Shown piece after piece: positions 1 to 64,000 of a stretch of DNA of 64,000 nt. Origin of the DNA: Chloroflexota bacterium (GTDB lineage Bacteria; Chloroflexota; UBA11872). The notes under the pieces are model-generated. The model did no database searches, had not been told where the DNA came from, and worked only from the letters and a program-made list of their open reading frames with translations. Position 1 is the first letter of the stretch. The number at the start of each line of letters is the position of its first letter. The stretch is from positions 3,807-67,806 of the forward strand of contig JAPOXD010000034.1 of NCBI GenBank assembly GCA_026707285.1. Reading direction: 5' to 3'. Both the position numbers and the translations under genes were made by a program.

Positions 1-222
1 GTCGACGGGCTGCGGTTCGCCGACGGGGTGCGAGATTGCGTCGACGCCGCCGCGATGTATTTCTGGCTCAGCGGAAAGATCGACGAGTTTCACTACCTGG
101 GCGGTCAGTCGTGGCCCGCGGACATCCTGCTGACCAAGCCCACGCCCGACTCCGACGAACGCGCCCACTACCGCCGTCGCTTCGGCGTGCCAGGCGACAT
201 CACCGATCGAAGGTCGAGGTAA
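1..222 (+). CDS. PhyH-family (phytanoyl-CoA dioxygenase-like) Fe(II)/2OG dioxygenase, 3' fragment (gene begins upstream of window)
   Basis: Frame 1 is open from nt 1. The C-terminus (MRDCVDAAAMYFWLSGKIDEFHYLGGQSWP...RRRFGVPGDITDR) closely resembles the C-terminus of the 690..1598 paralog. Confidence 0.6.
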   Translation, partial: VDGLRFADGVRDCVDAAAMYFWLSGKIDEFHYLGGQSWPADILLTKPTPDSDERAHYRRRFGVPGDITDRRSR

Positions 223-324
223 CTGCAGCGCCTCCGATGAGGTAATCGGCGACCGCCGCCGCGCACCACCGCGAGCTAGGATGGGAGGCGCGAGCGCCAC
301 GGCGCGAACGGCGGAGGTCTGCTG

Positions 325-693
325 ATGAAAGACCTGCGGCAGATGGTTCGGCAGTGCATCGACGAGCTGCGCGAGGGGCGGCTGACCGAAGAGCGCCTGC
401 GCGAGCTGGAGGACGCCGTCGGCGCCGAGAAGCCGCGGCGCTGGGACCTGCTCTATCTCCAGGCGGCCAAGACGTCGGAAGTGTCCGACGTGGTCGGCAT
501 GCGGATGATCCGCGACGGCGAAGTGGTCTATCCGCTGCCGCCGCCCGAGGACTGGCCCTATAAGACGGTCCTCGAGGCCATCAACGACGGCTGGCGGGTG
601 GTGAAGTTTCCCGAGCTATCGCTGCTGATGGACGAGGGCCGCACCTATGGCCTCTCCTGCGAGTTCATCCTGGAACGGAGGGCCACCGCATGA
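325..693 (+). CDS. hypothetical protein (122 aa), translationally coupled to the downstream dioxygenase
   Basis: GGAGG lies 8 nt upstream of the ATG. Composition is protein-like. Its stop overlaps the next ATG as ATGA at 690-693. Confidence 0.5.
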   Translation: MKDLRQMVRQCIDELREGRLTEERLRELEDAVGAEKPRRWDLLYLQAAKTSEVSDVVGMRMIRDGEVVYPLPPPEDWPYKTVLEAINDGWRVVKFPELSLLMDEGRTYGLSCEFILERRATA

Positions 694-1598
694 CGCTGAC
701 CAAGCGCACCTATTCCTGCGCGCCCACCCTGACCGACGACGATGTGATCTGGTTCTGCCGCAACGGCTACTGGATCCTCGAAGGGGTGGTGCCGGACGAG
801 ATCAACCGGCGGGCGATGGACTACCTGGACGCCCATCCGATCTCGGAGCCATCCGAGATCTTGGAAGAGGATTGGTTCGTCGAGAACGTGATCTGCAATC
901 CGGCGGCGGCCGGGGCGGTGCGCTCGCTGCTCGGCGACAACTTCACGCTGCCGGTGCTGATGTCGAATCACCGCGGCACCGCTCCGCGGCATCCGCAGGA
1001 CTGGCACCGCGACGGCGGCTCGCGCTATGGCCCGGAGGTGAATTACCTCCAGGTCTTCTACTACCCGCAAGACGTGCCGCCGGAAATGGGACCCACCGAG
1101 CTGCTGCCGGGCTCGCACTTTCTCTACCAGCGCGAGAAGCACATGGCGCACTACGACGCGATCAAGGGCAGCGTGCTGACGGCGGCGCCGGCGGGCTCGA
1201 TTTTCCTCACGTCGTACAACATCTGGCACCGGCGCGGCGCGCGCACGGCGCCGACCGGGATTCGCAACCTGCTCAAGTACAACTACTGGCGCACGGAGGA
1301 CCCCAAGCGCGACTGGATCCAGGAGCCGGGCTTCGACATCGAGTTCGCCGACTTCGTGGTGGACACTTTGCGCCACTCGGAGCTGATGCGCGACTGCGTT
1401 GACGCCGCCGAGATGTACTTCTGGCTCTGCGGCCGGTCGGACGAGTTCCAATACCTGGGCGGCCAGGGCTGGCCGGGCGACATTCCCGAGAACAAGGCCA
1501 CGCCCGAGGCCATCGAGCGCACGCGCTACCGCCACCGCTACGGGGTGCCGGGCGACATGACCGATCGAGGCAACCGGCGCGCGGCGCGCATCTGGTGA
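690..1598 (+). CDS. PhyH-family Fe(II)/2-oxoglutarate dioxygenase
   Basis: 302 aa with a PhyH-like fold signature (H-x-D...H region, WHRDGG, GSHF). It is a paralog of the genes at 1600, 15711 and 17027. Confidence 0.8.
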   Translation: MTLTKRTYSCAPTLTDDDVIWFCRNGYWILEGVVPDEINRRAMDYLDAHPISEPSEILEEDWFVENVICNPAAAGAVRSLLGDNFTLPVLMSNHRGTAPRHPQDWHRDGGSRYGPEVNYLQVFYYPQDVPPEMGPTELLPGSHFLYQREKHMAHYDAIKGSVLTAAPAGSIFLTSYNIWHRRGARTAPTGIRNLLKYNYWRTEDPKRDWIQEPGFDIEFADFVVDTLRHSELMRDCVDAAEMYFWLCGRSDEFQYLGGQGWPGDIPENKATPEAIERTRYRHRYGVPGDMTDRGNRRAARIW

Positions 1599-1599
1599 C

Positions 1600-2451
1600 A
1601 TGACCTGGGACATCGAGCGGCACGCGGCCGAGCTCGAGCGCGATGGCTACACGATCCTGGAGCGCGTGCTGCCGCAGGACGAGATTGACGCCTCGGTCGC
1701 GGCGATCGAGGAGACGCTGGCCTCGGAGGAGACCATCGGGCGCAAATACGGCCTCCAGAGCGCCAACCTGCGGATGGTGTTCAACGCGCAGGCCAAGCAC
1801 CGGCACTTCCACGGCCTGCCGCTGCGCTACCCGGCCCCGATTGAGGTGGCGCGGCGGGTGCTGGGCGAGGACATGTTCGCCCACGACGTCACCATCCGCG
1901 TGCCCATGCCGACCGGGGAGAAGGACCACAAACGCTTCGGCGGCAACCTGCACGCCGACTGGAGCGACTTCACGGTCAAGCCGTTCGTGGGCGGGCGGCA
2001 CTACCCGCTGGGTATCCAGGCGGCCTGGGCGCTCACGGAGTTTTCAACGACCACCGGCGGGCCGGTGGTCTGGCCGGGGTCGCACCTCTCCACGGAGATT
2101 CCGCCCGAGGACTCGGTCTCGCTGCCGCCCGGATGGAAGATTGCCGAGGCGCCGGCGGGATCGGTGCTGATGTGGGACGCCAGCCTGTGGCACACCGGCG
2201 GCACCAACCGCGGCGACGGCCCGCGTTACTCGCTGATCCTGTTCTTCCAACGCTGGTGGGTGAAGGGCTTCAACGATTCCTATCGCTACATGCCGCCGGA
2301 GATGCGCGCCCAGATGTCGCTGGATGAGCGGAAGCTCTGGGGACAGGAGGCCGGGGTCCCGCCGAACACGCATTTCCGCGGCATGAGCCAGGAGCAGATC
2401 GAGGCCCTGACGCCGGAGGAACAGGCCGTTCTGAACATCGCGGCGTATTAG
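1600..2451 (+). CDS. PhyH-family Fe(II)/2-oxoglutarate dioxygenase
   Basis: 283 aa. It starts 1 nt after the previous stop (TGAcATG). Contains PhyH-like motifs (HADW, GSH, WH.GG.N). Confidence 0.8.
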   Translation: MTWDIERHAAELERDGYTILERVLPQDEIDASVAAIEETLASEETIGRKYGLQSANLRMVFNAQAKHRHFHGLPLRYPAPIEVARRVLGEDMFAHDVTIRVPMPTGEKDHKRFGGNLHADWSDFTVKPFVGGRHYPLGIQAAWALTEFSTTTGGPVVWPGSHLSTEIPPEDSVSLPPGWKIAEAPAGSVLMWDASLWHTGGTNRGDGPRYSLILFFQRWWVKGFNDSYRYMPPEMRAQMSLDERKLWGQEAGVPPNTHFRGMSQEQIEALTPEEQAVLNIAAY

Positions 2452-2477
2452 GACGGGCCGCGGCGGGGACAGGAATT

Positions 2478-2559
2478 GTCATTCCGAACGCAGTGAGGAA
2501 TCTAAGGACGTTGTGCCTGCTTTCTGCCCCTTAGATTCCTCGCCGAGCCTCGGAATGAC
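2478..2559. repeat. REP-like palindromic element (inverted arms GTCATTCCGAACGCAGTGAGGAATCTAAGG / CCTTAGATTCCTCGCCGAGCCTCGGAATGAC)
   Basis: Two 30-nt inverted arms sit in the intergenic gap after the dioxygenase. They carry the GGAATGAC / GTCATTCC terminal motif seen at other spacers. Confidence 0.5.
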
Positions 2560-2662
2560 GCAATCTGGGCACGGAAAAAGCTCTGCGCCGCCCCCGCGTT
2601 GACGCTGGCACTTCGCCGCGCATAGCATCGACCCGCAGCGCCAGCCCCCCGAGGGAGCCGCC

Positions 2663-3352
2663 ATGTCGGTATCCGGGCCGCTCGACGAAGCCACCTTTTC
2701 CGCGCTGAAGGCCGCCGACAGCCCCACGGTGTCGAACGCCATCGAAGAGCTGGGGGTACGCGATCACCGGGTCGGGTTCGCCGGGTCGACCGTGCGCTGC
2801 ATATACCCGGAGCTCGGCGTCACGCTGGGCTATGCCGTCACGGCGCAAATTGACACCACGGGACCCGGTCCGATCGAGGTGGGCCGCGGCATGCGCGAGT
2901 TTGCCGAGCTTTTGGCCGCCGCCCCCAAGCCCGCGATTGTCGTCGTGCAAGATGTCGGTCCGCATAAGGCGCGCGCGGCGATGTTCGGCGACTACGCCGC
3001 CACGCTTTACCGCGCGCTGGGCGCGGTGGCCTTCGTCACCGACGGCGCCATTCGCGACATTGACCAAATGCGCGAGATGCGCTTTCCGTGCTTCGCGGCG
3101 GGCGCGTCGGTTTCCCACGGCAACCCGCGGCGCATCACCATGGACATCCCAATCGAGATCGACGGCATGGTGGTCGAGCCGGGCGACCTGATCCACGGCG
3201 ACGTGAACGGCCTGCTCAACGTGCCGCTGGCGGCTACGGCGGACCTGCCCGCCCAGATCGAGCACGTGCGCGTCACGGAGCGGGCGGCCATGGACGCGCT
3301 GATCGGGCCGAACGCGTCGGTGGACGAGGCGCTCTCCAAGATGGGGCACTGA
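2663..3352 (+). CDS. RraA-family protein (RraA / 4-hydroxy-4-methyl-2-oxoglutarate aldolase-like)
   Basis: 229 aa. SPTVSNAIEELG...GDYAATLYRALGAVAFVTDGAIRD is typical of the RraA/MenG-like fold. Confidence 0.7.
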   Translation: MSVSGPLDEATFSALKAADSPTVSNAIEELGVRDHRVGFAGSTVRCIYPELGVTLGYAVTAQIDTTGPGPIEVGRGMREFAELLAAAPKPAIVVVQDVGPHKARAAMFGDYAATLYRALGAVAFVTDGAIRDIDQMREMRFPCFAAGASVSHGNPRRITMDIPIEIDGMVVEPGDLIHGDVNGLLNVPLAATADLPAQIEHVRVTERAAMDALIGPNASVDEALSKMGH

Positions 3353-3355
3353 GCG

Positions 3356-4240
3356 ATGGCGCTGAAATACTCCGTCGTGCTGGCGACGCTGGCGAGCAGT
3401 CCCGGTGGACAGGTGTGGGAGGACCCGGACACGGTGCTGGGCGCCGTGGCCGACGCGGGTTACGACGGCGTGGACCTGGACGCCGAGCCCGACCGCATCG
3501 ACGAGGCGCTGTTCTATGCCGTGGTCGACAAGGCGCGGGACCTGGGACTGCGGATTCCCTCGCTGCTCGGGGCCTGGGGCGGCTGGCACGCCGGCGAGGA
3601 GCGCGACCTGGCCTCGTCGGACGAGTCGAAGCGCCGCTACGCCGTCGACTACGCCAAGCGCTGCCTGGACCTGGGCGCGACGCTCGACGAGCCTCCAGTC
3701 TACGAGATTTGCGCGGTGTCGTTTGTGCCCGAGTATCCGGTGACCAGCAAGCCGCTGGCGGATTTGCGACGCCAGTTTGAGCAGTCGGCGCGCGAGATCG
3801 CGGCTCACGCCGAGTCCGTGGGCGTGCCGGTGGCCATCGAGCCCGTCAACCGCTTCGAGGGCTACGCCGGGTTCATGAACTCGGTCGTCGAGGCGGTCGC
3901 GGTCGTCGAGGCGGTGGGCTCGGATCACCTGGGCATCGTGGCCGACTTCTTCCATCTCAACATCGAGGACGGCCCGGTCACCGAAGCGCTGCGCACCGCG
4001 GGCAAACACCTCAGGCACATCCACCTGGCCGACAGCAACCGCCAGATGCCCGGGACGGGCCACCTCGACTTCAGCGACATCGTGCGCGTGCTCGACGCCA
4101 TTGGCTACGAGGGCTACCTCTCGATCGACTGCGTGCCGGCCAAGCCCGACTGGCGCACTGTGCTCACCTCCACGCGCGAGTTCATGGGCCAGATCGAGGC
4201 CGGCGTGGACCTGCAGCGGCGCCTGGCGAGCGTCGCATAG
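3356..4240 (+). CDS. sugar phosphate isomerase/epimerase (xylose-isomerase-like TIM barrel)
   Basis: 294 aa with an AP-endonuclease-2 / xylose isomerase-like TIM barrel signature (VAIEPVNRFE, HLADSNRQ.PG.GHLDF). Confidence 0.75.
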   Translation: MALKYSVVLATLASSPGGQVWEDPDTVLGAVADAGYDGVDLDAEPDRIDEALFYAVVDKARDLGLRIPSLLGAWGGWHAGEERDLASSDESKRRYAVDYAKRCLDLGATLDEPPVYEICAVSFVPEYPVTSKPLADLRRQFEQSAREIAAHAESVGVPVAIEPVNRFEGYAGFMNSVVEAVAVVEAVGSDHLGIVADFFHLNIEDGPVTEALRTAGKHLRHIHLADSNRQMPGTGHLDFSDIVRVLDAIGYEGYLSIDCVPAKPDWRTVLTSTREFMGQIEAGVDLQRRLASVA

Positions 4241-4266
4241 CCGCCCGAGCCGATCGAGCGCGAGCC

Positions 4267-5304
4267 GTGTCCTCCACCCCAACCAATGTTCAGGTAGTCC
4301 TGGCCCGCCGGCCGGTGGGCGTGCCGGAGGCTAACGACTTCGAGATCGTCGAGTCGCCGATTCCCCGGCCTTCGGCGGGCGAGGTGTTCGTGCGCACGAT
4401 CTATGTCTCAGTCGATCCCTACATGCGCGGGCGCCTGTGGAGGAAGCCGCTGCGCGGGCAGCCGATTGCCCTCGGCCAGCTGATGATCGGCGAGGGCGTG
4501 GGCGAGGTGGTCTTTTCCAGCGACCCGCGCCTGCGCGAGGGCGAGATCGTGCGCGGCGAGTTCGGTTGGCAGAAATACGCCGTTACGACGCTGGAACACC
4601 TGGAGATCATTGATCGCACCGCCGCCCCGCTCTCGACCGCGCTCGGCATCCTGGGCATGCCCGGCCTGACGGCCTACTACGGCATGCTCGAAGTGGCGCG
4701 GCCGCGCGCGGGCGACACCGTGGTGGTCACGGGGGCCGCCGGGGCCGTGGGCAGCGCCGCCGGCCAGATCGCCAAGCTGCAGGGCTGCCGCGTGGTGGGC
4801 ACCTGCGGCAGCGACGCCAAGTGCATGTACCTGGTCAACGAGTTGGGCTTCGACGCGGCGATCAACTACCGCACCCAGCCGCTGGACGACGCGCTCGCCA
4901 GCGCCTGTCCGGACGGCATCGACGTGATCTTCGAAAACGTCGGCGGCGAGGTGCTGGAGGCCCTGCTGCAGCGCATCAATCTCCACGCCCGCATCGCCCT
5001 CTGCGGCGCGATCTCGCAGTACCACTCCCAAGAGCTTGCGCCGGTGCCGCCGCACTCGCGGACCCTCCACAGCCGCCGGGCGCGCATGGAGGGATTCCTG
5101 GTCAATGATTTCGAGGACCGCGACCCCGAGGCCATGGCCGCACTCACCGAGTGGGTCACGACCGGCCAGCTCACCTACCGCGAAAACATCGTGGCCGGGA
5201 TCGAGAACGCCCCCGCGGCGTTCGTGGGGCTGTTCACCGGCGAAAACACCGGCAAGCAGCTCGTGCGGGTGAGCTCGGAAGAGGTATCGGTCCGCGAGCC
5301 GTAG
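4267..5304 (+). CDS. NADP-dependent oxidoreductase, MDR superfamily (YncB/prostaglandin-reductase-like)
   Basis: 345 aa with GTG start. Has the Rossmann motif GAAGAVGS and the MDR N-terminal domain pattern. Confidence 0.8.
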   Translation: MSSTPTNVQVVLARRPVGVPEANDFEIVESPIPRPSAGEVFVRTIYVSVDPYMRGRLWRKPLRGQPIALGQLMIGEGVGEVVFSSDPRLREGEIVRGEFGWQKYAVTTLEHLEIIDRTAAPLSTALGILGMPGLTAYYGMLEVARPRAGDTVVVTGAAGAVGSAAGQIAKLQGCRVVGTCGSDAKCMYLVNELGFDAAINYRTQPLDDALASACPDGIDVIFENVGGEVLEALLQRINLHARIALCGAISQYHSQELAPVPPHSRTLHSRRARMEGFLVNDFEDRDPEAMAALTEWVTTGQLTYRENIVAGIENAPAAFVGLFTGENTGKQLVRVSSEEVSVREP

Positions 5305-5460
5305 TGAGCGGGCGGTTTAGGAGCGGCTAGTCCGAGTCCACGCGCGCGGCCAACTCGCCGCCCGCCGCGCTAACCTCACTGAGCCGCTCTCACGTGTCTT
5401 TCTACAAAGAGTTGGGCTGTGGAGCGTGGCAATTTCGCGTGAGCTTGGAAAGAGGAAGGC

Positions 5461-6420
5461 ATGGGACTGCCGCCGCCGGATCGAGGCGTGCGACTGGATT
5501 GGGCGGACATGCCCACGCGCGTCCGCGGCGAAATTGAACGGTGGATGGGTGGTGCGGTCGTCGGCGCAGTTACGCAGCCCACCGGCTTTACACCTGGGGT
5601 GGCGGCGCGGGTGACTGTGGACGACGGCCGCCGATTCTTTGTCAAGGCGGCCGGTCCCGAGCCCAACACTGCTACGCCCAAGGCGCACAGGAGCGAGATC
5701 AACATAGTGACCGCCCTGCCTCGTGCGGCACCCGTCCCGCGGCTGCTGTGGTCCCACGACGAGGGACAGGGCGGCTGGGTCGTGCTGGCGTTCGAGGACG
5801 TGGACGGCCGTCACCCGAGGCAGCCGTGGCGGCTTGACGAGTTGGACCGTGTGGTCGCAGCTATGGAGGAACTCAGCTCCCAGCTGACGCCATCGCCGCT
5901 GCCGGCCGCCGTGATCGGGACGGCAGTCGACGACTTCTCCCGGGGGTGGCGGCGACTCCATGAGGAGCGCCCATCCCGGATAGACCGCGTGGATGAGTGG
6001 TCGCGCCGTCACATCGAGGCGCTGGCAGCAATCGAGGACACTGTCGGGCCTGCGCTGGAGGGCGACACGCTCCTGAACCACGACATCCGCGCCGACAACA
6101 TCCTGCTCACGCGCGACCGTGTCTGGTTCGTTGACTGGCCCCATGCCTTTGTCGGTCCTCCGTGGTTGGACGCCGTCGGCTTTGCGCCCAGTGTGACGAT
6201 GCAGGGTGGCCCTCCTCCCGAGGAGGTGATCTCCCGGCACTCTGCATGTCGGAACGCCGATCATGACGCCATTACAGCGGCGGTTGTGGCGCTGGCCGGA
6301 TTCTTTACCCACCGGGCCGTGCAGCCTCCACCGCCCGGCCTGCCCACGGTGCGCGCATTCCAGGATGCGCAGGGCACGATTGCGCGCGAATGGGTCGCCC
6401 AACGCACCGGACTGGCTTGA
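5461..6420 (+). CDS. aminoglycoside-phosphotransferase-like (APH family) kinase
   Basis: 319 aa. Has the kinase catalytic loop HDIRADNILL and a downstream DW motif. GGAAG RBS precedes the ATG. Confidence 0.65.
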   Translation: MGLPPPDRGVRLDWADMPTRVRGEIERWMGGAVVGAVTQPTGFTPGVAARVTVDDGRRFFVKAAGPEPNTATPKAHRSEINIVTALPRAAPVPRLLWSHDEGQGGWVVLAFEDVDGRHPRQPWRLDELDRVVAAMEELSSQLTPSPLPAAVIGTAVDDFSRGWRRLHEERPSRIDRVDEWSRRHIEALAAIEDTVGPALEGDTLLNHDIRADNILLTRDRVWFVDWPHAFVGPPWLDAVGFAPSVTMQGGPPPEEVISRHSACRNADHDAITAAVVALAGFFTHRAVQPPPPGLPTVRAFQDAQGTIAREWVAQRTGLA

Positions 6421-6487
6421 TCCGCAGCGCCGCATAGCAACCCAGCACCGGCGAGAGCCCTCGATTCGTCGGTTGACTTACGGGGAT

Positions 6488-6516
6488 GGATTCCCGCCTT
6501 CGCGGGAATGACGGAC
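6488..6516. repeat. REP-like hairpin GGATTCCCGCcttcGCGGGAATGACGG
   Basis: Perfect 8-bp stem ATTCCCGC/GCGGGAAT in an intergenic spacer between convergent genes. Shares the GGAATGAC family motif. Confidence 0.4.
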
Positions 6517-6565
6517 CCAAAGTGGCCCCCTGCCGCCAACGGCGGAGGTCAGATGGCCGAACGGC

Positions 6566-7219
6566 TCAGCCGGACTTGCCCGAATCCACCCGCGCGGCGA
6601 GCTCGTTCCAGGCGGATTCGACTCTTGCCACGGCGCTGAGGGTGGCGTAGGTGTCGGGCCACATGGCGTCCACGATGGCCTTGGCGCCGGCGTCGTCACC
6701 GGTTGCCGTCAGCTGCTCGATCTCGGCGGTGTGTGCGGCGTGACGGGCGGCGGTGTTGCGTGCGAGCCGGGCCAACTCGCGCGACGCTCGGAAATGCGCG
6801 AGGGCGAGGTCGGCCGTGGAGACCCCCGCGGACGGATCGTGCTCGGCGCGCTCTTCGCTGGTGGAGTGACCGTACTTGGGCGGCAGGCGGGAGCCGTCCT
6901 CGGCGTACATCGTGTGCGTCGGCTCGACGTGCGGCGTCACCGAGAGATACATGATGACGGGCTCGTCGCCGACGACGCGCACCTGGTGCAGCTCGTCGCG
7001 ACCCGCGAAGCACAGCTCGCCCGGACCCAGGACCGCGGTCTCACCCTCGATCTCGAACTCGGCGCGGCCCTGCATGATCAGGAAGACCTCGGCGCCCAGG
7101 TCGTGGCTGTGGCGCGTGGCCACGTCGCCCGGCTCGAACCGCAGAAAGCGCGCGCGGATCTCGGGCGTGATGACGACGTTCTTGATATCGCGGCGATAGT
7201 CGAAGACTTGCAGCGGCAT
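6566..7219 (-). CDS. cupin domain protein
   Basis: 217 aa starting at MPLQVF with a GGAAGGAG RBS. Has a two-His cupin motif region (RHSHD...GPGEL...H). The 650-aa ORF in the track is an artefactual upstream extension through the neighbouring gene. Confidence 0.7.
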   Translation of the reverse strand: MPLQVFDYRRDIKNVVITPEIRARFLRFEPGDVATRHSHDLGAEVFLIMQGRAEFEIEGETAVLGPGELCFAGRDELHQVRVVGDEPVIMYLSVTPHVEPTHTMYAEDGSRLPPKYGHSTSEERAEHDPSAGVSTADLALAHFRASRELARLARNTAARHAAHTAEIEQLTATGDDAGAKAIVDAMWPDTYATLSAVARVESAWNELAARVDSGKSG

Positions 7220-7221
7220 GG

Positions 7222-8313
7222 CTAGGCGGCTCCTTCCAGGTTCGCCAGCACGATATCCCGTACCAGCGTCACGTGCTCGACGGCCTCGCGGCCCGGCGTG
7301 AGCGGCTGCTCGCCGCGTCTGATGCACGCCGCGAAGTGCTCCAGCTCGAGCTTGAACGGGTTGGCCTGCCATGAGCGGGCGGTCGTGGCGGGATGGCCCT
7401 CGGCGTCGATCCACTGCACGGTGACGTCGCTCGGCACGCCGCGGCTCCAGCCCGTGGGGAACGACGCGATGACGCGATCGCGCGAGCCATAGACCGCGAG
7501 CGTTTCCTCGAAGCTGAACAGCTCCGGCAGGTCGATCCAGTTGCACACGGCCCGCGCGCCGTCGGGGTACTCCAGCACGGTGGAAAGGGCGACGCCGCCG
7601 GACCAGATGTCGGTGCTCACCACGCGGCTCGGGCTGCCGAACATGCCGTGCAGATTGCCGATGTCGTGGATCATGCTGCCGTTGATGGCCCCGAAGGCGC
7701 TGAGCGTGGCGGCGTCGACCCGGTCGCGGCCCAGCGCCTCGGCGACGAGCCGGTCCGACTCGGCGCGCCCGGCCTCGATCACGTCGGCGGGCAGGTCGGA
7801 CGGCACGTGGTAGTCGAACGTCGCCAGGTGCAGCGCGTTGTCGGGGTGCAGGTGGTTGACCTGGATGAAGCGCACGTCGTCGATTGCCGCCACCCGCCGC
7901 TGCGCGAATTGGTAGGCCGGGTCGTAGCGCTTCATGTAGGCCGCCTGGTAGACGACGCCGGCGCGGTCCGCGGCGTCGGCCATGGCCTCCGCCTCGGCGA
8001 CCGTGTAGCACACGGGCTTCTCGACCAGGATGTGCTTGCCAGCCTCGGCGGCCGCGATGGCCGGAGGCGCATGCGAGCCGGTGGTGCAGACGATGACCGC
8101 GTCGATGTCCGCCCGCTCGACCAGCTCGCGGTAGTCCACGTGCCGCCGCTCCCGCGGCACGCCGTAGGCGTCGCCGACGTGGTCCAGCAGCTCGCGCGAG
8201 AGGTCGCACAGGCCAGCAATCTCGAACTCGTCCCGCAGCTCCACCAGGTGCGGCAAGTGCTGGATCTGGGCAATGCCCCCACAGCCGATGACGCCGATCC
8301 GAATTCTGCTCAC
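7222..8313 (-). CDS. Gfo/Idh/MocA family oxidoreductase
   Basis: 363 aa. N-terminal Rossmann fold IRIGVIGCGGIA and the EKP motif (LVEKPV). Confidence 0.85.
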   Translation of the reverse strand: MSRIRIGVIGCGGIAQIQHLPHLVELRDEFEIAGLCDLSRELLDHVGDAYGVPRERRHVDYRELVERADIDAVIVCTTGSHAPPAIAAAEAGKHILVEKPVCYTVAEAEAMADAADRAGVVYQAAYMKRYDPAYQFAQRRVAAIDDVRFIQVNHLHPDNALHLATFDYHVPSDLPADVIEAGRAESDRLVAEALGRDRVDAATLSAFGAINGSMIHDIGNLHGMFGSPSRVVSTDIWSGGVALSTVLEYPDGARAVCNWIDLPELFSFEETLAVYGSRDRVIASFPTGWSRGVPSDVTVQWIDAEGHPATTARSWQANPFKLELEHFAACIRRGEQPLTPGREAVEHVTLVRDIVLANLEGAA

Positions 8314-8526
8314 GGTCGGGGGTGCCCCTGGTCTTCGATTCGCACGCCGAGCCTACCGCCTGGTGCCGCCGGTGGAGACCTTTTCCCAAATGATCGACAT
8401 GCCATCCATGTCCAATCCTCGGATCACCCTCTCGCTGCCCCTCTTCCAGCGAAGACCATTGCGGAATCCAACAGGGCTTGGGGATGACCGGGCGCATCCT
8501 GTCCGCCCCCAGGTTCAATGAAGGGT

Positions 8527-8632
8527 GGATTCCCGCCCCGTATCGAGAATGGGGCAGGCTCTTCGCGGGAATGACGAAGGGTTATGCAAAGGTCTCCCTT
8601 CGAGGGGACAGGCTGCGCGGGAATGACGGACT
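8527..8632. repeat. tandem REP-like hairpins (ATTCCCGC...GCGGGAATGACGAAGG and ...CGCGGGAATGACGGA)
   Basis: Two copies of the CGCGGGAATGACG motif with nested hairpins in the 390-bp spacer upstream of the TA pair. Confidence 0.4.
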
Positions 8633-8701
8633 CAAGGTCGCCCTCTGTCCGCTGGACGGTCCCGCCTTACTTGCTATAGGATTTGCGTAAGGAGAAGGCT
8701 C

Positions 8702-8953
8702 ATGCTCGTGAAGATCACGTCCAAGCGCCAGGTCACCTTCCCCAAGCATGTGCTGGACGAACTGGGGGTGGGGCCCGGCGACCGGCTCGAGCTGCGTGAG
8801 GGTCCCGATGGCTACATCCTGAAGCCACGGCGCATCGACTATTCCAAGCTGGGAACGCTCAGGGACAAGATCAAGCCCGGCACTCCGCCGTTCGACATCC
8901 GCAAGTTCCGGGACGAACGGGAGCAAGGGCTTGGACCTGCGCCAGAGAGTTGA
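8702..8953 (+). CDS. AbrB/MazE/SpoVT-family antitoxin (type II TA antitoxin)
   Basis: 83 aa. The N-terminal swapped-hairpin DNA-binding motif is MLVKITSKRQVTFPKHVLDELGVGPGDRL. AAGGAGAAGG RBS precedes the ATG. Confidence 0.7.
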   Translation: MLVKITSKRQVTFPKHVLDELGVGPGDRLELREGPDGYILKPRRIDYSKLGTLRDKIKPGTPPFDIRKFRDEREQGLGPAPES

Positions 8954-9396
8954 CCGCAAGCGACCGGCTTGAGGGCGGTGCCCAGGTAGGCACGGCCCGT
9001 CGCTACGGGGTCGACACCTCGATCCTCGTCAGATTGATCGCCCACGAGCCCCGAGCGGACTTCGAGCGCTGCTTGACCCAGCTCGGTGTCCTGGTAGACG
9101 AACGGGGATGCGAGATATTCGCGTCCAATCAGGCCATTGGCGAAGCCTACGCTGCACTCATCCACCACTACAGCTTGTCCAGCGCCGACGCCAGGGCCGG
9201 GCTTCGGGATGTGCTGACCAGCGGTCTCATAGCTCCCCAGAACGGCCCTGCAGTCCTCGAAGCCCTCGCGGCGACCAGCGACCCCGGCCTGTTCGACCGC
9301 CTGATCGCCATCGACTACGAGCGGGCCGGGATGGACACACTCACCCTGGACCGGCGGATGGCCTCCCTCCGCCACGTGCGCCTCGTCTCCGAGTGA
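8950..9396 (+). CDS. PIN-domain toxin (VapC-like)
   Basis: 148 aa. TTG start overlaps the antitoxin stop (TTGA). Acidic PIN residues are present (GVDTSILV ... D..E). Confidence 0.6.
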   Translation: MTASDRLEGGAQVGTARRYGVDTSILVRLIAHEPRADFERCLTQLGVLVDERGCEIFASNQAIGEAYAALIHHYSLSSADARAGLRDVLTSGLIAPQNGPAVLEALAATSDPGLFDRLIAIDYERAGMDTLTLDRRMASLRHVRLVSE

Positions 9397-9504
9397 GCGA
9401 CTGACCGAGCCGGCCCGCGCCCGACTCCGTGGGGGCGCAGGCGTTCGGTATTCTCGCCGGGCTCGCCGGATGGCGACATTGGTTGGTGCGAGAGGACGAA
9501 CGGC

Positions 9505-10086
9505 GTGTCCCAGGGTCTGGAAGCGAACCAGGGCGACGTTCTGCTGCTGGTGGGGACGCGGAAGGGCGCGTTTCTCCTCGCCTCCGACACGTCGCGCACC
9601 GAGTGGTCGATTTCCGGCCCGAATCACGCCGGTTCGGACGTGTTCCACATGGCGTACGACGAAAGGGACGGGGGAACCGTTTTCGTCGCCATCAACAGCC
9701 CGATTTGGGGTCCGGAGATCCAGCGCAGCCGGGACCTTGGCGCTAGCTGGCAGCCGGCGACGCGAAATCCCAGCTTCGTCGGAGGTTGCAAGGAGCCGGT
9801 CGAGAAGGTCTGGCACCTGGCGCCGGGCCGGTCGAGCGAGCCGGGCGTGGTCTATGCCGGAGTTTCCCCGGCGGCGCTATTCAAGAGCGTGGACGGTGGC
9901 GACGCCTGGGCGGAAGTCGAGTCGTTGACCGCCCAGCCGACGCACGACCGGTGGGAGCCGGGATTCGGGGGCCTCTGTCTCCACAGCATGGTTCTGGACC
10001 CGACCAACAACGACCGCCTGTGGGTGGCCATTTCGGCCGTCGGCGTGTTCGGCACCGACGACGGCGGCGCGACGTGGTCACGATGA
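9505..10086 (+). CDS. BNR/Asp-box repeat (sialidase-like beta-propeller) protein, N-terminal part
   Basis: 193 aa. Asp-box repeats S.D.G.TW are present (SVDGGDAW, GTDDGGATW). It ends at a TGA that overlaps the ATG of the next ORF. Confidence 0.55.
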   Translation: MSQGLEANQGDVLLLVGTRKGAFLLASDTSRTEWSISGPNHAGSDVFHMAYDERDGGTVFVAINSPIWGPEIQRSRDLGASWQPATRNPSFVGGCKEPVEKVWHLAPGRSSEPGVVYAGVSPAALFKSVDGGDAWAEVESLTAQPTHDRWEPGFGGLCLHSMVLDPTNNDRLWVAISAVGVFGTDDGGATWSR

Positions 10087-10634
10087 ACGCCGGCGTGCGG
10101 GCGGACTTCGCGCCGGATCCGTTCCCCGAGTTCGGGCAGTGTCCGCACAAGCTGCTGGCGCATCCGGCCATGCCTGAGCGGCTGTATCAGCAGAACCACT
10201 GCGGCGTCTTTCGCAGCGACGACGGCGGGCGGCAATGGGTCGATTTGAGCGAAGGGCTGCCCTCGCGTTTCGGCTTCGTGCTGGGCATCCACGCCGCGGA
10301 CCCCGACACCATTTACGTTGTGCCGGAGGACAAGGCGCTGGACGGCGAGGTCGGAGGGTTCGTGCGCTATGTGACCGACGCGAAGTTTCGGGTCTACCGC
10401 AGCCGCAACGCCGGGGCCGACTGGGAGCCGCTGACGAACGGCCTGCCCCAGGGCAACGCCTATCTGCACCTCATGCGCGAGGGCATGGCGACCGACCCGT
10501 TGGACGACTGCGGGATCTACCTGGGCACGACGACCGGACAGATCTTCGCCAGCCGCGACGACGGGGACAGCTGGGAACTGCTGGCCGACTACCTGCCGCC
10601 GATCAACTCGGTGGACTGCGCGGTGGTGGCCTAA
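10083..10634 (+). CDS. BNR/Asp-box repeat protein, C-terminal part (probably the same gene, shifted by 1 nt)
   Basis: Frame 0 becomes protein-like exactly at 10083. More Asp-boxes follow (RSDDGGRQW, SRNAGADW, SRDDGDSW). The two ORFs together make about 377 aa, the usual length for this family. Confidence 0.5.
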   Translation: MNAGVRADFAPDPFPEFGQCPHKLLAHPAMPERLYQQNHCGVFRSDDGGRQWVDLSEGLPSRFGFVLGIHAADPDTIYVVPEDKALDGEVGGFVRYVTDAKFRVYRSRNAGADWEPLTNGLPQGNAYLHLMREGMATDPLDDCGIYLGTTTGQIFASRDDGDSWELLADYLPPINSVDCAVVA

Positions 10635-11803
10635 CCGCCGCTCAGGACCTTGTAGCCGTAGTTGTCCTTGGTGCGTTCGGCCACTGGGAGCACCTCGACC
10701 ACGACGCGGGATAGGCCCACGACCTCGCCGTCGGCGTCGAAGCTGTAGTCGTTGCCGAGGGCGCCGCTCCAGGTGATGTCGTAGAGGCAGTCGCGGAATC
10801 CATCGGCGTCCTGGTCGTCGCCGGTTTGGCCGAGGCACTCGGCGGCGATGTAGACGGTGTCGTAGGCGGAGCCGAGGTGCCAGGGCAGGGTGATGTAGTC
10901 GTAGCGCTGCCGAAAGTCGGCGAGCACCGACTGCGTCTTGGCGTTGTTGGGGTCGGGAGCGGCGGTGATGGCCTTGACCCCGGTGGCGGCGTCACCCGCG
11001 ATTTCGAGAGAGGTGGTGCCCACGGTGATGGTGTCGCCGTAGATGGGGCCGGCGTAGCCCAGCTCCCGCGCCTGCTTGATGATGGTACCCGCCGCGAACT
11101 CGGCCTGCGGCGTGACGTGGAGCGCGTCCGGATTGGCCTCGAACAGCTTGGTCAACTGGGACCGGAAGTCCGTGACGTCGGATCCAAACCGCTCCGCCGC
11201 GACGACCGTGCCGCCGTTCTCTTCGAACCGCGCGACGGTCGTGCGCCGAACACCCTCGGCGTAGTCGGTTTCCTCGGTGATGGTGGCCAGCGTGCGGATG
11301 CCGTCGACCCAGAGCGCGTCGCCGGTGCGAATGCCCACTTCGATGTCGCTGATCTGGGTGCGGAAGATGTAGTCGCCGGCGTCGGCGATGTCGGGGTTGC
11401 TGGCCAGCCCGGAGAAGAGGATCACGCCATCGGCCTCGGCCAGCGGGGCGACGCCGAGCATGGCGCCGCTGCACGACGTCCCGAGAATGATCTTCATGCC
11501 GTCGACGTCGGTGAGCTTCTTGTAGGCGTTGATCGCGTCCTGGGCGTTGCACTTCGAGTCCTCGACGACGAGCTCCAGCCGGCGCCCGTCGACGCCGCCG
11601 GCGGCGTTGATCTCGTCCACGGCCATGACCTTGGCCTGATGAGCCACGGTGCCGTAGGTCTCGCCGGCGCCGGTGAGCGATTCCATGACGCCGATGCGAT
11701 AGGGGGTGGCCTCGTCGGCATCCTCGCCGCAGGCTACGAGCACTGAGGCCAAGGCGATCAGCAGCCCGAGCGTGACGGTTCGTTTCCAAATCGAGAGTCG
11801 CAT
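10631..11803 (-). CDS. ABC transporter substrate-binding lipoprotein (branched-chain amino acid / LivK-like type I PBP)
   Basis: 390 aa from MRLSIWK. Has a lipoprotein signal LVAC. YRIGVM...GVDGRRLELVVEDSKCN is typical of Leu/Ile/Val-binding proteins. Confidence 0.75.
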   Translation of the reverse strand: MRLSIWKRTVTLGLLIALASVLVACGEDADEATPYRIGVMESLTGAGETYGTVAHQAKVMAVDEINAAGGVDGRRLELVVEDSKCNAQDAINAYKKLTDVDGMKIILGTSCSGAMLGVAPLAEADGVILFSGLASNPDIADAGDYIFRTQISDIEVGIRTGDALWVDGIRTLATITEETDYAEGVRRTTVARFEENGGTVVAAERFGSDVTDFRSQLTKLFEANPDALHVTPQAEFAAGTIIKQARELGYAGPIYGDTITVGTTSLEIAGDAATGVKAITAAPDPNNAKTQSVLADFRQRYDYITLPWHLGSAYDTVYIAAECLGQTGDDQDADGFRDCLYDITWSGALGNDYSFDADGEVVGLSRVVVEVLPVAERTKDNYGYKVLSGG

Positions 11804-11974
11804 GTATGGATTCCTGAATACTGTCGGGCGCCCGCCGTGTAGTTTAGGCGGCCGGCGCGGGTGGGCGCCGCTTGCGTCACGGGGACCGCGACGGGGCGGT
11901 GCTACCGTCCCCAGACCATCTCCGGCGGCCAGCGGCCGCTGGGGCGATCGATCTACCTCGCCGAAGGGTGAGCC

Positions 11975-12697
11975 GTGCTCGATTTCGACCGCTTTCAATG
12001 GATCAGCTTTGACTGCTACGGCACCCTGATCGATTGGGAGACCGGCATATGCGAGGCCATCGCCCCGGTCCTGGCGTCCCACGGCATTCACAGGTCGAGG
12101 ACCGAGATCCTGTCGCTCTTTGCGGACGTGGAGCCGCGAGTGCAGCGAGCGGGCTACCTGGAATACCGCTGCGTCTTACGTTGCGTGATGGACCTGATCG
12201 GCCGCGAGCTTGGTTTCGAGCCCACCGAGTCCGAGCTGGGCTGCCTCGGCAATTCCCTGCCTCGCTGGCCGGTCTTCCCGGACACCGTGGACGCGCTGCG
12301 GGCGCTGCAATCCCGCTTCAAGCTCGCGGTGATTTCCAACGTAGACGACGACCTTTTCGCCGGGACGGCAGAGGCGCTGGGGATCGACTTCGAGGTCGTG
12401 GTCACGGCGCAGCAGGTCGGAAGCTACAAGCCGAGCCTGGGCAACTTTCACGCCGCCGCCGCGTGCATGGCCGTCGACACAGACGCCTGGCTGCACGTCG
12501 CGGAGAGCCTCTATCACGACATCGCGCCGGCCAACCAATTGGGAATCGCCAGCGTCTGGGTGAATCGCTCGAATCGAGGCGGTGGCACGCGCCGCGTCGA
12601 CGCCATTCCGGATCTGGAGGTGCCTGATCTCGCGATGCTGGCGCGGAAGATGTGCCGCCGTGATCGGCGCCCGGCGCCAGCACCGGACAATCGTTGA
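11975..12697 (+). CDS. HAD-superfamily hydrolase (haloacid dehalogenase type II-like)
   Basis: GTG start. Motif I is FDCYGTLID. SYKP and a downstream D follow. Confidence 0.7.
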   Translation: MLDFDRFQWISFDCYGTLIDWETGICEAIAPVLASHGIHRSRTEILSLFADVEPRVQRAGYLEYRCVLRCVMDLIGRELGFEPTESELGCLGNSLPRWPVFPDTVDALRALQSRFKLAVISNVDDDLFAGTAEALGIDFEVVVTAQQVGSYKPSLGNFHAAAACMAVDTDAWLHVAESLYHDIAPANQLGIASVWVNRSNRGGGTRRVDAIPDLEVPDLAMLARKMCRRDRRPAPAPDNR

Positions 12698-12718
12698 CTC
12701 TAGGAGGGGACTGATCCC

Positions 12719-13159
12719 ATGACTCCGAATAGAAGCATCTTCGTGAACCTGGCGGTGAAGGACGTGGACAAGTCCGTCGTGTTCTTCACGGAGTTGGGGT
12801 TCGAGTTCGATCCCGCGTTCACCAACGACCAGGGCGCTTGCATGATCGTCAGCGAGAACATCTTCGCCATGCTGCTGGCGGAGAGCTTCTTCAGCAGCTT
12901 CATTCCGGGACGGCGGATCGCCGACACGTCGGATACGACCGAAGCCTTGCTCGCCGTGTTCCTGGCCGAGCGGGACGAGGTCGACGCCATGCTCGAGAAC
13001 GCCGTAGCGGCAGGCGGAACGGCCTTCCGGGAACGGTCAGAGTTTCAAGGCATGTACGGCGGCGCGTTCCAGGACCTGGACGGGCACATCTGGGAGATCG
13101 GCCACATGGGGCAAGCCGCAACGGGGGAGGCTCCTGCGGCTGCTGAGAAGGAGTCATGA
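12719..13159 (+). CDS. VOC family (glyoxalase/bleomycin-resistance fold) protein
   Basis: 146 aa with a glyoxalase-like betaalphabetabetabeta pattern (VNLAVKDVDKSVVFF, H.WE). Confidence 0.65.
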   Translation: MTPNRSIFVNLAVKDVDKSVVFFTELGFEFDPAFTNDQGACMIVSENIFAMLLAESFFSSFIPGRRIADTSDTTEALLAVFLAERDEVDAMLENAVAAGGTAFRERSEFQGMYGGAFQDLDGHIWEIGHMGQAATGEAPAAAEKES

Positions 13160-13620
13160 TGCAGGCATCGCCCAAGGTCAGCCCGTTTCTCTGGTTTGAC
13201 GGTCGATCCAAGGACGCCGCCGAGTTCTACGTCTCGGTGTTCCCGAACTCACGGATTCTGAGTGTCTCGGTGATTTCGGAAGGCCCCGCCAACGGCCAGG
13301 CGATCGTCGAATTCGAGCTCGACGGGCAAGAGTTCGGCGCGGTGGACGGCGGGCCGATGTACAGCTTCACGCCGGCAATCTCGTTCGTGATCGCCTGCGA
13401 CTCGCAGGAGGAGATCGACTACTACTGGGACCGGCTTTCGGAAGGCGGCGAACCGGGCCGCTGCGGCTGGCTGGAGGACAAGTTCGGCCTGTCGTGGCAG
13501 GTGACGCCGTCAATGCTTCCCGACTTGATGGAGGGCAACGCATCGAAGGTGACGGAAGCGCTGCTCGCCATGGACAAGATCGACATCGAAACGCTGCGCC
13601 GGGCGGCCGAGAGCGGCTGA
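13156..13620 (+). CDS. VOC family protein (PhnB-like)
   Basis: 154 aa. The PhnB/3-demethylubiquinone-like motif is PFLWFDG...FGLSWQV. It overlaps the previous stop (ATGA). Confidence 0.7.
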   Translation: MMQASPKVSPFLWFDGRSKDAAEFYVSVFPNSRILSVSVISEGPANGQAIVEFELDGQEFGAVDGGPMYSFTPAISFVIACDSQEEIDYYWDRLSEGGEPGRCGWLEDKFGLSWQVTPSMLPDLMEGNASKVTEALLAMDKIDIETLRRAAESG

Positions 13621-13628
13621 GGCCGCCA

Positions 13629-14264
13629 GTGATTGCTGAGCTTGGCGCCCATCCGAGCGATGGACGGCTGCTGCTGCACGCGGAAACTCAGGCCGAGTGG
13701 CGGGCGTGGCTGGAGCGCAATCACGACGCGGCGGACGGCGTGTGGCTCGTTTCGTGGAAGAAGGCCACGGGCAAGCCGTTCATTCCCTATCCCAACACAG
13801 TGGACGAAGCACTGTGCTTCGGCTGGATTGACTCGCGGCCCAACCGGGTGGACGACGAACGGGCGATGCGGCTCTTCACGCCACGCAGGCCGAAGAGCCT
13901 CTGGTCGCGCATCAACCGGGCGAAGGTGGCGCGACTCACGGTGCAGGGCCGGATGGCGCCGGCCGGCATGCGAATGGTCGAGACGGCGAAGGCGAACGGC
14001 TGGTGGACGATCGGCGACGAGATCGAGGACCTGGTCATCCCGCCCGACTTGGGCTCGGCCCTGGCTGCCAACGAGACGGCGAGGGCCTGCTTCGAGCATT
14101 TCGCCGCCTCGCCGAAGAAGAGCATCCTGTGGTGGATCAAATCGGCGCGGAAACCCGAGACCCGGGCCAGGCGCATCGCGCAGACCGTCGAGCTGGCCGC
14201 GGAGAATCTCATGGCCAACCACCCCAAGGGCCGGGACCAGGGGCCGAAACGGCGCTCCGGCTAG
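13629..14264 (+). CDS. YdeI/OmpD-associated family protein
   Basis: About 211 aa from GTG. WLERNHD...WLVSWKKATGKPF...WIKSARKPETRARRI is the characteristic YdeI-like domain. Confidence 0.6.
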   Translation: MIAELGAHPSDGRLLLHAETQAEWRAWLERNHDAADGVWLVSWKKATGKPFIPYPNTVDEALCFGWIDSRPNRVDDERAMRLFTPRRPKSLWSRINRAKVARLTVQGRMAPAGMRMVETAKANGWWTIGDEIEDLVIPPDLGSALAANETARACFEHFAASPKKSILWWIKSARKPETRARRIAQTVELAAENLMANHPKGRDQGPKRRSG

Positions 14265-14312
14265 CGCGTATACGCTGGCGGCACGACAACTGCCCATCGA
14301 CTCACTCCAGAC

Positions 14313-15554
14313 ATGACAACCCGTCGCTCGAGAGTGATAGACACATTGGTACGAGCGTTCGTGCTCTCTGCCCTCGTGGCCCTCGCGTTGTCGGCCTGCG
14401 GCGAGGACGCATCCGAAACGGCCGAGCCTCAGGCGCCGACCGCCGCGACCACCACGGTGCGGGCATCCCCGGCGTCGGCGCAACCCGTGCCCACCGCGAC
14501 CGCGGCGGCGACCTCGGCGGCAACAGCGGTTCCGCCGCCGGCCGCGACGACGGCGGCCACCCTTCCGGCAACGGCGCCCTCGCCCACAGTGACGACGGCC
14601 GTACCGGCTCCTGGCGTTGCGGTCTCCAAATCGCTTGGCGCCGTCGACGCCGCCAACGCGTTCCTCGACGGGCTCACTGCGGACCAACGGGCGGGGGCTG
14701 TGCTCGCTTTCGATTCGCCGCTGCGGCCCAACTGGTCCAATCTGCCGCCGAGCATGACGCGTTTCGAGCACAACGGCGTTCGCATCGGCGACCTGGACGC
14801 CACGCAGACCGAGCTGATGCACGACTTCCTGCGCGTTGCGCTCAGCCCCGACGGGTACGTCAAGGTTGTCGGCATCGTGGGGGCCGAAGACGCGCTGGCC
14901 GCATCGTCCGGACGGCAATTGAGCGCGGACAACTACTGGCTGGCGTTCTTCGGCGAGCCGTCCGCAAACGACCCCTGGGGCTGGCAGTTCGGCGGTCACC
15001 ACCTGGCCGTGAATGTGACCGTTATCGACGGGCGCTCATACCTCTCGCCAACGCTGGTGGCTGTCCAGCCGGCGTCGTACGCGGTCGACGGCGTCACCGT
15101 GACGCCGTTGGCCGCCGAGGTGCAGTCGGGGCTGGCCCTGATGTACGCGCTGGACGACGCTCAGCAGGCGGCGGCGCGGGTGCAGCGGCCCAACGAGCTA
15201 TGGGCCGGCGCGGGCAAGGACGGCGTGACGCCACCGCTGGAAGGCTCGTCGGTGGCGGGGTGGAGCGAGGCCCAGCGAGCCCTGCTGCTGGACGCGGTTG
15301 CACTGTGGGTCGGCCTGCTGCCCGCCGACAGCGCCCAAGCGCGACTGGCCGAGATCGGGTCGGACGTTGCCGATACGTATTTCGCCTGGCACGGCGACGT
15401 CGACGCCGGCCGGCCCATCTACTACCGCATCCAGGGACCGACGCTCATCATCGAGTTCGCCACCCAGAGCCGCGTCGGCGGCGACCGCGCGCACTATCAC
15501 TCGATCTACCGAGACCCGACGAACGAATACGGAACGGCTGCCGCTGCCAGCTGA
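14313..15554 (+). CDS. DUF3500-like secreted lipoprotein with Ala/Thr/Pro-rich linker
   Basis: 413 aa. Signal plus lipobox LSAC, a roughly 80-aa low-complexity A/T/P linker, then a conserved C-terminal domain (GGHHLAVN, HYHSIYRDP). Confidence 0.55.
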   Translation: MTTRRSRVIDTLVRAFVLSALVALALSACGEDASETAEPQAPTAATTTVRASPASAQPVPTATAAATSAATAVPPPAATTAATLPATAPSPTVTTAVPAPGVAVSKSLGAVDAANAFLDGLTADQRAGAVLAFDSPLRPNWSNLPPSMTRFEHNGVRIGDLDATQTELMHDFLRVALSPDGYVKVVGIVGAEDALAASSGRQLSADNYWLAFFGEPSANDPWGWQFGGHHLAVNVTVIDGRSYLSPTLVAVQPASYAVDGVTVTPLAAEVQSGLALMYALDDAQQAAARVQRPNELWAGAGKDGVTPPLEGSSVAGWSEAQRALLLDAVALWVGLLPADSAQARLAEIGSDVADTYFAWHGDVDAGRPIYYRIQGPTLIIEFATQSRVGGDRAHYHSIYRDPTNEYGTAAAAS

Positions 15555-15710
15555 ACGCATCGAGCGAGCTTCCGACCCTGACTACCGGCGATGCTGAGAC
15601 CGTCGACTAGGTCGCATATCCAGCATCTCCAACTTGGGCGGCGGCGGCGAATCCGTCATAATGACTGCCCGTCAATATCGGTTGGATTCGCCTAGCGAGG
15701 CAGGCATTCC

Positions 15711-16769
15711 ATGACGACGGCATCACCCGCCGTGGCGCAGGCGCCGCGGCTGACGACGGACCAGATTGCCCAGTTCAAGCGCGAAGGATTTCTCGTGCTG
15801 CCGGGCGTGGTCGATCCCGAGCTGTGCCGGCTGGCGCGCGATCAGATGTGGGACACGATCGCGCAGTACCGGCCCAGCATGCGGCGTGACGATCCCTCCA
15901 CCTGGACCCCGATCAGCGAGGAGGAAAACGCGAGCTACGTGCGTGAGGAGACCGGCGGCGACCCCTATTTCGGCGGCGGGGGGCACCGGTTCTACATCCG
16001 CAACGGGGCCGAGGACCTGCTGCTGGACATTGGCGCCCGCGTGGTGTGGGACGTCGCCGAGCAGCTGCTGGGCGAGGGCGAGGTGGTCTATCCCGCGGGC
16101 CTGGACGCCACCGGCCACACCACGGGGCCGTGCTACCTGACAGAGGGCGCAGTAAAGGGCATGGAGTCCCACCTGGGCGACAAGACGAGGGAATGGACCG
16201 GTCCGCCGACCAATAGGACCGGACCGCTGCGCCTGCCGAAGACCGGTCCCCACTGGGTGACGGGCCAGGGCACGCGCGGCATGTATTGCACGCTGCCCAA
16301 CGGATCGCCCCGCGGACCGAATTATCCCTCCGCCCATTCCGGCGAGGGCATGGGTTCCGAGAGTCGCTGGAAGGTGCAGACGGCGGTCTACTTCGACGAC
16401 CTGCCGCTGGGCGCGGGCGGCCTGCACCTGTGGCCAGGCAGCCACGCCAGGGTGTGGGAGGCCTACCGGGAGATCAAGCAGAGCGGCTCGGGCGAGACGT
16501 ATGACGGCTACAACCATCCCGTGGTGGCCGACATCAAGGCCGACACGGAGCCGGTGGACACCCACGGTCCGGCGGGCTCGGTGGTGCTGTGGCACTCGAT
16601 CATGCTGCACATGGCGGGCGTCAACACTTCGAGCGACATCATCCGCCAGGCCACCCTGTACGCCTTTGCCAAGACGCCGGAGTCCATGCCGGACGAGAGC
16701 GTGGAGAACGAGACCCTCGACGACATCTGGGCGGACTGGTCGGACGAGGTGCGGGCGGTGGCGGTCTAG
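15711..16769 (+). CDS. PhyH-family Fe(II)/2-oxoglutarate dioxygenase
   Basis: 352 aa. The N-terminus LTTDQIAQFKREGFLVLPGVV and a His motif near the C-terminus (VLWHSIMLHMAG) match the other PhyH paralogs. Confidence 0.75.
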   Translation: MTTASPAVAQAPRLTTDQIAQFKREGFLVLPGVVDPELCRLARDQMWDTIAQYRPSMRRDDPSTWTPISEEENASYVREETGGDPYFGGGGHRFYIRNGAEDLLLDIGARVVWDVAEQLLGEGEVVYPAGLDATGHTTGPCYLTEGAVKGMESHLGDKTREWTGPPTNRTGPLRLPKTGPHWVTGQGTRGMYCTLPNGSPRGPNYPSAHSGEGMGSESRWKVQTAVYFDDLPLGAGGLHLWPGSHARVWEAYREIKQSGSGETYDGYNHPVVADIKADTEPVDTHGPAGSVVLWHSIMLHMAGVNTSSDIIRQATLYAFAKTPESMPDESVENETLDDIWADWSDEVRAVAV

Positions 16770-16828
16770 GGGGCGCTTTCGACGGGGCCGAGGATCCCGT
16801 GCTGCGCGCAGCCCGGGCCACCGGAGAC

Positions 16829-16870
16829 CCTCACCCCAGCCCTCTCCCTTCCAGGGAGAGGGAGTCGGGC
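16829..16870. repeat. hairpin repeat CTCACCCCAGCCCTCTCCC-ttcca-GGGAGAGGGAGTCGGGC (copy 1)
   Basis: Perfect 9-bp stem CCCTCTCCC/GGGAGAGGG. A second copy lies 140 bp downstream. Confidence 0.5.
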
Positions 16871-16912
16871 GGCGGCGGGTATTTCATCCGATGCGCGGAG
16901 GTCGTGCGCTCT

Positions 16913-16940
16913 AGATTCCTCGCTGCGCTCGGAATGACAT
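16913..16940. repeat. REP-like element AGATTCCTCGCTGCGCTCGGAATGAC
   Basis: Same GATTCC...CGGAATGAC family as at 2478-2559. Confidence 0.4.
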
Positions 16941-16969
16941 TTCGGGGGTTGTGGCCTCCGAGGCCCGGC

Positions 16970-17010
16970 CCCTCACCCCGGCCCTCTCCCGATGGGAGAG
17001 GGAGTCGGGC
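16970..17010. repeat. hairpin repeat CCTCACCCCGGCCCTCTCCC-gat-GGGAGAGGGAGTCGGGC (copy 2)
   Basis: Direct copy of the 16829 element, lying between convergent dioxygenase genes. Confidence 0.5.
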
Positions 17011-17026
17011 CGGCGGTTGATTCGGG

Positions 17027-17890
17027 CTAGCCGCTGGCGGCTTGCTGTCGTTCGGCGCGGACTTTGGCGGAGAGCGCGGCCAGGTGGCCGTCGTTGGCGA
17101 GGCGCTGCTCGAGGTGGCGCATGCGCTCCGGCGAGGCCGTTTGGAGCATTATTTCGCCGTAGGCGCGCTCCATCTCGTGCCGTGACAGATTGGCAACCGA
17201 CTTTCGAACGGGCTCCAGGTCGTCGTCGGGCTGCCGCGCCTGCATGTTGATGGTGAACATGCGCCGCCGCGTGCCGCCTCCGAACGACGCGTGCTTGATC
17301 TCGTGATTGAATACCAGGACATCGCCGGGTTCGGTTTCCAGCGCAACGGACGGCACCTCGGCCCCTGACAGGCCCCAGGTCTTCTCGGGCAGCAACGCGC
17401 GCTCGTCGAGCGGCGTGCGGTAGTAGTCGACCGCGCCCAACATCCGCCAGAAGCGGCCGCCCTTGTGGTGGCTGCCCGGAATCACCCGCAGGCTGCCGGA
17501 CGCGGCGTCCAGCGGATCCAGGTAGAACGCGGTCTTGATGGGGAGCCTGGCTCCCCAGCTCGTGTCGGAATGCCAGGGCGTATCGCCGCTGTAGACGTTG
17601 CCGTCGCTGGTCATGTAATTGAAATCCTCACCGCAGATCGAGGACCCGATGCCGAGGACCCGCGGGTCGTCGAGCAGCGAGCTCAGATACGGGTGCTGGT
17701 CGATGAACGGCACCACCACCGTCAGGCGCTCGTTCAAATCGTCCGCCGCCCCGTCCAGCCCGCCGCCATTGGCGGTCCACACCTCGCGGAAGGCGTCGTT
17801 GAGCGCGTCGACCTCGTCGCGGAATAGGCCGCGCAACGCCAGGTAGCCGAAGGTCTCGAAGAATCGCAGTTGTTGCTCGGTGAGTTGCAT
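17027..17890 (-). CDS. PhyH-family Fe(II)/2-oxoglutarate dioxygenase
   Basis: Start taken at MQLTEQQL, which has a GGAGAG RBS; the ORF track begins 27 nt further up at a GTG. The motifs HSDTSW and GSHHKG match the paralogs. Confidence 0.75.
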   Translation of the reverse strand: MQLTEQQLRFFETFGYLALRGLFRDEVDALNDAFREVWTANGGGLDGAADDLNERLTVVVPFIDQHPYLSSLLDDPRVLGIGSSICGEDFNYMTSDGNVYSGDTPWHSDTSWGARLPIKTAFYLDPLDAASGSLRVIPGSHHKGGRFWRMLGAVDYYRTPLDERALLPEKTWGLSGAEVPSVALETEPGDVLVFNHEIKHASFGGGTRRRMFTINMQARQPDDDLEPVRKSVANLSRHEMERAYGEIMLQTASPERMRHLEQRLANDGHLAALSAKVRAERQQAASG

Positions 17891-18050
17891 GGCGCTCTCC
17901 GATCCGCTCGTGCTCACGGCCCGCCTCTAAGAATGCTGCCACCTTCGCAGGCGCCGCGCCAGCCGCGGTCGCGCCTGGCCTGGGGCGTGATCCGCCAGTG
18001 GCCGGAACAGCCCGCCCGGTCGTGGACCGCTATGCTCAAGCGCCCGCCGA

Positions 18051-18632
18051 GTGCCGCCCGGAAGACCGGCCATGCGCTACATCAGCCGGAATGAACTGTT
18101 TGGCTACGGTTTCCTGACCGGTGCGGTGGTGGTGCTGTCGCTGCCGTTGTATCCGTACCAGTGGCACGTGTTCATGCACGTGGCCGGCGCGGTGGTCTTC
18201 CTCGGTAACATCATCGTCACGGGCGTGTGGATGCTGCTGGCAGAGCGAACGCGGAGCATCCCGGTGATCCACTTCTCGGCCAAGGCGGTGATCCGGGCCG
18301 ATTTCCTGTTCACGTTGCCGGGCGTTCTGTTGCTGGTGATCAATGGGGTCGTGATGGTGGTTGCCCGGTGGGGCGGGTGGGACGCGTTTCACCAGATCTC
18401 GTGGGTCACCATTGCGCTGGGGCTGTTCATCGCGTCCGGCGTGATCTGGGTGGGCGCCCTGCTCCCCGCCCAACATCGCATGGCGGTGTTCTCGGACCCG
18501 TCGGCTTATCCGGATTCCCTGCCTCCCCGGTTCGTCTCGGCGATCCGCCAGTGGTATTTCTGGGGCGTGCTGGCGATTCTGCTCCCCGTCGCCTCGCTCT
18601 ACCTGATGGTTCACAAGCCGGCCTTCGGCTGA
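18051..18632 (+). CDS. DUF2269-like integral membrane protein
   Basis: 193 aa with 4-5 predicted TM helices. The start may instead be MRYIS at 18072. Confidence 0.5.
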   Translation: MPPGRPAMRYISRNELFGYGFLTGAVVVLSLPLYPYQWHVFMHVAGAVVFLGNIIVTGVWMLLAERTRSIPVIHFSAKAVIRADFLFTLPGVLLLVINGVVMVVARWGGWDAFHQISWVTIALGLFIASGVIWVGALLPAQHRMAVFSDPSAYPDSLPPRFVSAIRQWYFWGVLAILLPVASLYLMVHKPAFG

Positions 18633-18639
18633 GGCATCC

Positions 18640-18771
18640 TCGTCAGCGCTCGGGGGTCCATGGCAATTGTTGGCGCGGCACGAATCTCAATTAGAAGCAA
18701 ACGTCGTGATATATTGCTTGGGCAATACCGTCGCATTATTTTTTGATTTCCCTACATGAGAGGAGAACGAT
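18640..18771 (+). promoter_or_regulatory. AT-rich promoter/leader region upstream of the carbonic anhydrase gene
   Basis: Sharp drop in GC (TTGGGCAATACCGTCGCATTATTTTTTGATTTCCCTACATGAGAGGAGAACGA). An AGGAGA RBS lies 7 nt before the TTG start. Confidence 0.3.
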
Positions 18772-19269
18772 TTGACTGAAATCGACGACGTCTTGACAAG
18801 CAACGCCAGCTATGCGGCAAACTTTCGCGCGGGGGATTTGACCGCGTCGCCCGGGCGCAGCCTTGCGGTGGTGGCGTGCGCGGACGCGCGCATTGACGTG
18901 CACAGAATCCTGGGGCTCAAGGAGGGCGACGCTCACGTCATCCGAAACGCGGGAGGCGTGATCACCGACGACGTGATTCGGTCGCTGATAATTTCCCAGC
19001 GACTGCTCGGCACCCGCGAGGTCATGCTCATCCATCACACCGACTGCGGCATGCTGAAATTCCGCGACGACGACTTCAAGGACGAGATTGAAGCCGAAAC
19101 TGGGATTCGTCCGGCATTCGCGCTCGAAGCGTTCGCGGATCTCGACCAGAATATGCGGCAGTCCATCGCCCGAATCCACGCCAGCCCGTTTATTCCACAC
19201 AAAGACCAGATTCGGGGGTTCATCTACGATTGCGCCTCGGGAAAGCTCGCGGAGGTCCTGGATTCATAG
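18772..19269 (+). CDS. beta-class carbonic anhydrase
   Basis: 165 aa. Zinc ligand motifs C-A-D-A-R (VVACADARID) and HHTDCGM are present. TTG start with a strong RBS. Confidence 0.8.
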   Translation: MTEIDDVLTSNASYAANFRAGDLTASPGRSLAVVACADARIDVHRILGLKEGDAHVIRNAGGVITDDVIRSLIISQRLLGTREVMLIHHTDCGMLKFRDDDFKDEIEAETGIRPAFALEAFADLDQNMRQSIARIHASPFIPHKDQIRGFIYDCASGKLAEVLDS

Positions 19270-19622
19270 CCAACTTATGGCAGGAGTGTTGGTTTCAATC
19301 GATGAATCTACCTAAGTCGTTATTCATTTTCTATTCTGCACTCTATCGATGGATTTGTTTCATCATCCATGCGAGGATTCCGGCCGCATTGTCCGTAAAG
19401 AAGTTTGGTGCTATAGTTCGGGATCGTTAGGTTTGGCGGGGCCGGGCGGTCCGCCATGCGGCAGCGAGGGAGAGGCACGTTGCCCGCCGTAGCCCCACCC
19501 CGGCAAAAGGCATCGCTGCGGTTGAAACCCCTGCGCAGCGCTTCCAGCCTCACCGCAACCCCGGTGGAATTCGCGGATAGCCGCCGACAGGCGGAAGCGG
19601 GGGATCGATCGGGCACTCGGTC

Positions 19623-21239
19623 GTGAGCTACACCCGCCAGGCCCTTCGCGGAGACCTCTTGGGCGGCGCGACGGCTGCCGTTGTCGGGCTGCCATTCGCG
19701 CTGGCATTCGGCGTGGCGTCGGGTCTTGGACCGATGGCCGGACTCTACGGGGCGATCGCCGTGGGCTTCTTCGCGGCGGTGTTTGGGGGAACGCGGCCGC
19801 AGATTTCGGGCCCCACCGCCCCAATCGCCATGGCCATGGCGGTGGTCGTGGCCACGCACGCCGACAACATGGCCGAAGCGTTCACCGTGGTCATCATGGC
19901 GGGTCTCATTCAGACGCTTCTGGGCGCCATTCGCGTGGGTCGCTTCGTGGCCTACGCGCCGTTTTCCGTGATCTCCGGACTCCTGTCCGGCGTGGGCATC
20001 ATCATCATCCTGGTGCAGACGCTGCCCTTCGTGGGCGCCCCGGTCGCAATCGGCGGTCCCGTGGAGACGGTGCGTGCGTGGCTGGACGCGCGGCACGACG
20101 TCAACTACAGCGCGCTGGCGATCGGGGTGGTCACGCTGGCGGTGGTCGTGGCGTGGCCCAAGCGGCTGCGGACGTATCTGCCGCCGACGCTGATAGCGCT
20201 GCTGGCCGGAACGCTGCTCAGCGCGCTGTGGCTCAGCGATACGCCCGTCGTCGGCGAGGTGCCAATGGGCCTGCCGGAGCTGCAGTTGCCCGACGTGTCC
20301 GTCGACGCCCTGGCCGGCGCGGTGTTGCCCGCGCTGATTATCGCCCTGCTGGGAGCGATCGACAGCCTGCTGACGTCTCGGGTCGCCGACTCGATGACAC
20401 GCACCCGGCACGACCAGAATCGGGAGCTGATCGGCCAAGGCATCGGAAACATGGCCGTGGGATTCATCGGCGGACTTCCGGGCGCCGGGGTGACGCCGGG
20501 CACGATGGCGAACCTCCGCGCCGGGGGGCGCACACCGCTTTCCGGCGCATTGCTCGCGGCCATCCTGCTGGCGTTGGTGCTGGCCCTGGGGCGATACGTC
20601 GAGTTCATCCCCCACGCGGCGCTGGCCGGAATCCTGATCAAGATCGGCTGGGACATCATCGATTGGCAGTTCCTCACCCGCATCCACCGCGTGCAGCCCG
20701 AGCACCTGCTGGTCATGGCCGTCACGCTGGGGTTGACGCTGGTTCTCGACCTGGTCACCGCCGTGGCCATCGGCCTGATCGCCGCCGCCGTGGCAAGCGC
20801 GCGCCAGTTCGAGCGCCTTGACATGGACAGCGTGGTTTCCACGCCGCTGCCGGAGCAGAGCGCTGGTCCCGCTGCGGATGGCTCGGGCACGGTGACCTCA
20901 TTCACCGAACGCGTGGGCCTGGTGTCGCTGACGGGGAGTTTTTCCGTGATCTCGGCAAGCAAGCTGATCAACACGATAAGCGCCGACATTCGCCAGCACG
21001 AGGTCGTGATCCTCGACTTTTCCGACACGGTCTACATGGACGACAGCGCCGCGCTGGTGCTGGAGCGGCTGATCGATATGGCGATTGCCGAAGGCACCAC
21101 GTGCATGGTGATGGGTCTCGGAGGTCGGGCCGCCATCACCCTGCACGCGCTCAACGTGCTGCGGCGCATCCCCGCGGATCGGTTCGTGGCCACCCTGGAC
21201 GACGCGCAGACTACCGCGAGGCGTTTGCTGGAGAGCTAG
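19623..21239 (+). CDS. SulP-family anion transporter with C-terminal STAS domain
   Basis: 538 aa with GTG start. Has a SulP TM core and a STAS domain (VVILDFSDTVYMDDSAALVLERL). Confidence 0.85.
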   Translation: MSYTRQALRGDLLGGATAAVVGLPFALAFGVASGLGPMAGLYGAIAVGFFAAVFGGTRPQISGPTAPIAMAMAVVVATHADNMAEAFTVVIMAGLIQTLLGAIRVGRFVAYAPFSVISGLLSGVGIIIILVQTLPFVGAPVAIGGPVETVRAWLDARHDVNYSALAIGVVTLAVVVAWPKRLRTYLPPTLIALLAGTLLSALWLSDTPVVGEVPMGLPELQLPDVSVDALAGAVLPALIIALLGAIDSLLTSRVADSMTRTRHDQNRELIGQGIGNMAVGFIGGLPGAGVTPGTMANLRAGGRTPLSGALLAAILLALVLALGRYVEFIPHAALAGILIKIGWDIIDWQFLTRIHRVQPEHLLVMAVTLGLTLVLDLVTAVAIGLIAAAVASARQFERLDMDSVVSTPLPEQSAGPAADGSGTVTSFTERVGLVSLTGSFSVISASKLINTISADIRQHEVVILDFSDTVYMDDSAALVLERLIDMAIAEGTTCMVMGLGGRAAITLHALNVLRRIPADRFVATLDDAQTTARRLLES

Positions 21240-21285
21240 TCCGCCCCGAGACTTGGGCTCTGCCGCCCCGTCAACGTCGGACGTG

Positions 21286-21303
21286 GCGTGCCAGGCGGCA
21301 CGA
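21286..21303. terminator. possible bidirectional hairpin CGTGCC-aggc-GGCACG between convergent genes
   Basis: 6-bp GC stem in the 70-bp gap between convergent genes. It has no T-tract, so the call is weak. Confidence 0.2.
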
Positions 21304-21308
21304 TTGCA

Positions 21309-24002
21309 TCACGGGTTTCTTGGGCGTCGCCCTGGGAACCGCAGGGCGGAGCAGCAACGAGAGAAGTCAATACCGGTGACGATGAGGCTCGCCGCCACTC
21401 CTCCGGCGGTGACGGCGGCGATGGCGATGCCGAGGTCATACCAGCGCTGGGGGGCGTACTCGAACGTGATCGCGGAGTCTTCGGAAACCGGCAGGAAATA
21501 GCCGTTCCAGAGTCCGTCCGCGAGCAGCGGGGCGAATGCTTCGCCCTCCACCCAGGCCAGCCAGGCGGGGTCGTAGGCCCGGCGGAGGACGATGAAGGCC
21601 CAGCCGCCGGCGCCGCGCGCGGTGGCTTCGATGCGCGTGGGCTCACGCGTCGAGACTTTCAGGCGCGGCTGGGGCAGCGCGAACGAGGCCGGTGAGATCG
21701 CGGGACGCCAATCGGTGGGCGCGAGGGCCAGGGTGCTCACGGCTTCGAGCCCGGGACCGGCGGTCACGCCGATGTCGCCATCCGTCGCGGCCCCGACCCG
21801 CATCCACCGCCAGCCGGTGGTCGGCGACGTGGTGGCGAGCCGCGCGCTGGAGTTGGCGGTCGCAACGTCGATCCAGGTCGAGCGCGGGCTGGTGAAGACC
21901 CGCAGCCAGACGGCGCGGTCGCGATCGTCGGGAACGCGAATCCGCAGCGCCTCACGCTCGCCTTCGGGCGTGGCGAATGCCAGACCCAGGCCGTAGTCCG
22001 ACGCCCAGTCGTGGAGGTCCTCCCGCCCAAGCCGCTTGAGCCAGGACTGCCGCTCATCCGCGTATGCCCCGCCGCGGGTCCAGCCACCTCGCGAGCCGTG
22101 GTAGCCAAACCAGCCGGTGACGGGCATCAAATCGACGTTGTCGGCGACGGCGAAGACTGCGTCTGTGGTTGGCTGCGCCGGGGAGACCGCGTCGGGCAGC
22201 GACGGACGCACCCGGTGGTTGGCCAGGACGCGCGTGACGCCGGCCGGGGCGGCAACGTCGAGGGTGTCGCTCCAGACCGCGCCGGTGGCTTCGAGCAGCG
22301 GCGCGGCGGCGCCGAGATCAACCGCGAGTGCGTTTGGGCCGGACGCCAGGACGGCAGCGTCGGGCAGTGCGGCGAGGGCCGCGGCCAGCTCGTCACCGCT
22401 CGGCTGGTCGCGCATCACCACCGCGTGGCTGAAACCCGCGCGTTGGGCAGCGGCGAGCGCCTCGGCAGGCTCGACGCCGTAGATGTATTCGATCCATCGA
22501 CCGGGGACGGGCGACGGCGGCGCCGGCGAACGCGTGTCGCCGGTGAGGGATGGGTTTGCCAGGCTCGCCGCCTCCATCAGGCGCAAGGTGCGCGCCGGGT
22601 CCCAAGGCGCGGGCCGGTCGTCGGAGGACGCGACCAGGATTCGACCCTCGGGCCCCGCGGCCGCGTCCGCCGCCCGCAACACGTCGCGATAGTCCGCCGG
22701 CAGGGGACGCGGGACATATCCGGGTTGATCGGTGCTCCACAGGAGCGGCACGGCGGGGACCGCATGGACGCCCAGAGCAAGAACGACATAGCCCGCCAGC
22801 AGTGAAGGGCCGAGCGCGCTTCGCGTCCACCCGCCGGCCCCAATCCGGCTCAATAGATCGGCGACCACAAATCCGGCGCCGAAGGCCTGCGCCATGATCA
22901 GCAGGCCGACCACCCGGTCTGGTTCACGAAAGACCCACAGGCCGGGAACGGCATTCACGGCTGCCTGATAGGTATCCGCCGTGAGCGACCAGTTCGATGC
23001 GGCCGCGACCACGGCCGCCGCATACCCTCCGACGGCCAGAAAAAGCGCGGGCGGTCCCCAGCGGCGGAGGGCAACGGCCGCCAGCGGCATCACCGCCACC
23101 GCCCAGCCGGCGAACTCCCAGGGCAGCCGGCTGGCGGCCGGGGGAATCAAGAGTCCATGCCAGTTGGCATTCGCGGCTCCCTGGAGCGTGGTCGGAAGAT
23201 CCTGGTGATGCGCGAGCACCGTGCGGGTTTGGTCCATGAGGGTGTATGCCGGATCGGGACTGCCCCCGTAGAGCTTGACGGCGACATACGGCGCGATCTG
23301 GTAGGCCAACAGCGGGACGACCGCCGCCGACCACACGAGGCCGTCGGCCAGCGCCCGGCGGCGCTTGACGGGGCACTGCACCATGGTGCCGACGACCCAC
23401 GCGGCAATCATGAGCGTGGTGAAGACCAGGTAGTGGGGCTGCGCGGCGCCCAAGAGCGCGAAGACGAGGGCGGACGCAACCGTCCAGCGCCGCTGCGCGG
23501 TTCGCGTGCCCTCGAGATAGAGCGCCAGGACGAGCGGCGCCGCCGCCCATTGAGCCAGCAGCCAGCTGTGCTCCAGGCGCGCGATGGTCCAGGGATTGAC
23601 CACCAATGCCACCGCCGCGACCATGGCCCCCATGGCTGCGGCGGTGCGAGGAATCTCAGTGCGCCAGCGGGCGAACAGCGCGAAGGCCGCAAAGGCGCTG
23701 ACGTATCCAACGCCCGCGATCCACAGCACGATCAGGCGGGCATACGTCGCGCCGTCCAGGCCAAGCGCTTTGGCAACGCCCACGAGTGTGAGTGTGATCG
23801 GCAGGCGTCCGGTGCCCGCGATGCTCAGCGTGTCGCGCGGCGACCACAGGGGATAGACGCTGTGCTCGACGACGCGATCCAGGAAGAGCGAGGGATAGAG
23901 ATCACGCTGCTGCAAGTCGCCGGGGGTCGTGATGACGGCCCAGAACACGGCCACCACAATCAGCGCGCCGGTGCCGAAGGCCAGCGCCCAGGGGCTGGCC
24001 AT
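21309..24002 (-). CDS. large polytopic membrane protein, distant member of family A (putative GT-C-like glycosyltransferase)
   Basis: About 897 aa from MASPWALAFG; the ORF extends to 24065, but that would collide with the divergent gene. The N-terminal multi-TM region carries the NPW...PL and PHY motifs shared with family A. A large C-terminal extracytoplasmic domain follows. Confidence 0.55.
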   Translation of the reverse strand: MASPWALAFGTGALIVVAVFWAVITTPGDLQQRDLYPSLFLDRVVEHSVYPLWSPRDTLSIAGTGRLPITLTLVGVAKALGLDGATYARLIVLWIAGVGYVSAFAAFALFARWRTEIPRTAAAMGAMVAAVALVVNPWTIARLEHSWLLAQWAAAPLVLALYLEGTRTAQRRWTVASALVFALLGAAQPHYLVFTTLMIAAWVVGTMVQCPVKRRRALADGLVWSAAVVPLLAYQIAPYVAVKLYGGSPDPAYTLMDQTRTVLAHHQDLPTTLQGAANANWHGLLIPPAASRLPWEFAGWAVAVMPLAAVALRRWGPPALFLAVGGYAAAVVAAASNWSLTADTYQAAVNAVPGLWVFREPDRVVGLLIMAQAFGAGFVVADLLSRIGAGGWTRSALGPSLLAGYVVLALGVHAVPAVPLLWSTDQPGYVPRPLPADYRDVLRAADAAAGPEGRILVASSDDRPAPWDPARTLRLMEAASLANPSLTGDTRSPAPPSPVPGRWIEYIYGVEPAEALAAAQRAGFSHAVVMRDQPSGDELAAALAALPDAAVLASGPNALAVDLGAAAPLLEATGAVWSDTLDVAAPAGVTRVLANHRVRPSLPDAVSPAQPTTDAVFAVADNVDLMPVTGWFGYHGSRGGWTRGGAYADERQSWLKRLGREDLHDWASDYGLGLAFATPEGEREALRIRVPDDRDRAVWLRVFTSPRSTWIDVATANSSARLATTSPTTGWRWMRVGAATDGDIGVTAGPGLEAVSTLALAPTDWRPAISPASFALPQPRLKVSTREPTRIEATARGAGGWAFIVLRRAYDPAWLAWVEGEAFAPLLADGLWNGYFLPVSEDSAITFEYAPQRWYDLGIAIAAVTAGGVAASLIVTGIDFSRCCSALRFPGRRPRNP

Positions 24003-24070
24003 CCGCCCGCCAAGCCGCCAGAGGGCCGGCAGCGGCGATCGGCTGCGACCTGGGCGGCGAGTCACGGCCG

Positions 24071-24820
24071 ATGATGTTACGGCGATTTGGGGTGGCGCCG
24101 GGTGTGCTGGCGGCTTTGAGTGTAGTCGCGGCCGTGGCGGCGGCCCTGGCGCTGGGAGGCGCGGAACGCCAGTGGCCGGCGTTCCCGACCTACGCCTTCA
24201 ACCTGGAGTTTGGGCCCGCGTTTGCCGCCGGCAGCCTGGAACAGACATTCGCCGCTCCCGCCACGCCGCTGCGCCGCATCGAGCTGCGCGCGGTCAGCCC
24301 GTGGCCCGAGACCGTCACGGTTCGGGTGCGCGATGTCGGCGATCCGGCGGCCGAGGTGCTGGTCGAGGCCAGCGTTGGGATTGCCGCCGACGGCGCGATA
24401 CGACTTGATCTTCCGGGGACGGTGGATACGAGCGAACGGTTCCTACAGATTCAAGTCGTCAATCCGCCCGAGTCATCCACGCCCTTAGCGCTCCAGGCCA
24501 ATCACACCGACCCCTATGGCGGCGGACAAGCCGCCATCGGCAGCGACCCCGGCACGGGTTCGGTTGACCTGGTGCTACAGACCTGGCGGCGTGTCACGCC
24601 AACGGCGCTTGCGCTGGAGGTGCTGCGCGCAAACGCACTCGGCGCACTCTTCGCGCTGATGTCCCTAGTGGCAGTCGCCGGTCTGGCGCTGGCCTGGGGC
24701 TGGCGTCGGTTTAGCGACCGATCACGATCGGTGGCGGCTGCAGCTACGTTTCTGTGCATCGCGGTGGGACTTGGGCTGCTGCGCGTCGGCTTCGAAGTCC
24801 TCGCGCCCTGGGCGACCTGA
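24071..24820 (+). CDS. membrane-anchored hypothetical protein (companion-like: N-terminal TM, ~180-aa domain, C-terminal TM)
   Basis: 249 aa. AFNLEFGPAFAAGSLEQ after TM1 resembles the F.LGP..GS.TQ motif of the companion family. Divergent from the 21309 gene. Confidence 0.45.
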   Translation: MMLRRFGVAPGVLAALSVVAAVAAALALGGAERQWPAFPTYAFNLEFGPAFAAGSLEQTFAAPATPLRRIELRAVSPWPETVTVRVRDVGDPAAEVLVEASVGIAADGAIRLDLPGTVDTSERFLQIQVVNPPESSTPLALQANHTDPYGGGQAAIGSDPGTGSVDLVLQTWRRVTPTALALEVLRANALGALFALMSLVAVAGLALAWGWRRFSDRSRSVAAAATFLCIAVGLGLLRVGFEVLAPWAT

Positions 24821-24825
24821 CGGCG

Positions 24826-25845
24826 CTAGCCGCCCCACTCGGCGCGGCTGTGCGGCCGTGCCGTCCCCAGCAGGCGTCGCAGCGTCACCGTGCCGTAGAC
24901 GACGAGCGTGATCCAGCACGCGGGCAGGTGGTAGAGCCAGGCGCGATCGCGCCGACGCATCCAGCCAATCGCCGCCTGGACTAGCAGTGGCGCTACGGTC
25001 AGCGTGGCGGCGGCGAATAGCAGGGCGCCGCGCCACGGCGGGGCGGTCGGCCCCGACCGCATGCCGACCGCGCTGAAGTAGAGAAAGTCCTGCGCGCGCC
25101 GCGTTTGCTTGCGGGCGAACTGTCGCAGGGATTGGGCGTAGTGGTGCGCGATGCCAAGGTGCAGCTTGGCGACATGGACGAACGGACCCGAGGTGCCCGA
25201 GTGAAGGATGTCGACATCGAAGAGATATCCGTCGCGCACGGCGGCGGCGGCAACCGACCGCCGGGTGAAGAAGCCGTTGGCTCCCACCGTTGGCAGGCGC
25301 TCGCGACGGAATCGAACTTTGCGGAAGGTGGGAGTCTTCTCGTAGACCTCGTGATCCACGCCGGTCCACTTGCCCGTGACGAGGCATTCGCGATCGTAGG
25401 TCCCGAGGAAGAGGACGAAGGGATCGTTCATGCCGAGCAGCGCGAAGTAGCGGTCGAGCGCGGGCATAGTTTCCAGGGCGGTGAACTGGATCGGCTCGGC
25501 GCCTGCAATCCGTGGATCGGCCAAGGCGTCGACGACGGCCTCCAGGGTGGACGGCGACGGCAACTCGTTGTCCGAGTCGACAAAGCCCACGATGTCGTGG
25601 GACGCGCGCGCCAGACCGGCGGCCTTGCCGGCTTCACCAGTGACCCGTGGGTTTTCGACCACCGTGCAGCCCCACGATTCGGCGACATGCCGCGTCATAT
25701 CGGTTGAGCCGCCGTCGGCGACGATGATTTCCAGCCGATCTGCCGGATATCGCTGGGCGCGAATCGACCGGAGCGAAATTTCAAGACTCCGCGCGCAGTT
25801 GAGCGTGGGAATGACGATCGAGATTCCGGGGACATCCGCCATGGC
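24826..25845 (-). CDS. GT2-family glycosyltransferase with C-terminal TM segment
   Basis: Start at MADVPGISIVIPTLN. Has the GT-A DxD region (VGFVDSDN). Confidence 0.75.
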   Translation of the reverse strand, partial: AMADVPGISIVIPTLNCARSLEISLRSIRAQRYPADRLEIIVADGGSTDMTRHVAESWGCTVVENPRVTGEAGKAAGLARASHDIVGFVDSDNELPSPSTLEAVVDALADPRIAGAEPIQFTALETMPALDRYFALLGMNDPFVLFLGTYDRECLVTGKWTGVDHEVYEKTPTFRKVRFRRERLPTVGANGFFTRRSVAAAAVRDGYLFDVDILHSGTSGPFVHVAKLHLGIAHHYAQSLRQFARKQTRRAQDFLYFSAVGMRSGPTAPPWRGALLFAAATLTVAPLLVQAAIGWMRRRDRAWLYHLPACWITLVVYGTVTLRRLLGTARPHSRAEWGG

Positions 25846-25923
25846 AGCAGTATGCCGAAGCTCCCCCTGAGCGAGTCGACTGGCTACCCGAACCACATCG
25901 CGGGACCCTGGGCGTGAGAACTC

Positions 25924-27159
25924 CTAGGCGTCGTTGCCGGACTTGCCGCCGTTGTCGGCGTCGAATCCATATTGCTGGACGATCACGTCCACGTTTCGCT
26001 CGGAGAACCGGCGCTCAGCCTCGGCGCGCGCTTGCTCGCGGAGCGCGGTCAGACCGGCGCCATCAGCCAGCATGTCCTGCAGTCCGGCCATGAACGCCTC
26101 GGCGCACGGCTCAACGAGCCGGCCGATCTCGGGAGTCACGGCTTCTCGCAGACCACCGAGGTTGCTCGCGACGATTGGCGTTCCAGCCGCGCTGCCCTCG
26201 AGCACTACGATCCCCGCCGCCTCTTCGTACTGCGACGGCACCAGCAGCAGGTCAGCCGCGGCATACATCGACGCGATGGTGTCGAGGCGTTCGGCTGGCG
26301 GGCCGGACGGATCCTGCATGAGCGTCAAGTTTGGCGACGCCGTTGAAGCCTCCGCGACCTCGGCTCCCATGTCACCTTCGGCGCCCAGCATCCGGAATTG
26401 CACGTTGGGCAGCCGCCGCGCGAGATCGAGAACGATGCCCACACCCTTCTTGCGCAGGAGTCGGCCAACAAAGAGACAGGTGGGCGCCGACTCCGGCCAC
26501 CCGAGCTTGGCACGAGCTTCGACTTGGCTGCGCGGCCGAAATACCTCGAGGTCGACCCAGTGCTGGTGGGCGGTGACGCGTGCCGGATCCAGCCCGATGG
26601 CGACAAGCTCCTGCCGGGACGCCTCGCTCACGGTCAGCACCCGATCGGCGCGCCCGAGCAGGGAACGCACGGCTTGCGCCAGCACCCGGCGCTGCCGCAG
26701 CTCGTAGATCGCGTGCATGCTGACGACGATCGGCTGTCGCGCGCCGGTCCAGCGCATGCCCAAGGCGGCCACGGCGGCGGCCAACCCGTGCGCGTGAATG
26801 ACGTCAAAGCTGTCGCTATGACGTATCCGGTGTCGAATGGCGCCCGCCAGCAGGCCGGGCACCAGGTAGGCGAACACCAGCGGCGCGTATGGTTCGATGC
26901 GCGGATGCCATCCGCGCCCAAACCATGGAATGCGGATGACTTCGCCGTTTGGGAGCGGCTCGCGCGATGGGGCCTTCACCGGAGCGACCAGCGGTTGGTG
27001 CGTGAGGAGCGTGACGCGGGTGTTTCGCCGCGCGAGCGCGGCGATGAGCGCGTCGATGTGCGTCTCGACCCCGCCACGATTGGGCGAGGCGAACGGTGAC
27101 AGCATGAGCACACGCCGACGGTCGCGGGGGTGGGCGTCGCGCGCAGCCGGCGTCATGTG
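25924..27159 (-). CDS. GT4-family glycosyltransferase
   Basis: Start at MTPAARD (27159). The GT-B C-terminal domain carries the E-x7-E region (EEAAGIVVLEGSAAGTPIV). Confidence 0.75.
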   Translation of the reverse strand, partial: HMTPAARDAHPRDRRRVLMLSPFASPNRGGVETHIDALIAALARRNTRVTLLTHQPLVAPVKAPSREPLPNGEVIRIPWFGRGWHPRIEPYAPLVFAYLVPGLLAGAIRHRIRHSDSFDVIHAHGLAAAVAALGMRWTGARQPIVVSMHAIYELRQRRVLAQAVRSLLGRADRVLTVSEASRQELVAIGLDPARVTAHQHWVDLEVFRPRSQVEARAKLGWPESAPTCLFVGRLLRKKGVGIVLDLARRLPNVQFRMLGAEGDMGAEVAEASTASPNLTLMQDPSGPPAERLDTIASMYAAADLLLVPSQYEEAAGIVVLEGSAAGTPIVASNLGGLREAVTPEIGRLVEPCAEAFMAGLQDMLADGAGLTALREQARAEAERRFSERNVDVIVQQYGFDADNGGKSGNDA

Positions 27160-27875
27160 ACTGCGGCCGGCCCGTGCATGAGGGCGATGACGAGAGCCGC
27201 GGTCACGCCGCCGCTCAGCGCCAGTGCCGCCGGCCGTCCGAACCGTCGCCGGTCGAGCGACGACCACGCAGCGCGCCCCACCACGGTTCCCACCAGCAGG
27301 GCGACGGCGAGGCCGACGCCGAGATAGAGCGGCGACTCGGTTGCCTGCACTCGAAGTCGTGTGAGCGCACCGGCGTGGCCGGAGGCCGAAAAGGCCAGAT
27401 CGACGTCAATCGGCGATCGGCCCAGCTGATCGACAAGCTGCCCAGCCGCATACGCATCGTTTCCCGTCGCTCCAACATAGAGTTCCGCCGGGGAGTCTTC
27501 GAGCGCGACGACCCGAATGGCCAGCGGTCCGGCCGGAAAGTCTACCGAGGCGATCGAGATTGAAACCTCCTGGAGCTCAGTGCTCGGCGGCGCCTCGATG
27601 CGAGCCGACCGGAGCGGTGGGCCATCCTGGGAACGCAGGAGGTGAATGTCCGCGTGCGCTGCGGCACCACCTTCACTCCGCGCCCAGATGGTCAAGGTGT
27701 CGATGGGGCCGCCAGCGAAGTCGACCGACTGCGTGATCGAGCCAACGAGCGGTCCGAGCCCAAAGCTCGGCGCCACCGGATTCTTAGCGGTGGTCAGCGG
27801 CTTCCATCCCAGGCCGACCGCGGCCCCGAGCATCAACACCAGCACCGTGGCGAGGAGCCAGACGGCGATCCTCAT
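27153..27875 (-). CDS. companion membrane-anchored protein of family-A gene (conserved family; N-terminal TM, extracytoplasmic domain, C-terminal TM)
   Basis: 240 aa from MRIAVWLL. Its ATG overlaps the upstream stop (ATGA at 27872-27875). Motif is PSFGLGPLVGSITQSVD. It is a paralog of 46533..47255. Confidence 0.55.
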   Translation of the reverse strand: MRIAVWLLATVLVLMLGAAVGLGWKPLTTAKNPVAPSFGLGPLVGSITQSVDFAGGPIDTLTIWARSEGGAAAHADIHLLRSQDGPPLRSARIEAPPSTELQEVSISIASVDFPAGPLAIRVVALEDSPAELYVGATGNDAYAAGQLVDQLGRSPIDVDLAFSASGHAGALTRLRVQATESPLYLGVGLAVALLVGTVVGRAAWSSLDRRRFGRPAALALSGGVTAALVIALMHGPAAVT

Positions 27876-29947
27876 GGACGCCAACCACCTGGCCGCGGCC
27901 GGCGCGGCCACAGTGTCCACGCGCCCCATGCGAAGAGACCCGCCCACGCTAGGGCGTGGCCCGCCAGAAACGCCTGGTGCAAGCGATATTCGAGGACCAG
28001 ACGGCCAAAGGCGCCGGCCTCCGTGCGGACGCGCAGCAGGTCACGCTCGGACGGTTCAACCATCGCGGCATGGCCCGGCACGTGAGCGGTCCAGAGTGGA
28101 TCCCAGTGTTCCTGGGTGACAATTTCGCGCGCATGCTCTCCGGCTGGCGGTAGGTCGATGACAAGGCGATGCGTGCCCTCGCGCCTCCACGGTAGCTCAA
28201 TCGGTCCACGGGGACTTGCCACGTAGACCCAGGGATACGCCGGCTCGACCGTGCGAAACAGCTCGTAGTAGTCCGCGGTCAGCTCAAGCGCGAGGCCTTC
28301 GGTCCGGCGCAGAGCTTGGGCAAGCTCCCGACCGCGGAGCGTGCCCGTTGGAACGAGCACCCGGGACACCCCATGGGCGCGAAGAGTGTCGGCGAGGGCG
28401 GGAGGGCCGGCTCCGACTAGCGACACGAGGCGGTCACCGACCAGCGAGTTTTCCGTCGCGTAGGGCGTGGTGACGGAAAGAATCTCGGCGGCGTGCAGGA
28501 CGCGGTGTTGCTCCGACCACTCGGGAAAGCGAAGTGGCCACGCCGCCAACAGCGTGCGCGATGCCTCGGCGGCGTTCTGTCGGTCAATCTCCGCCGGCAC
28601 TGTGCGAAACGACGCCGGGAACCGCTCCGGCACAAGGCTCAGCGACTGATCGTCCCAGAGCATGCGATGGATTCCGGGCGCCATGAAGGCCGCCAGCACG
28701 ATCCCAAGGACGGCAGTCTGAATCGTTGCCGCAACGGGCAGACGGCGCGGAGCGCATCGAACAAATGTCGCTGGAGCGAGGGCCAGTCCGGGTAGATAGG
28801 CCAGGGCCAGCGCGCCGGAGAGCTTGTCCGGCTCTCTGAGCGCCCATCCGAAGGGCGCATTTGCGGCGACGGCCAGGTAGCCGGGCCGCAGCGCCTCGTG
28901 CCAGCTGGCAATTTGAATGAAAACGGTGGCTCCGCCGACGATGGCGGCGTATCCCAGCACGCGGCGCTGACCGGGTTGTCGCCAAAACACCATCGCCAGC
29001 AAGGCAGCCGGAATGAAAGCTGCCATACGCCAGCCGGGTAAGGCCGTCGTCTCGGGCTTTAGGCCCGGACCGAAGAACGTGTGCCCGGTTAGGGTGAGGG
29101 TGTTGATGACGGTTTGGCCGCTCTCGAGCACCGGCTGGACATCGGTTCCTTCGGCGTACCTCGGTCCGGTGGGCGATCCGGCAACCGCCGTGACCAGGAG
29201 CGGTACGAGGATGAAGGCGGCGAAAATGGCAAAGCCGCCGAGGAACACCATGGCCGCGGCGACGATTGGGTGGCGGGGGTCGCGAGTGGTGAAGGCGGCG
29301 TAGGCCAACCACCCGAGGCCCACGAGCAGGCCAATTGCCATGTAGTGCGGCGAGGTGGAGACGGCAAAGGCCAGCACGGCGGCCGCCGCCAGCGCCCGGT
29401 GGACGCGGGAGCGAGCGGTGGGCGCGCGCGTCGCCACCACGACGAGACCGAGCACAAGCGGGAGGAGCACGGCGCTCACGTGCACCCCCAGCTGCTCCCA
29501 TCGCGCCAGAGCCCAGGGATTGAGTGCCCAAAACAGTCCGGCCAGCATCAGGCCGAGGCGTATCGCAACGGGATGCGTGACTCGGATTTCCGGCCCCGCC
29601 ATCAATCGTGCCCCCAGATATCCGGCGAGAAACCCGAGGAGGTGCCAGCTCAGCCAGTGGAACTTGCCCGCCGCCTCCGTGGTCAAATCAAACGCCTGAA
29701 TGAGCAAGCCCCAGGGAACGTAGGAGTAGGTGCGCATGACATTGACAAGCCCGGTGCCGTATGAGGTATCCCAGGCACTGGTGAACCGACGGGTCCAGAA
29801 CTCGTTGGCGAATGGATAGCCGAGATCGCCCTGAATGATTTCGCCCGGGGTCGCGACGACCCGCCAGCCCGCGACGAGGGTGAGTAGCAGACCGAGCACA
29901 ATCCAAGCCGAATCGCGGGCCAGCAGCCGGGCGATGTGGGTGGTCAT
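27872..29947 (-). CDS. family-A polytopic membrane protein A1 (putative GT-C-like glycosyltransferase)
   Basis: 691 aa with about 12-13 TM helices. Has an acidic first loop (GDLGYPFANEFW), the NPWALARWEQLGVHVSAVLLPL and SPHYMAIG motifs, a large C-terminal domain and a C-terminal hydrophobic anchor. Confidence 0.6.
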   Translation of the reverse strand: MTTHIARLLARDSAWIVLGLLLTLVAGWRVVATPGEIIQGDLGYPFANEFWTRRFTSAWDTSYGTGLVNVMRTYSYVPWGLLIQAFDLTTEAAGKFHWLSWHLLGFLAGYLGARLMAGPEIRVTHPVAIRLGLMLAGLFWALNPWALARWEQLGVHVSAVLLPLVLGLVVVATRAPTARSRVHRALAAAAVLAFAVSTSPHYMAIGLLVGLGWLAYAAFTTRDPRHPIVAAAMVFLGGFAIFAAFILVPLLVTAVAGSPTGPRYAEGTDVQPVLESGQTVINTLTLTGHTFFGPGLKPETTALPGWRMAAFIPAALLAMVFWRQPGQRRVLGYAAIVGGATVFIQIASWHEALRPGYLAVAANAPFGWALREPDKLSGALALAYLPGLALAPATFVRCAPRRLPVAATIQTAVLGIVLAAFMAPGIHRMLWDDQSLSLVPERFPASFRTVPAEIDRQNAAEASRTLLAAWPLRFPEWSEQHRVLHAAEILSVTTPYATENSLVGDRLVSLVGAGPPALADTLRAHGVSRVLVPTGTLRGRELAQALRRTEGLALELTADYYELFRTVEPAYPWVYVASPRGPIELPWRREGTHRLVIDLPPAGEHAREIVTQEHWDPLWTAHVPGHAAMVEPSERDLLRVRTEAGAFGRLVLEYRLHQAFLAGHALAWAGLFAWGAWTLWPRRPRPGGWRP

Positions 29948-30139
29948 TGAGGCGGCTTCGGCTGGCCAGCCGGGAAACGCGCCGGCGGCAGCGAGAGACC
30001 ACGTGCGTTGAGTACTATTCCGACCACCAACCCGTCAGGGATCCAGCGCGCTCACCGGCAACGAATGCACCGTCAGGCACCTTACCTTGTGGATTGGCGG
30101 CAGCGATGATTCCGCGTCGGTCGCGCGCCATCGTCGGAC

Positions 30140-31033
30140 ATGCACGACACCGCTGAATCGGCGCCGTCGTTGACGGCGTGGGAGCGGCTCGCCGGCGTAC
30201 TGGCCAATGTCGGGGACCTGTCCTATCGCCGGCGGATCCAGTCCGTTGCGGAGTACCTGGACCCCAAGCCCGAGCACCGCATCCTCGATCTGGGCGCCGG
30301 CGAGGGTTTCGTGAGCTTGGCCCTGCGCGAGGCCTTTGGGTGCCGGATCGTGGCCCTGGACGCCGCGCCACCGATTCTGCACCAGGGCGTGGATCGCGAA
30401 CTCCATGGGTCTGGACAGGTTTGGCTCCTGGGCGACGGCGCCCACTTACCGTTTCGCGACGGGAGCTTCGATGGACTGGTGTGCTCGGAAGTCCTGGAGC
30501 ACGTGCACGATGACGCGAGCGTCGTGCGTGAGATAGCCCGCGTGCTCAAGCCCGGCGGCGTCGCCGCGCTGACCGTGCCCTGTGCGAACTACCCAGCGCT
30601 GTGGGACCCGTTGAATTGGGTGCGTGAGCGACTTGGGCTCGGCCACTTCAGCCCGGACTCGAGCTTCTGGGGCGGGCTGTGGGCCATGCACCTGCGCCTA
30701 TACCGGCCGCAAGAGTTTCGACGAGTGGTTGCCGGCGATGGGCGATTGGAGGTGACGCACTTCGAAGGTCTGACCCGGTGGTGTTTGCCGTTCAACCACA
30801 TGCTGCTGTGGACCGGCAAGCAACTCTACGGACGATTGCCAGAGTCGTCGGCCGCCTATCGCTCAATGGAGAAGTTTGAATACGCGCGCACGCCCCATCG
30901 ACGATTCAGCCTGAACCCGATCACGTGGGGGCTGCGACTGATGCAGCTTATCGATCGTCGCAACGACAGCCTGCGCGACCCCAATGGGCCGAGCACGAAT
31001 CTGGCCATTCGTGCGGTAAGGCGGTCTCCGTAG
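30140..31033 (+). CDS. class I SAM-dependent methyltransferase
   Basis: The motif I region is ILDLGAGEGF, consistent with a Methyltransf_11-like fold. Confidence 0.75.
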   Translation: MHDTAESAPSLTAWERLAGVLANVGDLSYRRRIQSVAEYLDPKPEHRILDLGAGEGFVSLALREAFGCRIVALDAAPPILHQGVDRELHGSGQVWLLGDGAHLPFRDGSFDGLVCSEVLEHVHDDASVVREIARVLKPGGVAALTVPCANYPALWDPLNWVRERLGLGHFSPDSSFWGGLWAMHLRLYRPQEFRRVVAGDGRLEVTHFEGLTRWCLPFNHMLLWTGKQLYGRLPESSAAYRSMEKFEYARTPHRRFSLNPITWGLRLMQLIDRRNDSLRDPNGPSTNLAIRAVRRSP

Positions 31034-31138
31034 CAATCGGCGGCGCAAGCGTCGTCGACTCCCCGGACCCGTCGACTCGGGCGAAGTGCGACGGCGAGAC
31101 AGCGCACAGTCGTCCGCAAGTCTTCGGAACGAGGTCGG

Positions 31139-32305
31139 CTAGCTCCGATTGCCCGAAATCGCCGCGAGTTCGCGCTCGGCGATGTCGGCCCAATCGAGCG
31201 AGCGCACGCGGGCCCGTCCTCGGTCGGCGAGGTTCCGGCGTCCGGCGTCGTCCCCCAGGAGCGCCAAGATTTCGTCGGCAAATGCCGATGTGTCGCCTCT
31301 CGGAACGGCGCGGAAGGCTTCGCCCCAGACCTCCTTGAGTTCCGGCAGATCGAAGGCGATCACCGGCAGGCCAAGCGCCATTGCTTCGCCGATCGCGATG
31401 GCCCAGTTCTCCTTGAACGACGGAAGGAGAAACAGTCTGGCCGTGCGAATTGTGGTGAAAGCCCGACCGGTATCGAGGATGAGGCCAAAGAATTCGATGT
31501 TGCCCTCGAGACCGAGCGCGCGAACTCGCGCCTGGGCCGCCCGCATGTCAATGCCGCCGCCAATGATGGCCAGCTTGGCGGTAGGCGACGCCGCCACGAC
31601 AAGTCTCCACGCGTCGATGAGCGTGAAAACCCCCTTTTCCGCGGAAACGCGCATCATGGTTGCCGCGTCGAAGCAGCGCACTGGTGTATCGCGGTCGATG
31701 GCTGCGAGCGCGGCCAGGTCGACACCGCACGGAACACTGGTGATGCGCCCCTTTGGGAATCTCAAGCGGACAAGCTGCCGCGTCGTGGCGGGAGACACCG
31801 CAAGCACACGATTGGCGCCCAGCGCCGCCAGTAACAGCGACAGCCGCCCGGAAACCAGAAACGCCAGGGACTGGTACCAGTGATGGCCCTCGCGTTGCCA
31901 GAATCTCCATGCCGGGATGTTGTGCGCGACAACCGCCCAGCGCACGCGGCGGCGGTACCAGAGCTTGAGCAGGAATCCAGGCAGGGTGTCGTAGAGCTGC
32001 TCGTTCGCGCTGACGATCACTTCCGGCTGAAGCCGCAGGAGCGACCGCGGAAGTCGCGCGCACACCTTGATGGCGCGCAGCATGAACGACCACCGGCTCT
32101 CGCCGCCGTGCCAGGCAACAATGTGCGGCTGCACCCCGAGGCCGCGCCGCCGGCAGAGATCGGCGCTCGCCGCACTGCCCATCAGGTGGACCTCGTGGCG
32201 GGCCCGCGCCCAATGTTTGGCGACTTCGATGACTCGAATATCACCGCCGGCCACGCCGACGGCCTCTTGCCCGGCGATGCCATTCACGATGAGGAGAATG
32301 CGCAT
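31139..32305 (-). CDS. GT4-family glycosyltransferase
   Basis: 388 aa. Has the E-x7-E region (ENWAIAIGEAMALGLPVIAF). It is a paralog of 45192..46460. Confidence 0.8.
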   Translation of the reverse strand: MRILLIVNGIAGQEAVGVAGGDIRVIEVAKHWARARHEVHLMGSAASADLCRRRGLGVQPHIVAWHGGESRWSFMLRAIKVCARLPRSLLRLQPEVIVSANEQLYDTLPGFLLKLWYRRRVRWAVVAHNIPAWRFWQREGHHWYQSLAFLVSGRLSLLLAALGANRVLAVSPATTRQLVRLRFPKGRITSVPCGVDLAALAAIDRDTPVRCFDAATMMRVSAEKGVFTLIDAWRLVVAASPTAKLAIIGGGIDMRAAQARVRALGLEGNIEFFGLILDTGRAFTTIRTARLFLLPSFKENWAIAIGEAMALGLPVIAFDLPELKEVWGEAFRAVPRGDTSAFADEILALLGDDAGRRNLADRGRARVRSLDWADIAERELAAISGNRS

Positions 32306-32698
32306 GGTTCCGGGCCCTGCCTATCCGTCAAGCTCGTGAAGCTAGCAGAATGGCAGGGCGCGTCGCGGGCGCCGATCGGTGCGAATGCTGGTCCGCCAAC
32401 CGCTCGGCCTCGGTGCTAGACGGGCCAGCGTTGGTACGGCACGATGACGAAAGGACCACCGCCGGCCGCGATGGCATGACGTTCTCCGGCCATGGCCGCG
32501 TCTCTCCAGGCGATGTGCAATTCACCAAATCCCAGGCATCGAGCGCCGCCGCATGCTGCGGGCATGGCCGGCCCGTGGGCCCGGTCGGCGTTCGGACCGT
32601 AACGGTGAACGCACGCTGACGGCTCGCTTCGGCGCAGTGCCGCGACAGTCCAGGTCGCCGTCGCGATGCGCGATCGGCTCGAATCTGAAACACCGCCA

Positions 32699-34498
32699 AT
32701 GACCACCAAGCCAATCGTCACTCTCGGCATTCACGAGGGACTGATGGCCGCGGCCGCCCTTGTGGTGGATGGCGAGCTCCGCGCTGCATGCGCCGAGGAG
32801 CGTCTCACACGCAAAAAGAATCAAGCCGGAATTCCCCTGCGTGCGATCGAGACGGTGCTGGCAACAGCTGGCCTTTCCATCGACGACGTCACCATGATCG
32901 CGCCCAGCACGCAGGACGCCATCATCCCGACGATTGACGACATGCCGACGTCCCAGACGACGTGGCGGTTCTACGATGCCTACGGCCTTGGCGGAAGATT
33001 GCTCGCGTCGATCGAGCGGCGCTGGCCGGCCAGCCGGGCACTGACGGTGCCGTCCGATTTTGCCCGCCGGCTCGGCCGACGATTGCTCCAGCGCACCCGC
33101 GCCGCCGCCATCAGCGCGGCAACCGGCGCCGATGCGCAGCGGATGGTGTCCTACGACCACCACACGTCGCACGTCATGGCGCTGGCGGCGGTAGCCGGTT
33201 CCGAGCAGCAGCTTGTCTTCACGCTGGATGGCGAGGGCGACGGGCTGAGCGGCTCGGTTTCGTGGTTCCGCGCCGGCCAGCGGCCCGAGCTGATCGGCTC
33301 CGTCTCTCGCAATGCTTCGCTCGGGCACATCTATGCCGGCGTGACCGGACACCTGCGCATGAGATCGCACCAGGACGAATTCAAGGTCATGGGCATGGCG
33401 CCATACGCCCACGACAGCGCCCGCGACGCCTGTCGTGACCGTCTGCGATCTCTGCTCTGGGTGGAGCGAGATTCGGCCGGAACACCCGACATCAAGTCCT
33501 CGCGCGGCACGCGCCTCGCGCCGCGATTCATCGGCGACTACGTGCGAGACTTTCGCTTCGACACCCAGTGCGGGGGCGTGCAGGCACTCTGCGAAGAAAC
33601 CATTCTGGAGTGGACGTCGGCTTGGGTACGGCACCTCGGCCTCGACCACGACGGCGTGGACGTCGGACTTGGCGGCGGGGTTTTCATGAACGTCAAGGCC
33701 AACATGCGAATTGCGCAGCAAGCCTGGGCCAACTCGGTCACGCCGGTGCCCAGTTGTGGCGACGAGTCTTGCGCCGTCGGCGCGGCCTTCCTCGCGTACC
33801 TGGACGCCTGCGCGGCGACTGGACGCGACGCGCAGTTTCAGCGGGCCAACGATCTCTATCTCGGTCCCGCGTGGAGCGACGCCGACATCAGGCAGACCGT
33901 CGATCGCGCGAGCGCCGCGCACGGGCTCCACGTGGAACGCCCAGCGGATATTTCGGACCGGACTGCAGCGTTGCTAGCCGACGGCCACGTCGTCGCGCGC
34001 TTTTGTGGACGCATGGAGTGGGGCGCCCGCGCCCTGGGCAACCGCTCCATCCTGGCCGACCCCTCCCGGCACGACAGCGTGCGCGAGATCAACAAGCGCA
34101 TCAAGAGCCGCGACTTCTGGATGCCCTTTGCGGCCACAATTCTCGCCGAGGCGGCGTCCACCTATCTGCAGACGCCGCCCGCCCAGTCTTCGCCGCACAT
34201 GATGCTCGCCTTTGACACCGTACCGGAGCGCTGGCACGAGATCGCTGCCGGGACGCACCCATACGATCGGACCTGCCGGGCGCAGATTCTCGAGCGCCGG
34301 GCAAATCCGGAGTACTACCGTCTGATCGAGCGCTTTCGCGATCGCACCGGAATCGCCGCCGTGCTCAACACCAGCCTGAACTTGCATGGCGAGCCGATGG
34401 TGAACTCACCGGACGACGCGCTTGGAACACTCCTTGACAGCGACCTCGCGTTCCTAACGCTCGAGGACTTCCTCATCAGCAAGCCGACGCCCGCGTAG
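32699..34498 (+). CDS. carbamoyltransferase (NodU/CmcH/NovN family)
   Basis: About 599 aa from MTTKPIVTLGIHEG; the ORF track starts 33 nt earlier. Has Carbam_trans N- and C-domain architecture (YDHHTSH, MNVKANMRI). Confidence 0.75.
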   Translation: MTTKPIVTLGIHEGLMAAAALVVDGELRAACAEERLTRKKNQAGIPLRAIETVLATAGLSIDDVTMIAPSTQDAIIPTIDDMPTSQTTWRFYDAYGLGGRLLASIERRWPASRALTVPSDFARRLGRRLLQRTRAAAISAATGADAQRMVSYDHHTSHVMALAAVAGSEQQLVFTLDGEGDGLSGSVSWFRAGQRPELIGSVSRNASLGHIYAGVTGHLRMRSHQDEFKVMGMAPYAHDSARDACRDRLRSLLWVERDSAGTPDIKSSRGTRLAPRFIGDYVRDFRFDTQCGGVQALCEETILEWTSAWVRHLGLDHDGVDVGLGGGVFMNVKANMRIAQQAWANSVTPVPSCGDESCAVGAAFLAYLDACAATGRDAQFQRANDLYLGPAWSDADIRQTVDRASAAHGLHVERPADISDRTAALLADGHVVARFCGRMEWGARALGNRSILADPSRHDSVREINKRIKSRDFWMPFAATILAEAASTYLQTPPAQSSPHMMLAFDTVPERWHEIAAGTHPYDRTCRAQILERRANPEYYRLIERFRDRTGIAAVLNTSLNLHGEPMVNSPDDALGTLLDSDLAFLTLEDFLISKPTPA

Positions 34499-35572
34499 CC
34501 AGGAGACCGCCGGCACCACCGCTGCGGCCAGCAGCGCCCAAGCGCCAGTGAGGACGGCCAAGGCCGTCGCCACATCAATTGCATCCTGGGTTACCGCCGC
34601 CGCGGCCGCACCGCCGAGCGGCACCGGCGCCAAGTACCAGTGGCGCACCGCCGTGACTGCCGCCTGCCAAAGGGCGCGCACGACGCTCGCCGCGCTGGCG
34701 ACTGCCACTCTCGGCGCTGTGATTAGGATCACCCCGGCGCCAACCAGCACCAGGATCGGGTATGCCACCAGTGCGGCCATGCCGGTCGGCGTCAGCCCGC
34801 GCAGCACACCGATCGGCACACCCGCATCCAGCGGCACACTTAGGTGAATCACCGCCACAAACAGCCAGATCGCCAGCGCGGTCAGACCGATCAGTGCGGT
34901 GACTGCGGCTACGAGGCGCCCGTAGAGGCGCGCCAGCAGCACGGTCGTCATCGCGCCGCCCAGCGCCCCGAGCACTGCCACACCAGCCGCCACGGCCACC
35001 GTCCATCCCTCAATCGCGCCCACCACGGCTTCCAGATGTCGCACCGGCGGCACTCGCTGGAACATCCGGTGGCCCAACGCCAAGAAGCCCCGCAGCGGCT
35101 CCCCCATGATCGTCAGTTGGGTCCGCGCGGTGGCCTCTCCGATGTCGGCGCCCCGCAGCAGCACGCCACCCCCCGGCGCCTCCAACACCCGCACCGCCAG
35201 GCGGTAGCTCGCCCCATCCGTCGGCACCGCAAACGTAGCCACGTACTCCCGCATCCCCTGCCCGGTCAGCCGCAGCCGGTCCGCCCAAAGCACCAGCTCA
35301 CCACGCTCTAGCCGTACCTCCACCAGGGCCGGCCCCACCACATTCCCTGTCGGCTGCGCCTCAAATCCCACGAACAGCTCCGGACCCGCCTCCGGTCGAA
35401 GCTCCTGGCTCAGGCTCCATCCCGGCAGCAATGGTCCAATGCCGAACGGCTCGCCCTGAACCCCGCCAACGATCAGCGGCCCCGCCGGCCAGCTCAGCGC
35501 CGCCACCGCACTGAGAACGGCCAACACCGCCCAAACGAGCGGGGCAATCGGGCGTCGCCGCACCATCGTCAT
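34454..35572 (-). CDS. companion membrane protein of family-B gene B1
   Basis: 372 aa from MTMVRRRP. Its ATG overlaps the upstream stop (ATGA at 35569-35572). Has an N-terminal TM, the PFGIGPLLPGWSLSQ motif, and a C-terminal multi-TM region. Confidence 0.5.
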   Translation of the reverse strand: MTMVRRRPIAPLVWAVLAVLSAVAALSWPAGPLIVGGVQGEPFGIGPLLPGWSLSQELRPEAGPELFVGFEAQPTGNVVGPALVEVRLERGELVLWADRLRLTGQGMREYVATFAVPTDGASYRLAVRVLEAPGGGVLLRGADIGEATARTQLTIMGEPLRGFLALGHRMFQRVPPVRHLEAVVGAIEGWTVAVAAGVAVLGALGGAMTTVLLARLYGRLVAAVTALIGLTALAIWLFVAVIHLSVPLDAGVPIGVLRGLTPTGMAALVAYPILVLVGAGVILITAPRVAVASAASVVRALWQAAVTAVRHWYLAPVPLGGAAAAAVTQDAIDVATALAVLTGAWALLAAAVVPAVSWLRGRRLADEEVLER

Positions 35573-38500
35573 CGCCGCCACCGTTGGCGCGACACCGGCG
35601 CCCATCCGATCACGATCATGCTGAACAGAACGACGAGGTTGGTCATCAATATCCAAAAATAGCCCGCGTTCGGCGTGAAGGTGACCGTCAGCTCATCTCC
35701 AGCCGCCAATTCCGCGAACCAGCCGTTGAAATGCCCGTCGAGCACCACATGACGCTCCTTGCTCACTTCTTCCCCATTGACGTGCAGCACCCAGCGTGGG
35801 TCGAACCGCTCGTCAAGCCGCACCAGCCGTTCCCCCGCCTCCCCCGAATACTCTGCCGAGGCCCAGCCGCGTTCGTCTCCCGTGAGGGACAGCGCACCAC
35901 CTCCGGCGGTGGTTTGCTGTCCCTCATGCGCGAGGATTACGGACAGGCCATGCGGCAACGGCGACGCCTCCACCCGCAGCAACTCGAACCGGAGACCCGG
36001 CAGTCCCTTGCGGATGTGGGCGACATCGAGCGTCGCCACGGACGCTCCGGGATCAAGCGGGACCTCGACTCGCACCTCACGGTCTACCTGATAGGCCTCT
36101 TCGCGCTGAAGCGTGTAGGTGATGTTTGGATACAACTGTTCGCCGATCAGGTGGACGCCGTCGACTCCGGTGTCAACCCGACCGACAAAGGCAACGGTTC
36201 GGCCGTCGGAAGGCACGGTGGCTTCCACGCGCACCGCGCCGTCGCACACCGCCGAGTCACACGCCTGAAAGCCCTCAGCCGCCAGCGGTTGGTGAGTGAC
36301 GCTGACAACCGGCTCGGGCGGCGGCGAGCCCCGCAGCACCAGCCGGTGCGGGCCCGCATCGAGTGTGACCACCCCGGTGAGAATGTCGAAGCCGGCCTCG
36401 GTCTTCGCACGCTCCAGCGGAAGCGGCGCACCGTCGATGGCGAGCGTCGGCTCGAGACCGGGGTGGGCGGCGAGGCGAACCGAATACGTGCCGGAGCGGG
36501 CCAGCCGGAAGTTGCGCTCGCCGCCGGTGGTCCCGAGGTCCGAAAGCACGGTGTAGACCGGCAGCTGGTCAAGCGCCCGCTCCCCCGCCCGCTCGGCAGC
36601 TTCGATTGCCGCCGACGTGAACAGCCCCAGTTGCGAAACCGCATTGAGGCCAAGACCGTCGGATCTGATTTCCACGACGTGCTGGCCGGCGCCGCTCGTC
36701 GGCGCCGCCACCCGCGTCCAGCGATAGCCGTAGCCCGCCGCTTCCCGCGTTTCAATCCGTGCAATGAACTGACCGTTGAGCGAAACCGCAAGGGCGCTTC
36801 CCTCGGGGCTCACGAAGTGGCGGATCCATAGCTCCCTGGTCGCTCCAGTTGTGTCCACGGTGACTGTCAAAGCCACACCGTCGGCGCGCGTCAGGAGCCC
36901 GCGCGTCATGTCCGCGATCTCGGGATCGGCATACCACCAGGCATTCTTGTAGGGGGCCACCCAGTCCAACGTGGCGTCGGGAAGCTCTGGCCACACCTGA
37001 TCCGCCGGACTCACCAGCGCGCCCTCGGGCAGATAGTTAGCCGTCAGGTCCAGCGGATCCGCTCCCAGCCAAACCTCGGAGGCGGCGTGCACGGCGCCGC
37101 CCGGAGCACCATCAATGCCCGCCACGCCCAATTGGCCGCTGGCGGTGGTGACCTTGGCCGGGTCGTCGAACATGTGCCAAGCCGTGACGAGCGGGCGCAA
37201 CGAGGGCGACCCAACAAGAATCCGCACGGGCAGGCTCAGCCGTTGAGCCGGCAGCGTCGTGACCTCGTAAAGCTCAACCTCACCCACCGATAGGTCATCG
37301 AGTCGACGCAGGCCGGGCTGTTGCGCCAGCGCCAGCCGCGGGCGTGGCTGGCGCTCTTGCAATGCCAGCCACGGTTCGCCCGTCGCCTGAATGAAGCCGG
37401 CGTGCGCGCTCACCCAGTGCGGGTCGAGCATGACGTTCCGAAAGCGTCCATGCGCCAGGAGGCGATCAATGGGATACCGGTTAGGGCCATAGAACCCCTG
37501 ATTGAGCGTGGCGATATATGGGCCGTTGAGCGTGGAGGACGCCCCGCCCCAGATCGAACGCTTGGGCGGCTGCAGAACGGGCGGCGGATTGCCCTGGCTG
37601 GAGTTTTGCCCGGTGCGGCTCTCGTAACTGCTCGGCCAAAACATGGGCAAGTGGACCATGCGATCGTTGTGGGGGAGAGCCCGCAGGTTGTCGACGACGG
37701 CGACCGTGTCGGCATCGAATCGGTAGGTGCGCAGGTGACCCGCGAGGTCTCCGCTCCAGAACGGGAGCGTGCTCCCGGCAATCACGGCGCCCACAAAGAC
37801 ATTGCCCGCCGTTCGTTGCAGCGCGGGCGGCCGCGCCACGAGGTGGGCAACCGTTTGCCCCACCAGCAAAGCCAGCAGCAGCCCGGCTGCAGCGGTGAGA
37901 TAGCGGATGTTTCGGAAGATCGCGCCCATCAGCGTGGCGTCAACTCCATCCTGAATGACGGAGAACGGCTCGTTGAACCCCTTGCCGATCAGCACCAACG
38001 CAAGGAACCCGAGCAAGCCCACCATCGCCTGCTGTCGCGCCGGTCCACGCAGCAGGACCGGAGCCGCAAGCGCCAGACCGGTCAGCATGCCGCGGGCAAT
38101 GAGCCGGATGCCACTGACCGGAGCCAGCGGGCCCACCGGATCTTGCGAGTAGTTGTAGGGCGCGCCGGTCAGCGTCAGCGCTTCCGCGAACGTCGGCGCC
38201 GCCCCCTTGATCCACTGCGCGGCAGCTTCGATGCTCCAGGCGGACATGACCTGGTTGGCCGAGGGCACCACGATGAGCTGCCAGGAAATGAAGGCGATGG
38301 CCTGATGCAACAGAATCACGCTCAGGCCCATCGCCGCCACAATCCCCAAGCGCCGCAGCCGCTGGCCGCGCGAGCCGGAGGCGGTGAAGGCTCGGAAGAG
38401 CGCATAGATGCCAACGAGGCCGGTTACGACGAAAGCCATATGGATCGAAGCCGCGGCCAGCCCGATCCACAGGCTGCCGCGAACGAAGCCGCGGCCACTC

Positions 38501-39096
38501 GGCACCCGATCGAACACCTCGTGCGCCACCTGCACCGCTTTGGGAAGAAACGCCACGCCCAGAAGCAGGCCGAAGTAGCCAGCGACGAAGGAATCGAGGA
38601 AGAACGGCGTAGTCATATAGACGGTTGACGCCGAGAAAGCCCCCGGCCGACCCATACCTAGACGCTTGGCCGCCTGGTACATGAACACGCCACCCAGGGC
38701 GATGAAGATGATCGAGATACGGGACGTGAGCCAGCCATCCACGCCGGGGAGGAGCGTGAGGCCTCCCAGAAGGAGCATGAGGTACTGGCTCATCGCCCGC
38801 TCTTCCTCGGACGAACCAAAGAAGTTCGTCTGCCAGGCCGACAGGCGATCGATAGCGAATTCGGTGTTCTGCCAGTCGGTCGGCGGAATGGTCCAGTCGT
38901 CGCGCAGCCCGAGGTAGTCCGGGTTGAAGATCACGCCGCGGTGCCAGATGAGCACCAGCAGCAGAATGGCGATGTAGGCAGCCGCGTCCGGGTGGCGCGC
39001 GATCAATTGCTTGGCCGACGCAAGGGCACGCCGCGCACCCGGGAGAGACGGTGAGCGAACGCCCGGCTCCGCCGTGGAATCGAGACTAACGCTCAC
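35569..39096 (-). CDS. family-B polytopic membrane protein B1 (1175 aa; putative GT-C-like glycosyltransferase)
   Basis: About 13 TM helices in the first ~430 aa. An acidic motif LRDDW sits in the long first extracytoplasmic loop. A ~700-aa extracytoplasmic domain and a C-terminal TM anchor follow. Roughly 80% identical to B2. Confidence 0.65.
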   Translation of the reverse strand: MSVSLDSTAEPGVRSPSLPGARRALASAKQLIARHPDAAAYIAILLLVLIWHRGVIFNPDYLGLRDDWTIPPTDWQNTEFAIDRLSAWQTNFFGSSEEERAMSQYLMLLLGGLTLLPGVDGWLTSRISIIFIALGGVFMYQAAKRLGMGRPGAFSASTVYMTTPFFLDSFVAGYFGLLLGVAFLPKAVQVAHEVFDRVPSGRGFVRGSLWIGLAAASIHMAFVVTGLVGIYALFRAFTASGSRGQRLRRLGIVAAMGLSVILLHQAIAFISWQLIVVPSANQVMSAWSIEAAAQWIKGAAPTFAEALTLTGAPYNYSQDPVGPLAPVSGIRLIARGMLTGLALAAPVLLRGPARQQAMVGLLGFLALVLIGKGFNEPFSVIQDGVDATLMGAIFRNIRYLTAAAGLLLALLVGQTVAHLVARPPALQRTAGNVFVGAVIAGSTLPFWSGDLAGHLRTYRFDADTVAVVDNLRALPHNDRMVHLPMFWPSSYESRTGQNSSQGNPPPVLQPPKRSIWGGASSTLNGPYIATLNQGFYGPNRYPIDRLLAHGRFRNVMLDPHWVSAHAGFIQATGEPWLALQERQPRPRLALAQQPGLRRLDDLSVGEVELYEVTTLPAQRLSLPVRILVGSPSLRPLVTAWHMFDDPAKVTTASGQLGVAGIDGAPGGAVHAASEVWLGADPLDLTANYLPEGALVSPADQVWPELPDATLDWVAPYKNAWWYADPEIADMTRGLLTRADGVALTVTVDTTGATRELWIRHFVSPEGSALAVSLNGQFIARIETREAAGYGYRWTRVAAPTSGAGQHVVEIRSDGLGLNAVSQLGLFTSAAIEAAERAGERALDQLPVYTVLSDLGTTGGERNFRLARSGTYSVRLAAHPGLEPTLAIDGAPLPLERAKTEAGFDILTGVVTLDAGPHRLVLRGSPPPEPVVSVTHQPLAAEGFQACDSAVCDGAVRVEATVPSDGRTVAFVGRVDTGVDGVHLIGEQLYPNITYTLQREEAYQVDREVRVEVPLDPGASVATLDVAHIRKGLPGLRFELLRVEASPLPHGLSVILAHEGQQTTAGGGALSLTGDERGWASAEYSGEAGERLVRLDERFDPRWVLHVNGEEVSKERHVVLDGHFNGWFAELAAGDELTVTFTPNAGYFWILMTNLVVLFSMIVIGWAPVSRQRWRR

Positions 39097-39218
39097 ATGT
39101 GCTCAGCTTGCGTCGTCGCGGCGTCATGACTTCCAGGAACGATCCAGCGTCGAAATCGGACACCACCAAGGGCGGGTCCGGCATGTGGTCCACGGCGGTC
39201 TCGCTGCCCCAAGCTCAC

Positions 39219-39956
39219 CTACTCGGGCTTCGCCACGATGTGATATTCGGGCCCGTAGGGAGCCGGGGAGGATTCGCAGTGGAATCCGAGTGCGCCAAGT
39301 CGCGCAGTGGTGATGCCAGCCAATGCCTCGGAGTGAGCTTCGATCACCAAGGTCGGTCGGTGCTCGCGCAAGGTAGCCGCCGCTCCCCGAAGGACCTCAA
39401 GCTCAAGCCCTTCAACGTCAATTTTGATCAGCGACGGCGGCCGGAACTCATGGCTGAGATGGTCGATCGTTGTGGAAGTCACGGCAGCGTCGGGGACTCT
39501 CGACGAGGGTTCCGAGAGCTCGGCGACGGCGGCCTTGCGCACGACCGTGATGTGACCGAAGCCATTGAGCGCGGCCTGTCCTTCGGTTTCGGCGGCGTTC
39601 GCTGGATCCGGCTCGATCGCGACGACCAGCCCCTCCGGCCCGACGGCGCGAGCGCCCAAGAGGCTGTGAAAACCGCTGTGCGACCCAACGTCAAAGAACG
39701 TCTCCCCGGGTGAGAGACCTTCGACAATTGACTGCTGGACCACCGGTTCGAACGTCCCGAGCCAATACTCGGCCACGCCGTTTCGTTTGGAACGCCGCCA
39801 TCGCAAGCCCCTGGCGTGGCCCAGGTGGACCACAGTCTCGCTGCCATCACGATGGAGCGTGAGGATGCGCAGCACGACCGACCGCAAGAGTCGGTGGCGC
39901 ACGATCCAGGTCCGATGGGGCGCAGCCCAGCGGAGAATTTGGGTCAACACAAGCAC
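39219..39956 (-). CDS. FkbM-family methyltransferase
   Basis: 245 aa with the FkbM motif FFDVGSHSGFHSLL. Confidence 0.7.
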   Translation of the reverse strand: MLVLTQILRWAAPHRTWIVRHRLLRSVVLRILTLHRDGSETVVHLGHARGLRWRRSKRNGVAEYWLGTFEPVVQQSIVEGLSPGETFFDVGSHSGFHSLLGARAVGPEGLVVAIEPDPANAAETEGQAALNGFGHITVVRKAAVAELSEPSSRVPDAAVTSTTIDHLSHEFRPPSLIKIDVEGLELEVLRGAAATLREHRPTLVIEAHSEALAGITTARLGALGFHCESSPAPYGPEYHIVAKPE

Positions 39957-40168
39957 TCATCGTTGCACATGGTTGCGCGCCCTTGACCCAGCCGAACGAC
40001 GGGTGGGCCCTCGCCGCCGCATGCTCGCAGCTTGGCCACGACGCGACTGCCCATCGCACGCGTTGGACTGGCGTCCACACTGGCCCACGGTCGCCGCACG
40101 AGTCCAAAGCGGCTCATGGCCATTGGCAGCCACCGCCAGTGCCGCCGCCAGGTCATTCGGGTCCCGCG

Positions 40169-43100
40169 TCACCGACGCCACCACCGGCGTGGCGCCGGCG
40201 CCCAGGCAACCACAATCATTGCCACCAAGAAGCCCAGGTTCGCCACGAGTATCCAGAAGTAGCCGATGTTTGGCGTGAAGGTGACCGTCACCTCGTCTCC
40301 GGCCGCCAGATCCACGAACCAGCCGTTGAAGTGCCCATCGAGCACCACGTGACGCGCCGCGCTCACTTGGTCGCCGTTGACGTGCAACACCCACCGCGGA
40401 TCAAACCGCTCGTCCAGCCGCACCAGCCGCTCATTCGCCTCGCCTGTGTACGTGGCCGCCGCCCAGCCGCGCTCGTCGCCCGTCAGGACCAGGTCGCCAC
40501 GGCCCGGAGCGGCTCGCCGCCGCTCGTCGGCCAGCACCACGGTTAGGCCATGCGGCAACGGCGATATCGCCACCTCCAGCAACTCAAACTCCAGGCCGGG
40601 CAGCTGCTCGTACAAATGCGCGACATCGAGGGTGGCGGTGCCCGAGCCCGGATCGAGCGGCACCTCGACTCGCACGAGGCGGTTGTGCTGTCCGGCCTCC
40701 ACACGATGGCGTTCGCGCGTGATTTCGGGATAGACCTGGACGCCGCTGGCGTAGGCGTCGTCGGCGCCCGCAGTGACGCGGCCTAGAAAGGAGACCGTGC
40801 GCCCGTCGGACGGCACGTTGGCTTCCACGCGCACCGGGCCCCCGCATACGTCGGTCTCGCAGGGTTGAAACCCCTCCGCCTCCAGCGTGTGGTGGGTCAC
40901 GCTGACGACCGGCGCGGGCGGCGGCGGCGCGCGCAGGGTCAGGCGATGCGCGCCGGGCGCAAGATCCGCCACCCCCTCGAGGATGTCGTAGCCTGCCTCG
41001 GTCCTCACGCGCTCCAGCGGCACTTCCGCGCCATTGATCGCCAACGTCGGGTGCACGTGCGGCGGGGCCGCCAGCCGCACCGTGTACGCCCCGGCCCGTG
41101 CGAGCCGGAACGTACGCTCGCCGTCAGTCGTTCTCAGGTCCGGCAGCACGGTGAACACGGGCAACCGCGACAGCGCCTGCGTCGCCTCCCGCTCGGCGGC
41201 CGCAATCTCTGCCGTCGTCAGCAGGCCCAACTGCGACACAGCGTTGAGACCAGGGCCGTCGCTTCGAACCTCCACGACTCGCTCGCCTGGGCCGCTCGTC
41301 GGCGCCTCCACCCGCGTCCAGCGATAGCCGTAGTCCGCGGCCTCGCGCGTCACAACTCGCGCCACCGGTTGGCCATCGAGCATGATTTCGAGCGCCCCGC
41401 CTTCCGGGCTCACGAAGTGGCGGACCCAGAGCTCACTGGTCGCGCCGGGCGAATCGACGGCGACCGTAAATGCTGCGCCGTCGGCTCGGGTCAGGAGTCC
41501 GCGGGTCATGTCCGCGATCTCGGGATCCGCATACCACCAGGCGTTCTTATAGGGCGCTACCCATTCCCGCGTGGCGTCCGGGACCTCCGGCCACACCTGG
41601 TCCGCCGGACTCACCAGCGCGCGCTCGGGCAGATAGTTGACTGTCAGGTCCAGCGGATCCGCCCCCAGCCAGATCTCCGAAGCGGCGCGAACAGCGCCGC
41701 CCGCAGCCCCGGTGATTCCTCGAACGCCCACCTCGCCGCCGGTGAGCGTCACGGATCTTGCATCGCTGAACATGTGCCAGGCCGTGACGAGCGGACGCAG
41801 CGAGGGCGACCCGACGAGAATCCGCTCGGGAATGCCCAGCCGTTGCGCCGGGGGCGTCACGACGTCGTACAGCTCAACTTCACCCGCGGACAAGTTGTCA
41901 AGGTGGCGCAGTCCGGGTTGTTGCACCAGCGCGAGCCGCGGGCGCGGGCGCTGCTCTTGCGACGCCAGCCACGGCTCACCGGTTGCCAAGATCAGGCCGG
42001 CGGGCGCGCTCACCCAGTGCGGATCGAGCAGAACATTCCGAATCCGGCCAAACGCCAGCAGGCGGTCGATGGGATACCTGCTGGGGCCGTAGAGCCCCTG
42101 ATTGAGCGTGGCGAAATAGGGCCCATTGAGCGTCGAGGACGCCGAGCCCGAGATCGAGCGCTTGGGCGGCTGCACGACCGGCGGGGGGTTGCCGCGGCCG
42201 GAGGAATGGCCGGTGCGGCTCTCGTAGCTGCTCGGCCAGAACATTGGCACGTGCAACATCCGGTCTTCGTGGGGCAGCGCGCGCAGGCTGTCCAGCACCG
42301 CAACCGTATCCGGGTCAATCCTGTACGGGCGAAGGTGGCCGCCGAGGTCGCCGCTCCAAAACGGAAGAGTGCTTAGCGCCGCCAGGACGCCAATCAGAAC
42401 GCCGGCCGCGGCCCGTGGCAGCTCCAATGGCCGCGCGGCGAGGTGGGCCACCGTTTGCCCTACCAGCAGGGCCAGCAGCAGCCCGGCCCCGACGGTGAGA
42501 TAGCGGACATTCCTGAAGATCGCGCCGATCAACGTGCTGTCGAGCACATCCTGAATGACGGGCAGCGGCTCGTTGAAGCCCTTGCCGATTAGCACCAGCA
42601 CGATGAACCCGAGCAGCGCCATCACCGCCTGCCGCCGGGCCGGCCCGCGCAGCAGAACCGGGGCCGCGAGCGCCAGGCCGGCGAGCATGCCGCGGGCAAC
42701 GAGCCCGACGCCACTGACGTGGGCGAGGGGACCCTCGGGACTCTGGGAATAGTTGTAGGGGCTGCCGGTCAGGGTGAGGGCTTCGGCGAGCGTCGGCGCC
42801 GTTCCCTTGATCCATTGGGCGGCGGCTTCAATGCTCCAGGCCGACATGACCTCGTTGGCCGAGGGCACCACGAGGAGTTGCCAAACGATAAAGGCGATCG
42901 CCGGATGCAGGAGGACGACGCTGAGCCCCATGGCGGCGACGAGCCCGAGGCGCCGCAGGCGCTGCTCGCGAGAGCCCGACGCCGTGAACGTGCGGAAGAG
43001 CGCGTAGGCGCCGACCATTGCGGTCGTGATGAAGGTGAGATGTATTGAGCTGGCGGCCAACCCGATCCAGAGGCTGCCGCGGACAAAGCCGCGCACGCCC

Positions 43101-43696
43101 GGCGCGCGATCAAAGGTCTCGTGCGCAACTTGCACCGCCTTTGGCAGCAGCGCGACGCCGATGAGCATGGCGGCATAGCCGCTGATGAACGCGTCGAGAA
43201 AAAAAGGCGTCGTCATGTAGACGACGGCGGCCACGAAGGACCCCGGCCGGCCCATGCCCAGGCGCTTCGCCGCCTGGTACATGAAGACGCCGGCGAGCGC
43301 GAGGAAGACGATCGATACGCGCGACGTCAGCCACCCGTCGACCCCCGGAAGCAGCACCAACGCTCCCAACGTGAGCTGCAGGTATTGGGTCATCGCCCGC
43401 TCTTCCTCGGACTGCCCGAAGTAGTTGGTCTGCCAGGCCGAGAGTCGATCGAGGGCGAAGTCGGTGTTCTGCCAGGCGGCCGGCGGCGTGGTCCAGTCGT
43501 CGCGCAGCCCCAGGTAGCCGGAGTCGAAAATCAGGCCCCGGTGCCAGATCACCACCAGCAGCAGGATGGCCACATAGGCAGTCGCGTCCGGGTGGCGGTC
43601 GATCAGCCGCCCAATCCACGCGGATGCCCGTTTCAGCGCCCCCGCCGGCAGAGAACGACCGCCGTGCTCCGCAGCCGGAGCTGCGCTTACGCGCAT
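40169..43696 (-). CDS. family-B polytopic membrane protein B2 (1175 aa; putative GT-C-like glycosyltransferase)
   Basis: Same length and architecture as B1, with conserved LRDDW, AWWYADPEIADMTRGLLTRADG and a C-terminal anchor. Confidence 0.65.
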   Translation of the reverse strand: MRVSAAPAAEHGGRSLPAGALKRASAWIGRLIDRHPDATAYVAILLLVVIWHRGLIFDSGYLGLRDDWTTPPAAWQNTDFALDRLSAWQTNYFGQSEEERAMTQYLQLTLGALVLLPGVDGWLTSRVSIVFLALAGVFMYQAAKRLGMGRPGSFVAAVVYMTTPFFLDAFISGYAAMLIGVALLPKAVQVAHETFDRAPGVRGFVRGSLWIGLAASSIHLTFITTAMVGAYALFRTFTASGSREQRLRRLGLVAAMGLSVVLLHPAIAFIVWQLLVVPSANEVMSAWSIEAAAQWIKGTAPTLAEALTLTGSPYNYSQSPEGPLAHVSGVGLVARGMLAGLALAAPVLLRGPARRQAVMALLGFIVLVLIGKGFNEPLPVIQDVLDSTLIGAIFRNVRYLTVGAGLLLALLVGQTVAHLAARPLELPRAAAGVLIGVLAALSTLPFWSGDLGGHLRPYRIDPDTVAVLDSLRALPHEDRMLHVPMFWPSSYESRTGHSSGRGNPPPVVQPPKRSISGSASSTLNGPYFATLNQGLYGPSRYPIDRLLAFGRIRNVLLDPHWVSAPAGLILATGEPWLASQEQRPRPRLALVQQPGLRHLDNLSAGEVELYDVVTPPAQRLGIPERILVGSPSLRPLVTAWHMFSDARSVTLTGGEVGVRGITGAAGGAVRAASEIWLGADPLDLTVNYLPERALVSPADQVWPEVPDATREWVAPYKNAWWYADPEIADMTRGLLTRADGAAFTVAVDSPGATSELWVRHFVSPEGGALEIMLDGQPVARVVTREAADYGYRWTRVEAPTSGPGERVVEVRSDGPGLNAVSQLGLLTTAEIAAAEREATQALSRLPVFTVLPDLRTTDGERTFRLARAGAYTVRLAAPPHVHPTLAINGAEVPLERVRTEAGYDILEGVADLAPGAHRLTLRAPPPPAPVVSVTHHTLEAEGFQPCETDVCGGPVRVEANVPSDGRTVSFLGRVTAGADDAYASGVQVYPEITRERHRVEAGQHNRLVRVEVPLDPGSGTATLDVAHLYEQLPGLEFELLEVAISPLPHGLTVVLADERRRAAPGRGDLVLTGDERGWAAATYTGEANERLVRLDERFDPRWVLHVNGDQVSAARHVVLDGHFNGWFVDLAAGDEVTVTFTPNIGYFWILVANLGFLVAMIVVAWAPAPRRWWRR

Positions 43697-43787
43697 GCGG
43701 TCCCTAAGCGCAGCTCCCCCGCGTTATTCGGTCGGTCCGTGGCTGCCGTGGGAGCTCCAGCTTGGTCGGCAAGCACGAGGAACGCAC

Positions 43788-45131
43788 TTACGAACGGCCC
43801 GCGGCTGCCTCCGCCGGCTGACGCGCCGCGTCGGCCCGGTCGCGCCGGAGCACCCAGATGGCCCAACCGAGCATCCCGAGCGCTCCGGCGCCCAAGAACG
43901 CGTCGAGCGTCCACGCCACGGCGGTCAGGCTGTCGTGGCGAAGCCAGAGCGTGACGGCGCAGGCAACGCTGAGCGGGACAAGCACAACCCATACGCGAAG
44001 CGTACCGGCCCCGATGTGGAAGTAGGTAAGCATGGTCACGAGCGCCAGGAGCGATCCGGCAAGGGTGTAGCCCCAGACCAGCTGCGGCACGGGCACGTAG
44101 CGGTCCGCGAAGATGATCTGAAAAACCAGCTCGGGCAGAGCGACGATGATCAAGGCGGCGCCGCCGCTGATGAGGACCGTGAACGCGGCGGTCACCGCGA
44201 AGGTGCGGGTCAACGGCTCGCCGGCGGCTACGTGCCGAATGATGTGGGGGAGCACGACCTGCGCGGCGGGCAACGATGCGAAGAGGACGATGCGCCCAAC
44301 GAGGGCGGAGGCCGCGTACAGCGACGCGCCAGCATCGTCGAAGAAGTGCCGCACGACCAAGACGTCCACGTTTGTCAGGATGGCCAGCGAGAGCGCGAGC
44401 AATCCAACCCGCACGTGCGCCGACACTCCGGTCGCATCCGGGACAGCGCCAACCGGCGATTCCGTCGTCGCCCGCGCGATGTATGGCGCGGCGAGCACCA
44501 CGATCAGTACGCCGAAGAGACCGGAGAGCGCCGAGGCAGCCATGCCGCCGGCCACGCCAAAGCCAAGCGCCACCAATCCAACCCCGATCCCCGCGCGCAG
44601 CGCACCGTCCACCAGATTCGACGCCCCGAGCAGGAGAAACGCGCGCAAGCCGGTCAGCAGCGCCTTGGTGAACGGCACCACAAATCCGATGGCAACCGCA
44701 CAACCCAGCCAAATGACCGCGGCTCGGTTGTCGGTTCCAATCAGCGCTTCGACGACACCACTCGCGACGGCGACGACGATCCACGCGACCAAGCCAACAA
44801 CCCCGGCTCGGACGAGCGCCCGCCGCAAGACGACGAGGGCGGCCCCGCGGCCTCGTGCAACCACGGCGAGGCTGGTGCTGCGCGTGCCGATGGGCAGCAG
44901 CAGTTGCGACGGCACGGAGAGCACGGCAAACAGCGCCAGCACCGCGAACAGATCCGCATATTCTCCTGGCGCCAGCAGGCGCGCCATGGCCCACTGAAAC
45001 CCGAACGACATCAGGCTGGCGAGGAAGCTGAGGCCGCCAAGCACCACGGTATCGCGGGCAACGACGCGCGGCCCGGAGGATTCAGTTCCAGCGGCGCTCG
45101 ACACCGCGGCCGGGCGCGCGCCAGCGTGCAA
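43788..45131 (-). CDS. polysaccharide biosynthesis protein / Wzx-like oligosaccharide flippase (MOP superfamily)
   Basis: 447 aa with about 12-14 TM helices. The Wzx-like N-terminus reads LGGLSFLASLMSFGFQWAMARLL. Confidence 0.65.
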   Translation of the reverse strand: MHAGARPAAVSSAAGTESSGPRVVARDTVVLGGLSFLASLMSFGFQWAMARLLAPGEYADLFAVLALFAVLSVPSQLLLPIGTRSTSLAVVARGRGAALVVLRRALVRAGVVGLVAWIVVAVASGVVEALIGTDNRAAVIWLGCAVAIGFVVPFTKALLTGLRAFLLLGASNLVDGALRAGIGVGLVALGFGVAGGMAASALSGLFGVLIVVLAAPYIARATTESPVGAVPDATGVSAHVRVGLLALSLAILTNVDVLVVRHFFDDAGASLYAASALVGRIVLFASLPAAQVVLPHIIRHVAAGEPLTRTFAVTAAFTVLISGGAALIIVALPELVFQIIFADRYVPVPQLVWGYTLAGSLLALVTMLTYFHIGAGTLRVWVVLVPLSVACAVTLWLRHDSLTAVAWTLDAFLGAGALGMLGWAIWVLRRDRADAARQPAEAAAGRS

Positions 45132-45191
45132 TTGGCTCAGTGGTCTGCCAGGCGCACGAACACGGAGCGGTCGCTTTCAGGGACAAACACC

Positions 45192-46460
45192 CTAGCGGTC
45201 CGCCATCGTCGGAGGCTGCGTGGGCGGCGGGCCGGCCGACGCGCGCGACTTCGGCGATGCTGTCAGCCAAGGGTCCTCACCGGGCGACTCGCCGTCAGCA
45301 ATATCTCCCATGAGCAGTTGTAGCTCTCGCTCCGCCACAAGCGACCAGTCAAGCTCACTCACCCGGGCCAAGCCGCGCTTGGCAAGCTCATGACAGCGGG
45401 GCGTGTCGTCCAAGAGCGAAAGAATAGCGCCGGCAAGCGCCGGGATGTCCCCCTCGGACACGGCGTGGTAGGCATCGCCCCAGACCTCCAGGAGTTCCGG
45501 CAGGTCGTAGGCAACCACCGGAGTGCCAAGGGCCATGGCCTCGCCGATGGCGATTGACCAGTTCTCCTCGTGCGACGGGAGCACAAAGACTCGGGAGGCG
45601 CTTATGCACTGGTCTTTTTCTTCGTTGGTCACGGACCCCGGAAGATCGACGTTCTGTTCGAGGCCGTAGTGGCGAACGCGTTCCCGAACCAAATCCTGAT
45701 CGGGACCGTCACCCATCATCGCTAGCCTGGCGCGTGGACGCTGCGCGACGACAATCACCCACGCCTCAAGAAGACCAAAGACGCCCTTTGAGGCGGCGGT
45801 GCGCCCAACCGATGTGACGTCATACCGAGGCTGCCCCCGGCTCGGAGCGACCGCACGCAAGCCGGCCAAGTCCACACCGCAGGCCACGGCTGCGACCCGG
45901 CGCATCGGGTATCGATTGCGACGAAGCTGGTGCGCAGTCGCACGGGAGACGGCGAGCGTGCAGCTGGCAAAGAAGGCGGCAAAAAACAAAGAGAACCGGT
46001 GGGCGAGGAGAAACGCAAGCGCCTGATACCAGCGTGGTCCCTGACGGCGCCAAAACCGCCAAACCGGTACCAAATGCACGACAACGCCCAAGCGCACGCG
46101 CCGCCACCGCTGCAGCTTGAGCATGACGCCGGGTAACACGTCGTAGGGCTGATCATGCGCGGTAACGATCAGGTCTGGACGGAGGCGCCAGAGCGATCGA
46201 GGAAAAAACAAGCAAACGGCGATCGAGTGCAAGACGATCCACCAACGCCCTTCGCCGACCCGCCACCGCGTCATATGTCTCGTCGTTGTGAGGCCCCATT
46301 GCTCGCAGGTGTTTCCGGCCTGCGCACTCCCCATGAGGTGGATATCGTGCCCGGCTCGCTGCCATTGCTTCGCGATTTCGATGATCCTGACGCACCCGCC
46401 ATCGATCTGCTCGCGAACCAAACCGTTCATGATCAGCAGGATTCGCAATGGCGCAGGCAC
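45192..46460 (-). CDS. GT4-family glycosyltransferase
   Basis: 422 aa. Has the E-x7-E region (ENWSIAIGEAMALGTPVVAY). It is a paralog of 31139..32305. Confidence 0.8.
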   Translation of the reverse strand: MPAPLRILLIMNGLVREQIDGGCVRIIEIAKQWQRAGHDIHLMGSAQAGNTCEQWGLTTTRHMTRWRVGEGRWWIVLHSIAVCLFFPRSLWRLRPDLIVTAHDQPYDVLPGVMLKLQRWRRVRLGVVVHLVPVWRFWRRQGPRWYQALAFLLAHRFSLFFAAFFASCTLAVSRATAHQLRRNRYPMRRVAAVACGVDLAGLRAVAPSRGQPRYDVTSVGRTAASKGVFGLLEAWVIVVAQRPRARLAMMGDGPDQDLVRERVRHYGLEQNVDLPGSVTNEEKDQCISASRVFVLPSHEENWSIAIGEAMALGTPVVAYDLPELLEVWGDAYHAVSEGDIPALAGAILSLLDDTPRCHELAKRGLARVSELDWSLVAERELQLLMGDIADGESPGEDPWLTASPKSRASAGPPPTQPPTMADR

Positions 46461-46532
46461 CGGGGTCGCAAGCGCGGGATGCTACCACCGCCATCGCTGG
46501 GCTCGCGGAGATCGTGAGCGGGTTGACCGCCG

Positions 46533-47255
46533 TCAAAGAAACGCGACCGGTCCCAGCAGCGGCCCCATGATCGTGGCCGCCGCAACTCCACACCCCACCG
46601 TCGACGCGACGAGCCGACCAAAGCGCGCCTGTTCCAGCGTTGACCAGGCGATGCCGCCGGCCGCCACGCCCGCCATTACGGCAAGGACGACGCCGAGGGC
46701 TAGATAGAATGGGGCTTCGCTGGCTTGGGTTCGCAAACGAGCGAGCGCGCCCGCGTGACCGGTAATCGAAAATGCCAGATCGACATCGCGAGGGGCGTAA
46801 CCGAGGCGGTCGACGAATTGCCCATCCACATACGCATTGTTCCGAGTCGCGGCGACGTACAGCGCCGGCGAGCCGGACTCGGGAGCCACGATGCGGAGCG
46901 CCAAGGTCTCGGGCGGCACGTCAATCGGGTCAAACGGGAGGCGAGTTGGCTGAGGGTCGGCGCTTAACGGTGCTTCGAAGACGGCCGAGCGTATGGGCGG
47001 GCCGTCCAACGACCGCAGCAAGTGCGCCTCGGCGCGGGCCGGACGCGAGCCCTCGCTGCGAGTCCAAACGGTCATCGTCTCCACGACGCCTGAAGCAACG
47101 TCGATCGACTGGGTGACCGATCCGACGACCGGACCGAGTGAAAAAGCCGGTGACGGCAGGTTGCTCGGACCTGCGACCGGCACGCGCTCCTGTGCCACCA
47201 CAGCCGCCAAGGCCAGCGCCAACGCCGTCACAACCAGCCACGCGGCAACTCTCAC
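46533..47255 (-). CDS. companion membrane-anchored protein of family-A gene A2
   Basis: 240 aa from GTG (VRVAAWL). It overlaps the upstream stop (GTGA). Motif is PAFSLGPVVGSVTQSID. It is a paralog of 27153..27875. Confidence 0.55.
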   Translation of the reverse strand: MRVAAWLVVTALALALAAVVAQERVPVAGPSNLPSPAFSLGPVVGSVTQSIDVASGVVETMTVWTRSEGSRPARAEAHLLRSLDGPPIRSAVFEAPLSADPQPTRLPFDPIDVPPETLALRIVAPESGSPALYVAATRNNAYVDGQFVDRLGYAPRDVDLAFSITGHAGALARLRTQASEAPFYLALGVVLAVMAGVAAGGIAWSTLEQARFGRLVASTVGCGVAAATIMGPLLGPVAFL

Positions 47256-47570
47256 GAGTAGGCCCGAGGGCGCCACGGCAACTTCGGCCACGCCGACCAA
47301 ACAGCCCACGCAAGCAGCCCGGCCCACGTAATCGCGTGCCCCACGATGAGGGCGCGCTGTAGGCCGGATTCAAGCACCAGGGGTCCGGAGGCGCCGGGGC
47401 CCAGCTGCACGCTCAGCAAACCCAACTCGGAACGCTCAACGGTAGCTTCATGGCCGGGCAGCTGGGCGGTCCACAGAGGGTCCCAATACTCCTGGGTGAC
47501 GATTTCACGCGGCTCATCCGCACCTGGCGGCACGTCGATCACGAGGCGGTGCATGCCCTCGCGCCGCCAC
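47160..47570. repeat. near-identical duplicated block, copy 1 (3' end of A2 plus 5' end of its companion)
   Basis: About 400 bp that is near-identical to 49780-50190. The overlapping antisense ORF translations are identical except for 2 residues. Confidence 0.7.
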
Positions 47571-49396
47571 GAGAGCCCGGCTGGACCCGCCGGTCGACCC
47601 TCGTAGACCCACGGATAGGGAGGGGTCACGGTCCGAAAAACCTCGTGGGCGCCTTCAGTAATTTCGAGCTCCAAGCCGGTGGTCTGGCGCAGACGCCGCG
47701 CGAGGTCGCGACCGTAGGACGTTCCGGTGGGTACGAGCACCCGGGCCACGCCGTGATCGCGGAGGGTACGGTCGAGATTGGGAGAATCAGCCTTGAGCCA
47801 CGTCCAGAGACCGTGACCAACTAATGTATCGCTCGCCACATATGGTGTGGTGATCGAAAGGATCTCGATGCGGTGCAGGACACGGTTGTGCGACGACCAT
47901 TCGGGAAGGCGCTGATCCCAAATCGCCAGGAAGGTGCGCGTCGTGCCGTCGGCGTTGCGTCGGTCAAGCTCCGCCGGCACGGTGTGAAATGAGGCCGGGA
48001 AGCGTTCCGGTACATTCTGGGCCTTCTCGTCGAGCAGGGTCCAATTGATCCCAGGCAGCATGTAGGCCACAAGCCCGACGCCAATCGCGATGGTCTGCAT
48101 GGGGCCTAGGATCGGGAAGCTGCGAGGCGCGTCGCGCGTAAACACGACGGGGGCGAGGGCAATTCCCGGGATATAGGCGAGAGCCAACGAGCCCGAGAGC
48201 TTGTCCGGTTCGATGCCGACCCATCCGAACGGTGCGTCGGCCATCAGCGCCAAATATGTTGGGCGGGACGCTTCATCGAAGGTGGCTATCTGAAAGAGCG
48301 CCGTGACGCCGCCGACGACGACCGCATAGCCCAGCACCTGACGGTGATCCGGCAGGCGGCAAAGCCCCAGCAACAGCAATGCCGCGGGAATCATGCCTGC
48401 CAGACGCCAGCCTGGCAGCGCATCTGGAACCGACTGCTCTCGGAGCGACAGCAAGGATCTCTCGCCGGTGAGGGTGAGGGTGTTGTCGACCGATTTGCCG
48501 GACTGAATCACCGGCAGGGTGTCGCGTGTGGCGAGGTACATAGGCCCGGTCGGCGATCCGGCGATATTGGCGGTGATGTAGGGAACGAGGGTGAATGCGG
48601 CAAGAACGGTGTAGCCAATCAGGAATACCGCAGCGGTGAAGATGATCGGGCGCCGAGGGCCACGGGTCGTCACCAGGGAATAGACCAGCCACCCGGTACC
48701 CGTGAGCGCGCCAATCGCCATGTAGTGTGGCGAGGCCGAAATGGCGAACGCGAGAATTGCCGATGCTGCCAGCGCTCGCCGCACCCTGGCGCGGCGTGTT
48801 TGCGATCGTGTCGCCGAAACGATCAGGCCAAGGAACAGCGGGAGCATCAAAGCGCTCACCCAAACATGCAACTGCTCTGATCGCGCCAGGATCCACGGGT
48901 TGTGAACCCAGAACAGGCCGGCAAGCAGAAGACCGACACGGGCCGCGACCGGGTGCGCGGCGCGCATTTCCGGTCCAAGGAGCAACCGCGCGCCAAAGTG
49001 CCCGGCAAGGAACCCGAGCAGGTGCCAGCTCATCCAGTGGAACTTGCCCGCCACCTCGGTCGAGAGTCCAAATATCCAAACAATGAGACCCCAGGGAGCG
49101 TCCGCATACGTGCGTGACATGAAAACGAGATTGCTGCCACGCGAGGTGTCCCAAGCACCGATGAACTTCCGAAGCCATAGTTCCGCGGCAAACGGATACT
49201 CCCGATCCCCAAGAATGAGTTCGCCCGGCGTCGCCACCACGCGCCAAGCAAGCGCCATGGTGACCAGCAGTCCAAGCGCAATCCAAGCTGCGTCGTGAGC
49301 CACGACGCGCCGCGCACGCTCGGTCACGAACTCCAACCCCCCGAGCCTAGACCTGCACGCGAAGAGGCGTCCCGTTGCGGCGCCATACCCTTGCAA
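47252..49396 (-). CDS. family-A polytopic membrane protein A2 (putative GT-C-like glycosyltransferase)
   Basis: 714 aa from the TTG at 49396. The start is uncertain; a possible GTG lies at about 49330. Motifs are NPWILARSEQLHVWVSALMLPL and SPHYMAIG. Its last 105 aa are identical to A3. Confidence 0.6.
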   Translation of the reverse strand: MQGYGAATGRLFACRSRLGGLEFVTERARRVVAHDAAWIALGLLVTMALAWRVVATPGELILGDREYPFAAELWLRKFIGAWDTSRGSNLVFMSRTYADAPWGLIVWIFGLSTEVAGKFHWMSWHLLGFLAGHFGARLLLGPEMRAAHPVAARVGLLLAGLFWVHNPWILARSEQLHVWVSALMLPLFLGLIVSATRSQTRRARVRRALAASAILAFAISASPHYMAIGALTGTGWLVYSLVTTRGPRRPIIFTAAVFLIGYTVLAAFTLVPYITANIAGSPTGPMYLATRDTLPVIQSGKSVDNTLTLTGERSLLSLREQSVPDALPGWRLAGMIPAALLLLGLCRLPDHRQVLGYAVVVGGVTALFQIATFDEASRPTYLALMADAPFGWVGIEPDKLSGSLALAYIPGIALAPVVFTRDAPRSFPILGPMQTIAIGVGLVAYMLPGINWTLLDEKAQNVPERFPASFHTVPAELDRRNADGTTRTFLAIWDQRLPEWSSHNRVLHRIEILSITTPYVASDTLVGHGLWTWLKADSPNLDRTLRDHGVARVLVPTGTSYGRDLARRLRQTTGLELEITEGAHEVFRTVTPPYPWVYEGRPAGPAGLSWRREGMHRLVIDVPPGADEPREIVTQEYWDPLWTAQLPGHEATVERSELGLLSVQLGPGASGPLVLESGLQRALIVGHAITWAGLLAWAVWSAWPKLPWRPRAYS

Positions 49397-49626
49397 GCGG
49401 CGTGACGCTCATCAGCGAGGAAGCGTTAGATCGACAACGGCCCGAAACCTCAGGAAGGTCTGAACAAGCCCGTGAGCCCCGCCCAATCCGTTCGCCCCGT
49501 ATCAAGTACGGTCAAGCCCTGGGCGAAGTCGAAGGGCGTTCATGGTTGGGCAAACTTACCACGAAGGGATGGATGCCAAGGCCTTCCGACTTGCTCAGAG
49601 GCTCCCTAAGCGTAGGACTCCGATGC

Positions 49627-49878
49627 CTAGGAAAGCTGTGAAGAAGGCAGGGCTGAGGCGCCTGGGCGGACGCACGGCACGGTCTTGGGGCTGGGGAGGC
49701 CCGGTCGGACGGTCGGGGCCGCCGATCCAGGCCCCTGGGACCGCTGGCGGCCCCGCGCCGGGTGCAATGCGCCCACGTCAGGCGGGCTCGGACCTGCGAC
49801 GGGCACGCGCTCCTGTGCCACCACAGCCGCCAAGGCCAGCGCCAACGCCGTCACAACCAGCCACGCGGCAACTCTCAC
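49627..49878 (-). pseudogene. truncated remnant of companion gene downstream of A3
   Basis: The first ~30 codons (VRVAAWLVVTALALALAAVVAQERVPVAGPS) are identical to the A2 companion. It then diverges into non-homologous sequence and stops after 84 aa. Confidence 0.45.
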
Positions 49879-50190
49879 GAGTAGGCCCGAGGGCGCCACG
49901 GCAACTTCGGCCACGCCGACCAAACAGCCCACGCAAGCAGCCCGGCCCACGTAATCGCGTGCCCCACGATGAGGGCGCGCTGTAGGCCGGATTCAAGCAC
50001 CAGGGGTCCGGAGGCGCCGGGGCCCAGCTGCACGCTCAGCAAACCCAACTCGGAACGCTCAACGGTAGCTTCATGGCCGGGCAGCTGGGCGGTCCACAGA
50101 GGGTCCCAATACTCCTGGGTGACGATTTCACGCGGCTCATCCGCACCTGGCGGCACGTCGATCACGAGGCGGTGCATGCCCTCGCGCCGC
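49780..50190. repeat. near-identical duplicated block, copy 2 (3' end of A3 plus companion remnant)
   Basis: Near-identical to 47160-47570. Confidence 0.7.
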
Positions 50191-52034
50191 CACGGGAGTC
50201 CCGTCGGACCCGCCGGTCGACCCTCGTAGACCCACGGATAGGGGGGGTCCAGGGTCCGAAAAACCTCGTGATAGTCCTCGGCAAATTCGAGCTCCAAGCC
50301 ATCGGTCGTCCGCAGACGCTGCGCGGATTCTTGTCCGCGGGTCGTGTCCGTGGCCACCAGCACCCGCTCCACGCCATGGGCGCGCAAGACATCGCTTACG
50401 TTGGGTGCGCCACCTTCCAAGAGCGCCACAAGGCGGTTGCCAACCGGCAGATTGCTCACCGCATACGGCGTGATCACGGAGACGCGCTCGATCAAGGGCA
50501 GGACACGACCCTGCGACGACCATTCGGGAAGGCGCTGATCCCAGATCGCCAGGAGGGTGCGCGACGCCCAGTCGGCGTTGCGCCGGTCAATCTCCGCCGG
50601 CACGGTGTGAAATGAGGCTGGGAAGCGCTCGGGCACATGCTGCGCCCTCTCGTCGAGAAGCCCCCACTGGACCGCCGGCAGCATATAGATCGCCAGCGCG
50701 AGCCCCACGGCAGCCGTCTGGATCGCGCCCACAGCCGGCACGGTGCGGGGCGCGTGCCGGGTGAACATCACCGGTGCCAGGGCAATGCCTGGGAGATAGG
50801 CGAGCGCCAACACGCCGGTGAGCCTATCTGGACTCCTGAGCGCCCATCCGAACGGCGCATTGACCACAAAATCCAAGTACGCCGGGCGCGTTGCTTCAGC
50901 AAATGTGGCGATCTGAAACAGTGCCGTAAGGCCGCAGAGAATCGCGGAATACCCAAGCAGCAGTCGGTGGCTCGGCAGACGCAAGAGCGCAAGCGCCAGC
51001 AGCGCCACGGGCACAAAGGAGGCTATGCGCCATCCCGCGAGCGCGCTTGGCGTGGAAGGTCTGAAAAGCGAATCCCAGCCTTCGTGTCCGGTCAGCGCGA
51101 GGGTGTTGCTGAATGACAAGAACGGGTGTACTGCGGAGAGGTTTTCAATTCCAGATAAGTAGGTGGGACTTGTCGCCGATCCGCCGATGGTTGCGACGAC
51201 ATAAGGCACCAGGAAGAACGCGGCAAGGACGGCGTAACCGCCAATGAACACGGCGGCGGTAATCATGAGCGGGCGACGGCGACCGCGGGCCATCACGGTG
51301 GCATAGACAAACCAGCCGATGCCCGAGAGCACTCCAATTGCCATGTAATGCGGCGATGTCGAGACGACGAACGCGAGCGCGGCCGCTGCCGCCAACGCGT
51401 GTCGCACGCGGCCGCGCCGACTGTTTGAGCGTGCCGCGGATACTGCCAAGCCCACGACGAGCGGAAGCGCCATTGCACTCACGTGAACGTACAACTGGCC
51501 CCAGCGCCCAAGGCTCCAGGGGTTGATGGCCCAGAAGAGGCCCGCCAGCACAAGGCCAGCGCGGACGGCGACCGGGTGCGCAGCGCGCATCTCTGGTCCA
51601 ACCATCAACCGGGCGCCCACGTACCCGGCCAGGAAACCCAGGAGGTGCCAGCTCAGCCAGTGGAGTTTGCCCGCGGATTCCGACGAGAGACCAAGCACCT
51701 GGACTACAAAGCCCCAGGGAGCATCCACGTAGGTACGCACGATCGTGACGAGCGTGCTCCCAGACGAGGTGTCCCAGGCACTGATGAACCAACGAGTCCA
51801 GAACTCGTCAGCGAACGGATATCCGGCGTCCCACCGAGCAAGCTCGCCCGGCGTCGCCACGACGCGCCAGGCCACCGCGACAGCGATCAGCAGCCCTAGC
51901 GCGATCCAGGCCACATCGTGGGCCAAGACGCGCCGCGCAAGTTCGGCAAAGGACGCCGAATCCGGCGCCCAGTAACGCATCCGGAGGAATACTCTTGTGA
52001 AGCGCCCTCTCGCTTCAGGCGAGGTGACGCTCAT
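49875..52034 (-). CDS. family-A polytopic membrane protein A3 (putative GT-C-like glycosyltransferase)
   Basis: 719 aa. ATG at 52032-52034 (MSVTSPEARGRF). Motifs are NPWSLGRWGQLYVHVSAMALPL and SPHYMAIG. Confidence 0.65.
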   Translation of the reverse strand: MSVTSPEARGRFTRVFLRMRYWAPDSASFAELARRVLAHDVAWIALGLLIAVAVAWRVVATPGELARWDAGYPFADEFWTRWFISAWDTSSGSTLVTIVRTYVDAPWGFVVQVLGLSSESAGKLHWLSWHLLGFLAGYVGARLMVGPEMRAAHPVAVRAGLVLAGLFWAINPWSLGRWGQLYVHVSAMALPLVVGLAVSAARSNSRRGRVRHALAAAAALAFVVSTSPHYMAIGVLSGIGWFVYATVMARGRRRPLMITAAVFIGGYAVLAAFFLVPYVVATIGGSATSPTYLSGIENLSAVHPFLSFSNTLALTGHEGWDSLFRPSTPSALAGWRIASFVPVALLALALLRLPSHRLLLGYSAILCGLTALFQIATFAEATRPAYLDFVVNAPFGWALRSPDRLTGVLALAYLPGIALAPVMFTRHAPRTVPAVGAIQTAAVGLALAIYMLPAVQWGLLDERAQHVPERFPASFHTVPAEIDRRNADWASRTLLAIWDQRLPEWSSQGRVLPLIERVSVITPYAVSNLPVGNRLVALLEGGAPNVSDVLRAHGVERVLVATDTTRGQESAQRLRTTDGLELEFAEDYHEVFRTLDPPYPWVYEGRPAGPTGLPWRREGMHRLVIDVPPGADEPREIVTQEYWDPLWTAQLPGHEATVERSELGLLSVQLGPGASGPLVLESGLQRALIVGHAITWAGLLAWAVWSAWPKLPWRPRAYS

Positions 52035-52091
52035 GGGTGAAGTAGCGTTGGGTCTCGTACCGCTCGAAACCTGGCCGCTGGCCGGAAGTGC

Positions 52092-53816
52092 CTAGCCGGC
52101 GCCAACAGCCGGCACCGCCTCGGGTGCGGCGGGTTCCAGCAAGCTGGCGTCGATCGGCGCGGTTGACCCGCCGGCGGTGAAGAGCCTGGCGGGAAGTTCG
52201 GCGACACCCGTGTCGACCGGTGCGGCGCCGGCGTCACCGCCCTCCAGCTGCCCCTTCCGAAAGTCGAGCATGTGGCCGACGATGTAGCGCGACCCGCGCA
52301 CCACATAGTAGCGGAAGTGGTCGCGGCTCTTGCCCGCATGCAGCAGCTTGCGGGTCACATAGCGCGGCGTGAGAAAGCTGGTGTAGAGCGACTGCACCAG
52401 CCCCATGATCTCCGGCGTGGGGATTGGCGACCGCAGCACGGGCTCTCGCATGTCGTAGCGTTCCCAGTGCTCCGGGCCGTCGAACCGGAGCCAGTCGTGC
52501 TCGCGCGCCTGGGCGTAGAGCTGAGTGCCCGGGTAGGGAATGACGATGGTGCCCTGAAGGGTATTGATCCAGCCGCGGTCGAAGGTCTCGCGCGTGAAGT
52601 CGATGGTCCGCTTGGCCTCCTCGAACGTCTCCCACGGGTAGCCGACCATGCACGTCACGTGGGGTTCCAGCCCGGCCTCGCTGGCCCACTTCACCGATTC
52701 CCACTGCTGGCGCACGGTCGTGCCCTTGTTGAGCAGATCGAGGGTGCGCTGATTGGCCGACTCGATGCCGTAGAGAATGAAGCGGAAGTTGCTGTCCCCC
52801 AGCATTTCGTATTCGGCCTGGGACAGGGCATCGGCGCGCATGTTGCAGCCCATCATCAGGACCTTGTGCAGACCGCGCTCGCGGAACCCGGTGCAAAAGT
52901 CGGTGAGCCAGCGCCCCGCGGGGAACGTGCCCGTGTCGTCGAACACTTCCTCGACGCCGAGATCGACGAGCTGCTCCAATTCGTCCAGATAGTCGTCAAC
53001 GGGCCTGACGGACCACGTAGGCAGCATGCTGGTCCAGGAGCAGAAGGTGCACCCGCCGCCGCCGCGCCGCGGCCCCCCGGGCACCCGCCGCCGCCACCAG
53101 CAGTCGGCGCTGGTTGAGCCGGTAGCCCAGCCGTAGGTGCCCTTCTTCAGGAAGTTGCCGTTGCGATAGGCGTAGAGCTCCCACTTGGCGAGCTGACGGT
53201 CGATATGCGGACGAACGGCTTCCCGGACCGGCGGATCGGGCTCTTCGCCGGAATTGACGATCTCGGTCTCGTCATGACGCCAAAACACGCCGCCTCCAAG
53301 GTCGTCGCGACCCTCCAGGAAGTCGGCGAGATTCAAGATGGCAAAGTCGAACTGGCCGCCCCGGATCACATAGTCGACGGGACAAAAGAGAAACGGCTCT
53401 TCGGGAAACGCGGTGACGTGGTCGCCCACCAGCGCGATGGTCATCTCGGGAAACCGCGCCTTGAGGTCGGCGATCGCGTGGTAGAGGGGCGGCGCGCTCG
53501 GCGTCTTGGTTTCGATCATCATCAGGTCGGGACACGCCAGTTCGACCTCGCGGCAGTAGGATTCCCAGTCCCACCCTTCGGCGATCCCATCCAGCCAGAC
53601 GGCCTCGTGGCCATGCCGTTGCAGGAGGGTGGCCGCCAGCGCGGGCAACACGGGAAAAATGACGGTGGCGTTGTCGCCGACGAAGCGGTTCAGCGCACCC
53701 ACGAGCCCATGGCCCTCGCTGCGGCCCGTCGAAAAGACCTGGTATTGCCGATTCTGACTGAGGAGCGGGATGCCCTTGGCGCTCTCGAACGGCGGAAAGC
53801 TGATGGCAACTCTCAC
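52092..53816 (-). CDS. B12-binding domain radical SAM protein (class B rSAM-like)
   Basis: 574 aa. N-terminal B12-binding-like domain (LVGDHVTAFPEE) followed by a radical SAM core. The Cys motif is atypical: C-x17-C-x2-C (ADCWWRRRVPGGPRRGGGGCTFC). Confidence 0.7.
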   Translation of the reverse strand: MRVAISFPPFESAKGIPLLSQNRQYQVFSTGRSEGHGLVGALNRFVGDNATVIFPVLPALAATLLQRHGHEAVWLDGIAEGWDWESYCREVELACPDLMMIETKTPSAPPLYHAIADLKARFPEMTIALVGDHVTAFPEEPFLFCPVDYVIRGGQFDFAILNLADFLEGRDDLGGGVFWRHDETEIVNSGEEPDPPVREAVRPHIDRQLAKWELYAYRNGNFLKKGTYGWATGSTSADCWWRRRVPGGPRRGGGGCTFCSWTSMLPTWSVRPVDDYLDELEQLVDLGVEEVFDDTGTFPAGRWLTDFCTGFRERGLHKVLMMGCNMRADALSQAEYEMLGDSNFRFILYGIESANQRTLDLLNKGTTVRQQWESVKWASEAGLEPHVTCMVGYPWETFEEAKRTIDFTRETFDRGWINTLQGTIVIPYPGTQLYAQAREHDWLRFDGPEHWERYDMREPVLRSPIPTPEIMGLVQSLYTSFLTPRYVTRKLLHAGKSRDHFRYYVVRGSRYIVGHMLDFRKGQLEGGDAGAAPVDTGVAELPARLFTAGGSTAPIDASLLEPAAPEAVPAVGAG

Positions 53817-53917
53817 GCGGGTTTATCGTTCCAAGGGTGGTGAAGCAGCAGCATCAATGGACTGGCGTCAGGCTAGTTCCGCCGCGCGACACGTCGGCTC
53901 TATGATTCTAGAACACT

Positions 53918-54952
53918 ATGGGTGACTCCCAACCCCCGCCCCAAGCGCCCGCCGCAGATCATCACGGACGCCAGGCGCCGCCTGCGTCGGCGTTCGTGGA
54001 CGTGTCCATCATCATCGTCGCGGCGCGCCGGACCGCCTATCTCGACGAGGCGCTGGCGGCCATCGCGCGCCTGAAACGTCCGCCGCGGGAGACGATCGTG
54101 GTCCTTGACGAGGAGCCGCCGGGCGATCTGGGTTCAAGCCGGTGCATCGTGAGTGACCTAACCGGTCCGGCGCAAAAGCGCGACATGGGGGCGGCGGCCG
54201 CCGGCGGAGCCTGGCTGGCGTTCCTCGACGACGACGCGTATCCCGCCCCCGGCTGGCTCGAAGCGTCCGTTCCCCACTTCGAGAGTCCAGCCGTGTCGGC
54301 GGTCGGGGGTCCGGGCGTCACCCCGCCCCACGACGAATTTCGCGCGCAGGTTTCCGGGTGGACCTACGCGTCGTGGATCGTGTCCGGCCCCACGCGTTTC
54401 CGCTATGTGCCGGGTCGGCGACGCGCCGTGGACGACTATCCGTCGATGAATCTGATGGTGCGCCGCTCGGTGTTCGAGGCCGTTGGCGGGTTCGACAGCG
54501 CCTTCTATCCGGGGGAGGACACCAAGCTGTGCCTGGAAGTCGTTCGCCGCGGCGGCGGCATCGTGTATGAGCCCGGCGCGCTCGTCTATCACCATCGGCG
54601 GCCGGTGATGCGCGGTCACCTGCGGCAGATCGCGCACTATGGGCGGCATCGCGGCTATTTCGCCCGCGTGTTTCCGGAAACCTCGCGTCGGCTCCAATAC
54701 TTCATCCCCAGCCTGTGGCTGCTGTGGCTGGTCATCGGCGCGCTGGCGTCGGTTTGGGTCGAGCCGATTCGTTGGATGTTGCTTGGCAGCCTGGCGATCT
54801 ATGGTCTAGCGGTCGCGGGAAGTGCGATACACGCGACGCGCGGCTCTGGCAGCGCCGGGCTCGGAGCGGCGGTTGCACCTGCGATTGTCGCCAGCCACCT
54901 CTGCTATGGCTGGCACTTCTGGCGCGGTCTGCTCGACCCGCGACGACCCTGA
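53918..54952 (+). CDS. GT2-family glycosyltransferase with C-terminal TM segments
   Basis: GT-A fold with a DxD region (LDDDAYPAPGWL) and ED/QxxRW-like residues. The C-terminus is hydrophobic. Confidence 0.75.
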   Translation: MGDSQPPPQAPAADHHGRQAPPASAFVDVSIIIVAARRTAYLDEALAAIARLKRPPRETIVVLDEEPPGDLGSSRCIVSDLTGPAQKRDMGAAAAGGAWLAFLDDDAYPAPGWLEASVPHFESPAVSAVGGPGVTPPHDEFRAQVSGWTYASWIVSGPTRFRYVPGRRRAVDDYPSMNLMVRRSVFEAVGGFDSAFYPGEDTKLCLEVVRRGGGIVYEPGALVYHHRRPVMRGHLRQIAHYGRHRGYFARVFPETSRRLQYFIPSLWLLWLVIGALASVWVEPIRWMLLGSLAIYGLAVAGSAIHATRGSGSAGLGAAVAPAIVASHLCYGWHFWRGLLDPRRP

Positions 54953-54998
54953 AGCAGTTGCCGGCCGGCGGCGGCAGGGTCGGACACTCCGAGGCTGC

Positions 54999-56450
54999 CT
55001 AGCTTGTCAGGGGATCGCCTCGCTCATGTTGACAATGCCAGCACTGCTCAAGGCCACCCGTTCCTTCGCGGAGTCTCTCCGGTTGCGGGCGAACGACCCG
55101 CTGCAAGTACGGGCAGTCATGATGGGTGTGATGCTTGTAACTCGGCAGTGCGGGGCCGCCATCGGGCGCGGCAGCATGCCAAGCATGGGCCGCACTGGCC
55201 CGAGTTTCGGTGAGCACCAGATCGACCACGCGGCGCAGGGCCTCTTCGCGCGCGTCTCCTTCCAGCCGCCGGAGGCGATAGAGATCGAGCTGCCGGTCGG
55301 CCCCTGATCCCTCGCGGATGATGGTGCGCGCGTGGCGCAGCTCCGGCTCGCAGCCAAGCGCGCGGGCGTCGTCGGCGAGGTCCTCCACGAGCTCGTCGGT
55401 CAAGTCGCTGATGTCCTTCCGGCCGCCGCCGCGCTCGTCCCCAAAGAAGGCGAGGACGCCGTAGCGCTGGGCCAGCCAGCGGTTCTCGGCAATGATCTCG
55501 GTCGGCGGCTCCGGCGGCAGGGCTCCGTCCCGGTGCCGGCGGAGCAATCGCCGGACCAGCGATGCGTAGATGGCCACGATGCACATTGCGTCGTCGATAC
55601 GCGTGCAGACATCGCAGATGCGCATCTCGATGGTCGGATGGGCATGGGAGGGGCGAATGTCCCACCACAGCTCGCTGCCGTCGGTGATGAAGTCCATGCG
55701 CCGATAGTCGGCCACCAGCCGGTCGTATTCGGCGCGCGACCACAGGGGGCCGGGCAGGCTGGTCCGCGGCAAGTTGCCCACCAGGTTCAGGCGGTAGGAC
55801 TTGAAGCCGGTGTCGTGGCCTCCGTTGAACGGCGAGTTGGTGGAAAGCGCGTGGATCAGCGGCAGGTAGCGCCGCATGGCGGTCATCACGCGAACCCGCT
55901 CATCCGGGTCGCCAAATCCCGCGTGGACGTGCATGCCGCCGATCAGGAACCGCCGCACGCTCTCCTGATACGTCGTGGTGAATCGCTCGTAGCGCTCGCG
56001 CGGGGTGGTGGCCTGCGCCCTCCAAGCCGCAAACGGATGGGTCGAGGCGGCCATCACCGCCGCCCCATAGGTTTCGGCCGCCTGGGTCACGACCCGTCGC
56101 GTCTCCAGCAGGGCGGCGCGAACCTCGGCCACCGTTGCGCACACCCGGGAGATTGCCTCGACCTGCGTGCGCAGCAGCTCCCGCGAAATCTCGTGCGGCC
56201 CGCTGTGCGCCGCTGCGGTTTCGAAAATGCGAATGTCAGGGTCGGCGAGAAGGTCGCGCGACGCGGGGTCGACGAGAAAAAACTCCTCCTCGACCCCGAG
56301 CGTGATCGCCAGGTCGTCCTGAGAGTCGCTGGGCGTACCGCCCTGCACCGCTAGCCCGATCCTTTCATGGCCGTTACGAACGACAGCGTTGCCAAAGCCC
56401 TCAAAACATACCCTGCGTCCGCGCATGACCAAAACCGCACACGACGGCAC
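54999..56450 (-). CDS. carboxylate-amine ligase, YbdK/GCS2 family
   Basis: LGVEEEFFLVD...NSPF...HVH are GCS2 hallmarks. The start is uncertain; 56426 is a possible alternative. Confidence 0.65.
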   Translation of the reverse strand: MPSCAVLVMRGRRVCFEGFGNAVVRNGHERIGLAVQGGTPSDSQDDLAITLGVEEEFFLVDPASRDLLADPDIRIFETAAAHSGPHEISRELLRTQVEAISRVCATVAEVRAALLETRRVVTQAAETYGAAVMAASTHPFAAWRAQATTPRERYERFTTTYQESVRRFLIGGMHVHAGFGDPDERVRVMTAMRRYLPLIHALSTNSPFNGGHDTGFKSYRLNLVGNLPRTSLPGPLWSRAEYDRLVADYRRMDFITDGSELWWDIRPSHAHPTIEMRICDVCTRIDDAMCIVAIYASLVRRLLRRHRDGALPPEPPTEIIAENRWLAQRYGVLAFFGDERGGGRKDISDLTDELVEDLADDARALGCEPELRHARTIIREGSGADRQLDLYRLRRLEGDAREEALRRVVDLVLTETRASAAHAWHAAAPDGGPALPSYKHHTHHDCPYLQRVVRPQPERLREGTGGLEQCWHCQHERGDPLTS

Positions 56451-56486
56451 AGGTGAGAGCCTCGCGACACGGGATCGGTCGCGGCC

Positions 56487-57263
56487 TTACTCCGGATTGA
56501 ACCGACGCAGGCGGCCCGCCACCATCAGCGTCTCGACGAACATCGTGGCGGCGGTGGTCGGTCGGATTGTGCTCGGATATCGATCACGGACGATCACGGG
56601 CGCCTCCACGATGGTCCGGAACCCGAGTCGAATCGCCAGCGCCAGAGCCTCGATATCGAAGGCGAAGCCCGACGTGCGCACGTGCGGAAACACCTGCTCG
56701 ACGACCGGCGCGGCATAGATTTTCAGCCCAACCTGCGTGTCGCGCACGGCGAGACCGAAGAGCAAGCGCGTGAGCTGCCGGTAGCCCCAGCTATAGACGC
56801 GGCGCGCCAGCGGATATTCGACCACGGACTGGGCGTGCAGCTTTGATCCGACCACGATGTCCGCCCCCGTCTCGACGTGGAGCCGATAGGCCTCCACGAG
56901 GCACTGCGGGGGAATGTCGCCGCCGCCGTCGAGAAACGCCCGCGAGCGCCCGGCAACCGCCAGCAGCCCGCGGCGCACGGCCTCACCCTTGCCCGCGTTC
57001 CGCTCATGCACGGCGACGCGCAGCCGTTCGTGCTCGATTCTTGCGAGCGCTTCCGATGTGCCGTCCTCATCGCCGTCCACGACTACCAGCAACTCATAGC
57101 CGCAGCCAAGGCCGTCCAACGCCCGCAGAACCTCGCCGACCTGATGGCCGATGACGTCGGACTGCCGATAGGTCGGTATGACGACCGAGAGGTCGGGGAG
57201 CTTCTCGGTTGACGTGTCAACTTGCTCGGACGGATCGAGGGACGCGTCGGCCGTCATCACCAC
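56487..57263 (-). CDS. GT2 polyprenyl-phosphate glycosyltransferase (DPM1/GtrB/CsbB-like)
   Basis: 258 aa and soluble-sized. Has LSVVIPTYRQ...ELLVVVDGDEDGTSE, and DxD follows. Confidence 0.75.
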   Translation of the reverse strand: MVMTADASLDPSEQVDTSTEKLPDLSVVIPTYRQSDVIGHQVGEVLRALDGLGCGYELLVVVDGDEDGTSEALARIEHERLRVAVHERNAGKGEAVRRGLLAVAGRSRAFLDGGGDIPPQCLVEAYRLHVETGADIVVGSKLHAQSVVEYPLARRVYSWGYRQLTRLLFGLAVRDTQVGLKIYAAPVVEQVFPHVRTSGFAFDIEALALAIRLGFRTIVEAPVIVRDRYPSTIRPTTAATMFVETLMVAGRLRRFNPE

Positions 57264-57422
57264 TCCTGGCTCTGCGGGGGCATCCAGTTCAGCGCTGGAG
57301 GGTTTTCAACCATGTGGCGCGACGAAGCCCGAGAGCCGACTCTGATTCGACGGATGATACGCAACGGCCTCGGCAGCGGCGGGTCGTGATCGTCGACCTC
57401 CCGCCCCATCCCCAAGTCTCCG

Positions 57423-58760
57423 CTACGACTGGTTCTGGCCGTTGGGCGTCCGGAATCGCCATAGGACGCTGCCGGCGTTGTGCATGACGAGCCGGTCGTC
57501 GTCGATGACGTCGGGCGGAGCCGCTTCGATCTCGCGCGCCACCTGATCCGGGTCCTCGTAGCCCACGTCGAGAGCGCGGCATTCGTCGGGGGACATGCCG
57601 GTGGCCAGGCGAACGTGGATGCGCGGCGCTTCACGCCCGTCGATCATGGGCGCATCACCCTTGATCAACACGCCCAGGGTGAGCGCCAGGGGACTGACGC
57701 CGTGCGGCTGCCAGGCCTCGGGATGGGCCAGCAGGTAGGGCCACCCATGGAGTCCCACCTGGCGGATCGCGCGGCCGTGCGCCGCGGAGATCTCGCGCAC
57801 GCCGGGGGCATAGAGGATGAGCTCGCCGCCGTCGGCCACCGTGTCGTCGCCCCGAAAGACGCCCTTGGCGCCGGTCCAAAGCTCGGGATACATCCACGTG
57901 CCGTCGGGCAGGCGCGGCGTGGCCGCCACCGTGCGTGAGACACGGCGGGTGGTGTAGCGGATGTTGACCTCAGCGCTGAGCGCCGCCGCCGCGCGCGTGA
58001 CCTCGCGCCATCCGTCGGGCTGCACGAACACGCCGCGCGTGGATCCCGAGGCGTCGTCGACCACCAGGGCGATGGTGGTGAGGGGAACCGGAACTTTGCT
58101 GGTCATGTCGTCGATCAGCTCGCGCACGGGGTTGTCGAGCACGCCTTGAATGGCCCGCGCGCCTCGCAAGCTGCCGATGGTGTGGAGCAGGTTGATCATC
58201 TCGGGTCCCGAAACGCCAGGGAAGATCTGCTTGGCGCCTCCGGCGAAGCCCGCTCCCTCGTGCGGCTGCACGCGCGTGATCAGGACGACGCGGTCGTAGT
58301 CGAGCAGCCGGCGGTTGATCCGCACCGGCATGTCGCTGTCGAATCCCAGCCCGGGCGCGAGATCCCCGTAGTCGCCGAAACGGGCCTGCTGTTCGGCCAG
58401 CGACACGGAGCCGATTTCGACCAGGGCGTCCGCCCGCGCCCACTCGTGGTCGAGGATGGGGACCGCGGGATAGGCATCGCCGCCGAATACCCACTGCCGC
58501 TTGGCGGCTTCGGGCATCGAGGCGTGGGTGCCCTGCGCGATCATGACGTCAACCGCGGCAGCACGCCCCTGGAGCGCCTGCCAGACGGCCCGAAACGTTT
58601 GGCTGACGGGGATCTTGCGGGTGTCGTCGGGCGCCAGCACCAGCACCCGGGACGCATCGAGCGGGAGCTCGGACAGCGCATCGGCGATCACGGTCGCGGC
58701 GTCTGAGGCCGTGACGGCGGGCGACGCCTCGGCCTGGAGCACCTGGGATCGGACGTTCAT
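57423..58760 (-). CDS. LarA-like (DUF2088, lactate-racemase-fold) protein
   Basis: 445 aa. Its ATG overlaps the pepF stop (ATGA at 58757-58760). Confidence 0.5.
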   Translation of the reverse strand: MNVRSQVLQAEASPAVTASDAATVIADALSELPLDASRVLVLAPDDTRKIPVSQTFRAVWQALQGRAAAVDVMIAQGTHASMPEAAKRQWVFGGDAYPAVPILDHEWARADALVEIGSVSLAEQQARFGDYGDLAPGLGFDSDMPVRINRRLLDYDRVVLITRVQPHEGAGFAGGAKQIFPGVSGPEMINLLHTIGSLRGARAIQGVLDNPVRELIDDMTSKVPVPLTTIALVVDDASGSTRGVFVQPDGWREVTRAAAALSAEVNIRYTTRRVSRTVAATPRLPDGTWMYPELWTGAKGVFRGDDTVADGGELILYAPGVREISAAHGRAIRQVGLHGWPYLLAHPEAWQPHGVSPLALTLGVLIKGDAPMIDGREAPRIHVRLATGMSPDECRALDVGYEDPDQVAREIEAAPPDVIDDDRLVMHNAGSVLWRFRTPNGQNQS

Positions 58761-60559
58761 GCGTCTCGGGAGGCCAGCGCCTCAGCCTGAGCCACCATGT
58801 CGGCCAATATTGCCACCCCACCCGACCAGAAGCCTGGGTCGTTCAGATCGATGCCCATCGGACGGACCAATGCCTCGGGCGAGACCGAGCCGCCGCGGCT
58901 CAGCATCTCGGTGTAAGCCGGCGCGAAGGCGTCCCCGCGCTCGTCGTAGACCTGGAGCAGCGCCAGGACGAGCAGTTCGCCGAACGCGTAGGCGTAGACG
59001 TAGAACGGCGAGTGCACGAAGTGCGGGATGTAGCTCCACCAGGTGCGGTAATCGTCGGTGAGGGTGACCGCGTCGCCGTGCATCGGCGCGTTGGCCTCGA
59101 TCCACAGCTCGCTCAGGCGCTCCGCGGGCAGCTCCCCCTCGTCGCGGCGGGCCGCGTGGGCGGACTCCTCAAAACGGTGCATGACAATCTGCCGGAACAC
59201 GGTGGCGAAGCTGTCCTCGATCTTGCTCGCCAGCAACGACAGGCGCGCCTGGCCGGACGGCTGGGCCTCCAGCAGACGGCGAAAGACCAGCATCTCCCCG
59301 AACACCGAGGCGGTTTCGGCGGTGGTTAAGGGCGTGTGCGCCTGCAGATAGCCCACGTCGCGCGACAGGAACTGGTGTGCGGCATGGCCCAGTTCGTGGG
59401 CGACGGTCATGACGTCCCGGATGCGATCGGTGTAGTTGCAGAGCACGTAGGGGTGGGTCTGCGTGGTCGACCCGGCGCTGAATGCTCCGCCGCGTTTGCC
59501 GAGGCGCAACTCCGCGTCGATCCAGCGCTCCTCGAACGCCCGCGACGCGATGCGGCCAAGCGTCTCCGAGAATGCGGCGTAGCTATCAACCACGATCTCG
59601 CGGCAACGGTCCCACGCGTAGACGGTGTCGTCGGCCCTGATGGGCGCGTAGCGGTCGTAGTCGAAGAGCTCGTCCAGGCCGAGCAGGCGCCGCTTGAGGC
59701 GGTAGTACCGCTGCACGATGCCGAATCCGGCCTCGCAGGCGGCCACCAGCGCCTCGACGGCGGCCGGCTCGATCTCGTTGGCCAGGTTGCGGGCAGCGAT
59801 GGGCGTCGGATAGTGCCGCAGCCGGTCGTCGATGGCGTGATCCTGCAAGCGAACGTTGAACACGTAGGTGAGCGGATGCTGCTGGGCCGCCAGCGCGGCG
59901 GTGAGTCCGACGGCGGCGCTGCGGCGGGTGTCGCGGTTGGGGTTGTAGAGCTGGGCCAGGGTTTCGGCTTCGGTCAGGGTGCGCCGCTCGCCGTCGATTT
60001 CCACCTCGCAGGTGATGCGGCTGGTGATTTCGTCGAACAGGCGCGACCACGAGCGCGATCCGGTGTTGGCCTTCTCATCCATCACCTGCTCTTCGCCTTC
60101 GGCCAGGCGATGCGGCTTGGTGCGGCGCTCGCGCTCGAGGAGATAAGCGAACTCAGCCAATTGCGGGTCCGCCATCAACTCGGCGGCACGGTCGTCTTCG
60201 AGGTGCACCCACTCGAGGTCGAAGAAGATGAGGTGCCGGCGAATCTCGGTGCTGCGCGCCTGGGTGCTGTTGAGCAGCCGTCCGGCGGCCGGGTCGTCGC
60301 TGTGGGCCGCGTGCTGCAGATGCGCAAAGATCACCGGCGCGTCCATGAGCTCGTAGATGTCTTCAAGCTCCTGGAGAGCCTCGCGAAGGCCGGAGGCGGA
60401 CAGCTCCCCAAGTTTTCCCCGATAGCGGGTGGCGAAGTCCTGGGCGCGGGTGTCGGCGGCCTCGTGGTCGCGCTCGATGCGTGGATCGTCGAGTCCGGCG
60501 TAGAGCGCGGAAAGATCCCAGACGACGCCGTCGGCGGAACTGGATGGCGCGACGGTCAT
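58757..60559 (-). CDS. pepF: M3-family oligoendopeptidase (PepF-like)
   Basis: Start at MTVAPSSS; the ORF track has an artefactual 73-aa extension. The zinc motif is HELGH. Its ATG overlaps the proS stop (ATGA at 60557-60561). Confidence 0.8.
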   Translation of the reverse strand: MTVAPSSSADGVVWDLSALYAGLDDPRIERDHEAADTRAQDFATRYRGKLGELSASGLREALQELEDIYELMDAPVIFAHLQHAAHSDDPAAGRLLNSTQARSTEIRRHLIFFDLEWVHLEDDRAAELMADPQLAEFAYLLERERRTKPHRLAEGEEQVMDEKANTGSRSWSRLFDEITSRITCEVEIDGERRTLTEAETLAQLYNPNRDTRRSAAVGLTAALAAQQHPLTYVFNVRLQDHAIDDRLRHYPTPIAARNLANEIEPAAVEALVAACEAGFGIVQRYYRLKRRLLGLDELFDYDRYAPIRADDTVYAWDRCREIVVDSYAAFSETLGRIASRAFEERWIDAELRLGKRGGAFSAGSTTQTHPYVLCNYTDRIRDVMTVAHELGHAAHQFLSRDVGYLQAHTPLTTAETASVFGEMLVFRRLLEAQPSGQARLSLLASKIEDSFATVFRQIVMHRFEESAHAARRDEGELPAERLSELWIEANAPMHGDAVTLTDDYRTWWSYIPHFVHSPFYVYAYAFGELLVLALLQVYDERGDAFAPAYTEMLSRGGSVSPEALVRPMGIDLNDPGFWSGGVAILADMVAQAEALASRDA

Positions 60560-62349
60560 CACGTGCCCTTCAACGGGTCGTGCGAATTGGCCATGGCTGC
60601 TGTCTCCACCGGGAGCAATCCAACCGGGGCGTCCGGGCTGAGCGCGGCCAGCAGCGCGTCGTGCTCCGCCACGACCCTGGCGACTGCCTCCGCGGACGCC
60701 ACCTGCTCTCGCGGATCTTGGTGCCGCATCTTGATTTCGACGGCGTCTGCCCGCACGGTGCGGCGGCTGACCGTGCACCGAATGGGAATCCCCAGGAGGT
60801 CGGCGTCGTTGAACTTGACCCCCGCGCTCTCATCACGGTCGTCGACCAGCACCGAAAGGCCCGCAGCTTCAAGATCCTGGGCCAGGCGCTCGGCGGCCTG
60901 TGTCACCTCGTCGGCCTGGCCCAGCTGCACGACGTGCACGTTATAGGGAGCCACGCTGGCGGGCCAGATGATCCCATCTTCGTCGTGGTGGAGCTCCACG
61001 ATGGCCGCCGCGAGCCGCGTGATGCCAATGCCGTAGGACCCCATCACGATTGGTTGGGGCGACCCACCCTCGGATAGGTAGGTGGCATTGAGCTTGCCGC
61101 TGTAGTAGGCGCCGAACTTGAACGTGTTGCCGATTTCGATGCCGGTGCGGAGTTCGAGGGCCGTGCCGCACCTGGGGCACGGATCACCGGCGGCGACGTC
61201 GGCGATGTCTTCGACGAGATCAGCGTTGAAGTCGCGCGGGAAGTTCACGTTCACGAGGTGCGCGCCGGGCATATTGGCCCCAGCAACCAGGTTGGCCGCG
61301 CACTCCACCGAGCGATCCACGACGACCAGAACCTCGTCGAGGCCCACCGGCGAGGCGTAGCCCGGCACGAGGCCGGCGGCGGTCAATTCCTGATCGGCCG
61401 CGAGTCGAATGTCGGGCGCGCGCAGCGCCCGGCGCAGCTTGGCTTCGTTGACGTCCAGATCGCCGCGAATGGCCACAAACGCAATCTGCTCGCCGGTCCA
61501 ATAGAACACAGCCTTGAGCGTCCGCTGCGTCGGGATGCCGAGATAGCCCGCCACGGCGGCGATGGTCTCCTGCCCGGGGGTCTCGACCTTCTCCATGGGA
61601 AGCGGCTCGGCGTCGTCCGGCTCGGGCGGCTGCGTGGTCGCCACCTCCTGGTTCGCCCCGTAGTCGCCGGTGGGACACACCACGATCGTGTCTTCGCCCG
61701 CGGAGGTCAGAGCGTGAAACTCGTCCGCGTCCGAACCTCCCATCGCGCCGGCGTCCGACTCGACGACCAGCGGCTCGATCCCGCAGCGGCGGAACGCGCG
61801 CACGTAGGCCGTGACGAACTGCCGGTAGGTCGCGTCCAGGCTCTCCGGCGACGGGTCGAAGGTGTAGGCGTCCTTCATGGTGAACTCGCGGGTCCGCAGC
61901 AGGCCGCCACGGGGGCGAGGCTCGTCGCGGAACTTCGTTTGAAAGTGGTAGACGCTGACGGGGAGCTGGCGATAGGAACCCACGAGTCGCGCGGCGAGGT
62001 CGAGGGCGATCTCCTCATGGGTGAGGGCCAGCACCATGTTGCGTTCGGCGCGATCCTTGAATCGCACGAGCTCAGGCCCGAGCGAGGCGAAGCGGCCGGT
62101 GCGCTCCCACAATGTGGACGGATGCACCACGGGCATGAGGAGCTCTTGGCAGCCGACGGCGTCCATTTCTTCGCGGACGACCTGCTCGATTCGTCGCAAG
62201 GTGCGCCAGCCCAACGGCAGATAGCTGAAGATTCCGGCGCCGAGAGGACGGATGAATGCGCCGCGCACCATGAGCCGGTGGGACGCGATGGTGGCGTCGG
62301 CGGGGTCTTCACGCAGGGTGCGACCGAAGAGCGAGGACAAACGTTGCAC
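60559..62349 (-). CDS. proS: proline--tRNA ligase (bacterial type with INS editing domain)
   Basis: 596 aa with class II aaRS motifs and a ProRS-specific N-terminus (FGRTLREDPADATIASHRLMVRGAFIRPLGAGIFSYLPLG). Confidence 0.9.
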   Translation of the reverse strand: MQRLSSLFGRTLREDPADATIASHRLMVRGAFIRPLGAGIFSYLPLGWRTLRRIEQVVREEMDAVGCQELLMPVVHPSTLWERTGRFASLGPELVRFKDRAERNMVLALTHEEIALDLAARLVGSYRQLPVSVYHFQTKFRDEPRPRGGLLRTREFTMKDAYTFDPSPESLDATYRQFVTAYVRAFRRCGIEPLVVESDAGAMGGSDADEFHALTSAGEDTIVVCPTGDYGANQEVATTQPPEPDDAEPLPMEKVETPGQETIAAVAGYLGIPTQRTLKAVFYWTGEQIAFVAIRGDLDVNEAKLRRALRAPDIRLAADQELTAAGLVPGYASPVGLDEVLVVVDRSVECAANLVAGANMPGAHLVNVNFPRDFNADLVEDIADVAAGDPCPRCGTALELRTGIEIGNTFKFGAYYSGKLNATYLSEGGSPQPIVMGSYGIGITRLAAAIVELHHDEDGIIWPASVAPYNVHVVQLGQADEVTQAAERLAQDLEAAGLSVLVDDRDESAGVKFNDADLLGIPIRCTVSRRTVRADAVEIKMRHQDPREQVASAEAVARVVAEHDALLAALSPDAPVGLLPVETAAMANSHDPLKGT

Positions 62350-62396
62350 GGACGGCCTCAGACGACCTCAAGCAGCCGCTCAGTGTATCGGCCAGC

Positions 62397-63017
62397 TCAG
62401 ATCACGTAGTCGGGCGGGTCGCGCCGCTCGCCAAGCTGACGGATCGGCTGCCGTCGAACCGGCTCGCCACGACGCTCCACGTAGCTTGCGCGAGGGCCGA
62501 CGACCGTGGAGCCGGGGGGCACGTCCTCGGTGACGATGGCCAGCGCGCCAATGCGGCTGCCGGCGCCGATGGTGACCGGGCCAAGGATGCTGGCCCCGAC
62601 GCCGATGGTCACGCCGTCCTCGACGATCGGGTGCCGCCGCATGCCGCCGACACCGTCGTCACGCCACCACCCGGTGGCGCCCAAGGTCACCTGGTGGTAC
62701 AGCATGACGTCGTCGCCCACGCGCGCGGTCTCACCAATCACCACACCCGAGCCGTGGTCGATAAAGAAGCGGCGCCCGATTCGGGCGCCCGGGTGAATCT
62801 CGATGCCTCCGGTCGCCAGCCGCGCGAACTGACTGACGGCGCGGGGCAGGACGGGCACGCCCCGCATATAGAGCCAATGGGCAATGCGATGGAAGAAGAG
62901 CGCGTGCACGCTGGGATAGAGCAAGACCTCCAGCACGTTCCTGGCGGCGGGGTCCTTGTCGAGCACGACGCGCATCCACTCCGGCCCGCGGCGTTTCCCG
63001 GCCGCGGCATCCGGCAT
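62397..63017 (-). CDS. cysE: serine O-acetyltransferase
   Basis: Start at MPDAAAGK. Has left-handed beta-helix hexapeptide repeats and the conserved SAT N-terminus ([18 protein letters not shown]...IHPGARIG). Confidence 0.8.
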
Positions 63018-63445
63018 CTCGCCCGCGCCGCCGTTTCTTGGGTCGATGCTCCAATCCCCCCTCGAACGCGCGAGGAGCGCCCATCCCGAAGGACGGGCGC
63101 TCCCGTGATTCCACCTTCCTGCGCTGCGGCCTCGCGGCACGCAACCTCAGCGGGTGCCAAGGCACCCAAGCCCGTTACCGGGGGCCAACCGGCTCGGCCT
63201 ACCCACGCCATTGCTTCGGCCGAGCGGCTCACGAGGGCAATTCACCGTCCGACGCGCACCGGCCTCGCACCGCCGCCGGCTCGCTGTCCGCGTGAAGGAC
63301 GGCTACTGGTCTCGCTCAGCGCCGCACACTTGCTTGTTCCCCGTACTTACGCCGCGAAGGCGCGGATGTCAACCGTGAGGCCGCGAATTTCGGCGAATGG
63401 GCTGCGTAGAATGCTCAACATGGGCAGCTTGGCGCCGACGCAGCT

Positions 63446-64000
63446 ATGACGGCCACCGATCCGAGCGGGGGAGGCTCAGCCCCCCGACCGACCTCCGGCG
63501 ACGCGGAGCCGCCGAATGTCCCCGGAACGATTGAACGGCTGGCGGACATGGGGCCCATCGCGTCCGAGGCGAAAGGGTCGACGGCTGCTTCACCAGATCT
63601 CGATCGCCCACTGACGCTGGCGGAGACCTGGAGCGACTTCGCGGGGTGGCTGCAGAGCACGCGTTGGCAGCGCCCCATTGCCGCAATCGCGCTCCTCGTC
63701 GCGGGCGCCCTGGCGTGGGCCGTGATTTCGGCAGTCGTGCCCTGGCCGGAGGGAATCCCTGGAACCGTGCAGCGCGTGCTGGCCATGGACGTTGGCTGGG
63801 CGCCGCTGCCGATTCCGGACGATCCGCGTCTCGGCGCCGATCTGAGCCTTATGACCGCGGCCTGGGTGGGGGCGCCGTTGGTCTTGAGCGCGTTCTGGTT
63901 CGCGGCGGCGTATCACCTGGATCGCGAGAGTCGCCGTGCGTTCGGCGTGAGCCGCATCCCCGGCGTGCGGCATTCGACCGGCTATACGGCCATGGCCGTG
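63446..64000 (+). CDS. hypothetical membrane protein, 5' fragment (runs off window end)
   Basis: Open frame from the ATG at 63446 to the window end with GC3-rich codon usage. A hydrophobic segment is IAAIALLVAGALAWAVISAVV. Confidence 0.35.
   Translation, partial: MTATDPSGGGSAPRPTSGDAEPPNVPGTIERLADMGPIASEAKGSTAASPDLDRPLTLAETWSDFAGWLQSTRWQRPIAAIALLVAGALAWAVISAVVPWPEGIPGTVQRVLAMDVGWAPLPIPDDPRLGADLSLMTAAWVGAPLVLSAFWFAAAYHLDRESRRAFGVSRIPGVRHSTGYTAMAV

Follow-up and report, generated by a model that had tools for sequence, protein, structure and literature searches.

The window (the 64,000-nucleotide stretch of DNA analysed here, which belongs to an uncultured member of the Chloroflexota) encodes six very large polytopic membrane proteins between 21.3 and 57.3 kb, which raises the question of what these proteins are and what they would build. 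The first-pass annotation had likened them to GT-C glycosyltransferases devoid of a recognisable named family signature; this absence is real, since searches of all six against Pfam and NCBIfam returned zero matches, and the PDB sequence search gave no direct match for any of them. The six open reading frames are present as described then (Table 1), and all show a coding-type GC3 (0.74–0.84). Sequence comparison further indicates that they are paralogues of one another: identity is 58–69% among the B, E and F types and 74% between C and D, A aligns with B/E/F over ~550 aa (26% identity, E 1e-19), the C-terminus of A resembles that of C/D (E 3e-4), and hhalign joins the B-family and C/D-family profiles over 403 columns (probability 84%, E 8e-6).

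Table 1. Features of the locus, in window positions; functional names are predictions from sequence matches and models (TM, transmembrane; E, E-value).
Feature	Coordinates	Strand	Length	Basis or description
A-type AftD-like GT-C	21309..24065	-	918 aa	TM domain, soluble domain, one CBM-like/beta-sandwich region, C-terminal TM helix
s249	24071..24820	+		N-terminal TM helix, ~150-aa outside domain, C-terminal TM helices; divergent from A-type gene
GT2 with C-terminal TM helices	24826..25896	-	356 aa	Pfam Glycos_transf_2, E 2.7e-20; best PDB match membrane GT2 6yv7
GT4	25924..27267	-	447 aa (longest ORF)	Pfam Glycos_transf_1 and Glyco_transf_4
s264a	27153..27875	-	240 aa from coupled start	ATGA start/stop overlap with B691; ENA gene call agrees
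B-type AftD-like GT-C (B691)	27872..29947	-	691 aa	11 TM, outside alpha/beta and beta-sandwich domain (432-655), C-terminal TM (656-679)
SAM-dependent methyltransferase	30140..31033	+		Pfam Methyltransf_11, E 8e-22
GT4	31139..32305	-		Pfam Glyco_trans_1_4, E 1.6e-23
Carbamoyltransferase (NodU/CmcH type)	32666..34498	+		Pfam Carbam_trans_C, E 6.9e-58; Carbam_trans_N, E 4e-20
s400	34454..35572	-	372 aa from coupled start	Longer C-terminal TM bundle; ATGA overlap with C1175 stop
C-type AftD-like GT-C (C1175)	35569..39096	-	1175 aa	CBM35/6-like beta-sandwich modules, C-terminal TM helix
FkbM-family methyltransferase	39219..39956	-		Pfam Methyltransf_21, E 8e-18
D-type, C paralogue	40169..43696	-	1175 aa
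Divergent Wzx/MOP-type oligosaccharide flippase	43788..45131	-	447 aa	~13 hydrophobic segments
GT4	45192..46460	-		Pfam Glycos_transf_1, E 1e-29
s264b	46533..47255	-	240 aa from coupled start	GTGA overlap with E714 stop
Exact repeat, copy 1	47179..47571		393 nt	3' end of E gene and first codons of s264b
E-type AftD-like GT-C (E714)	47252..49396	-	714 aa	59% identity to B, 69% to F
Exact repeat, copy 2	49802..50194		393 nt	3' end of F gene
F-type AftD-like GT-C	49875..52034	-	719 aa	Extra E/F copy, absent from closest related genome
Radical-SAM enzyme	52092..53816	-	574 aa	Pfam Radical_SAM
GT2 with C-terminal TM helices	53918..54952	+		Pfam Glyco_tranf_2_3; TM prediction
YbdK/GCS2 carboxylate-amine ligase	54999..56450	-		Pfam GCS2, E 1.8e-51; NCBIfam PRK13515, 398 bits (cut-off 371)
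Small GT2, candidate polyprenyl-phosphate sugar synthase	56487..57263	-	258 aa

The described protein to which the six lead is AftD, the mycobacterial alpha-(1->3)-arabinofuranosyltransferase (Pfam PF11847, GT-C_AftD, formerly DUF3367; PDB 6w98, 6wbx, 6wby). Foldseek matched the predicted structure of B691 (pLDDT 87.3, pTM 0.89) to AftD with an E-value of 7.9e-10 and a TM-score of 0.54; for C1175, the TM domain was modelled poorly (pLDDT 58.5). A search with the B/A-family profile collected 802 cluster representatives, and the profile built from B691 and 40 of these matched the AftD sequence (E 1e-18) across the GT-C domain, the C-terminal DPxW...NG[FW] module and the TM helix. AftD was also matched, at E 5.4e-15, by a C/D profile that took in the closest relatives. 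PF11847 itself was reached, marginally, by some distant relatives. Thus, both structure and profile searches, named in the first-pass annotation as able to overturn its GT-C reading, favour it, and sequence and model together show the six to be distant relatives of AftD with a predicted GT-C fold, a link that is transitive or structural because none of them has a direct match. The suggestion of an undescribed GT-C clade holds insofar as no family model recognises these proteins, but they are remote kin of a described enzyme, reached via intermediate profiles only; they are a real, unannotated, AftD-like GT-C subfamily.

The likeness to AftD includes 11 TM helices, a soluble GT-C domain, beta-sandwich/CBM modules, the return to the membrane by a TM helix after the DPxW...NG[FW] module, and conservation of the Asp just after TM1 and of the Lys in the R-x-x-x-K loop. 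The differences are nevertheless considerable: identity is ~17%, none of the six proteins matches PF11847, all are far shorter (691–1175 aa vs. ~1400 aa), B/E/F are devoid of CBMs, and a single C-terminal TM helix stands where AftD has TM12 and a TM13-16 bundle binding acyl carrier protein. Moreover, six paralogues share one locus, the host belongs to the Chloroflexota, and the locus is devoid of the decaprenyl-phospho-arabinose pathway, its donor candidate being a Dpm1/GtrB-like GT2.

The acceptor had been left open between S-layer, glycoprotein and polymer. The 1175-aa pair C/D carries CBM35/6-like modules, which point to a glycan acceptor, and some distant relatives carry CBM_35, CBM_11, CBM_4_9 or CBM_6 domains; together with the specific link to AftD, such modules favour a polysaccharide. 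A comparable arrangement exists in the arabinan/mannan machinery of mycobacteria and corynebacteria (EmbA/B/C, AftA-D, MptA/B), where GT-C paralogues share the extension and branching of one outside polysaccharide and, according to the literature, bear C-terminal carbohydrate-binding modules, even though phylum and sequence family differ and our locus clusters all its paralogues with tailoring enzymes. It is unlikely that the six are instead oligosaccharyltransferase- or PMT-like enzymes glycosylating a protein (e.g., of the S-layer): none has a WWD or WWDxG motif or matches the Pfam STT3, PMT or PMT_2 models, the only PDB sequence that the profiles reach is AftD (neither STT3 nor PglB nor PMT is matched), the soluble domain and C-terminal module align with their AftD counterparts, and the CBM-like modules of C/D and many relatives are typical of glycan-binding enzymes.

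Regarding topology, the ~13 N-terminal TM helices first proposed have to be corrected, as the B691 model features 11, plus one C-terminal helix. Arg/Lys-rich loops alternate with loops bearing the conserved motifs, and the side opposite the Arg-rich loops is that of both the large domain and the acidic loop; this charge distribution shows the first-loop Asp and the soluble domain to be outside the cell, as predicted earlier, and speaks against a cytoplasmic placement. The two acidic motifs reported earlier were both recovered, GDLGYPF at residues 40-46 of B691 and LRDDW at residues 64-68 of C/D. In all 45 family members examined, D41, N143, W145, R149 and W477 are invariant, D41 being so in 41 superfamily sequences as well, and no A/B/E/F-type member departs from the Asp of the first outside loop. 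The C/D residue that aligns with it, Asp67, never varies within that family, and its conservation is still at least 90% once distant relatives are included. The A type displays the motifs PGDLQQRDLYP, NPW, REPDR and DPAW. D41 and K361 are essential in AftD (10.1101/2019.12.22.885152), and K375 in the REPDK motif of B691 aligns with the latter. The E type keeps the D, NPW and DPLW motifs, but an Arg that is conserved elsewhere is Ile in it and missing from its subfamily, so that activity may be changed or absent in some of the paralogues. That some or all paralogues have a GT-C fold but are non-catalytic (scaffold, glycan-binding or export proteins), or are polymerase/ligase-like and use diphosphate-linked donors, seems quite improbable, given that the first-loop Asp, NPW, R149 and W477 are invariant in A/B/E/F-type members (E and F included), that equivalent positions are retained in C/D (R65 and D67 without exception, D66 with a conservation of at least 90%) and that the locus holds a donor-synthase candidate. 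As for transporters, peptidases or another non-glycosyltransferase class, an assignment hardly credible, its sole support is the absence of family matches and it is contradicted by the Foldseek and profile matches to AftD.

Beside these AftD-like enzymes, the locus encodes four small membrane proteins, s249, s264a, s264b and s400, which are paralogues of one another and which the first-pass annotation had missed. They form one family according to sequence comparison: s264a and s264b are 49% identical, and in hhalign s249 aligns with the s264 family at a probability of 91% (E 1e-6) and with s400 at one of 73% (E 3e-5). s249 has no match in Pfam, NCBIfam or PDB. In three of the four (s264a, s264b and s400), the start codon overlaps the GT-C stop codon (ATGA/GTGA), so that they would be translationally coupled to the upstream GT-C gene; the D-type gene has no partner of its own. 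s249 is kept beside the A-type gene in 10 loci, s400 is invariably found after the C type in related loci, the same pairing with a 4-nt overlap recurs in locus L018 (29% identity, 58% GC), and the GT-C and partner parts are fused in P0096 (27% identity). Hence, the four most likely associate with the GT-C enzymes as stoichiometric subunits, with acceptor handling or lipid-donor delivery as possible roles. AftD, too, is reported to act together with a second membrane protein, TmaT, in a 1:1 complex (bioRxiv preprint 10.64898/2026.07.31.741936), but the partners in our locus are small, belong to an unrelated family that has no annotation and are not acyltransferases.

For the donor, the DPM1/GtrB-like nature ascribed to the 258-aa GT2 is borne out by its top PDB sequence matches, all polyprenyl-phosphate glycosyltransferases (PfDPMS 5mlz, E 1.5e-9; ArnC; GtrB), and NCBIfam models for dolichyl-P hexose transferase, PpgS and ArnC match under cut-off. 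The Wzx-like flippase is upheld through distant homologues (25–35% identity, E 1e-21 to 1e-6) annotated with PF01943/PF13440 or under the name “oligosaccharide flippase”, though the protein itself has no direct Pfam match. In three-component Gtr/Dpm1-type systems, a GT2 that synthesises polyprenyl-phosphate sugar is combined with a flippase and a GT-C transferase (e.g., GtrB/GtrA/GtrC, ArnC/ArnEF/ArnT, Ppm1 with PimE/Mpt). Our locus likewise associates a small PfDPMS/ArnC/GtrB-like GT2 with GT-C-fold enzymes predicted to act outside, but these are AftD-like rather than GtrC/ArnT/PMT_2-like, six genes face one obvious donor synthase, a small GtrA/ArnE-type flippase was not found, and GT4 and GT2 enzymes form an additional branch that depends on Wzx. 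Neither an initiating phosphoglycosyltransferase nor sugar-nucleotide synthesis genes were found in the locus.

The remaining enzymes largely agree with their first assignments: Pfam, NCBIfam and PDB matches identify three GT4 and three GT2 enzymes, and Pfam/NCBIfam matches the carbamoyltransferase, the SAM and FkbM methyltransferases and the YbdK ligase. In the 356-aa GT2, hydropathy predicts one TM helix (292-310), a second (~325-345) being read from the sequence only. The GT4 adjoining s264a likely starts at 27156, with a 4-nt overlap with the s264a stop, the ENA gene call giving 410 aa and the same overlap. Of the supposed B12-radical SAM enzyme, the radical-SAM part is supported by Pfam; the B12-binding type is suggested by weak family similarity, i.e., HpnJ, BchE and B12-rSAM matches in NCBIfam, all under cut-off, and a weak B12-binding match in an orthologue. 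This enzyme is the most conserved of the locus (87–98% identity in relatives).

Gene neighbourhood comparison shows the locus to be kept in ~12 Chloroflexota MAGs, with A-type orthologues syntenic in ~10. On a soil contig, two tandem family members adjoin a Wzx homologue, a GT2 and a GT4, and in locus L015 the E/F type is represented by one gene only. The 393-nt repeat common to the E and F genes had gone unmentioned before; all that is left of the partner gene downstream of F is a remnant of 31 codons.

Altogether, the locus probably represents an assembly pathway for a complex, modified cell-surface polysaccharide that includes six AftD-related GT-C proteins. Cytoplasmic GT4 and GT2 enzymes would build a polyprenyl-linked oligosaccharide, which the Wzx-like protein would move to the external face of the membrane, while the 258-aa GT2 would supply donors by loading single sugars onto polyprenyl phosphate. 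Once flipped, these lipid-linked sugars would serve the six GT-C enzymes as donors for lengthening and branching the glycan outside the cell, perhaps with a distinct linkage for each paralogue type and with the growing chain held by the CBM-like modules. The sugars of the chain may be decorated by the methyltransferases, the carbamoyltransferase, the radical-SAM enzyme and the carboxylate-amine ligase.

The six large membrane proteins encoded between 21309 and 57263 (A918, B691, C1175, D1175, E714 and F719, with lengths in amino acids in their names) are remote relatives of the mycobacterial arabinofuranosyltransferase AftD, a GT-C enzyme, as seen through intermediate profiles and structure. 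Direct searches leave them without a family: at E <= 1, Pfam returned nothing for five of the six and a spurious PRA1 match for the sixth, with no match to YfhO, PMT/PMT_2/ArnT or the DUF-type GT-C families, while NCBIfam scans of all six gave zero matches. The WWD motif of oligosaccharyltransferases (WWDxG) is likewise absent from all six, with no Pfam STT3 match either. Single-sequence searches against the PDB gave zero matches and the two direct family profiles (A1 and A2) did not match AftD there, AftD being reached only by profiles widened with distant representatives. The profile combining B691 with 40 relatives (A3) matches AftD (6w98/6wbx) at E 1e-18, positions 45-547 of the profile corresponding to AftD 46-543, and the match also spans the C-terminal module ahead of the last transmembrane (TM) helix; the profile of C1175, D1175 and their nearest relatives (A7) matches the same two regions at E 5.4e-15. 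The Pfam model PF11847 (GT-C_AftD) is reached by three distant superfamily representatives (best match about 26 bits, E ~2e-6), and none of the six proteins attains its gathering score. Thus, the first-pass annotation was right to see no named family signature in these proteins, but its suggestion of an undescribed GT-C clade has to be qualified by their remote kinship with AftD.

Structure prediction points the same way. The AlphaFold2 model of B691, computed from the alignment of B and A types (pLDDT 87.3, pTM 0.89), has a polytopic N-terminal domain with the helix arrangement of GT-C enzymes, packed on an outside soluble domain. Its best structural match is AftD of M. abscessus (score 21.5; 553 residues aligned, 17% identity), followed by Pmt4 (19.4), STT3B (19.1), Pmt2 and PglB (both 17.7), AftA and ALG12 (both 17.1), AglB (16.9), ArnT and AftB (both 13.4). 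Foldseek also ranks AftD first (E 7.9e-10, TM-score 0.54), then oligosaccharyltransferase subunits, AglB, AftA, PglB and DPY19, whereas transporters appear with a probability of only ~0.1. The C1175 model is poor (pLDDT 58.5), so that structure matches of its TM domain are no more than supportive. Altogether, the six proteins are predicted to have the GT-C fold, as had been proposed from the sequence. They share with AftD the order of elements up to TM12, including the intervening outside domain, but AftD goes on to a C-terminal bundle (TM13-16) to which acyl carrier protein binds, whereas the six end at a single TM helix and a short Arg-rich tail. Because the PF11847 test failed and this bundle is missing, they constitute an unannotated sister subfamily among AftD-like GT-C enzymes rather than AftD itself; they probably work like AftD.

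The candidate active site is strongly conserved. In B691 numbering, G35, D41, N143, W145, R149 and W477 are invariant in 45 of 45 family sequences, and D41 is also invariant in a superfamily alignment of 41 sequences. In the segment L64-R65-D66-D67-W68 of the C and D types, R65 and D67 are invariant and D66 is at least 90% conserved; hhalign places D41 of B691 opposite D66 of C1175, one residue ahead of D67. The acidic motif reported earlier in the first extracytoplasmic loop is therefore a conserved feature, carried by D41 in the A, B, E and F types and by D67 in the C and D types. In AftD, K39, D41, E251, K361 and D474 are essential (10.1101/2019.12.22.885152). The R65-D66-D67 triplet of C/D occupies the place of AftD K39-x-D41, and the C/D motif FRN(I/V)RY stands where AftD has LRNVHK. 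AftD K361 aligns with K375 of the B691 REPDK motif (present in 41 of 45 family sequences), allowing for a three-residue offset of the 6w98 chain that was verified by the positions of E251 and D474/E475. Clearly conserved equivalents of the other essential residues are lacking: none exists for AftD D474/E475, and close to the E251 position D269 occurs in no more than a majority of the sequences. As for the arginine of the REPDK loop (R371 in B691), it is invariant in the two broad superfamily alignments (A3 and A5) and replaced by Ile, Thr or Lys in E714 and its orthologues, which may reflect an altered specificity or a reduced activity of the E type.

Topology was assessed computationally, by applying the positive-inside rule to the modelled helices. 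In the B691 model, 11 TM helices precede an outside domain (432-655), after which the chain crosses the membrane in a twelfth helix (656-679). The segments rich in Arg/Lys (N-terminus, 172-184, 221-225, 323-329, 397-402 and C-terminal tail) alternate with the loops bearing D41, NPW, SPHY, the long flexible loop 257-299 and REPDK, so that an extracytoplasmic position is predicted for both the soluble domain and the conserved motifs, in agreement with the orientation first assigned to the acidic loop and the large domain.

According to BLASTP, the B, E and F proteins are mutually 58-69% identical and C and D 74% identical, while A918 bridges both groups, with 26% identity to B/E/F over ~550 residues (E 1e-19) and a C-terminal region resembling that of C/D (E 3e-4). 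Moreover, the B/A and C/D family profiles align over 403 membrane-domain columns (hhalign probability 84%, E 8e-6), and the distant proteins found by the former are also matched by the latter. Close homologues are few: a word-indexed search yielded about 40 per type, all at least 55% identical except three of A type, and those with a named source all come from Chloroflexi/Chloroflexota MAGs; in a scan of one genome per species, the B type was found in only 12 Chloroflexota MAGs. When 1.84 billion representatives were searched exhaustively with a profile, 802 relatives were recovered (299 at E <= 1e-10), most of them 1000-1600 aa long and matched over the membrane domain. These ~800 clusters at 50% identity represent a wider AftD-like superfamily that is largely unannotated, most of the members looked up being unnamed or “hypothetical”; several carry carbohydrate-binding modules (CBM_35, CBM_11, CBM_4_9 or CBM_6), and one distant representative weakly matches DUF6541. 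Since one relative (P0107, 1369 aa, annotated only as “carbohydrate binding domain-containing protein”) belongs to a Candidatus Heimdallarchaeota MAG, this unannotated branch extends to Asgard archaea. In a farmland soil metagenome contig (GC 55%), the stretch 9495-18477, directly behind the genes of a cytochrome oxidase operon, encodes two tandem GT-C members (947 and 548 aa, genes overlapping by 4 nt) along with a Wzx homologue, a GT2, a GT4 and a pyruvyl transferase; no partner resembling the small proteins described below was recognised there.

Four small membrane proteins (s249, s264a, s264b and s400) adjoin GT-C genes. All follow a common plan: one TM helix at the N-terminus, then an outside domain (~150 residues) opening with the motif F-x-(L/I)-G-P...G-S-x-x-Q, and finally two to five TM helices at the C-terminus. 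They have no relatives in Pfam, NCBIfam or the PDB (a filamin match at E 0.53 is not significant). Profiles of their orthologues match each other (s249 and s264: probability 91%, E 1e-6; s249 and s400: 73%, E 3e-5), which shows that the four belong to a single family. The stop of the GT-C gene overlaps the start of its partner as ATGA for B691/s264a and C1175/s400 and as GTGA for E714/s264b, in agreement with public gene calls. D1175 and F719 are without a partner of their own, no more than a 31-codon remnant being left after F719. The association is kept in the corresponding loci of all related MAGs and has so far been met in only two distant relatives. The first, the single locus returned by a metagenome scan with a narrower alignment, lies on a contig of 58% GC (L018), where a GT-C gene whose product is 29% identical to B691 overlaps by 4 nt with the gene behind it, which encodes an s264-like protein of 244 aa (HMM E 1e-18); GT4, GT2 and methyltransferase genes come next, in the same order as here. 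The second is a 965-aa protein (P0096), 27% identical to B/E/F, with an s264-like module fused at its C-terminus (HMM E 6e-20), a single sequence that may be a frameshift artefact. The possibility that the partners are counterparts of the AftD TM13-16 bundle was discarded, because the corresponding part of AftD lacks an outside domain of ~150 aa. AftD has been described in a 1:1 complex with the membrane protein TmaT (bioRxiv preprint 10.64898/2026.07.31.741936); this complex is a precedent for a partner subunit, not an indication of homology.

In the window (~67% GC), GC content by codon position picks out a single clear gene set, with 23 genes in the island, nearly all on the minus strand (see table). 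Housekeeping genes flank it on both sides: a SulP transporter and a carbonic anhydrase on one, a LarA-like enzyme, an M3 peptidase and a prolyl-tRNA synthetase on the other. Neither tRNA genes nor Rfam matches were found in the window, which therefore shows no sign of a mobile-element boundary for the island. GC3 is 0.74-0.86 in island genes vs. 0.85-0.94 in most flanking genes, a gap that could stem from different codon-usage constraints or from a different history of the locus. The LarA-like protein, a nickel-pincer enzyme, has “putative hexonate epimerase” as best NCBIfam match, below cut-off. The longest-ORF starts of A918 and s249 are divergent and only 5 nt apart, so that the promoters, or the true start of one gene or both, must fall within the adjacent coding sequence; codon 22 of A918 is an internal Met. 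Finally, a 393-nt exact direct repeat takes in the last ~107 codons of both E714 and F719 as well as the beginning of the s264b coding sequence. Outside of it the E and F genes are only ~60-80% identical in DNA; it could result from recent gene conversion, recent duplication or an assembly artefact, and L015, the closest related genome, carries a single gene of the E/F type.

Coordinates of the features in and around the island
Feature	Coordinates	Strand	Remark
DUF3500 protein and two PhyH-type dioxygenases	14313-17917		upstream of island; apparently unrelated to glycan locus
A918	21309-24065	-	GT-C-like
s249	24071-24820	+	partner; divergent from A918
GT2	24826-25896		Pfam
GT4	25924-27267		Pfam
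s264a	27153-27875		partner; start overlaps B691 stop
B691	27872-29947		GT-C-like
GT4	31139-32305		Pfam
s400	34454-35572		partner; start overlaps C1175 stop
C1175	35569-39096		GT-C-like
D1175	40169-43696		GT-C-like
447-aa Wzx-like protein	43788-45131		probable flippase
GT4	45192-46460		Pfam
s264b	46533-47255		partner; start overlaps E714 stop
393-nt repeat, first copy	47179-47571
E714	47252-49396		GT-C-like
393-nt repeat, second copy	49802-50194
F719	49875-52034		GT-C-like
Radical-SAM enzyme	52092-53816		Pfam
GT2	53918-54952		Pfam
GT2	56487-57263		Pfam
LarA-like enzyme	57423-58760		directly adjoins island; syntenic in L015
Methyltransferases			one Methyltransf_11, one FkbM; Pfam
Carbamoyltransferase			one; Pfam
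GCS2/YbdK ligase			Pfam; NCBIfam cut-off also passed

The accessory genes turned out as initially read, Pfam identifying the GT4 and GT2 enzymes, the methyltransferases, the carbamoyltransferase, the radical-SAM enzyme and the GCS2/YbdK ligase. For the small 258-aa GT2, the seven best PDB sequences are all polyprenyl-phosphate glycosyltransferases, with PfDPMS (Pyrococcus, E 1.5e-9) first, then ArnC and GtrB (to E 2e-6), and its NCBIfam scores for DPhHxTase, PpgS and ArnC are far below the curated cut-offs. C-terminal TM helices had raised the idea that the two other GT2 (GT2a and GT2b) were additional polyprenyl-phosphate sugar synthases, which is not supported because their PDB matches are generic GT2 enzymes (PcManGT, chondroitin synthase, PglI). 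The 447-aa protein, with ~13 hydrophobic segments, has no direct Pfam match even at E <= 10; it is probably a divergent Wzx/MOP flippase, since its homologues (25-35% identity, E 1e-21 to 1e-6) either contain PF01943/PF13440 or have been named “oligosaccharide flippase”. The neighbourhood of one distant homologue (P0279) was uninformative. The radical-SAM gene exceeds all others of the locus in conservation by a wide margin, being 98% identical in L015 and 87% in a distant locus (L001: contig OY282448 of a 3.0 Mb Chloroflexota MAG, 1-5365), vs. 56-63% for the GT-C genes of the latter; every NCBIfam match of the radical-SAM enzyme is far below cut-off. Next to the L001 locus lies a gene for a bona fide PMT/PMT_2 GT-C enzyme, and in the locus an asparagine-synthase-like amidotransferase takes the place of the YbdK ligase, suggesting that the pathway has kept a step of amide formation.

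From these genes, the most likely pathway is one in which cytoplasmic GT4 and GT2 enzymes would assemble a lipid-linked oligosaccharide to be flipped by the Wzx-like protein, while the 258-aa GT2 would make polyprenyl-phosphate monosaccharide donors. On the outer face, the six GT-C paralogues would add and branch sugars, with the CBM-like modules that are present in the C/D enzymes holding the polymer and the small partner proteins acting as stoichiometric subunits; the methyl-, carbamoyl-, radical-SAM- and amide-forming enzymes would decorate the sugars. The indication that the putative GT-C donor is a sugar linked to polyprenyl phosphate or diphosphate is circumstantial, namely the Dpm1/ArnC/GtrB-like GT2 of the locus; no UbiA-type or DprE-type gene was found among the locus genes scanned with Pfam. 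The combination of a polyprenyl-phosphate sugar synthase, several GT-C paralogues and CBMs follows the known logic of mycobacterial arabinan and mannan synthesis. We regard as possible, if rather unlikely, that an AftD-like catalytic subunit and an obligate co-translated small subunit define an unrecognised two-subunit class of GT-C enzymes, six of which assemble, wholly on the outer side of the membrane, an arabinogalactan-like wall polysaccharide that is heavily branched and decorated.

Key envelope polymers made by GT-C enzymes include mycobacterial arabinan, O-mannans, N-glycans and lipid A modifications; some of these enzymes are targeted by drugs. What is new here is a family without a Pfam or NCBIfam model, which has grown to six copies within a single Chloroflexota locus, a conserved and translationally coupled partner family, and how large and broad the unannotated superfamily around the six proteins is. 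A large AftD-related branch of the GT-C superfamily is thus invisible to Pfam and NCBIfam and can expand to six paralogues per locus, most of them with a conserved small partner. The sequences of this locus could seed family models to annotate “hypothetical” membrane proteins in metagenomes. Were the two-subunit class with its arabinogalactan-like polymer true, the polymer would be an envelope component new for the phylum Chloroflexota, and the locus offers a concrete and testable entry into the almost unknown envelope glycobiology of its uncultured members.

Follow-up and report, generated by a model that had tools for sequence, protein, structure and literature searches.

Glycosyltransferases of the GT-C fold make most extracytoplasmic glycans, including those of N- and O-glycoproteins, mycobacterial arabinan and the modifications of lipid A. 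To our knowledge, the selection of long polymeric acceptors by these enzymes is understood only for a few that carry a fused carbohydrate-binding module (CBM), such as AftD and EmbC. A eukaryotic GT-C enzyme, the GPI mannosyltransferase I PIG-M, is stabilised by a separate protein, PIG-X. Among the closest known systems is AftD (mycobacterial arabinofuranosyltransferase D, DUF3367; PDB 6wbx), in which three CBMs and extra C-terminal transmembrane (TM) helices form part of a single chain and the CBMs bind long arabinan acceptors (bioRxiv 10.1101/2019.12.22.885152). For EmbC, a lectin-like CBM is described as the C-terminal domain (PMC3044687). Its likeness to the locus analyzed here lies in a beta-sandwich CBM joined to a GT-C enzyme at the outer face, which the same source presents as thought to hold the polysaccharide acceptor (PMC3044687).

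The window (the whole stretch of Chloroflexota DNA analyzed, 64,000 nt) contains large genes, several of them of the GT-C type, that are paired with small genes encoding membrane proteins, here called companions. While the CBMs of AftD are fused to the enzyme, the companion is a separate protein. The CBM of EmbC is likewise fused, is not anchored in the membrane by itself and has no sequence relation to the companion. The PIG-M/PIG-X system differs in being eukaryotic, with a PIG-X that is unrelated in sequence to the companion and that stabilises its enzyme rather than binding a glycan. In the literature search, no account came up of a bacterial GT-C enzyme whose CBM-like partner is a separate protein. 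With moderate confidence, we interpret the companion as a membrane-anchored accessory subunit of lipid-linked-donor GT-C enzymes that would decorate or extend a surface glycan on the outside of the cytoplasmic membrane. That the two proteins associate, how they lie in the membrane, that a glycan is bound and which donor and acceptor are involved are what we infer.

Large partner genes

Six large genes are considered, all on the minus strand.

21309..24065, minus strand: B21, up to 918 aa, distant B27-family GT-C whose outer domain is longer and which has a TM at its C-terminus
27872..29947, minus strand: B27, 691 aa, GT-C-fold membrane glycosyltransferase whose outer domain combines alpha/beta and beta-sandwich parts, with its last TM at residues 656-682
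35569..39096, minus strand: B35, 1175 aa, polytopic membrane protein whose outer domain is large and which has a TM at its C-terminus; GT-C fold assumed
40169..43696, minus strand: B40, 1175 aa, B35 paralog with no companion downstream
47252..49396, minus strand: B47, up to 714 aa, B27 paralog (58.7% identity to B27, 68.8% to B49)
49875..52034, minus strand: B49, 719 aa, third GT-C paralog of the B27 type, lacking an intact companion

The exact start of B47 is uncertain because its alignment to B27 begins at residue 24. B21 is only 26% identical to B27 but matches B49 by BLAST (E 1e-18) and scores 535 bits against a family profile that includes B21 itself. The four B27-type proteins (B27, B47, B49 and B21) have the GT-C helix arrangement in a polytopic N-terminal domain followed by an alpha/beta outer domain, and this family has conserved acidic residues in the first extracytoplasmic loop. 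In the B27 type the segment P34-G35-E36...D41..Y44-P45 directly follows TM1 (12-32); across 45 sequences D41 is invariant and E36 is conserved in at least 90%. None of these proteins belongs to a curated GT-C family (Pfam PMT, PMT_2, DUF3367, STT3 and others) or has a Pfam or NCBIfam match at E 0.1 or better, and the B27-family profile matches no PDB sequence. They therefore represent an unclassified sequence family within the GT-C fold.

B35 and B40 share 74% identity. Searched with the B27-family profile they gave nothing in hmmsearch and a non-significant E of 0.14 in hhalign, and neither has a Pfam or PDB match; a link is seen solely in the C-terminal region, which is weakly similar to B21 (E 3e-4). 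The original prediction, which called all the large genes GT-C-like, is borne out for the B27 family; for B35 and B40, which have no detectable relation to that family, it reads too much into the sequence, a GT-C fold being an assumption.

Companion genes and their homology

Four clear or probable companion genes and one remnant are found in the window.

24071..24820, plus strand: C24, 249 aa, companion of a divergent subfamily, transcribed divergently from B21
27153..27875, minus strand: C27, 240 aa, companion with an N-terminal TM, a beta jelly-roll predicted to face outward and a C-terminal two-TM hairpin
34454..35572, minus strand: C34, 372 aa, probable divergent companion with N-terminal TM, F-x-I-GP...Q motif and beta domain, then at least five hydrophobic segments; ATGA overlap
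46533..47255, minus strand: C46, 240 aa, C27 paralog, GTGA overlap with B47
49786..49878, minus strand: C49, companion-gene remnant with 31 homologous codons (TM1 region), in an ORF that continues to 49627 in unrelated sequence

The start/stop overlaps proposed for three pairs are all present in the sequence (ATGA at 27872-27875, GTGA at 47252-47255 and ATGA at 35569-35572). An alternative in-frame start of C27 (MGRVD..., at 27929 instead of 27875) lies 54 nt upstream and may be the one used, in which case C27 and the large gene would share 58 nt instead of 4 nt.

The mutual homology claimed for the companions holds to different degrees. Judged by pairwise comparison, C27 and C46 are unambiguous homologs and paralogs (49.6% identity over 238 aa, E 6e-71). 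C24, predicted as a divergent and oppositely oriented relative, is probably just that, with an hhalign probability of 81% and an E of 1.3e-5 against a C27/C46-clade profile from which C24 was left out. C34 is probably a divergent companion with an extended multi-TM C-terminus, although its case is weaker than that of C24: hhalign gives an E of 0.011, and an HMM that excludes C34 scores it at 29.4 bits, while its 86%-identical ortholog reaches only 7 bits. The BLAST match of C34 to family member P0083 (E 1e-4) spans the TM and the motif and extends over the first strands; P0083 has the same extended architecture, and the C34/B35 pair is also kept in another genome (L001). In the locus L002, a 413-aa upstream gene considered as C34-like had no BLAST support.

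A truncated fourth copy had been placed at 49627..49878. This assignment applies to the first 31 codons, all of which match a companion in tblastn (31/31), and not to the remainder of the ORF. The region is identical to the B47/C46 junction at 314 of 315 nt, and a tract of about 450 nt with 100% identity to that junction (about 49786-50235) encloses the companion codons. A remnant companion was also looked for downstream of B40 and was not found.

Among 1.84 billion representative proteins the companion family comprises 30 clusters. A repeat protein search with broad alignment mostly re-found close relatives (word prefilter), and on these searches the family is small and lineage-restricted. 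Its shared F-x-(L/I)-GP motif is genuine, with G41, P42 and Q49 invariant across 23 non-redundant members and F38, G45, D140, Y142, G145 and D159 conserved in 70-87% of them.

Pairing with GT-C genes across genomes

In all 11 GTDB Chloroflexota species loci found with close alignment, the TGA of the B27-type gene overlaps the companion ATG or GTG by 4 nt. These loci (L009-L019) are fairly close relatives (65-82% identity), so that synteny is expected anyway, and ATGA overlaps are frequent in the operon. Both facts favor a linkage that merely follows from the packing of operons within a narrow clade, with an unrelated function of the companion. We nevertheless regard this as quite improbable, since adjacency holds at 20-30% identity, with two GT-C families, in three gene arrangements and in one fusion, and since the accession codes of the samples, among them one with a TARA label, are unrelated.

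L001 keeps the synteny of the entire cluster, and companions at 20-30% identity adjoin B27/B21-family genes in four loci (L003, L006, L008 and L024). Relatives at 26-30% identity likewise have homologous GT-C genes beside them. Eleven more distant loci are more varied: five companions adjoin or are fused with a B27/B21-type gene, two adjoin a PMT_2-type gene, three adjoin other polytopic proteins and one adjoins none of these. Companion P0086 shares a 4-nt overlap with a PMT_2/DUF2142 GT-C whose score of 39 bits exceeds the Pfam cut-off, while the PMT_2-like protein overlapped by P0075 scores below it. P0101 (L020) is a family member that adjoins no GT-C. P0078 is an apparent fusion of 965 aa, B27-like at residues 29-698 and companion-like at 720-964, with a frame that is open across the junction; it is known from a single contig with 3.7x coverage. 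Adjacency across divergent genomes and one fusion, two features by which a dedicated GT-C subunit can be recognized, were both observed. The original prediction had named the absence of the pairing from related genomes as grounds for its own rejection; with the overlap kept in 11/11 species loci, distant relatives adjoining GT-C genes and one apparent fusion, it passes.

The fused relative and the composition of the window, which has 67% GC and is rich in spurious ORFs, are what could be said for the small ORFs being artefacts, either the frameshift-split 3' part of a long gene or non-coding high-GC ORFs. We consider this extremely improbable. The stop/start junction recurs in 11 independent genomes and the companion genes are under purifying selection (dN/dS 0.21-0.37 against five orthologs), and on these grounds a split gene or sequencing artefact was rejected; moreover, the model of the companion shows a confident independent fold and its homologs are called as separate genes in many assemblies.

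A different partner is suggested by L021 and L023, in which the nearest polytopic neighbor of the companion homolog is not a GT-C but an 11-TM protein of unknown function. The window holds a homolog of it at 43788-45131 (43% identity to its L021 counterpart, E 2e-79). The position and direction of the companion gene with respect to the GT-C also vary: the C24/B21 pair is transcribed divergently in three genomes (with the same layout in L001 and L008), and gene order is reversed in more distant relatives. Such observations would suit a companion that acts in the same pathway without being a subunit, as protein acceptor of the GT-C, as polymer anchor or ruler, or as export partner of the 11-TM protein. 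This is an unlikely reading in our view. The apparent fusion, the 4-nt junction that is invariant in 11/11 genomes and the co-duplication of the pairs, which diverge together (B27/B47 59% against C27/C46 50%, and B21 26% identical to B27 where C24 aligns to the C27 clade at about 30%), point instead to a one-to-one relation with a particular GT-C paralog, and no stretch of the companion is rich in Ser/Thr or in sequons.

Tight coupling had been taken to imply stoichiometric co-expression, but C27 shares the same ATGA overlap with the next gene, a cytoplasmic GT4 (27153-27156), which makes that inference weak; the divergent C24/B21 pair and the reversed order in distant relatives likewise lend the original interpretation no support. 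As such overlaps are general in the operon, the 4-nt overlap was rejected as specific evidence of stoichiometry.

Companion fold and proposed role

The AF2 model of the companion (mean pLDDT 88) begins with a TM helix (residues 2-21), continues with a domain made up of some 11 beta strands (25-168) and ends with two further TM helices (182-207 and 213-233). The N-terminal TM predicted earlier is thus retained, while the single C-terminal TM is replaced by two helices in the model. The model and the fold search identify the ectodomain as a beta jelly-roll that resembles CBM6/35/36 modules. No companion has a Pfam or NCBIfam match at E 0.1 or better, CBM families included, and PDB sequence searches with profiles and single sequences matched nothing. 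The earlier statement that the companions contain no known domain is accordingly right at the level of sequence; in its fold the domain is a jelly-roll of a common kind. The modelled ectodomain is a CBM-like jelly-roll that belongs to no CBM sequence family. It differs from the galactose-binding-like jelly-rolls CBM6, CBM35, CBM36 and CBM32 in lacking a sequence match to the CBM Pfam families, and from known CBMs, which are appended to secreted hydrolases, in being flanked by TM helices. Jelly-rolls of phage baseplates, capsids and TNF-like proteins match the fold equally well or better than CBMs.

The companion could alternatively be a structural or stabilising subunit or an assembly factor, its jelly-roll being a protein-protein scaffold without glycan recognition, in the manner of PIG-X and PIG-M. 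We consider this rather unlikely, albeit the least improbable of the alternatives. The conserved D140, Y142 (both in predicted loops) and D159, together with the similarity to CBM6/35-type modules, suit a ligand site; the persistence of B49 and B40 without a companion argues against an obligatory stabiliser; and elsewhere the domain is joined to a thioredoxin or to N-terminal polytopic domains of unrelated kinds, behaving as a portable module.

An acceptor-binding partner role fits the CBM-like jelly-roll of the model. In this accessory-subunit reading, the B27-type GT-C would catalyze transfer via the invariant Asp of its first outer loop, the putative catalytic residue. Its last helix would bring the chain back to the cytoplasm just before the companion starts. 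The companion would insert with its N-terminus inside, which would place the jelly-roll outside and the loop that joins the final two helices, which is positively charged, inside, and it would dock on the enzyme through its TM helices. Beside the catalytic outer domain, the jelly-roll may bind or orient the acceptor glycan, so that the companion would be a CBM supplied in trans, functionally equivalent to those fused into AftD and EmbC. Several findings speak against this reading: the companion matches no CBM family in sequence, B49 and B40 seem to function although neither has an intact companion, 4-nt overlaps are general in the operon, the family members in L020, L021 and L023 do not adjoin a GT-C, and the fusion is known from one contig of 3.7x coverage.

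We also put forward, as a tentative extension, that the companions form a new class of CBM-like specificity subunits that act in trans, carry their own anchor and pair one-to-one with particular GT-C paralogs. At least two unrelated GT-C sequence families would have recruited them, PMT_2/DUF2142 and the B27/B21 family, an AftD-like orphan. GT-C enzymes would then recognize their acceptors through a module that can be separated and exchanged, and not through a built-in property. If the accessory-subunit reading is true, a bacterial GT-C with its CBM-like module on a separate, co-inherited membrane protein would provide a genetically separable test system for acceptor binding, specificity and processivity. 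The practical reach is limited, as the family is small and lineage-restricted and the organisms are uncultured; the analysis nonetheless flags two protein families without Pfam, NCBIfam or PDB representation, the B27-type GT-C and the companion.

We know of essentially no characterization of the cell envelope of uncultured Chloroflexota. The cluster around the pairs encodes GT2 and three GT4 enzymes, methyltransferases, a carbamoyltransferase and a B12-radical-SAM enzyme, and its probable product is a surface glycan of such a bacterium that carries methyl and carbamoyl groups. Judging from gene context, its GT2 genes could make polyprenyl-phosphate-linked sugar donors.

Glycan cluster and large membrane proteins

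From about 21.3 to 54 kb, the window (GC content 65–70% across) carries a glycan-biosynthesis cluster, chiefly on the minus strand and interspersed with six large polytopic membrane proteins (B27, B47, B49, B21, B35, and B40). Close homologs of the genes studied all come from uncultured Chloroflexota/Chloroflexi MAGs.

Cluster members and an unannotated gene located among them
24826-25896, GT2
25924-27156, GT4
30140-31033, SAM methyltransferase
31139-32305, GT4
32666-34498, + strand, carbamoyltransferase
39219-39956, FkbM-type SAM methyltransferase
43788-45131, - strand, unannotated ~11-TM protein of 447 aa
45192-46460, GT4
52092-53816, - strand, B12-binding radical-SAM enzyme
53918-54952, further GT2

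None of the six large proteins matches Pfam or NCBIfam at E 0.1 or better, and a PDB sequence search with a 19-sequence profile gave no match. B27, B47, and B49 share 58–69% mutual identity, with B21 as a distant member of their family (E 1e-18), while B35 and B40 (40169-43696) are paralogs of 74% identity, tied to the B27 group only by weak C-terminal similarity to B21. Comparison with known GT-C structures gave scores of 19.1 for AftD (6wbx; 554 residues aligned), 18.7 for STT3B, 18.5 for Pmt4, 18.3 for PglB, 16.5 for AftA, 12.0 for ArnT, and 11.5 for AftB. Directly after TM1 lies a segment, P34-G35-E36...D41..Y44-P45, with D41 invariant and E36 almost invariant; we take its position to be the one that the catalytic acidic residue occupies in GT-C enzymes. 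Given this structural likeness and the acidic segment, the B27 family is a GT-C-fold enzyme family unrecognised by the sequence libraries (Pfam, NCBIfam, PDB). The final TM helix of B27 (656-682) follows outer alpha/beta and beta-sandwich domains.

Companion genes and their copies

The original prediction held that small membrane proteins, here called companions, overlap the stops of three large genes. All three overlaps are present: ATGA at 27872-27875 (B27/C27), GTGA at 47252-47255 (B47/C46), and ATGA at 35569-35572 (B35/C34). The mutual homology that had been claimed is clear for C27 and C46 (both 240 aa; 49.6% identity over 238 aa, E 6e-71). C24, described as an oppositely oriented relative, indeed lies on the opposite strand and was recovered with a profile of the C27/C46 clade from which it had been left out (hhalign probability 81%, E 1.3e-5); its start and the longest-ORF start that B21 could use are 5 nt apart. 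The shared motif is real and reduces to invariant G41, P42, and Q49 in a 23-sequence non-redundant alignment, in which F38, G45, D140, Y142, G145, and D159 are conserved at 70–87%.

Judged by sequence, C34 is probably a divergent member of the family, with weaker evidence than the other copies. Its hhalign E-value is 0.011. An HMM that excludes C34 gives it 29.4 bits, but its 86%-identical ortholog reaches only 7 bits after bias correction. BLAST links C34 to the homolog P0083 (E 1e-4) over the TM helix, the motif, and the first strands; P0083 itself has a family-profile E-value of 5.5e-8 in an exhaustive search and a long multi-TM C-terminus as in C34.

The companions have dN/dS values of 0.21–0.37 against five orthologs and are therefore real genes. 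Together with a stop/start junction found in 11 genomes, these values exclude a split gene or an artefact. The start codon may be an alternative in-frame one 54 nt upstream.

The truncated fourth copy, C49, exists but is very short, with only 31 codons of companion sequence (49786-49878). The paralogs B49 and B47 are 100% identical at their 3′ ends over ~450 nt (49786-50235 and 47163-47612), a tract that takes in the B47/C46 junction and the opening 93 nt of companion sequence, whereas identity outside it is only 50–88% per 60-nt window. This difference points to a recent gene conversion or unequal crossover, which would have left B49 without a companion and with a 31-codon stub. B40 also has no downstream companion; between it and the FkbM-type methyltransferase gene lie ~210 nt of non-homologous sequence (39957-40168).

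Pairing in other genomes

The pairing is kept in all 11 GTDB species genomes with a C27-type protein (all Chloroflexota MAGs), the TGA of the B27 homolog overlapping the ATG or GTG of the companion. The related genome L001 retains the entire arrangement. There a 1175-aa gene is paired with a C34-like gene; a 691-aa gene overlaps a 240-aa gene by 4 nt, with GT4 and GT2 next in line; and a B21-like gene of 909 aa has a divergently transcribed 249-aa gene beside it. Paralogous pairs have co-diverged (59% identity for B27/B47 and 50% for C27/C46; 26% for B21 against B27 and ~30% for C24 against the C27 clade), which suggests, from these identities, that enzyme and companion were duplicated as a unit.

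Context of far more divergent companions (16–28% identity to C27) in related loci
L003, P0076: after a B27-family gene, 20-nt gap
L006, P0079: 4-nt overlap with the 3′ end of a gene whose product matches the B27-family C-terminus
L008, P0081: B21-like gene (52% identity) in divergent orientation
L024, P0072: B27-like gene, GTGA, companion, GT4
L022 (sample labelled TARA), 81-1960, P0086: 4-nt overlap with a downstream PMT_2/DUF2142 GT-C (39 bits, above the Pfam cut-off)
L005, 8001-10567, P0075: upstream of and overlapping a PMT_2-like protein scoring below cut-off
L007, P0083: immediately upstream of a gene for an unclassified protein (630 aa, 9 hydrophobic segments); B21-like gene 5 kb off
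L021 and L023, P0080 and P0098: adjoining an 11-TM protein, in or near glycan clusters
L020, P0101: no GT-C nearby

B21-type GT-C and C24-type companion genes are divergent in the window (24065-24071), L001 (13804-13837), and L008 (2745-2808). Only 5–62 nt separate their called starts, so each promoter must fall within the other gene's coding region, unless the true starts are further in.

Stoichiometric expression had been deduced from the tight coupling. However, the C27 stop also overlaps the ATG of the following GT4 gene (27153-27156, again ATGA), making B27, C27, and GT4 a chain of 4-nt overlaps, likewise in L001 (10001-10723, then 10720-11952). Because of this second overlap, the C24/B21 divergence, and gene orders in L005, L007, and L022 that are the reverse of the window's, the overlap alone is no sign of a stoichiometric complex. 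Further caveats to a subunit role are that B49 and B40 stand without companions, and that some distant family members adjoin an 11-TM protein in place of a GT-C.

An apparent in-frame GT-C/companion fusion, P0078 (L002, 2209-5106; 965 aa), provides Rosetta-stone evidence, but from a single metagenome contig at 3.7x coverage: residues 29-698 are B27-like and 720-964 form a complete companion, joined by an Arg-rich linker with a continuous frame. A further large membrane protein encoded on this contig (6312-8393) has a ‘GDLAFGD’ segment, B27-like, that follows its first TM helix.

Predicted fold and putative role of the companion

Across 1.84 billion representative proteins, an exhaustive profile search yielded no more than 30 clusters with E 1e-3 or better; the family is thus very small. 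In the AF2 model (pLDDT 88, pTM 0.78), residues 2-21 form a TM helix and residues 25-168 a beta domain of ~11 strands; a short helix (170-180) is then followed by two C-terminal TM helices (182-207 and 213-233). The last two helices are linked by an R-rich loop, ‘SLDRRRFGRP’; by the positive-inside rule, the beta domain presumably lies outside the cell. Its best fold scores are to a baseplate protein of phage phi812 and to capsid protein P1 of PBCV-1, and no CBM family matches at sequence level (Pfam, PDB sequence search). As modeled, the domain is CBM-like at fold level and sugar binding is plausible; a ligand site would be in keeping with conserved Q49 and D159 and with D140 and Y142, which fall in predicted loops. 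As a fold the jelly-roll is generic; it may serve as a protein–protein scaffold, in which case the companion would be a PIG-X-like stabiliser.

Among P0087, P0091, P0096, and P0092, the jelly-roll is found C-terminal to an unrelated, unclassified polytopic domain (401–487 aa) and, in one instance, between a signal peptide and a thioredoxin domain. With such varied partners, it behaves as a portable module.

In AftD, one chain holds the modules of B27 plus companion: GT-C core, outer GT-C domain, beta-sandwich/CBM-like domain, and extra C-terminal TM helices. AftD CBMs bind long arabinan acceptors (bioRxiv 10.1101/2019.12.22.885152), and the module set also recalls the lectin-like CBM of EmbC (PMC3044687). 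On account of these likenesses, we propose that the companion is a CBM-like module supplied in trans to the GT-C enzyme. The B27 chain is predicted to end in a TM helix and the companion to start with one leading back out; the companion would use its TM helices for docking and offer the acceptor glycan to the active site.

The concept is a familiar one: GT-C enzymes bearing CBMs are known, and so are others that have small accessory subunits; a separate, self-anchored CBM-like partner of a bacterial GT-C was not found in the sequence libraries or literature searched, and both protein families are unclassified. The pairing is a solid lead open to testing, but the companion family is small, its range of lineages is restricted, and the mechanism is inferred.

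Among the neighboring genes, the carbamoyltransferase gene is opposite in strand to the rest of the cluster, and L001 has two tandem carbamoyltransferase genes at the matching position. The 11-TM protein has no Pfam, NCBIfam, or PDB sequence match; in L021 (43% identity, E 2e-79) and in L023 its homologs are immediate neighbors of companion-family genes, and it may be the pathway flippase/exporter or a second partner of the companions. The B12-binding radical-SAM enzyme, closest in NCBIfam to HpnJ but far under that model's cut-off, recurs in L023 (8506-10224), a distant cluster that also has a companion homolog. This recurrence hints that the glycan undergoes an unusual step, either C-methylation or ring contraction.

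Follow-up and report, generated by a model that had tools for sequence, protein, structure and literature searches.

The window, a 64,000-nucleotide stretch of DNA from a Chloroflexota genome, carries two genes for membrane proteins of 1175 residues, which we call B1 and B2. They lie in a locus with the following features (positions are those of the window):

21309..24065, minus strand: 918-residue paralog of the GT-C superfamily (hhalign against the B-superfamily profile: Prob 99.2, E 2e-19, 714 columns)
27153..27947: 264-residue companion that follows the 691-residue paralog
27872..29947, minus strand: 691-residue GT-C-like paralog of 'family A' (phmmer with the 719-residue paralog as query, E 1e-258)
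32666..34498, plus strand: carbamoyltransferase of the NodU/CmcH type (PF16861, E 7e-58, and PF02543), syntenic, convergent with the companion gene
34454..35572, minus strand: companion membrane protein of 372 residues, joined to B1 by an ATGA overlap; no Pfam or NCBIfam match
35569..39096, minus strand: B1, 1175 residues, predicted GT-C-fold glycosyltransferase, the companion-linked copy
39219..39956, minus strand: SAM methyltransferase of the FkbM family (PF05050, E 8e-18; TIGR01444, E 4e-24)
40169..43696, minus strand: B2, 1175 residues, paralog of B1, the FkbM-linked copy
43788..45131, minus strand: candidate divergent flippase of the MOP/Wzx type, directly upstream of B2 (GC3 frame analysis; synteny in all related loci)
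45192..46460, minus strand: GT4 glycosyltransferase (PF00534, E 1e-29), at the head of the syntenic block
46533..47327: 264-residue companion that follows the 714-residue paralog
47252..49396, minus strand: 714-residue GT-C-like paralog of 'family A'
49875..52034, minus strand: 719-residue GT-C-like paralog of 'family A' (hhalign against the B-superfamily profile over the TM domain: Prob 97.4, E 1.3e-11)
56487..57263, minus strand: small GT2, candidate polyprenyl-phosphate sugar synthase (PF00535)

Six GT-C paralogs, B1, B2 and four more, are thus found within one locus of about 36 kb. The 918-residue and family A paralogs are not detected by an HMM built from B alone, and their relationship appears only with the broader profile. 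Direct scans against Pfam and NCBIfam gave no match for the family A proteins or the flippase candidate. The latter matches protein P0216 over residues 60-392 (phmmer, E 5.6e-20), the region in which PF13440 is located (67-359), while another open reading frame at the same position (43687..44994) was discarded as an off-frame artefact by GC3 frame analysis. Fusions of MOP flippases to GT-C parts occur in other proteins, with a B-like domain in P0063, and YfhO-type or unassigned GT-C parts in P0216, P0232 and P0236. The small GT2, which may provide the sugar donor, has NCBIfam matches to dolichyl-phosphate hexose transferase, PpgS, ArnC and AglJ, all of them below threshold. No Wzy polymerase is recognisable among the cluster open reading frames scanned.

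The B2 sequence is identical to P0022 (MCY3913441.1, a 'hypothetical protein' of a Chloroflexota MAG). B1 and B2 align without gaps over their whole length, with 865 of 1175 residues identical (74%) and 82% positives in BLASTP, and a nucleotide identity of about 75%. The preliminary description of this DNA had presented the pair as collinear membrane proteins of equal length, with an extracytoplasmic domain and divergence throughout, and all of this is borne out, both proteins being polytopic with a large extracytoplasmic part; its figure of about 80% identity is a little high, but the high identity does extend over the full length. Rather than being confined to the TM domain, the identity amounts to 78% for this domain (residues 31-450), 80% for 451-640, 75% for 641-840, 62-67% for 841-1060 and 78% for 1061-1145, with the beta-sandwiches at 841-1060 as the modules of lowest conservation. 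The two genes differ by a dS of 0.84 and a dN of 0.18 (ω of about 0.2), with differences in every domain, which is not the pattern of a recent copy. The per-domain dN/dS comparison proposed earlier gives ω values of 0.15-0.33 between the paralogs, indicating purifying selection on both copies. Among orthologs, ω is 0.15 for B1 and slightly higher, 0.17-0.23, for B2. The companion-linked copies (B1) from six genomes, including the window, form one clade with 100% bootstrap support, and the FkbM-linked upstream copies (B2) from five genomes form another, also with 100% support. Fixed differences separate the two clades at just 48 positions, 25 of them in the TM core and 10 in the third beta-sandwich (941-1060); the substitutions are mostly conservative, and the loop-1 motif described below is free of them. 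No gene-conversion tracts were found between B1 and B2. The two genes are old duplicates, both kept by purifying selection.

The start codon of the companion overlaps the TGA stop of B1 by 4 nt (ATGA), an arrangement of translational coupling. B2 has no coupled partner, its downstream neighbour being the FkbM gene after a gap of 212 nt, in agreement with the earlier statement that only B1 has a coupled companion. In the companion, an N-terminal TM helix is followed by about 150 residues of periplasmic domain and then by roughly six TM helices. It follows B in every single-copy and duplicated locus that we compared, and it also follows a B homolog of only 37% identity (companion profile, E 2e-38). 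We considered whether it could be a split-off counterpart of AftD TM13-16, and rejected this (hhalign Prob 0.3). BLASTP gives no match between the B companion and the 264-residue companions of family A, and hhalign gives a weak one (Prob 3, E 0.014), with a common pattern, F-x-[IL]-G-P-[LV]-...-S-x-[ST]-Q, after the first TM helix.

Orthologous tandem pairs, which the preliminary description had suggested looking for, occur with the same layout in at least five other Chloroflexota MAGs: the order flippase, B, FkbM, B, companion is shared by the window and loci L003/L006, L004, L005, L007 and L008, while loci L009, L010, L012, L014 and L015 have the single-copy order flippase, B, companion. In all duplicated loci, the FkbM gene adjoins the additional copy of B. 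It does lie between B1 and B2, as described, but 'inserted' is not the best word for it, since the arrangement is better understood as a module of B2 and FkbM added to an ancestral unit of B and companion. The FkbM-linked second copy derives from an old duplication and has been kept in several species. The single-copy genome L012, however, has an FkbM gene and no second B, which weakens the link between B2 and FkbM.

Neither B1 nor B2 has a match in Pfam (E ≤ 0.01) or NCBIfam, and the distant homologs tested have no Pfam match either. Both proteins stay below the gathering scores of PF11847 (GT-C_AftD/DUF3367) and PF09586 (YfhO) and do not match PF00754 (F5/8-type-C CBM), and PDB sequence searches with B1 alone or with a shallow alignment (A1) returned nothing useful. 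In contrast, with a profile extended by distant homologs (A2), the search recovers proteins of the AftD family (PF11847, lowest E 6e-35) and of YfhO (PF09586), and also the solved AftD chains 6w98/6wbx with an E of 1.5e-13. The alignment of B with AftD-like proteins by hhalign has a Prob of 100 and an E of 5.7e-40 over 1056 columns; with B1 as master, residues 55-647 align with AftD (Prob 99.95, E 5.5e-38), so the homology covers the catalytic superdomain. For YfhO, the corresponding match spans the TM core and the first soluble domain (Prob 99.6, E 5e-25). An AlphaFold model from a deep alignment of 81 sequences (pLDDT 88.8, pTM 0.86) shows a TM core of 11 helices, then an alpha/beta GT-C domain in the periplasm (about 448-650), four CBM6/35/36-type beta-sandwiches, and a C-terminal TM anchor (1142-1165), after which the protein ends. 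This model replaced an earlier one from 33 close homologs, with a pLDDT of 63 and low confidence at both motifs discussed below. The combination of a polytopic N-terminal membrane domain with an extracytoplasmic domain, which characterises the GT-C fold, is thus present in B1 and B2. On this sequence evidence, the wider family, with about 400 clusters at 50% identity, is placed as an unannotated, distant sister of mycobacterial AftD and Firmicute YfhO. We found no relevant description of a Chloroflexota GT-C family of this kind in the literature.

B1 and B2 also have the acidic residue that is conserved in extracytoplasmic loop 1 of GT-C enzymes. It lies within the motif LRDDW kept by both copies:

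38893..38907, minus strand: LRDDW of B1, residues 64-68, located in extracytoplasmic loop 1; its aspartate D67 is a candidate for catalysis or donor binding
43493..43507, minus strand: LRDDW of B2, residues 64-68, the same motif in the paralog

The model places D67 just after TM1, and the family motif in this loop, which includes D67, reads G-x-x-G-L-R-x-D-W-x-I-P-P. Among about 117 distant representatives, position 67 is D in 90% and E in 9% (99% acidic) and position 68 is W in 93%, whereas R65 is kept in 42% and D66 in 15%. What persists of LRDDW in the wider family is thus the D67-W68 pair and not the whole motif. Neither of the two results that the preliminary description had named as speaking against it, identity limited to the TM domain or loss of LRDDW in homologs from other genomes, was obtained. 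We compared B with the essential active-site residues of AftD (K39, D41, E251, K361 and D474). In hhalign, R65 falls opposite K39 and D67 opposite D41, although this is an uncertain loop alignment and not all AftD-like sequences retrieved have Asp at this position. The FRN motif of B (395-396) aligns, with similar uncertainty, with the AftD segment LRNVHK that contains K361. Both K39 and D41 of AftD are essential in vivo (Tan et al., bioRxiv 10.1101/2019.12.22.885152), and we infer from the sequence comparison that D67 may have a catalytic role.

The second block singled out by the preliminary description, WWYADPE, lies in the extracytoplasmic part:

36898..36942, minus strand: AWWYADPEIADMTRG of B1, residues 719-733, in the loop that connects the soluble GT-C domain to the first beta-sandwich
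41498..41542, minus strand: AWWYADPEIADMTRG of B2, residues 719-733, the same block in the paralog

The block is indeed in both copies, but beyond the clade only W712 (94% of the distant representatives) and W720, W721 and Y722 (69, 73 and 50%) persist, the ADPEIADM part being clade-specific. An idea to be weighed is that LRDDW and WWYADPE line one active site, like the loop-1 Asp and WWDYG of oligosaccharyltransferases. It would agree with the invariance of both blocks across 33 close homologs, with the persistence of W712, W720 and W721 in distant ones, and with the ordered state of the loop in the model (pLDDT of about 82-84, with little regular secondary structure). However, the WWY (720-722) is some 273 residues past the last core TM helix, which ends at about 447, and the block is outside the catalytic superdomain homologous to AftD and YfhO (about 55-647), so that an active site shared with D67 is not supported. 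The post-catalytic modules of AftD are moreover 30-36 Å away from its active site (Tan et al., bioRxiv 10.1101/2019.12.22.885152), and given also the lack of conservation of ADPEIADM beyond the clade, we regard a shared site as unlikely. Equating the WWY block and the first beta-sandwich with AftD CBM1, with W712 as the tryptophan of DGDxxTxW, was rejected as well (local profile comparison Prob 0.5; full-length hhalign pairing of low confidence).

The question of what is transferred can be approached from the neighbouring genes and the nearest relatives. A Wzx/MOP-type flippase directly upstream, of a kind fused to related GT-C domains elsewhere, and the lack of a recognisable Wzy among the scanned open reading frames would fit the transfer of whole oligosaccharide blocks from polyprenyl-diphosphate carriers, by a polymerase, a ligase or an OST-like enzyme (the logic of Wzy, WaaL or PglB), instead of single sugars from polyprenyl-monophosphate. 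Nevertheless, the nearest relatives in both sequence and structure are AftD and YfhO, the latter of which uses a C55-P-sugar, and the OST hallmark, WWDYG right after the last TM helix, is absent. The AftD donor is also carried on a monophosphate, being decaprenyl-phospho-arabinose (bioRxiv 10.1101/2019.12.22.885152), and MATE/MOP flippases serve monophosphate-sugar donors in three-component systems too (PMC11127046), which makes block transfer distinctly improbable. As for the two copies, they could be functionally redundant, kept for gene dosage or persisting as a duplicate in slow decay, and have the same acceptor and linkage. They share the catalytic motif and agree at most conserved positions, the few fixed differences are mostly conservative, the ω of B2 orthologs exceeds that of B1, and close relatives manage with one copy. 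Redundancy is less easily reconciled with two intact copies at a dS of about 0.8, each in its own fully supported ortholog clade across several species-level genomes, with the absence of gene-conversion tracts, with the consistent FkbM linkage of the extra copy, and with the lower conservation of the 841-1060 beta-sandwiches, which are plausible acceptor-binding parts. We consider it a possible but somewhat doubtful explanation.

We therefore favour, as a probable reading of the sequence comparisons, that B1 and B2 are paralogous GT-C-fold glycosyltransferases related to AftD and YfhO, which would transfer a sugar from a lipid-phosphate donor to a surface polysaccharide. They most likely act on the outer side of the membrane, adding sugars to a cell-surface polysaccharide. 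In the proposed mechanism, the cytoplasmic GT4 and GT2 enzymes of the cluster would make the lipid-linked glycan and the polyprenyl-phosphate sugar donor, and the adjacent MOP-type flippase would carry lipid-linked material to the external face of the membrane. There, D67 and nearby loop residues of B1 or B2 would move the sugar from the putative donor to the polysaccharide, presumably held by the CBM-like modules. Retention of the FkbM-linked second copy in several species suggests, without proving it, that the two copies may serve different steps or take acceptors with different modifications (e.g. methylation), although the small number and mostly conservative nature of the fixed differences, with none in the motif, indicate that their functional divergence may be slight. 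The different acceptors or linkages that the preliminary description had proposed for the two copies are a hypothesis. In a bolder version, in which we place little confidence, B and its coupled companion would be an obligate two-protein GT-C machine of an undescribed kind, in a cluster that works as an independent Emb/Aft-like line of extracytoplasmic assembly with several GT-C enzymes outside Actinomycetota, with B1 and B2 forming distinct linkages, one of them on an FkbM-methylated substrate. If this were true, B with its companion and the four other GT-C paralogs, two of them with small companions, would build a complex, methylated, carbamoylated wall heteropolysaccharide in uncultured Chloroflexota.

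These assignments provide a function at the level of enzyme class for proteins that are blank in GenBank, Pfam and NCBIfam, and bring Chloroflexota into the AftD/YfhO branch of GT-C enzymes. The presence of six GT-C paralogs, a MOP flippase, GT4 and GT2 enzymes, and carbamoyl- and methyltransferases in about 36 kb suggests that this uncultured lineage has an elaborate surface glycan, put together outside the cytoplasm. Both the constant pairing of B with its companion and the retained module of B2 and FkbM offer concrete experimental handles.

CBM-bearing GT-C enzymes that work on wall glycans are already known, and so are tandem paralogs, EmbCAB among them. The mycobacterial arabinosyltransferases encoded by embC-embA-embB are diverged GT-C paralogs in tandem that carry carbohydrate-binding modules at the C-terminus and act on one wall polymer at different steps; they belong to a different GT-C family from B, and have no companion gene or intervening methyltransferase. 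In the oligosaccharyltransferase PglB, WWDYG sits directly after the last TM helix. The resemblance of B to STT3, PglB and AglB is at the fold level only. B has an 11-TM and not a 13-TM core, its WWY is far beyond this core, and it has no STT3 Pfam match.

Three-component systems consist of a polyprenyl-P-sugar synthase, a MATE/GtrA flippase and a GT-C enzyme with a CBM, e.g. GT136 (Kelly et al. 2024, PMC11127046). The B locus shares with them a GT-C protein with CBM-like modules next to a MOP-superfamily flippase, in a cluster with GT2 enzymes, whereas its synthase is a candidate only, it holds six GT-C paralogs, and a role in adding side chains after polymerisation is putative. YfhO (PF09586), of teichoic-acid glycosylation in Firmicutes, is reported to operate in systems with a flippase and a lipid-linked donor (PMC8035078, PMC5836110). 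It has the same C-terminal beta-sandwich and TM anchor motif (W-x-a-x-v-n-G...N-G...), but B exceeds it in length by about 350 residues, has three more beta-sandwich modules, and lies in a different genomic context. AftD (Mycobacteriales; PF11847; PDB 6W98/6WBX) has the same order of parts as B: the 11-TM core leads into a large periplasmic part that contains an alpha/beta domain and several beta-sandwiches, and a TM helix returns after these. Sequence homology between the two is seen in the C-terminal beta-sandwich and TM helix, and the R/K and D of loop 1 align. In contrast to AftD, B has no F5/8-type-C CBMs (residues 690-845 against the AftD CBM1 region: hhalign Prob 0.5), and it ends after the equivalent of TM12, lacking the TM13-16 module that binds acyl carrier protein in AftD. 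Instead, B, whose host belongs to Chloroflexota and not to Actinomycetota like that of AftD, has a dedicated, translationally coupled companion membrane protein.

The B1/B2 pair is real and was well described; it now falls within a known mechanistic class, where it makes up a new variant at the level of a family. The two genes and their neighbours in the window (GC content ~67%) are as follows, with B1 and B2 taken from the ORF listing and translation:

35569..39096, minus strand: B1, membrane protein, 1175 codons
40169..43696, minus strand: B2, membrane protein, 1175 codons
39219..39956, between B2 and B1: FkbM-family methyltransferase, 245 aa (PF05050 E 8e-18, TIGR01444 E 4e-24)
34454..35572, downstream of B1: companion, a small membrane protein gene whose ATG start overlaps the B1 stop codon as ATGA
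43788..45131, minus strand, upstream of B2: 447-aa polytopic membrane protein, MOP/Wzx-type flippase homolog

In GenBank, B2 is identical to MCY3913441.1 (OXG43_09355) and B1 corresponds to MCY3913439.1 (OXG43_09345). BLASTP aligns the two proteins end to end with 74% identity, 82% positives and zero gaps, which bears out the equal length and collinearity of the preliminary description, but makes its identity of about 80% slightly high. The intervening FkbM gene is as described there, as is the coupled companion of B1 alone, with no coupled partner gene of that kind for B2, and both copies indeed retain LRDDW (residues 64-68) and AWWYADPEIADMTRG (residues 719-733).

The divergence was also correctly said to run throughout, with amino acid identities of 78% in the membrane domain, 80% at residues 451-640 and a minimum of 62-67% at residues 841-1060. 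For the whole gene the Nei-Gojobori method gives dS 0.84, dN 0.18 and omega ~0.21 (0.15 to 0.33 per domain), while between species omega is ~0.15 for B1 orthologs and 0.17-0.23 for B2 orthologs. No stretch of unusually high synonymous identity was seen between B1 and B2, so nothing points to recent gene conversion. Only 48 positions are clade-fixed differences between B1 and B2, most of them with conservative changes; the TM core accounts for 25, beta-sandwich 3 for 10 and the area around WWY for 5. The dS values between the window and the related locus L007 are discordant (0.96 for B1, 0.37 for B2), a hint that one copy has recombined or moved between lineages.

Neither B1 nor B2 has a match in Pfam or NCBIfam. 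A word-indexed search yielded only 39 relatives at a minimum of 55% identity, none with a Pfam domain, and the only two names among them, both from Chloroflexi MAGs, are "hypothetical protein". When 1.84 billion cluster representatives were searched exhaustively with an HMM, 403 proteins came up at E <= 1e-3, of which 133 reached E <= 1e-10. The majority measure 750-1500 aa and align over the membrane and first soluble domain or over residues 680-845; these likewise have no Pfam assignment, barring weak DUF2079 and CBM_4_9 matches, and one is fused to a Polysacc_synt (Wzx-type) flippase domain. A profile built from B1, B2 and a further 29, mostly distant, members of the family retrieves proteins of the type of AftD, the mycobacterial arabinofuranosyltransferase (PF11847 with PF24607, PF00754; E down to 6e-35), as well as proteins of the Firmicute GT-C family YfhO (PF09586) and further flippase fusions. 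It matches the solved M. abscessus AftD chains 6w98/6wbx (E 1.5e-13) in two regions, the membrane core and the C-terminal unit of beta-sandwich and TM helix. Profile-profile comparison gave Prob 100, E 5.7e-40 over 1056 columns with an AftD-like alignment and Prob 99.6, E 5e-25 over 528 columns with a YfhO alignment, the segment of confident homology being about residues 55-647 of B. When tested for membership, B1 and B2 fall outside the AftD and YfhO Pfam families, and B has neither the F5/8-type CBMs nor the TM13-16 module of AftD, for which reason B is classed here as a family of its own, unannotated but of the same kind.

A predicted model of B, computed from an 81-sequence alignment with distant homologs included, is confident (pLDDT 88.8, pTM 0.86). 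Its 11 core helices, of which the first external loop is long, lead into an alpha/beta domain at about 448-650. The WWY block sits in a loop region after this domain, ahead of four beta-sandwiches (about 734-826, 847-936, 950-1057 and 1067-1140), and a single TM helix (1142-1165) lies at the C-terminus.

Motif conservation was scored over ~117 distant representatives aligned to the B profile. In LRDDW, D67 (90% D, 9% E) and W68 (93% W) persist, but D66 (15% D) and R65 (42% R) do not hold up; position 60 (90% G), P71 (81%) and Q76 (81%) are also kept, and the conserved element is therefore G-x-x-G-x-(R)-x-D-W-x-I-P-P rather than LRDDW as such. hhalign sets R65 and D67 opposite K39 and D41 in the "DTK-x-D" segment of AftD, a loop alignment that is only approximately reliable; K39 and D41 are both essential in vivo (Tan et al., bioRxiv 10.1101/2019.12.22.885152). 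The invariant F394-R395-N396 aligns with the AftD "LRNVHK" segment, which includes K361. Within the second block the aromatic residues endure in the distant representatives (W712 94%, W720 69%, W721 73%, Y722 50% Y and 31% W), but "ADPEIADM" is not retained. This block falls outside the segment of confident AftD/YfhO homology, so the proposal that it shares an active site with LRDDW is not supported, and a local comparison with the AftD CBM1 region found no similarity. The post-catalytic modules of AftD lie 30-36 Å away from the active site (bioRxiv 10.1101/2019.12.22.885152).

Two further groups in the window are distant members of the same GT-C superfamily by hhalign, namely a 918-aa protein (Prob 99.2, E 2e-19) and the 691/714/719-aa family A proteins (Prob 97.4, E 1e-11). 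With B1 and B2 this makes six AftD/YfhO-like GT-C paralogs from ~21.3 to 52.0 kb, none with a Pfam match:

21309..24065: 918-aa protein
27872..29947: family A
35569..39096: B1
40169..43696: B2
47252..49396: family A
49875..52034: family A

Three of the six have a gene for a small membrane protein after them: 27872..29947 and 47252..49396 each precede a 264-aa protein (27153..27947 and 46533..47327), and B1 its companion. These small proteins start with an N-terminal TM helix and continue with a ~150-aa periplasmic domain and C-terminal TM helices. The 264-aa proteins and the B companion have in common the motif F-x-[IL]-G-P-[LV]..S-x-[ST]-Q, though the hhalign match (Prob 3, E 0.014) is too weak to establish homology. 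The last 320 nt of two family A genes (47252..47571 and 49875..50194) are 100% identical in DNA, as are the 73 nt downstream of each (from 47179 and 49802), and the remainder of the proteins is only about 45-78% identical; either recent gene conversion or assembly collapse would account for this.

Upstream of B2, an Arg-rich 435-aa ORF (43687..44994) was rejected as an off-frame artefact by third-position GC, which places the 447-aa protein in another frame of that strand. This protein matches residues 60-392 of P0216, a metagenomic fusion of flippase, GT2, GT4 and GT-C (2185 aa), with E 5.6e-20, and since Pfam assigns PF13440 (Polysacc_synt_3) to residues 67-359 of P0216, it is a divergent MOP/Wzx-type flippase. 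P0216 and P0063 (1250 aa, also metagenomic) are natural fusions of a MOP flippase (PF13440 or PF01943) to a superfamily GT-C domain, which lend Rosetta-stone support to a putative coupling of flipping and GT-C transfer. GT4 and GT2 enzymes, a NodU-type carbamoyltransferase and a second methyltransferase are also encoded in the window; the GT2 at 56487..57263 resembles polyprenyl-phosphate sugar synthases only below threshold. A B12-type radical SAM protein (52092..53816), whose resemblance to HpnJ/BchE is likewise sub-threshold, shows synteny with the cluster in every relative. Upstream of the cluster, the first 18 kb of the window contain three genes for PhyH-family dioxygenases (1600..2451, 15711..16769 and 17027..17917).

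A scan with one genome per species yielded 14 loci, every one in Chloroflexota MAGs, which were annotated at ORF level together with three further loci:

Single copy: rSAM (radical SAM) – GT4 – flippase – B – companion – carbamoyltransferase (opposite strand) – GT4 … family A – 264-aa protein; L009, L010, L014, L015, L012 (FkbM after companion) and L013 (B in two ORFs)
Duplicated: flippase – B – FkbM – B – companion; window, L003 = L006, L004, L005, L007, L008 (+L016)
Alternative duplicated: flippase – B – companion – FkbM – B; L001 = L002 = L011

In L013 the overlapping ORFs (9932..12265 and 12150..13484) reflect a frameshift; a pseudogene and an error in sequencing are both possible. In a neighbour-joining tree (100 bootstraps), the companion-linked copies form one clade and the upstream FkbM-linked copies from five genomes a second, each with 100% bootstrap. 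L012, L014 and L015 come out as outgroups, and the positions of the L009/L010 singles and of two FkbM-linked copies (upstream in L003, downstream in L001) are not firm. Layouts and tree together make B with its companion the ancestral unit; FkbM accompanies the second copy, and several species have kept the paralogs separate. Another contig encodes a B homolog of 37% identity, after which comes an overlapping homolog of the companion (E 2e-38). A relative with 23% identity has two more superfamily members as flanking genes (E 4.5e-143 and 2e-18), and tandem multiplication therefore recurs in the superfamily.

On the best-supported reading, B1 and B2 work outside the cytoplasm on a surface polysaccharide, as GT-C glycosyltransferases that depend on a lipid donor; the catalytic loop would include D67, and acceptor binding would fall to the beta-sandwich modules. 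A minority reading, that they carry out block transfer as polymerase, ligase or OST-like enzymes, is kept because a Wzx-type flippase adjoins and no Wzy is recognisable among the cluster ORFs scanned. For two such glycosyltransferases, a difference in acceptor or linkage, as the preliminary description proposed, is a plausible hypothesis, given their long retention, the linkage to FkbM and the faster-evolving beta-sandwiches. The proposed role matches the GT-C logic of AftD and YfhO and that of three-component systems (Kelly et al., PMC11127046), and the six-paralog locus resembles the multi-GT-C Emb/Aft arrangement of mycobacteria.
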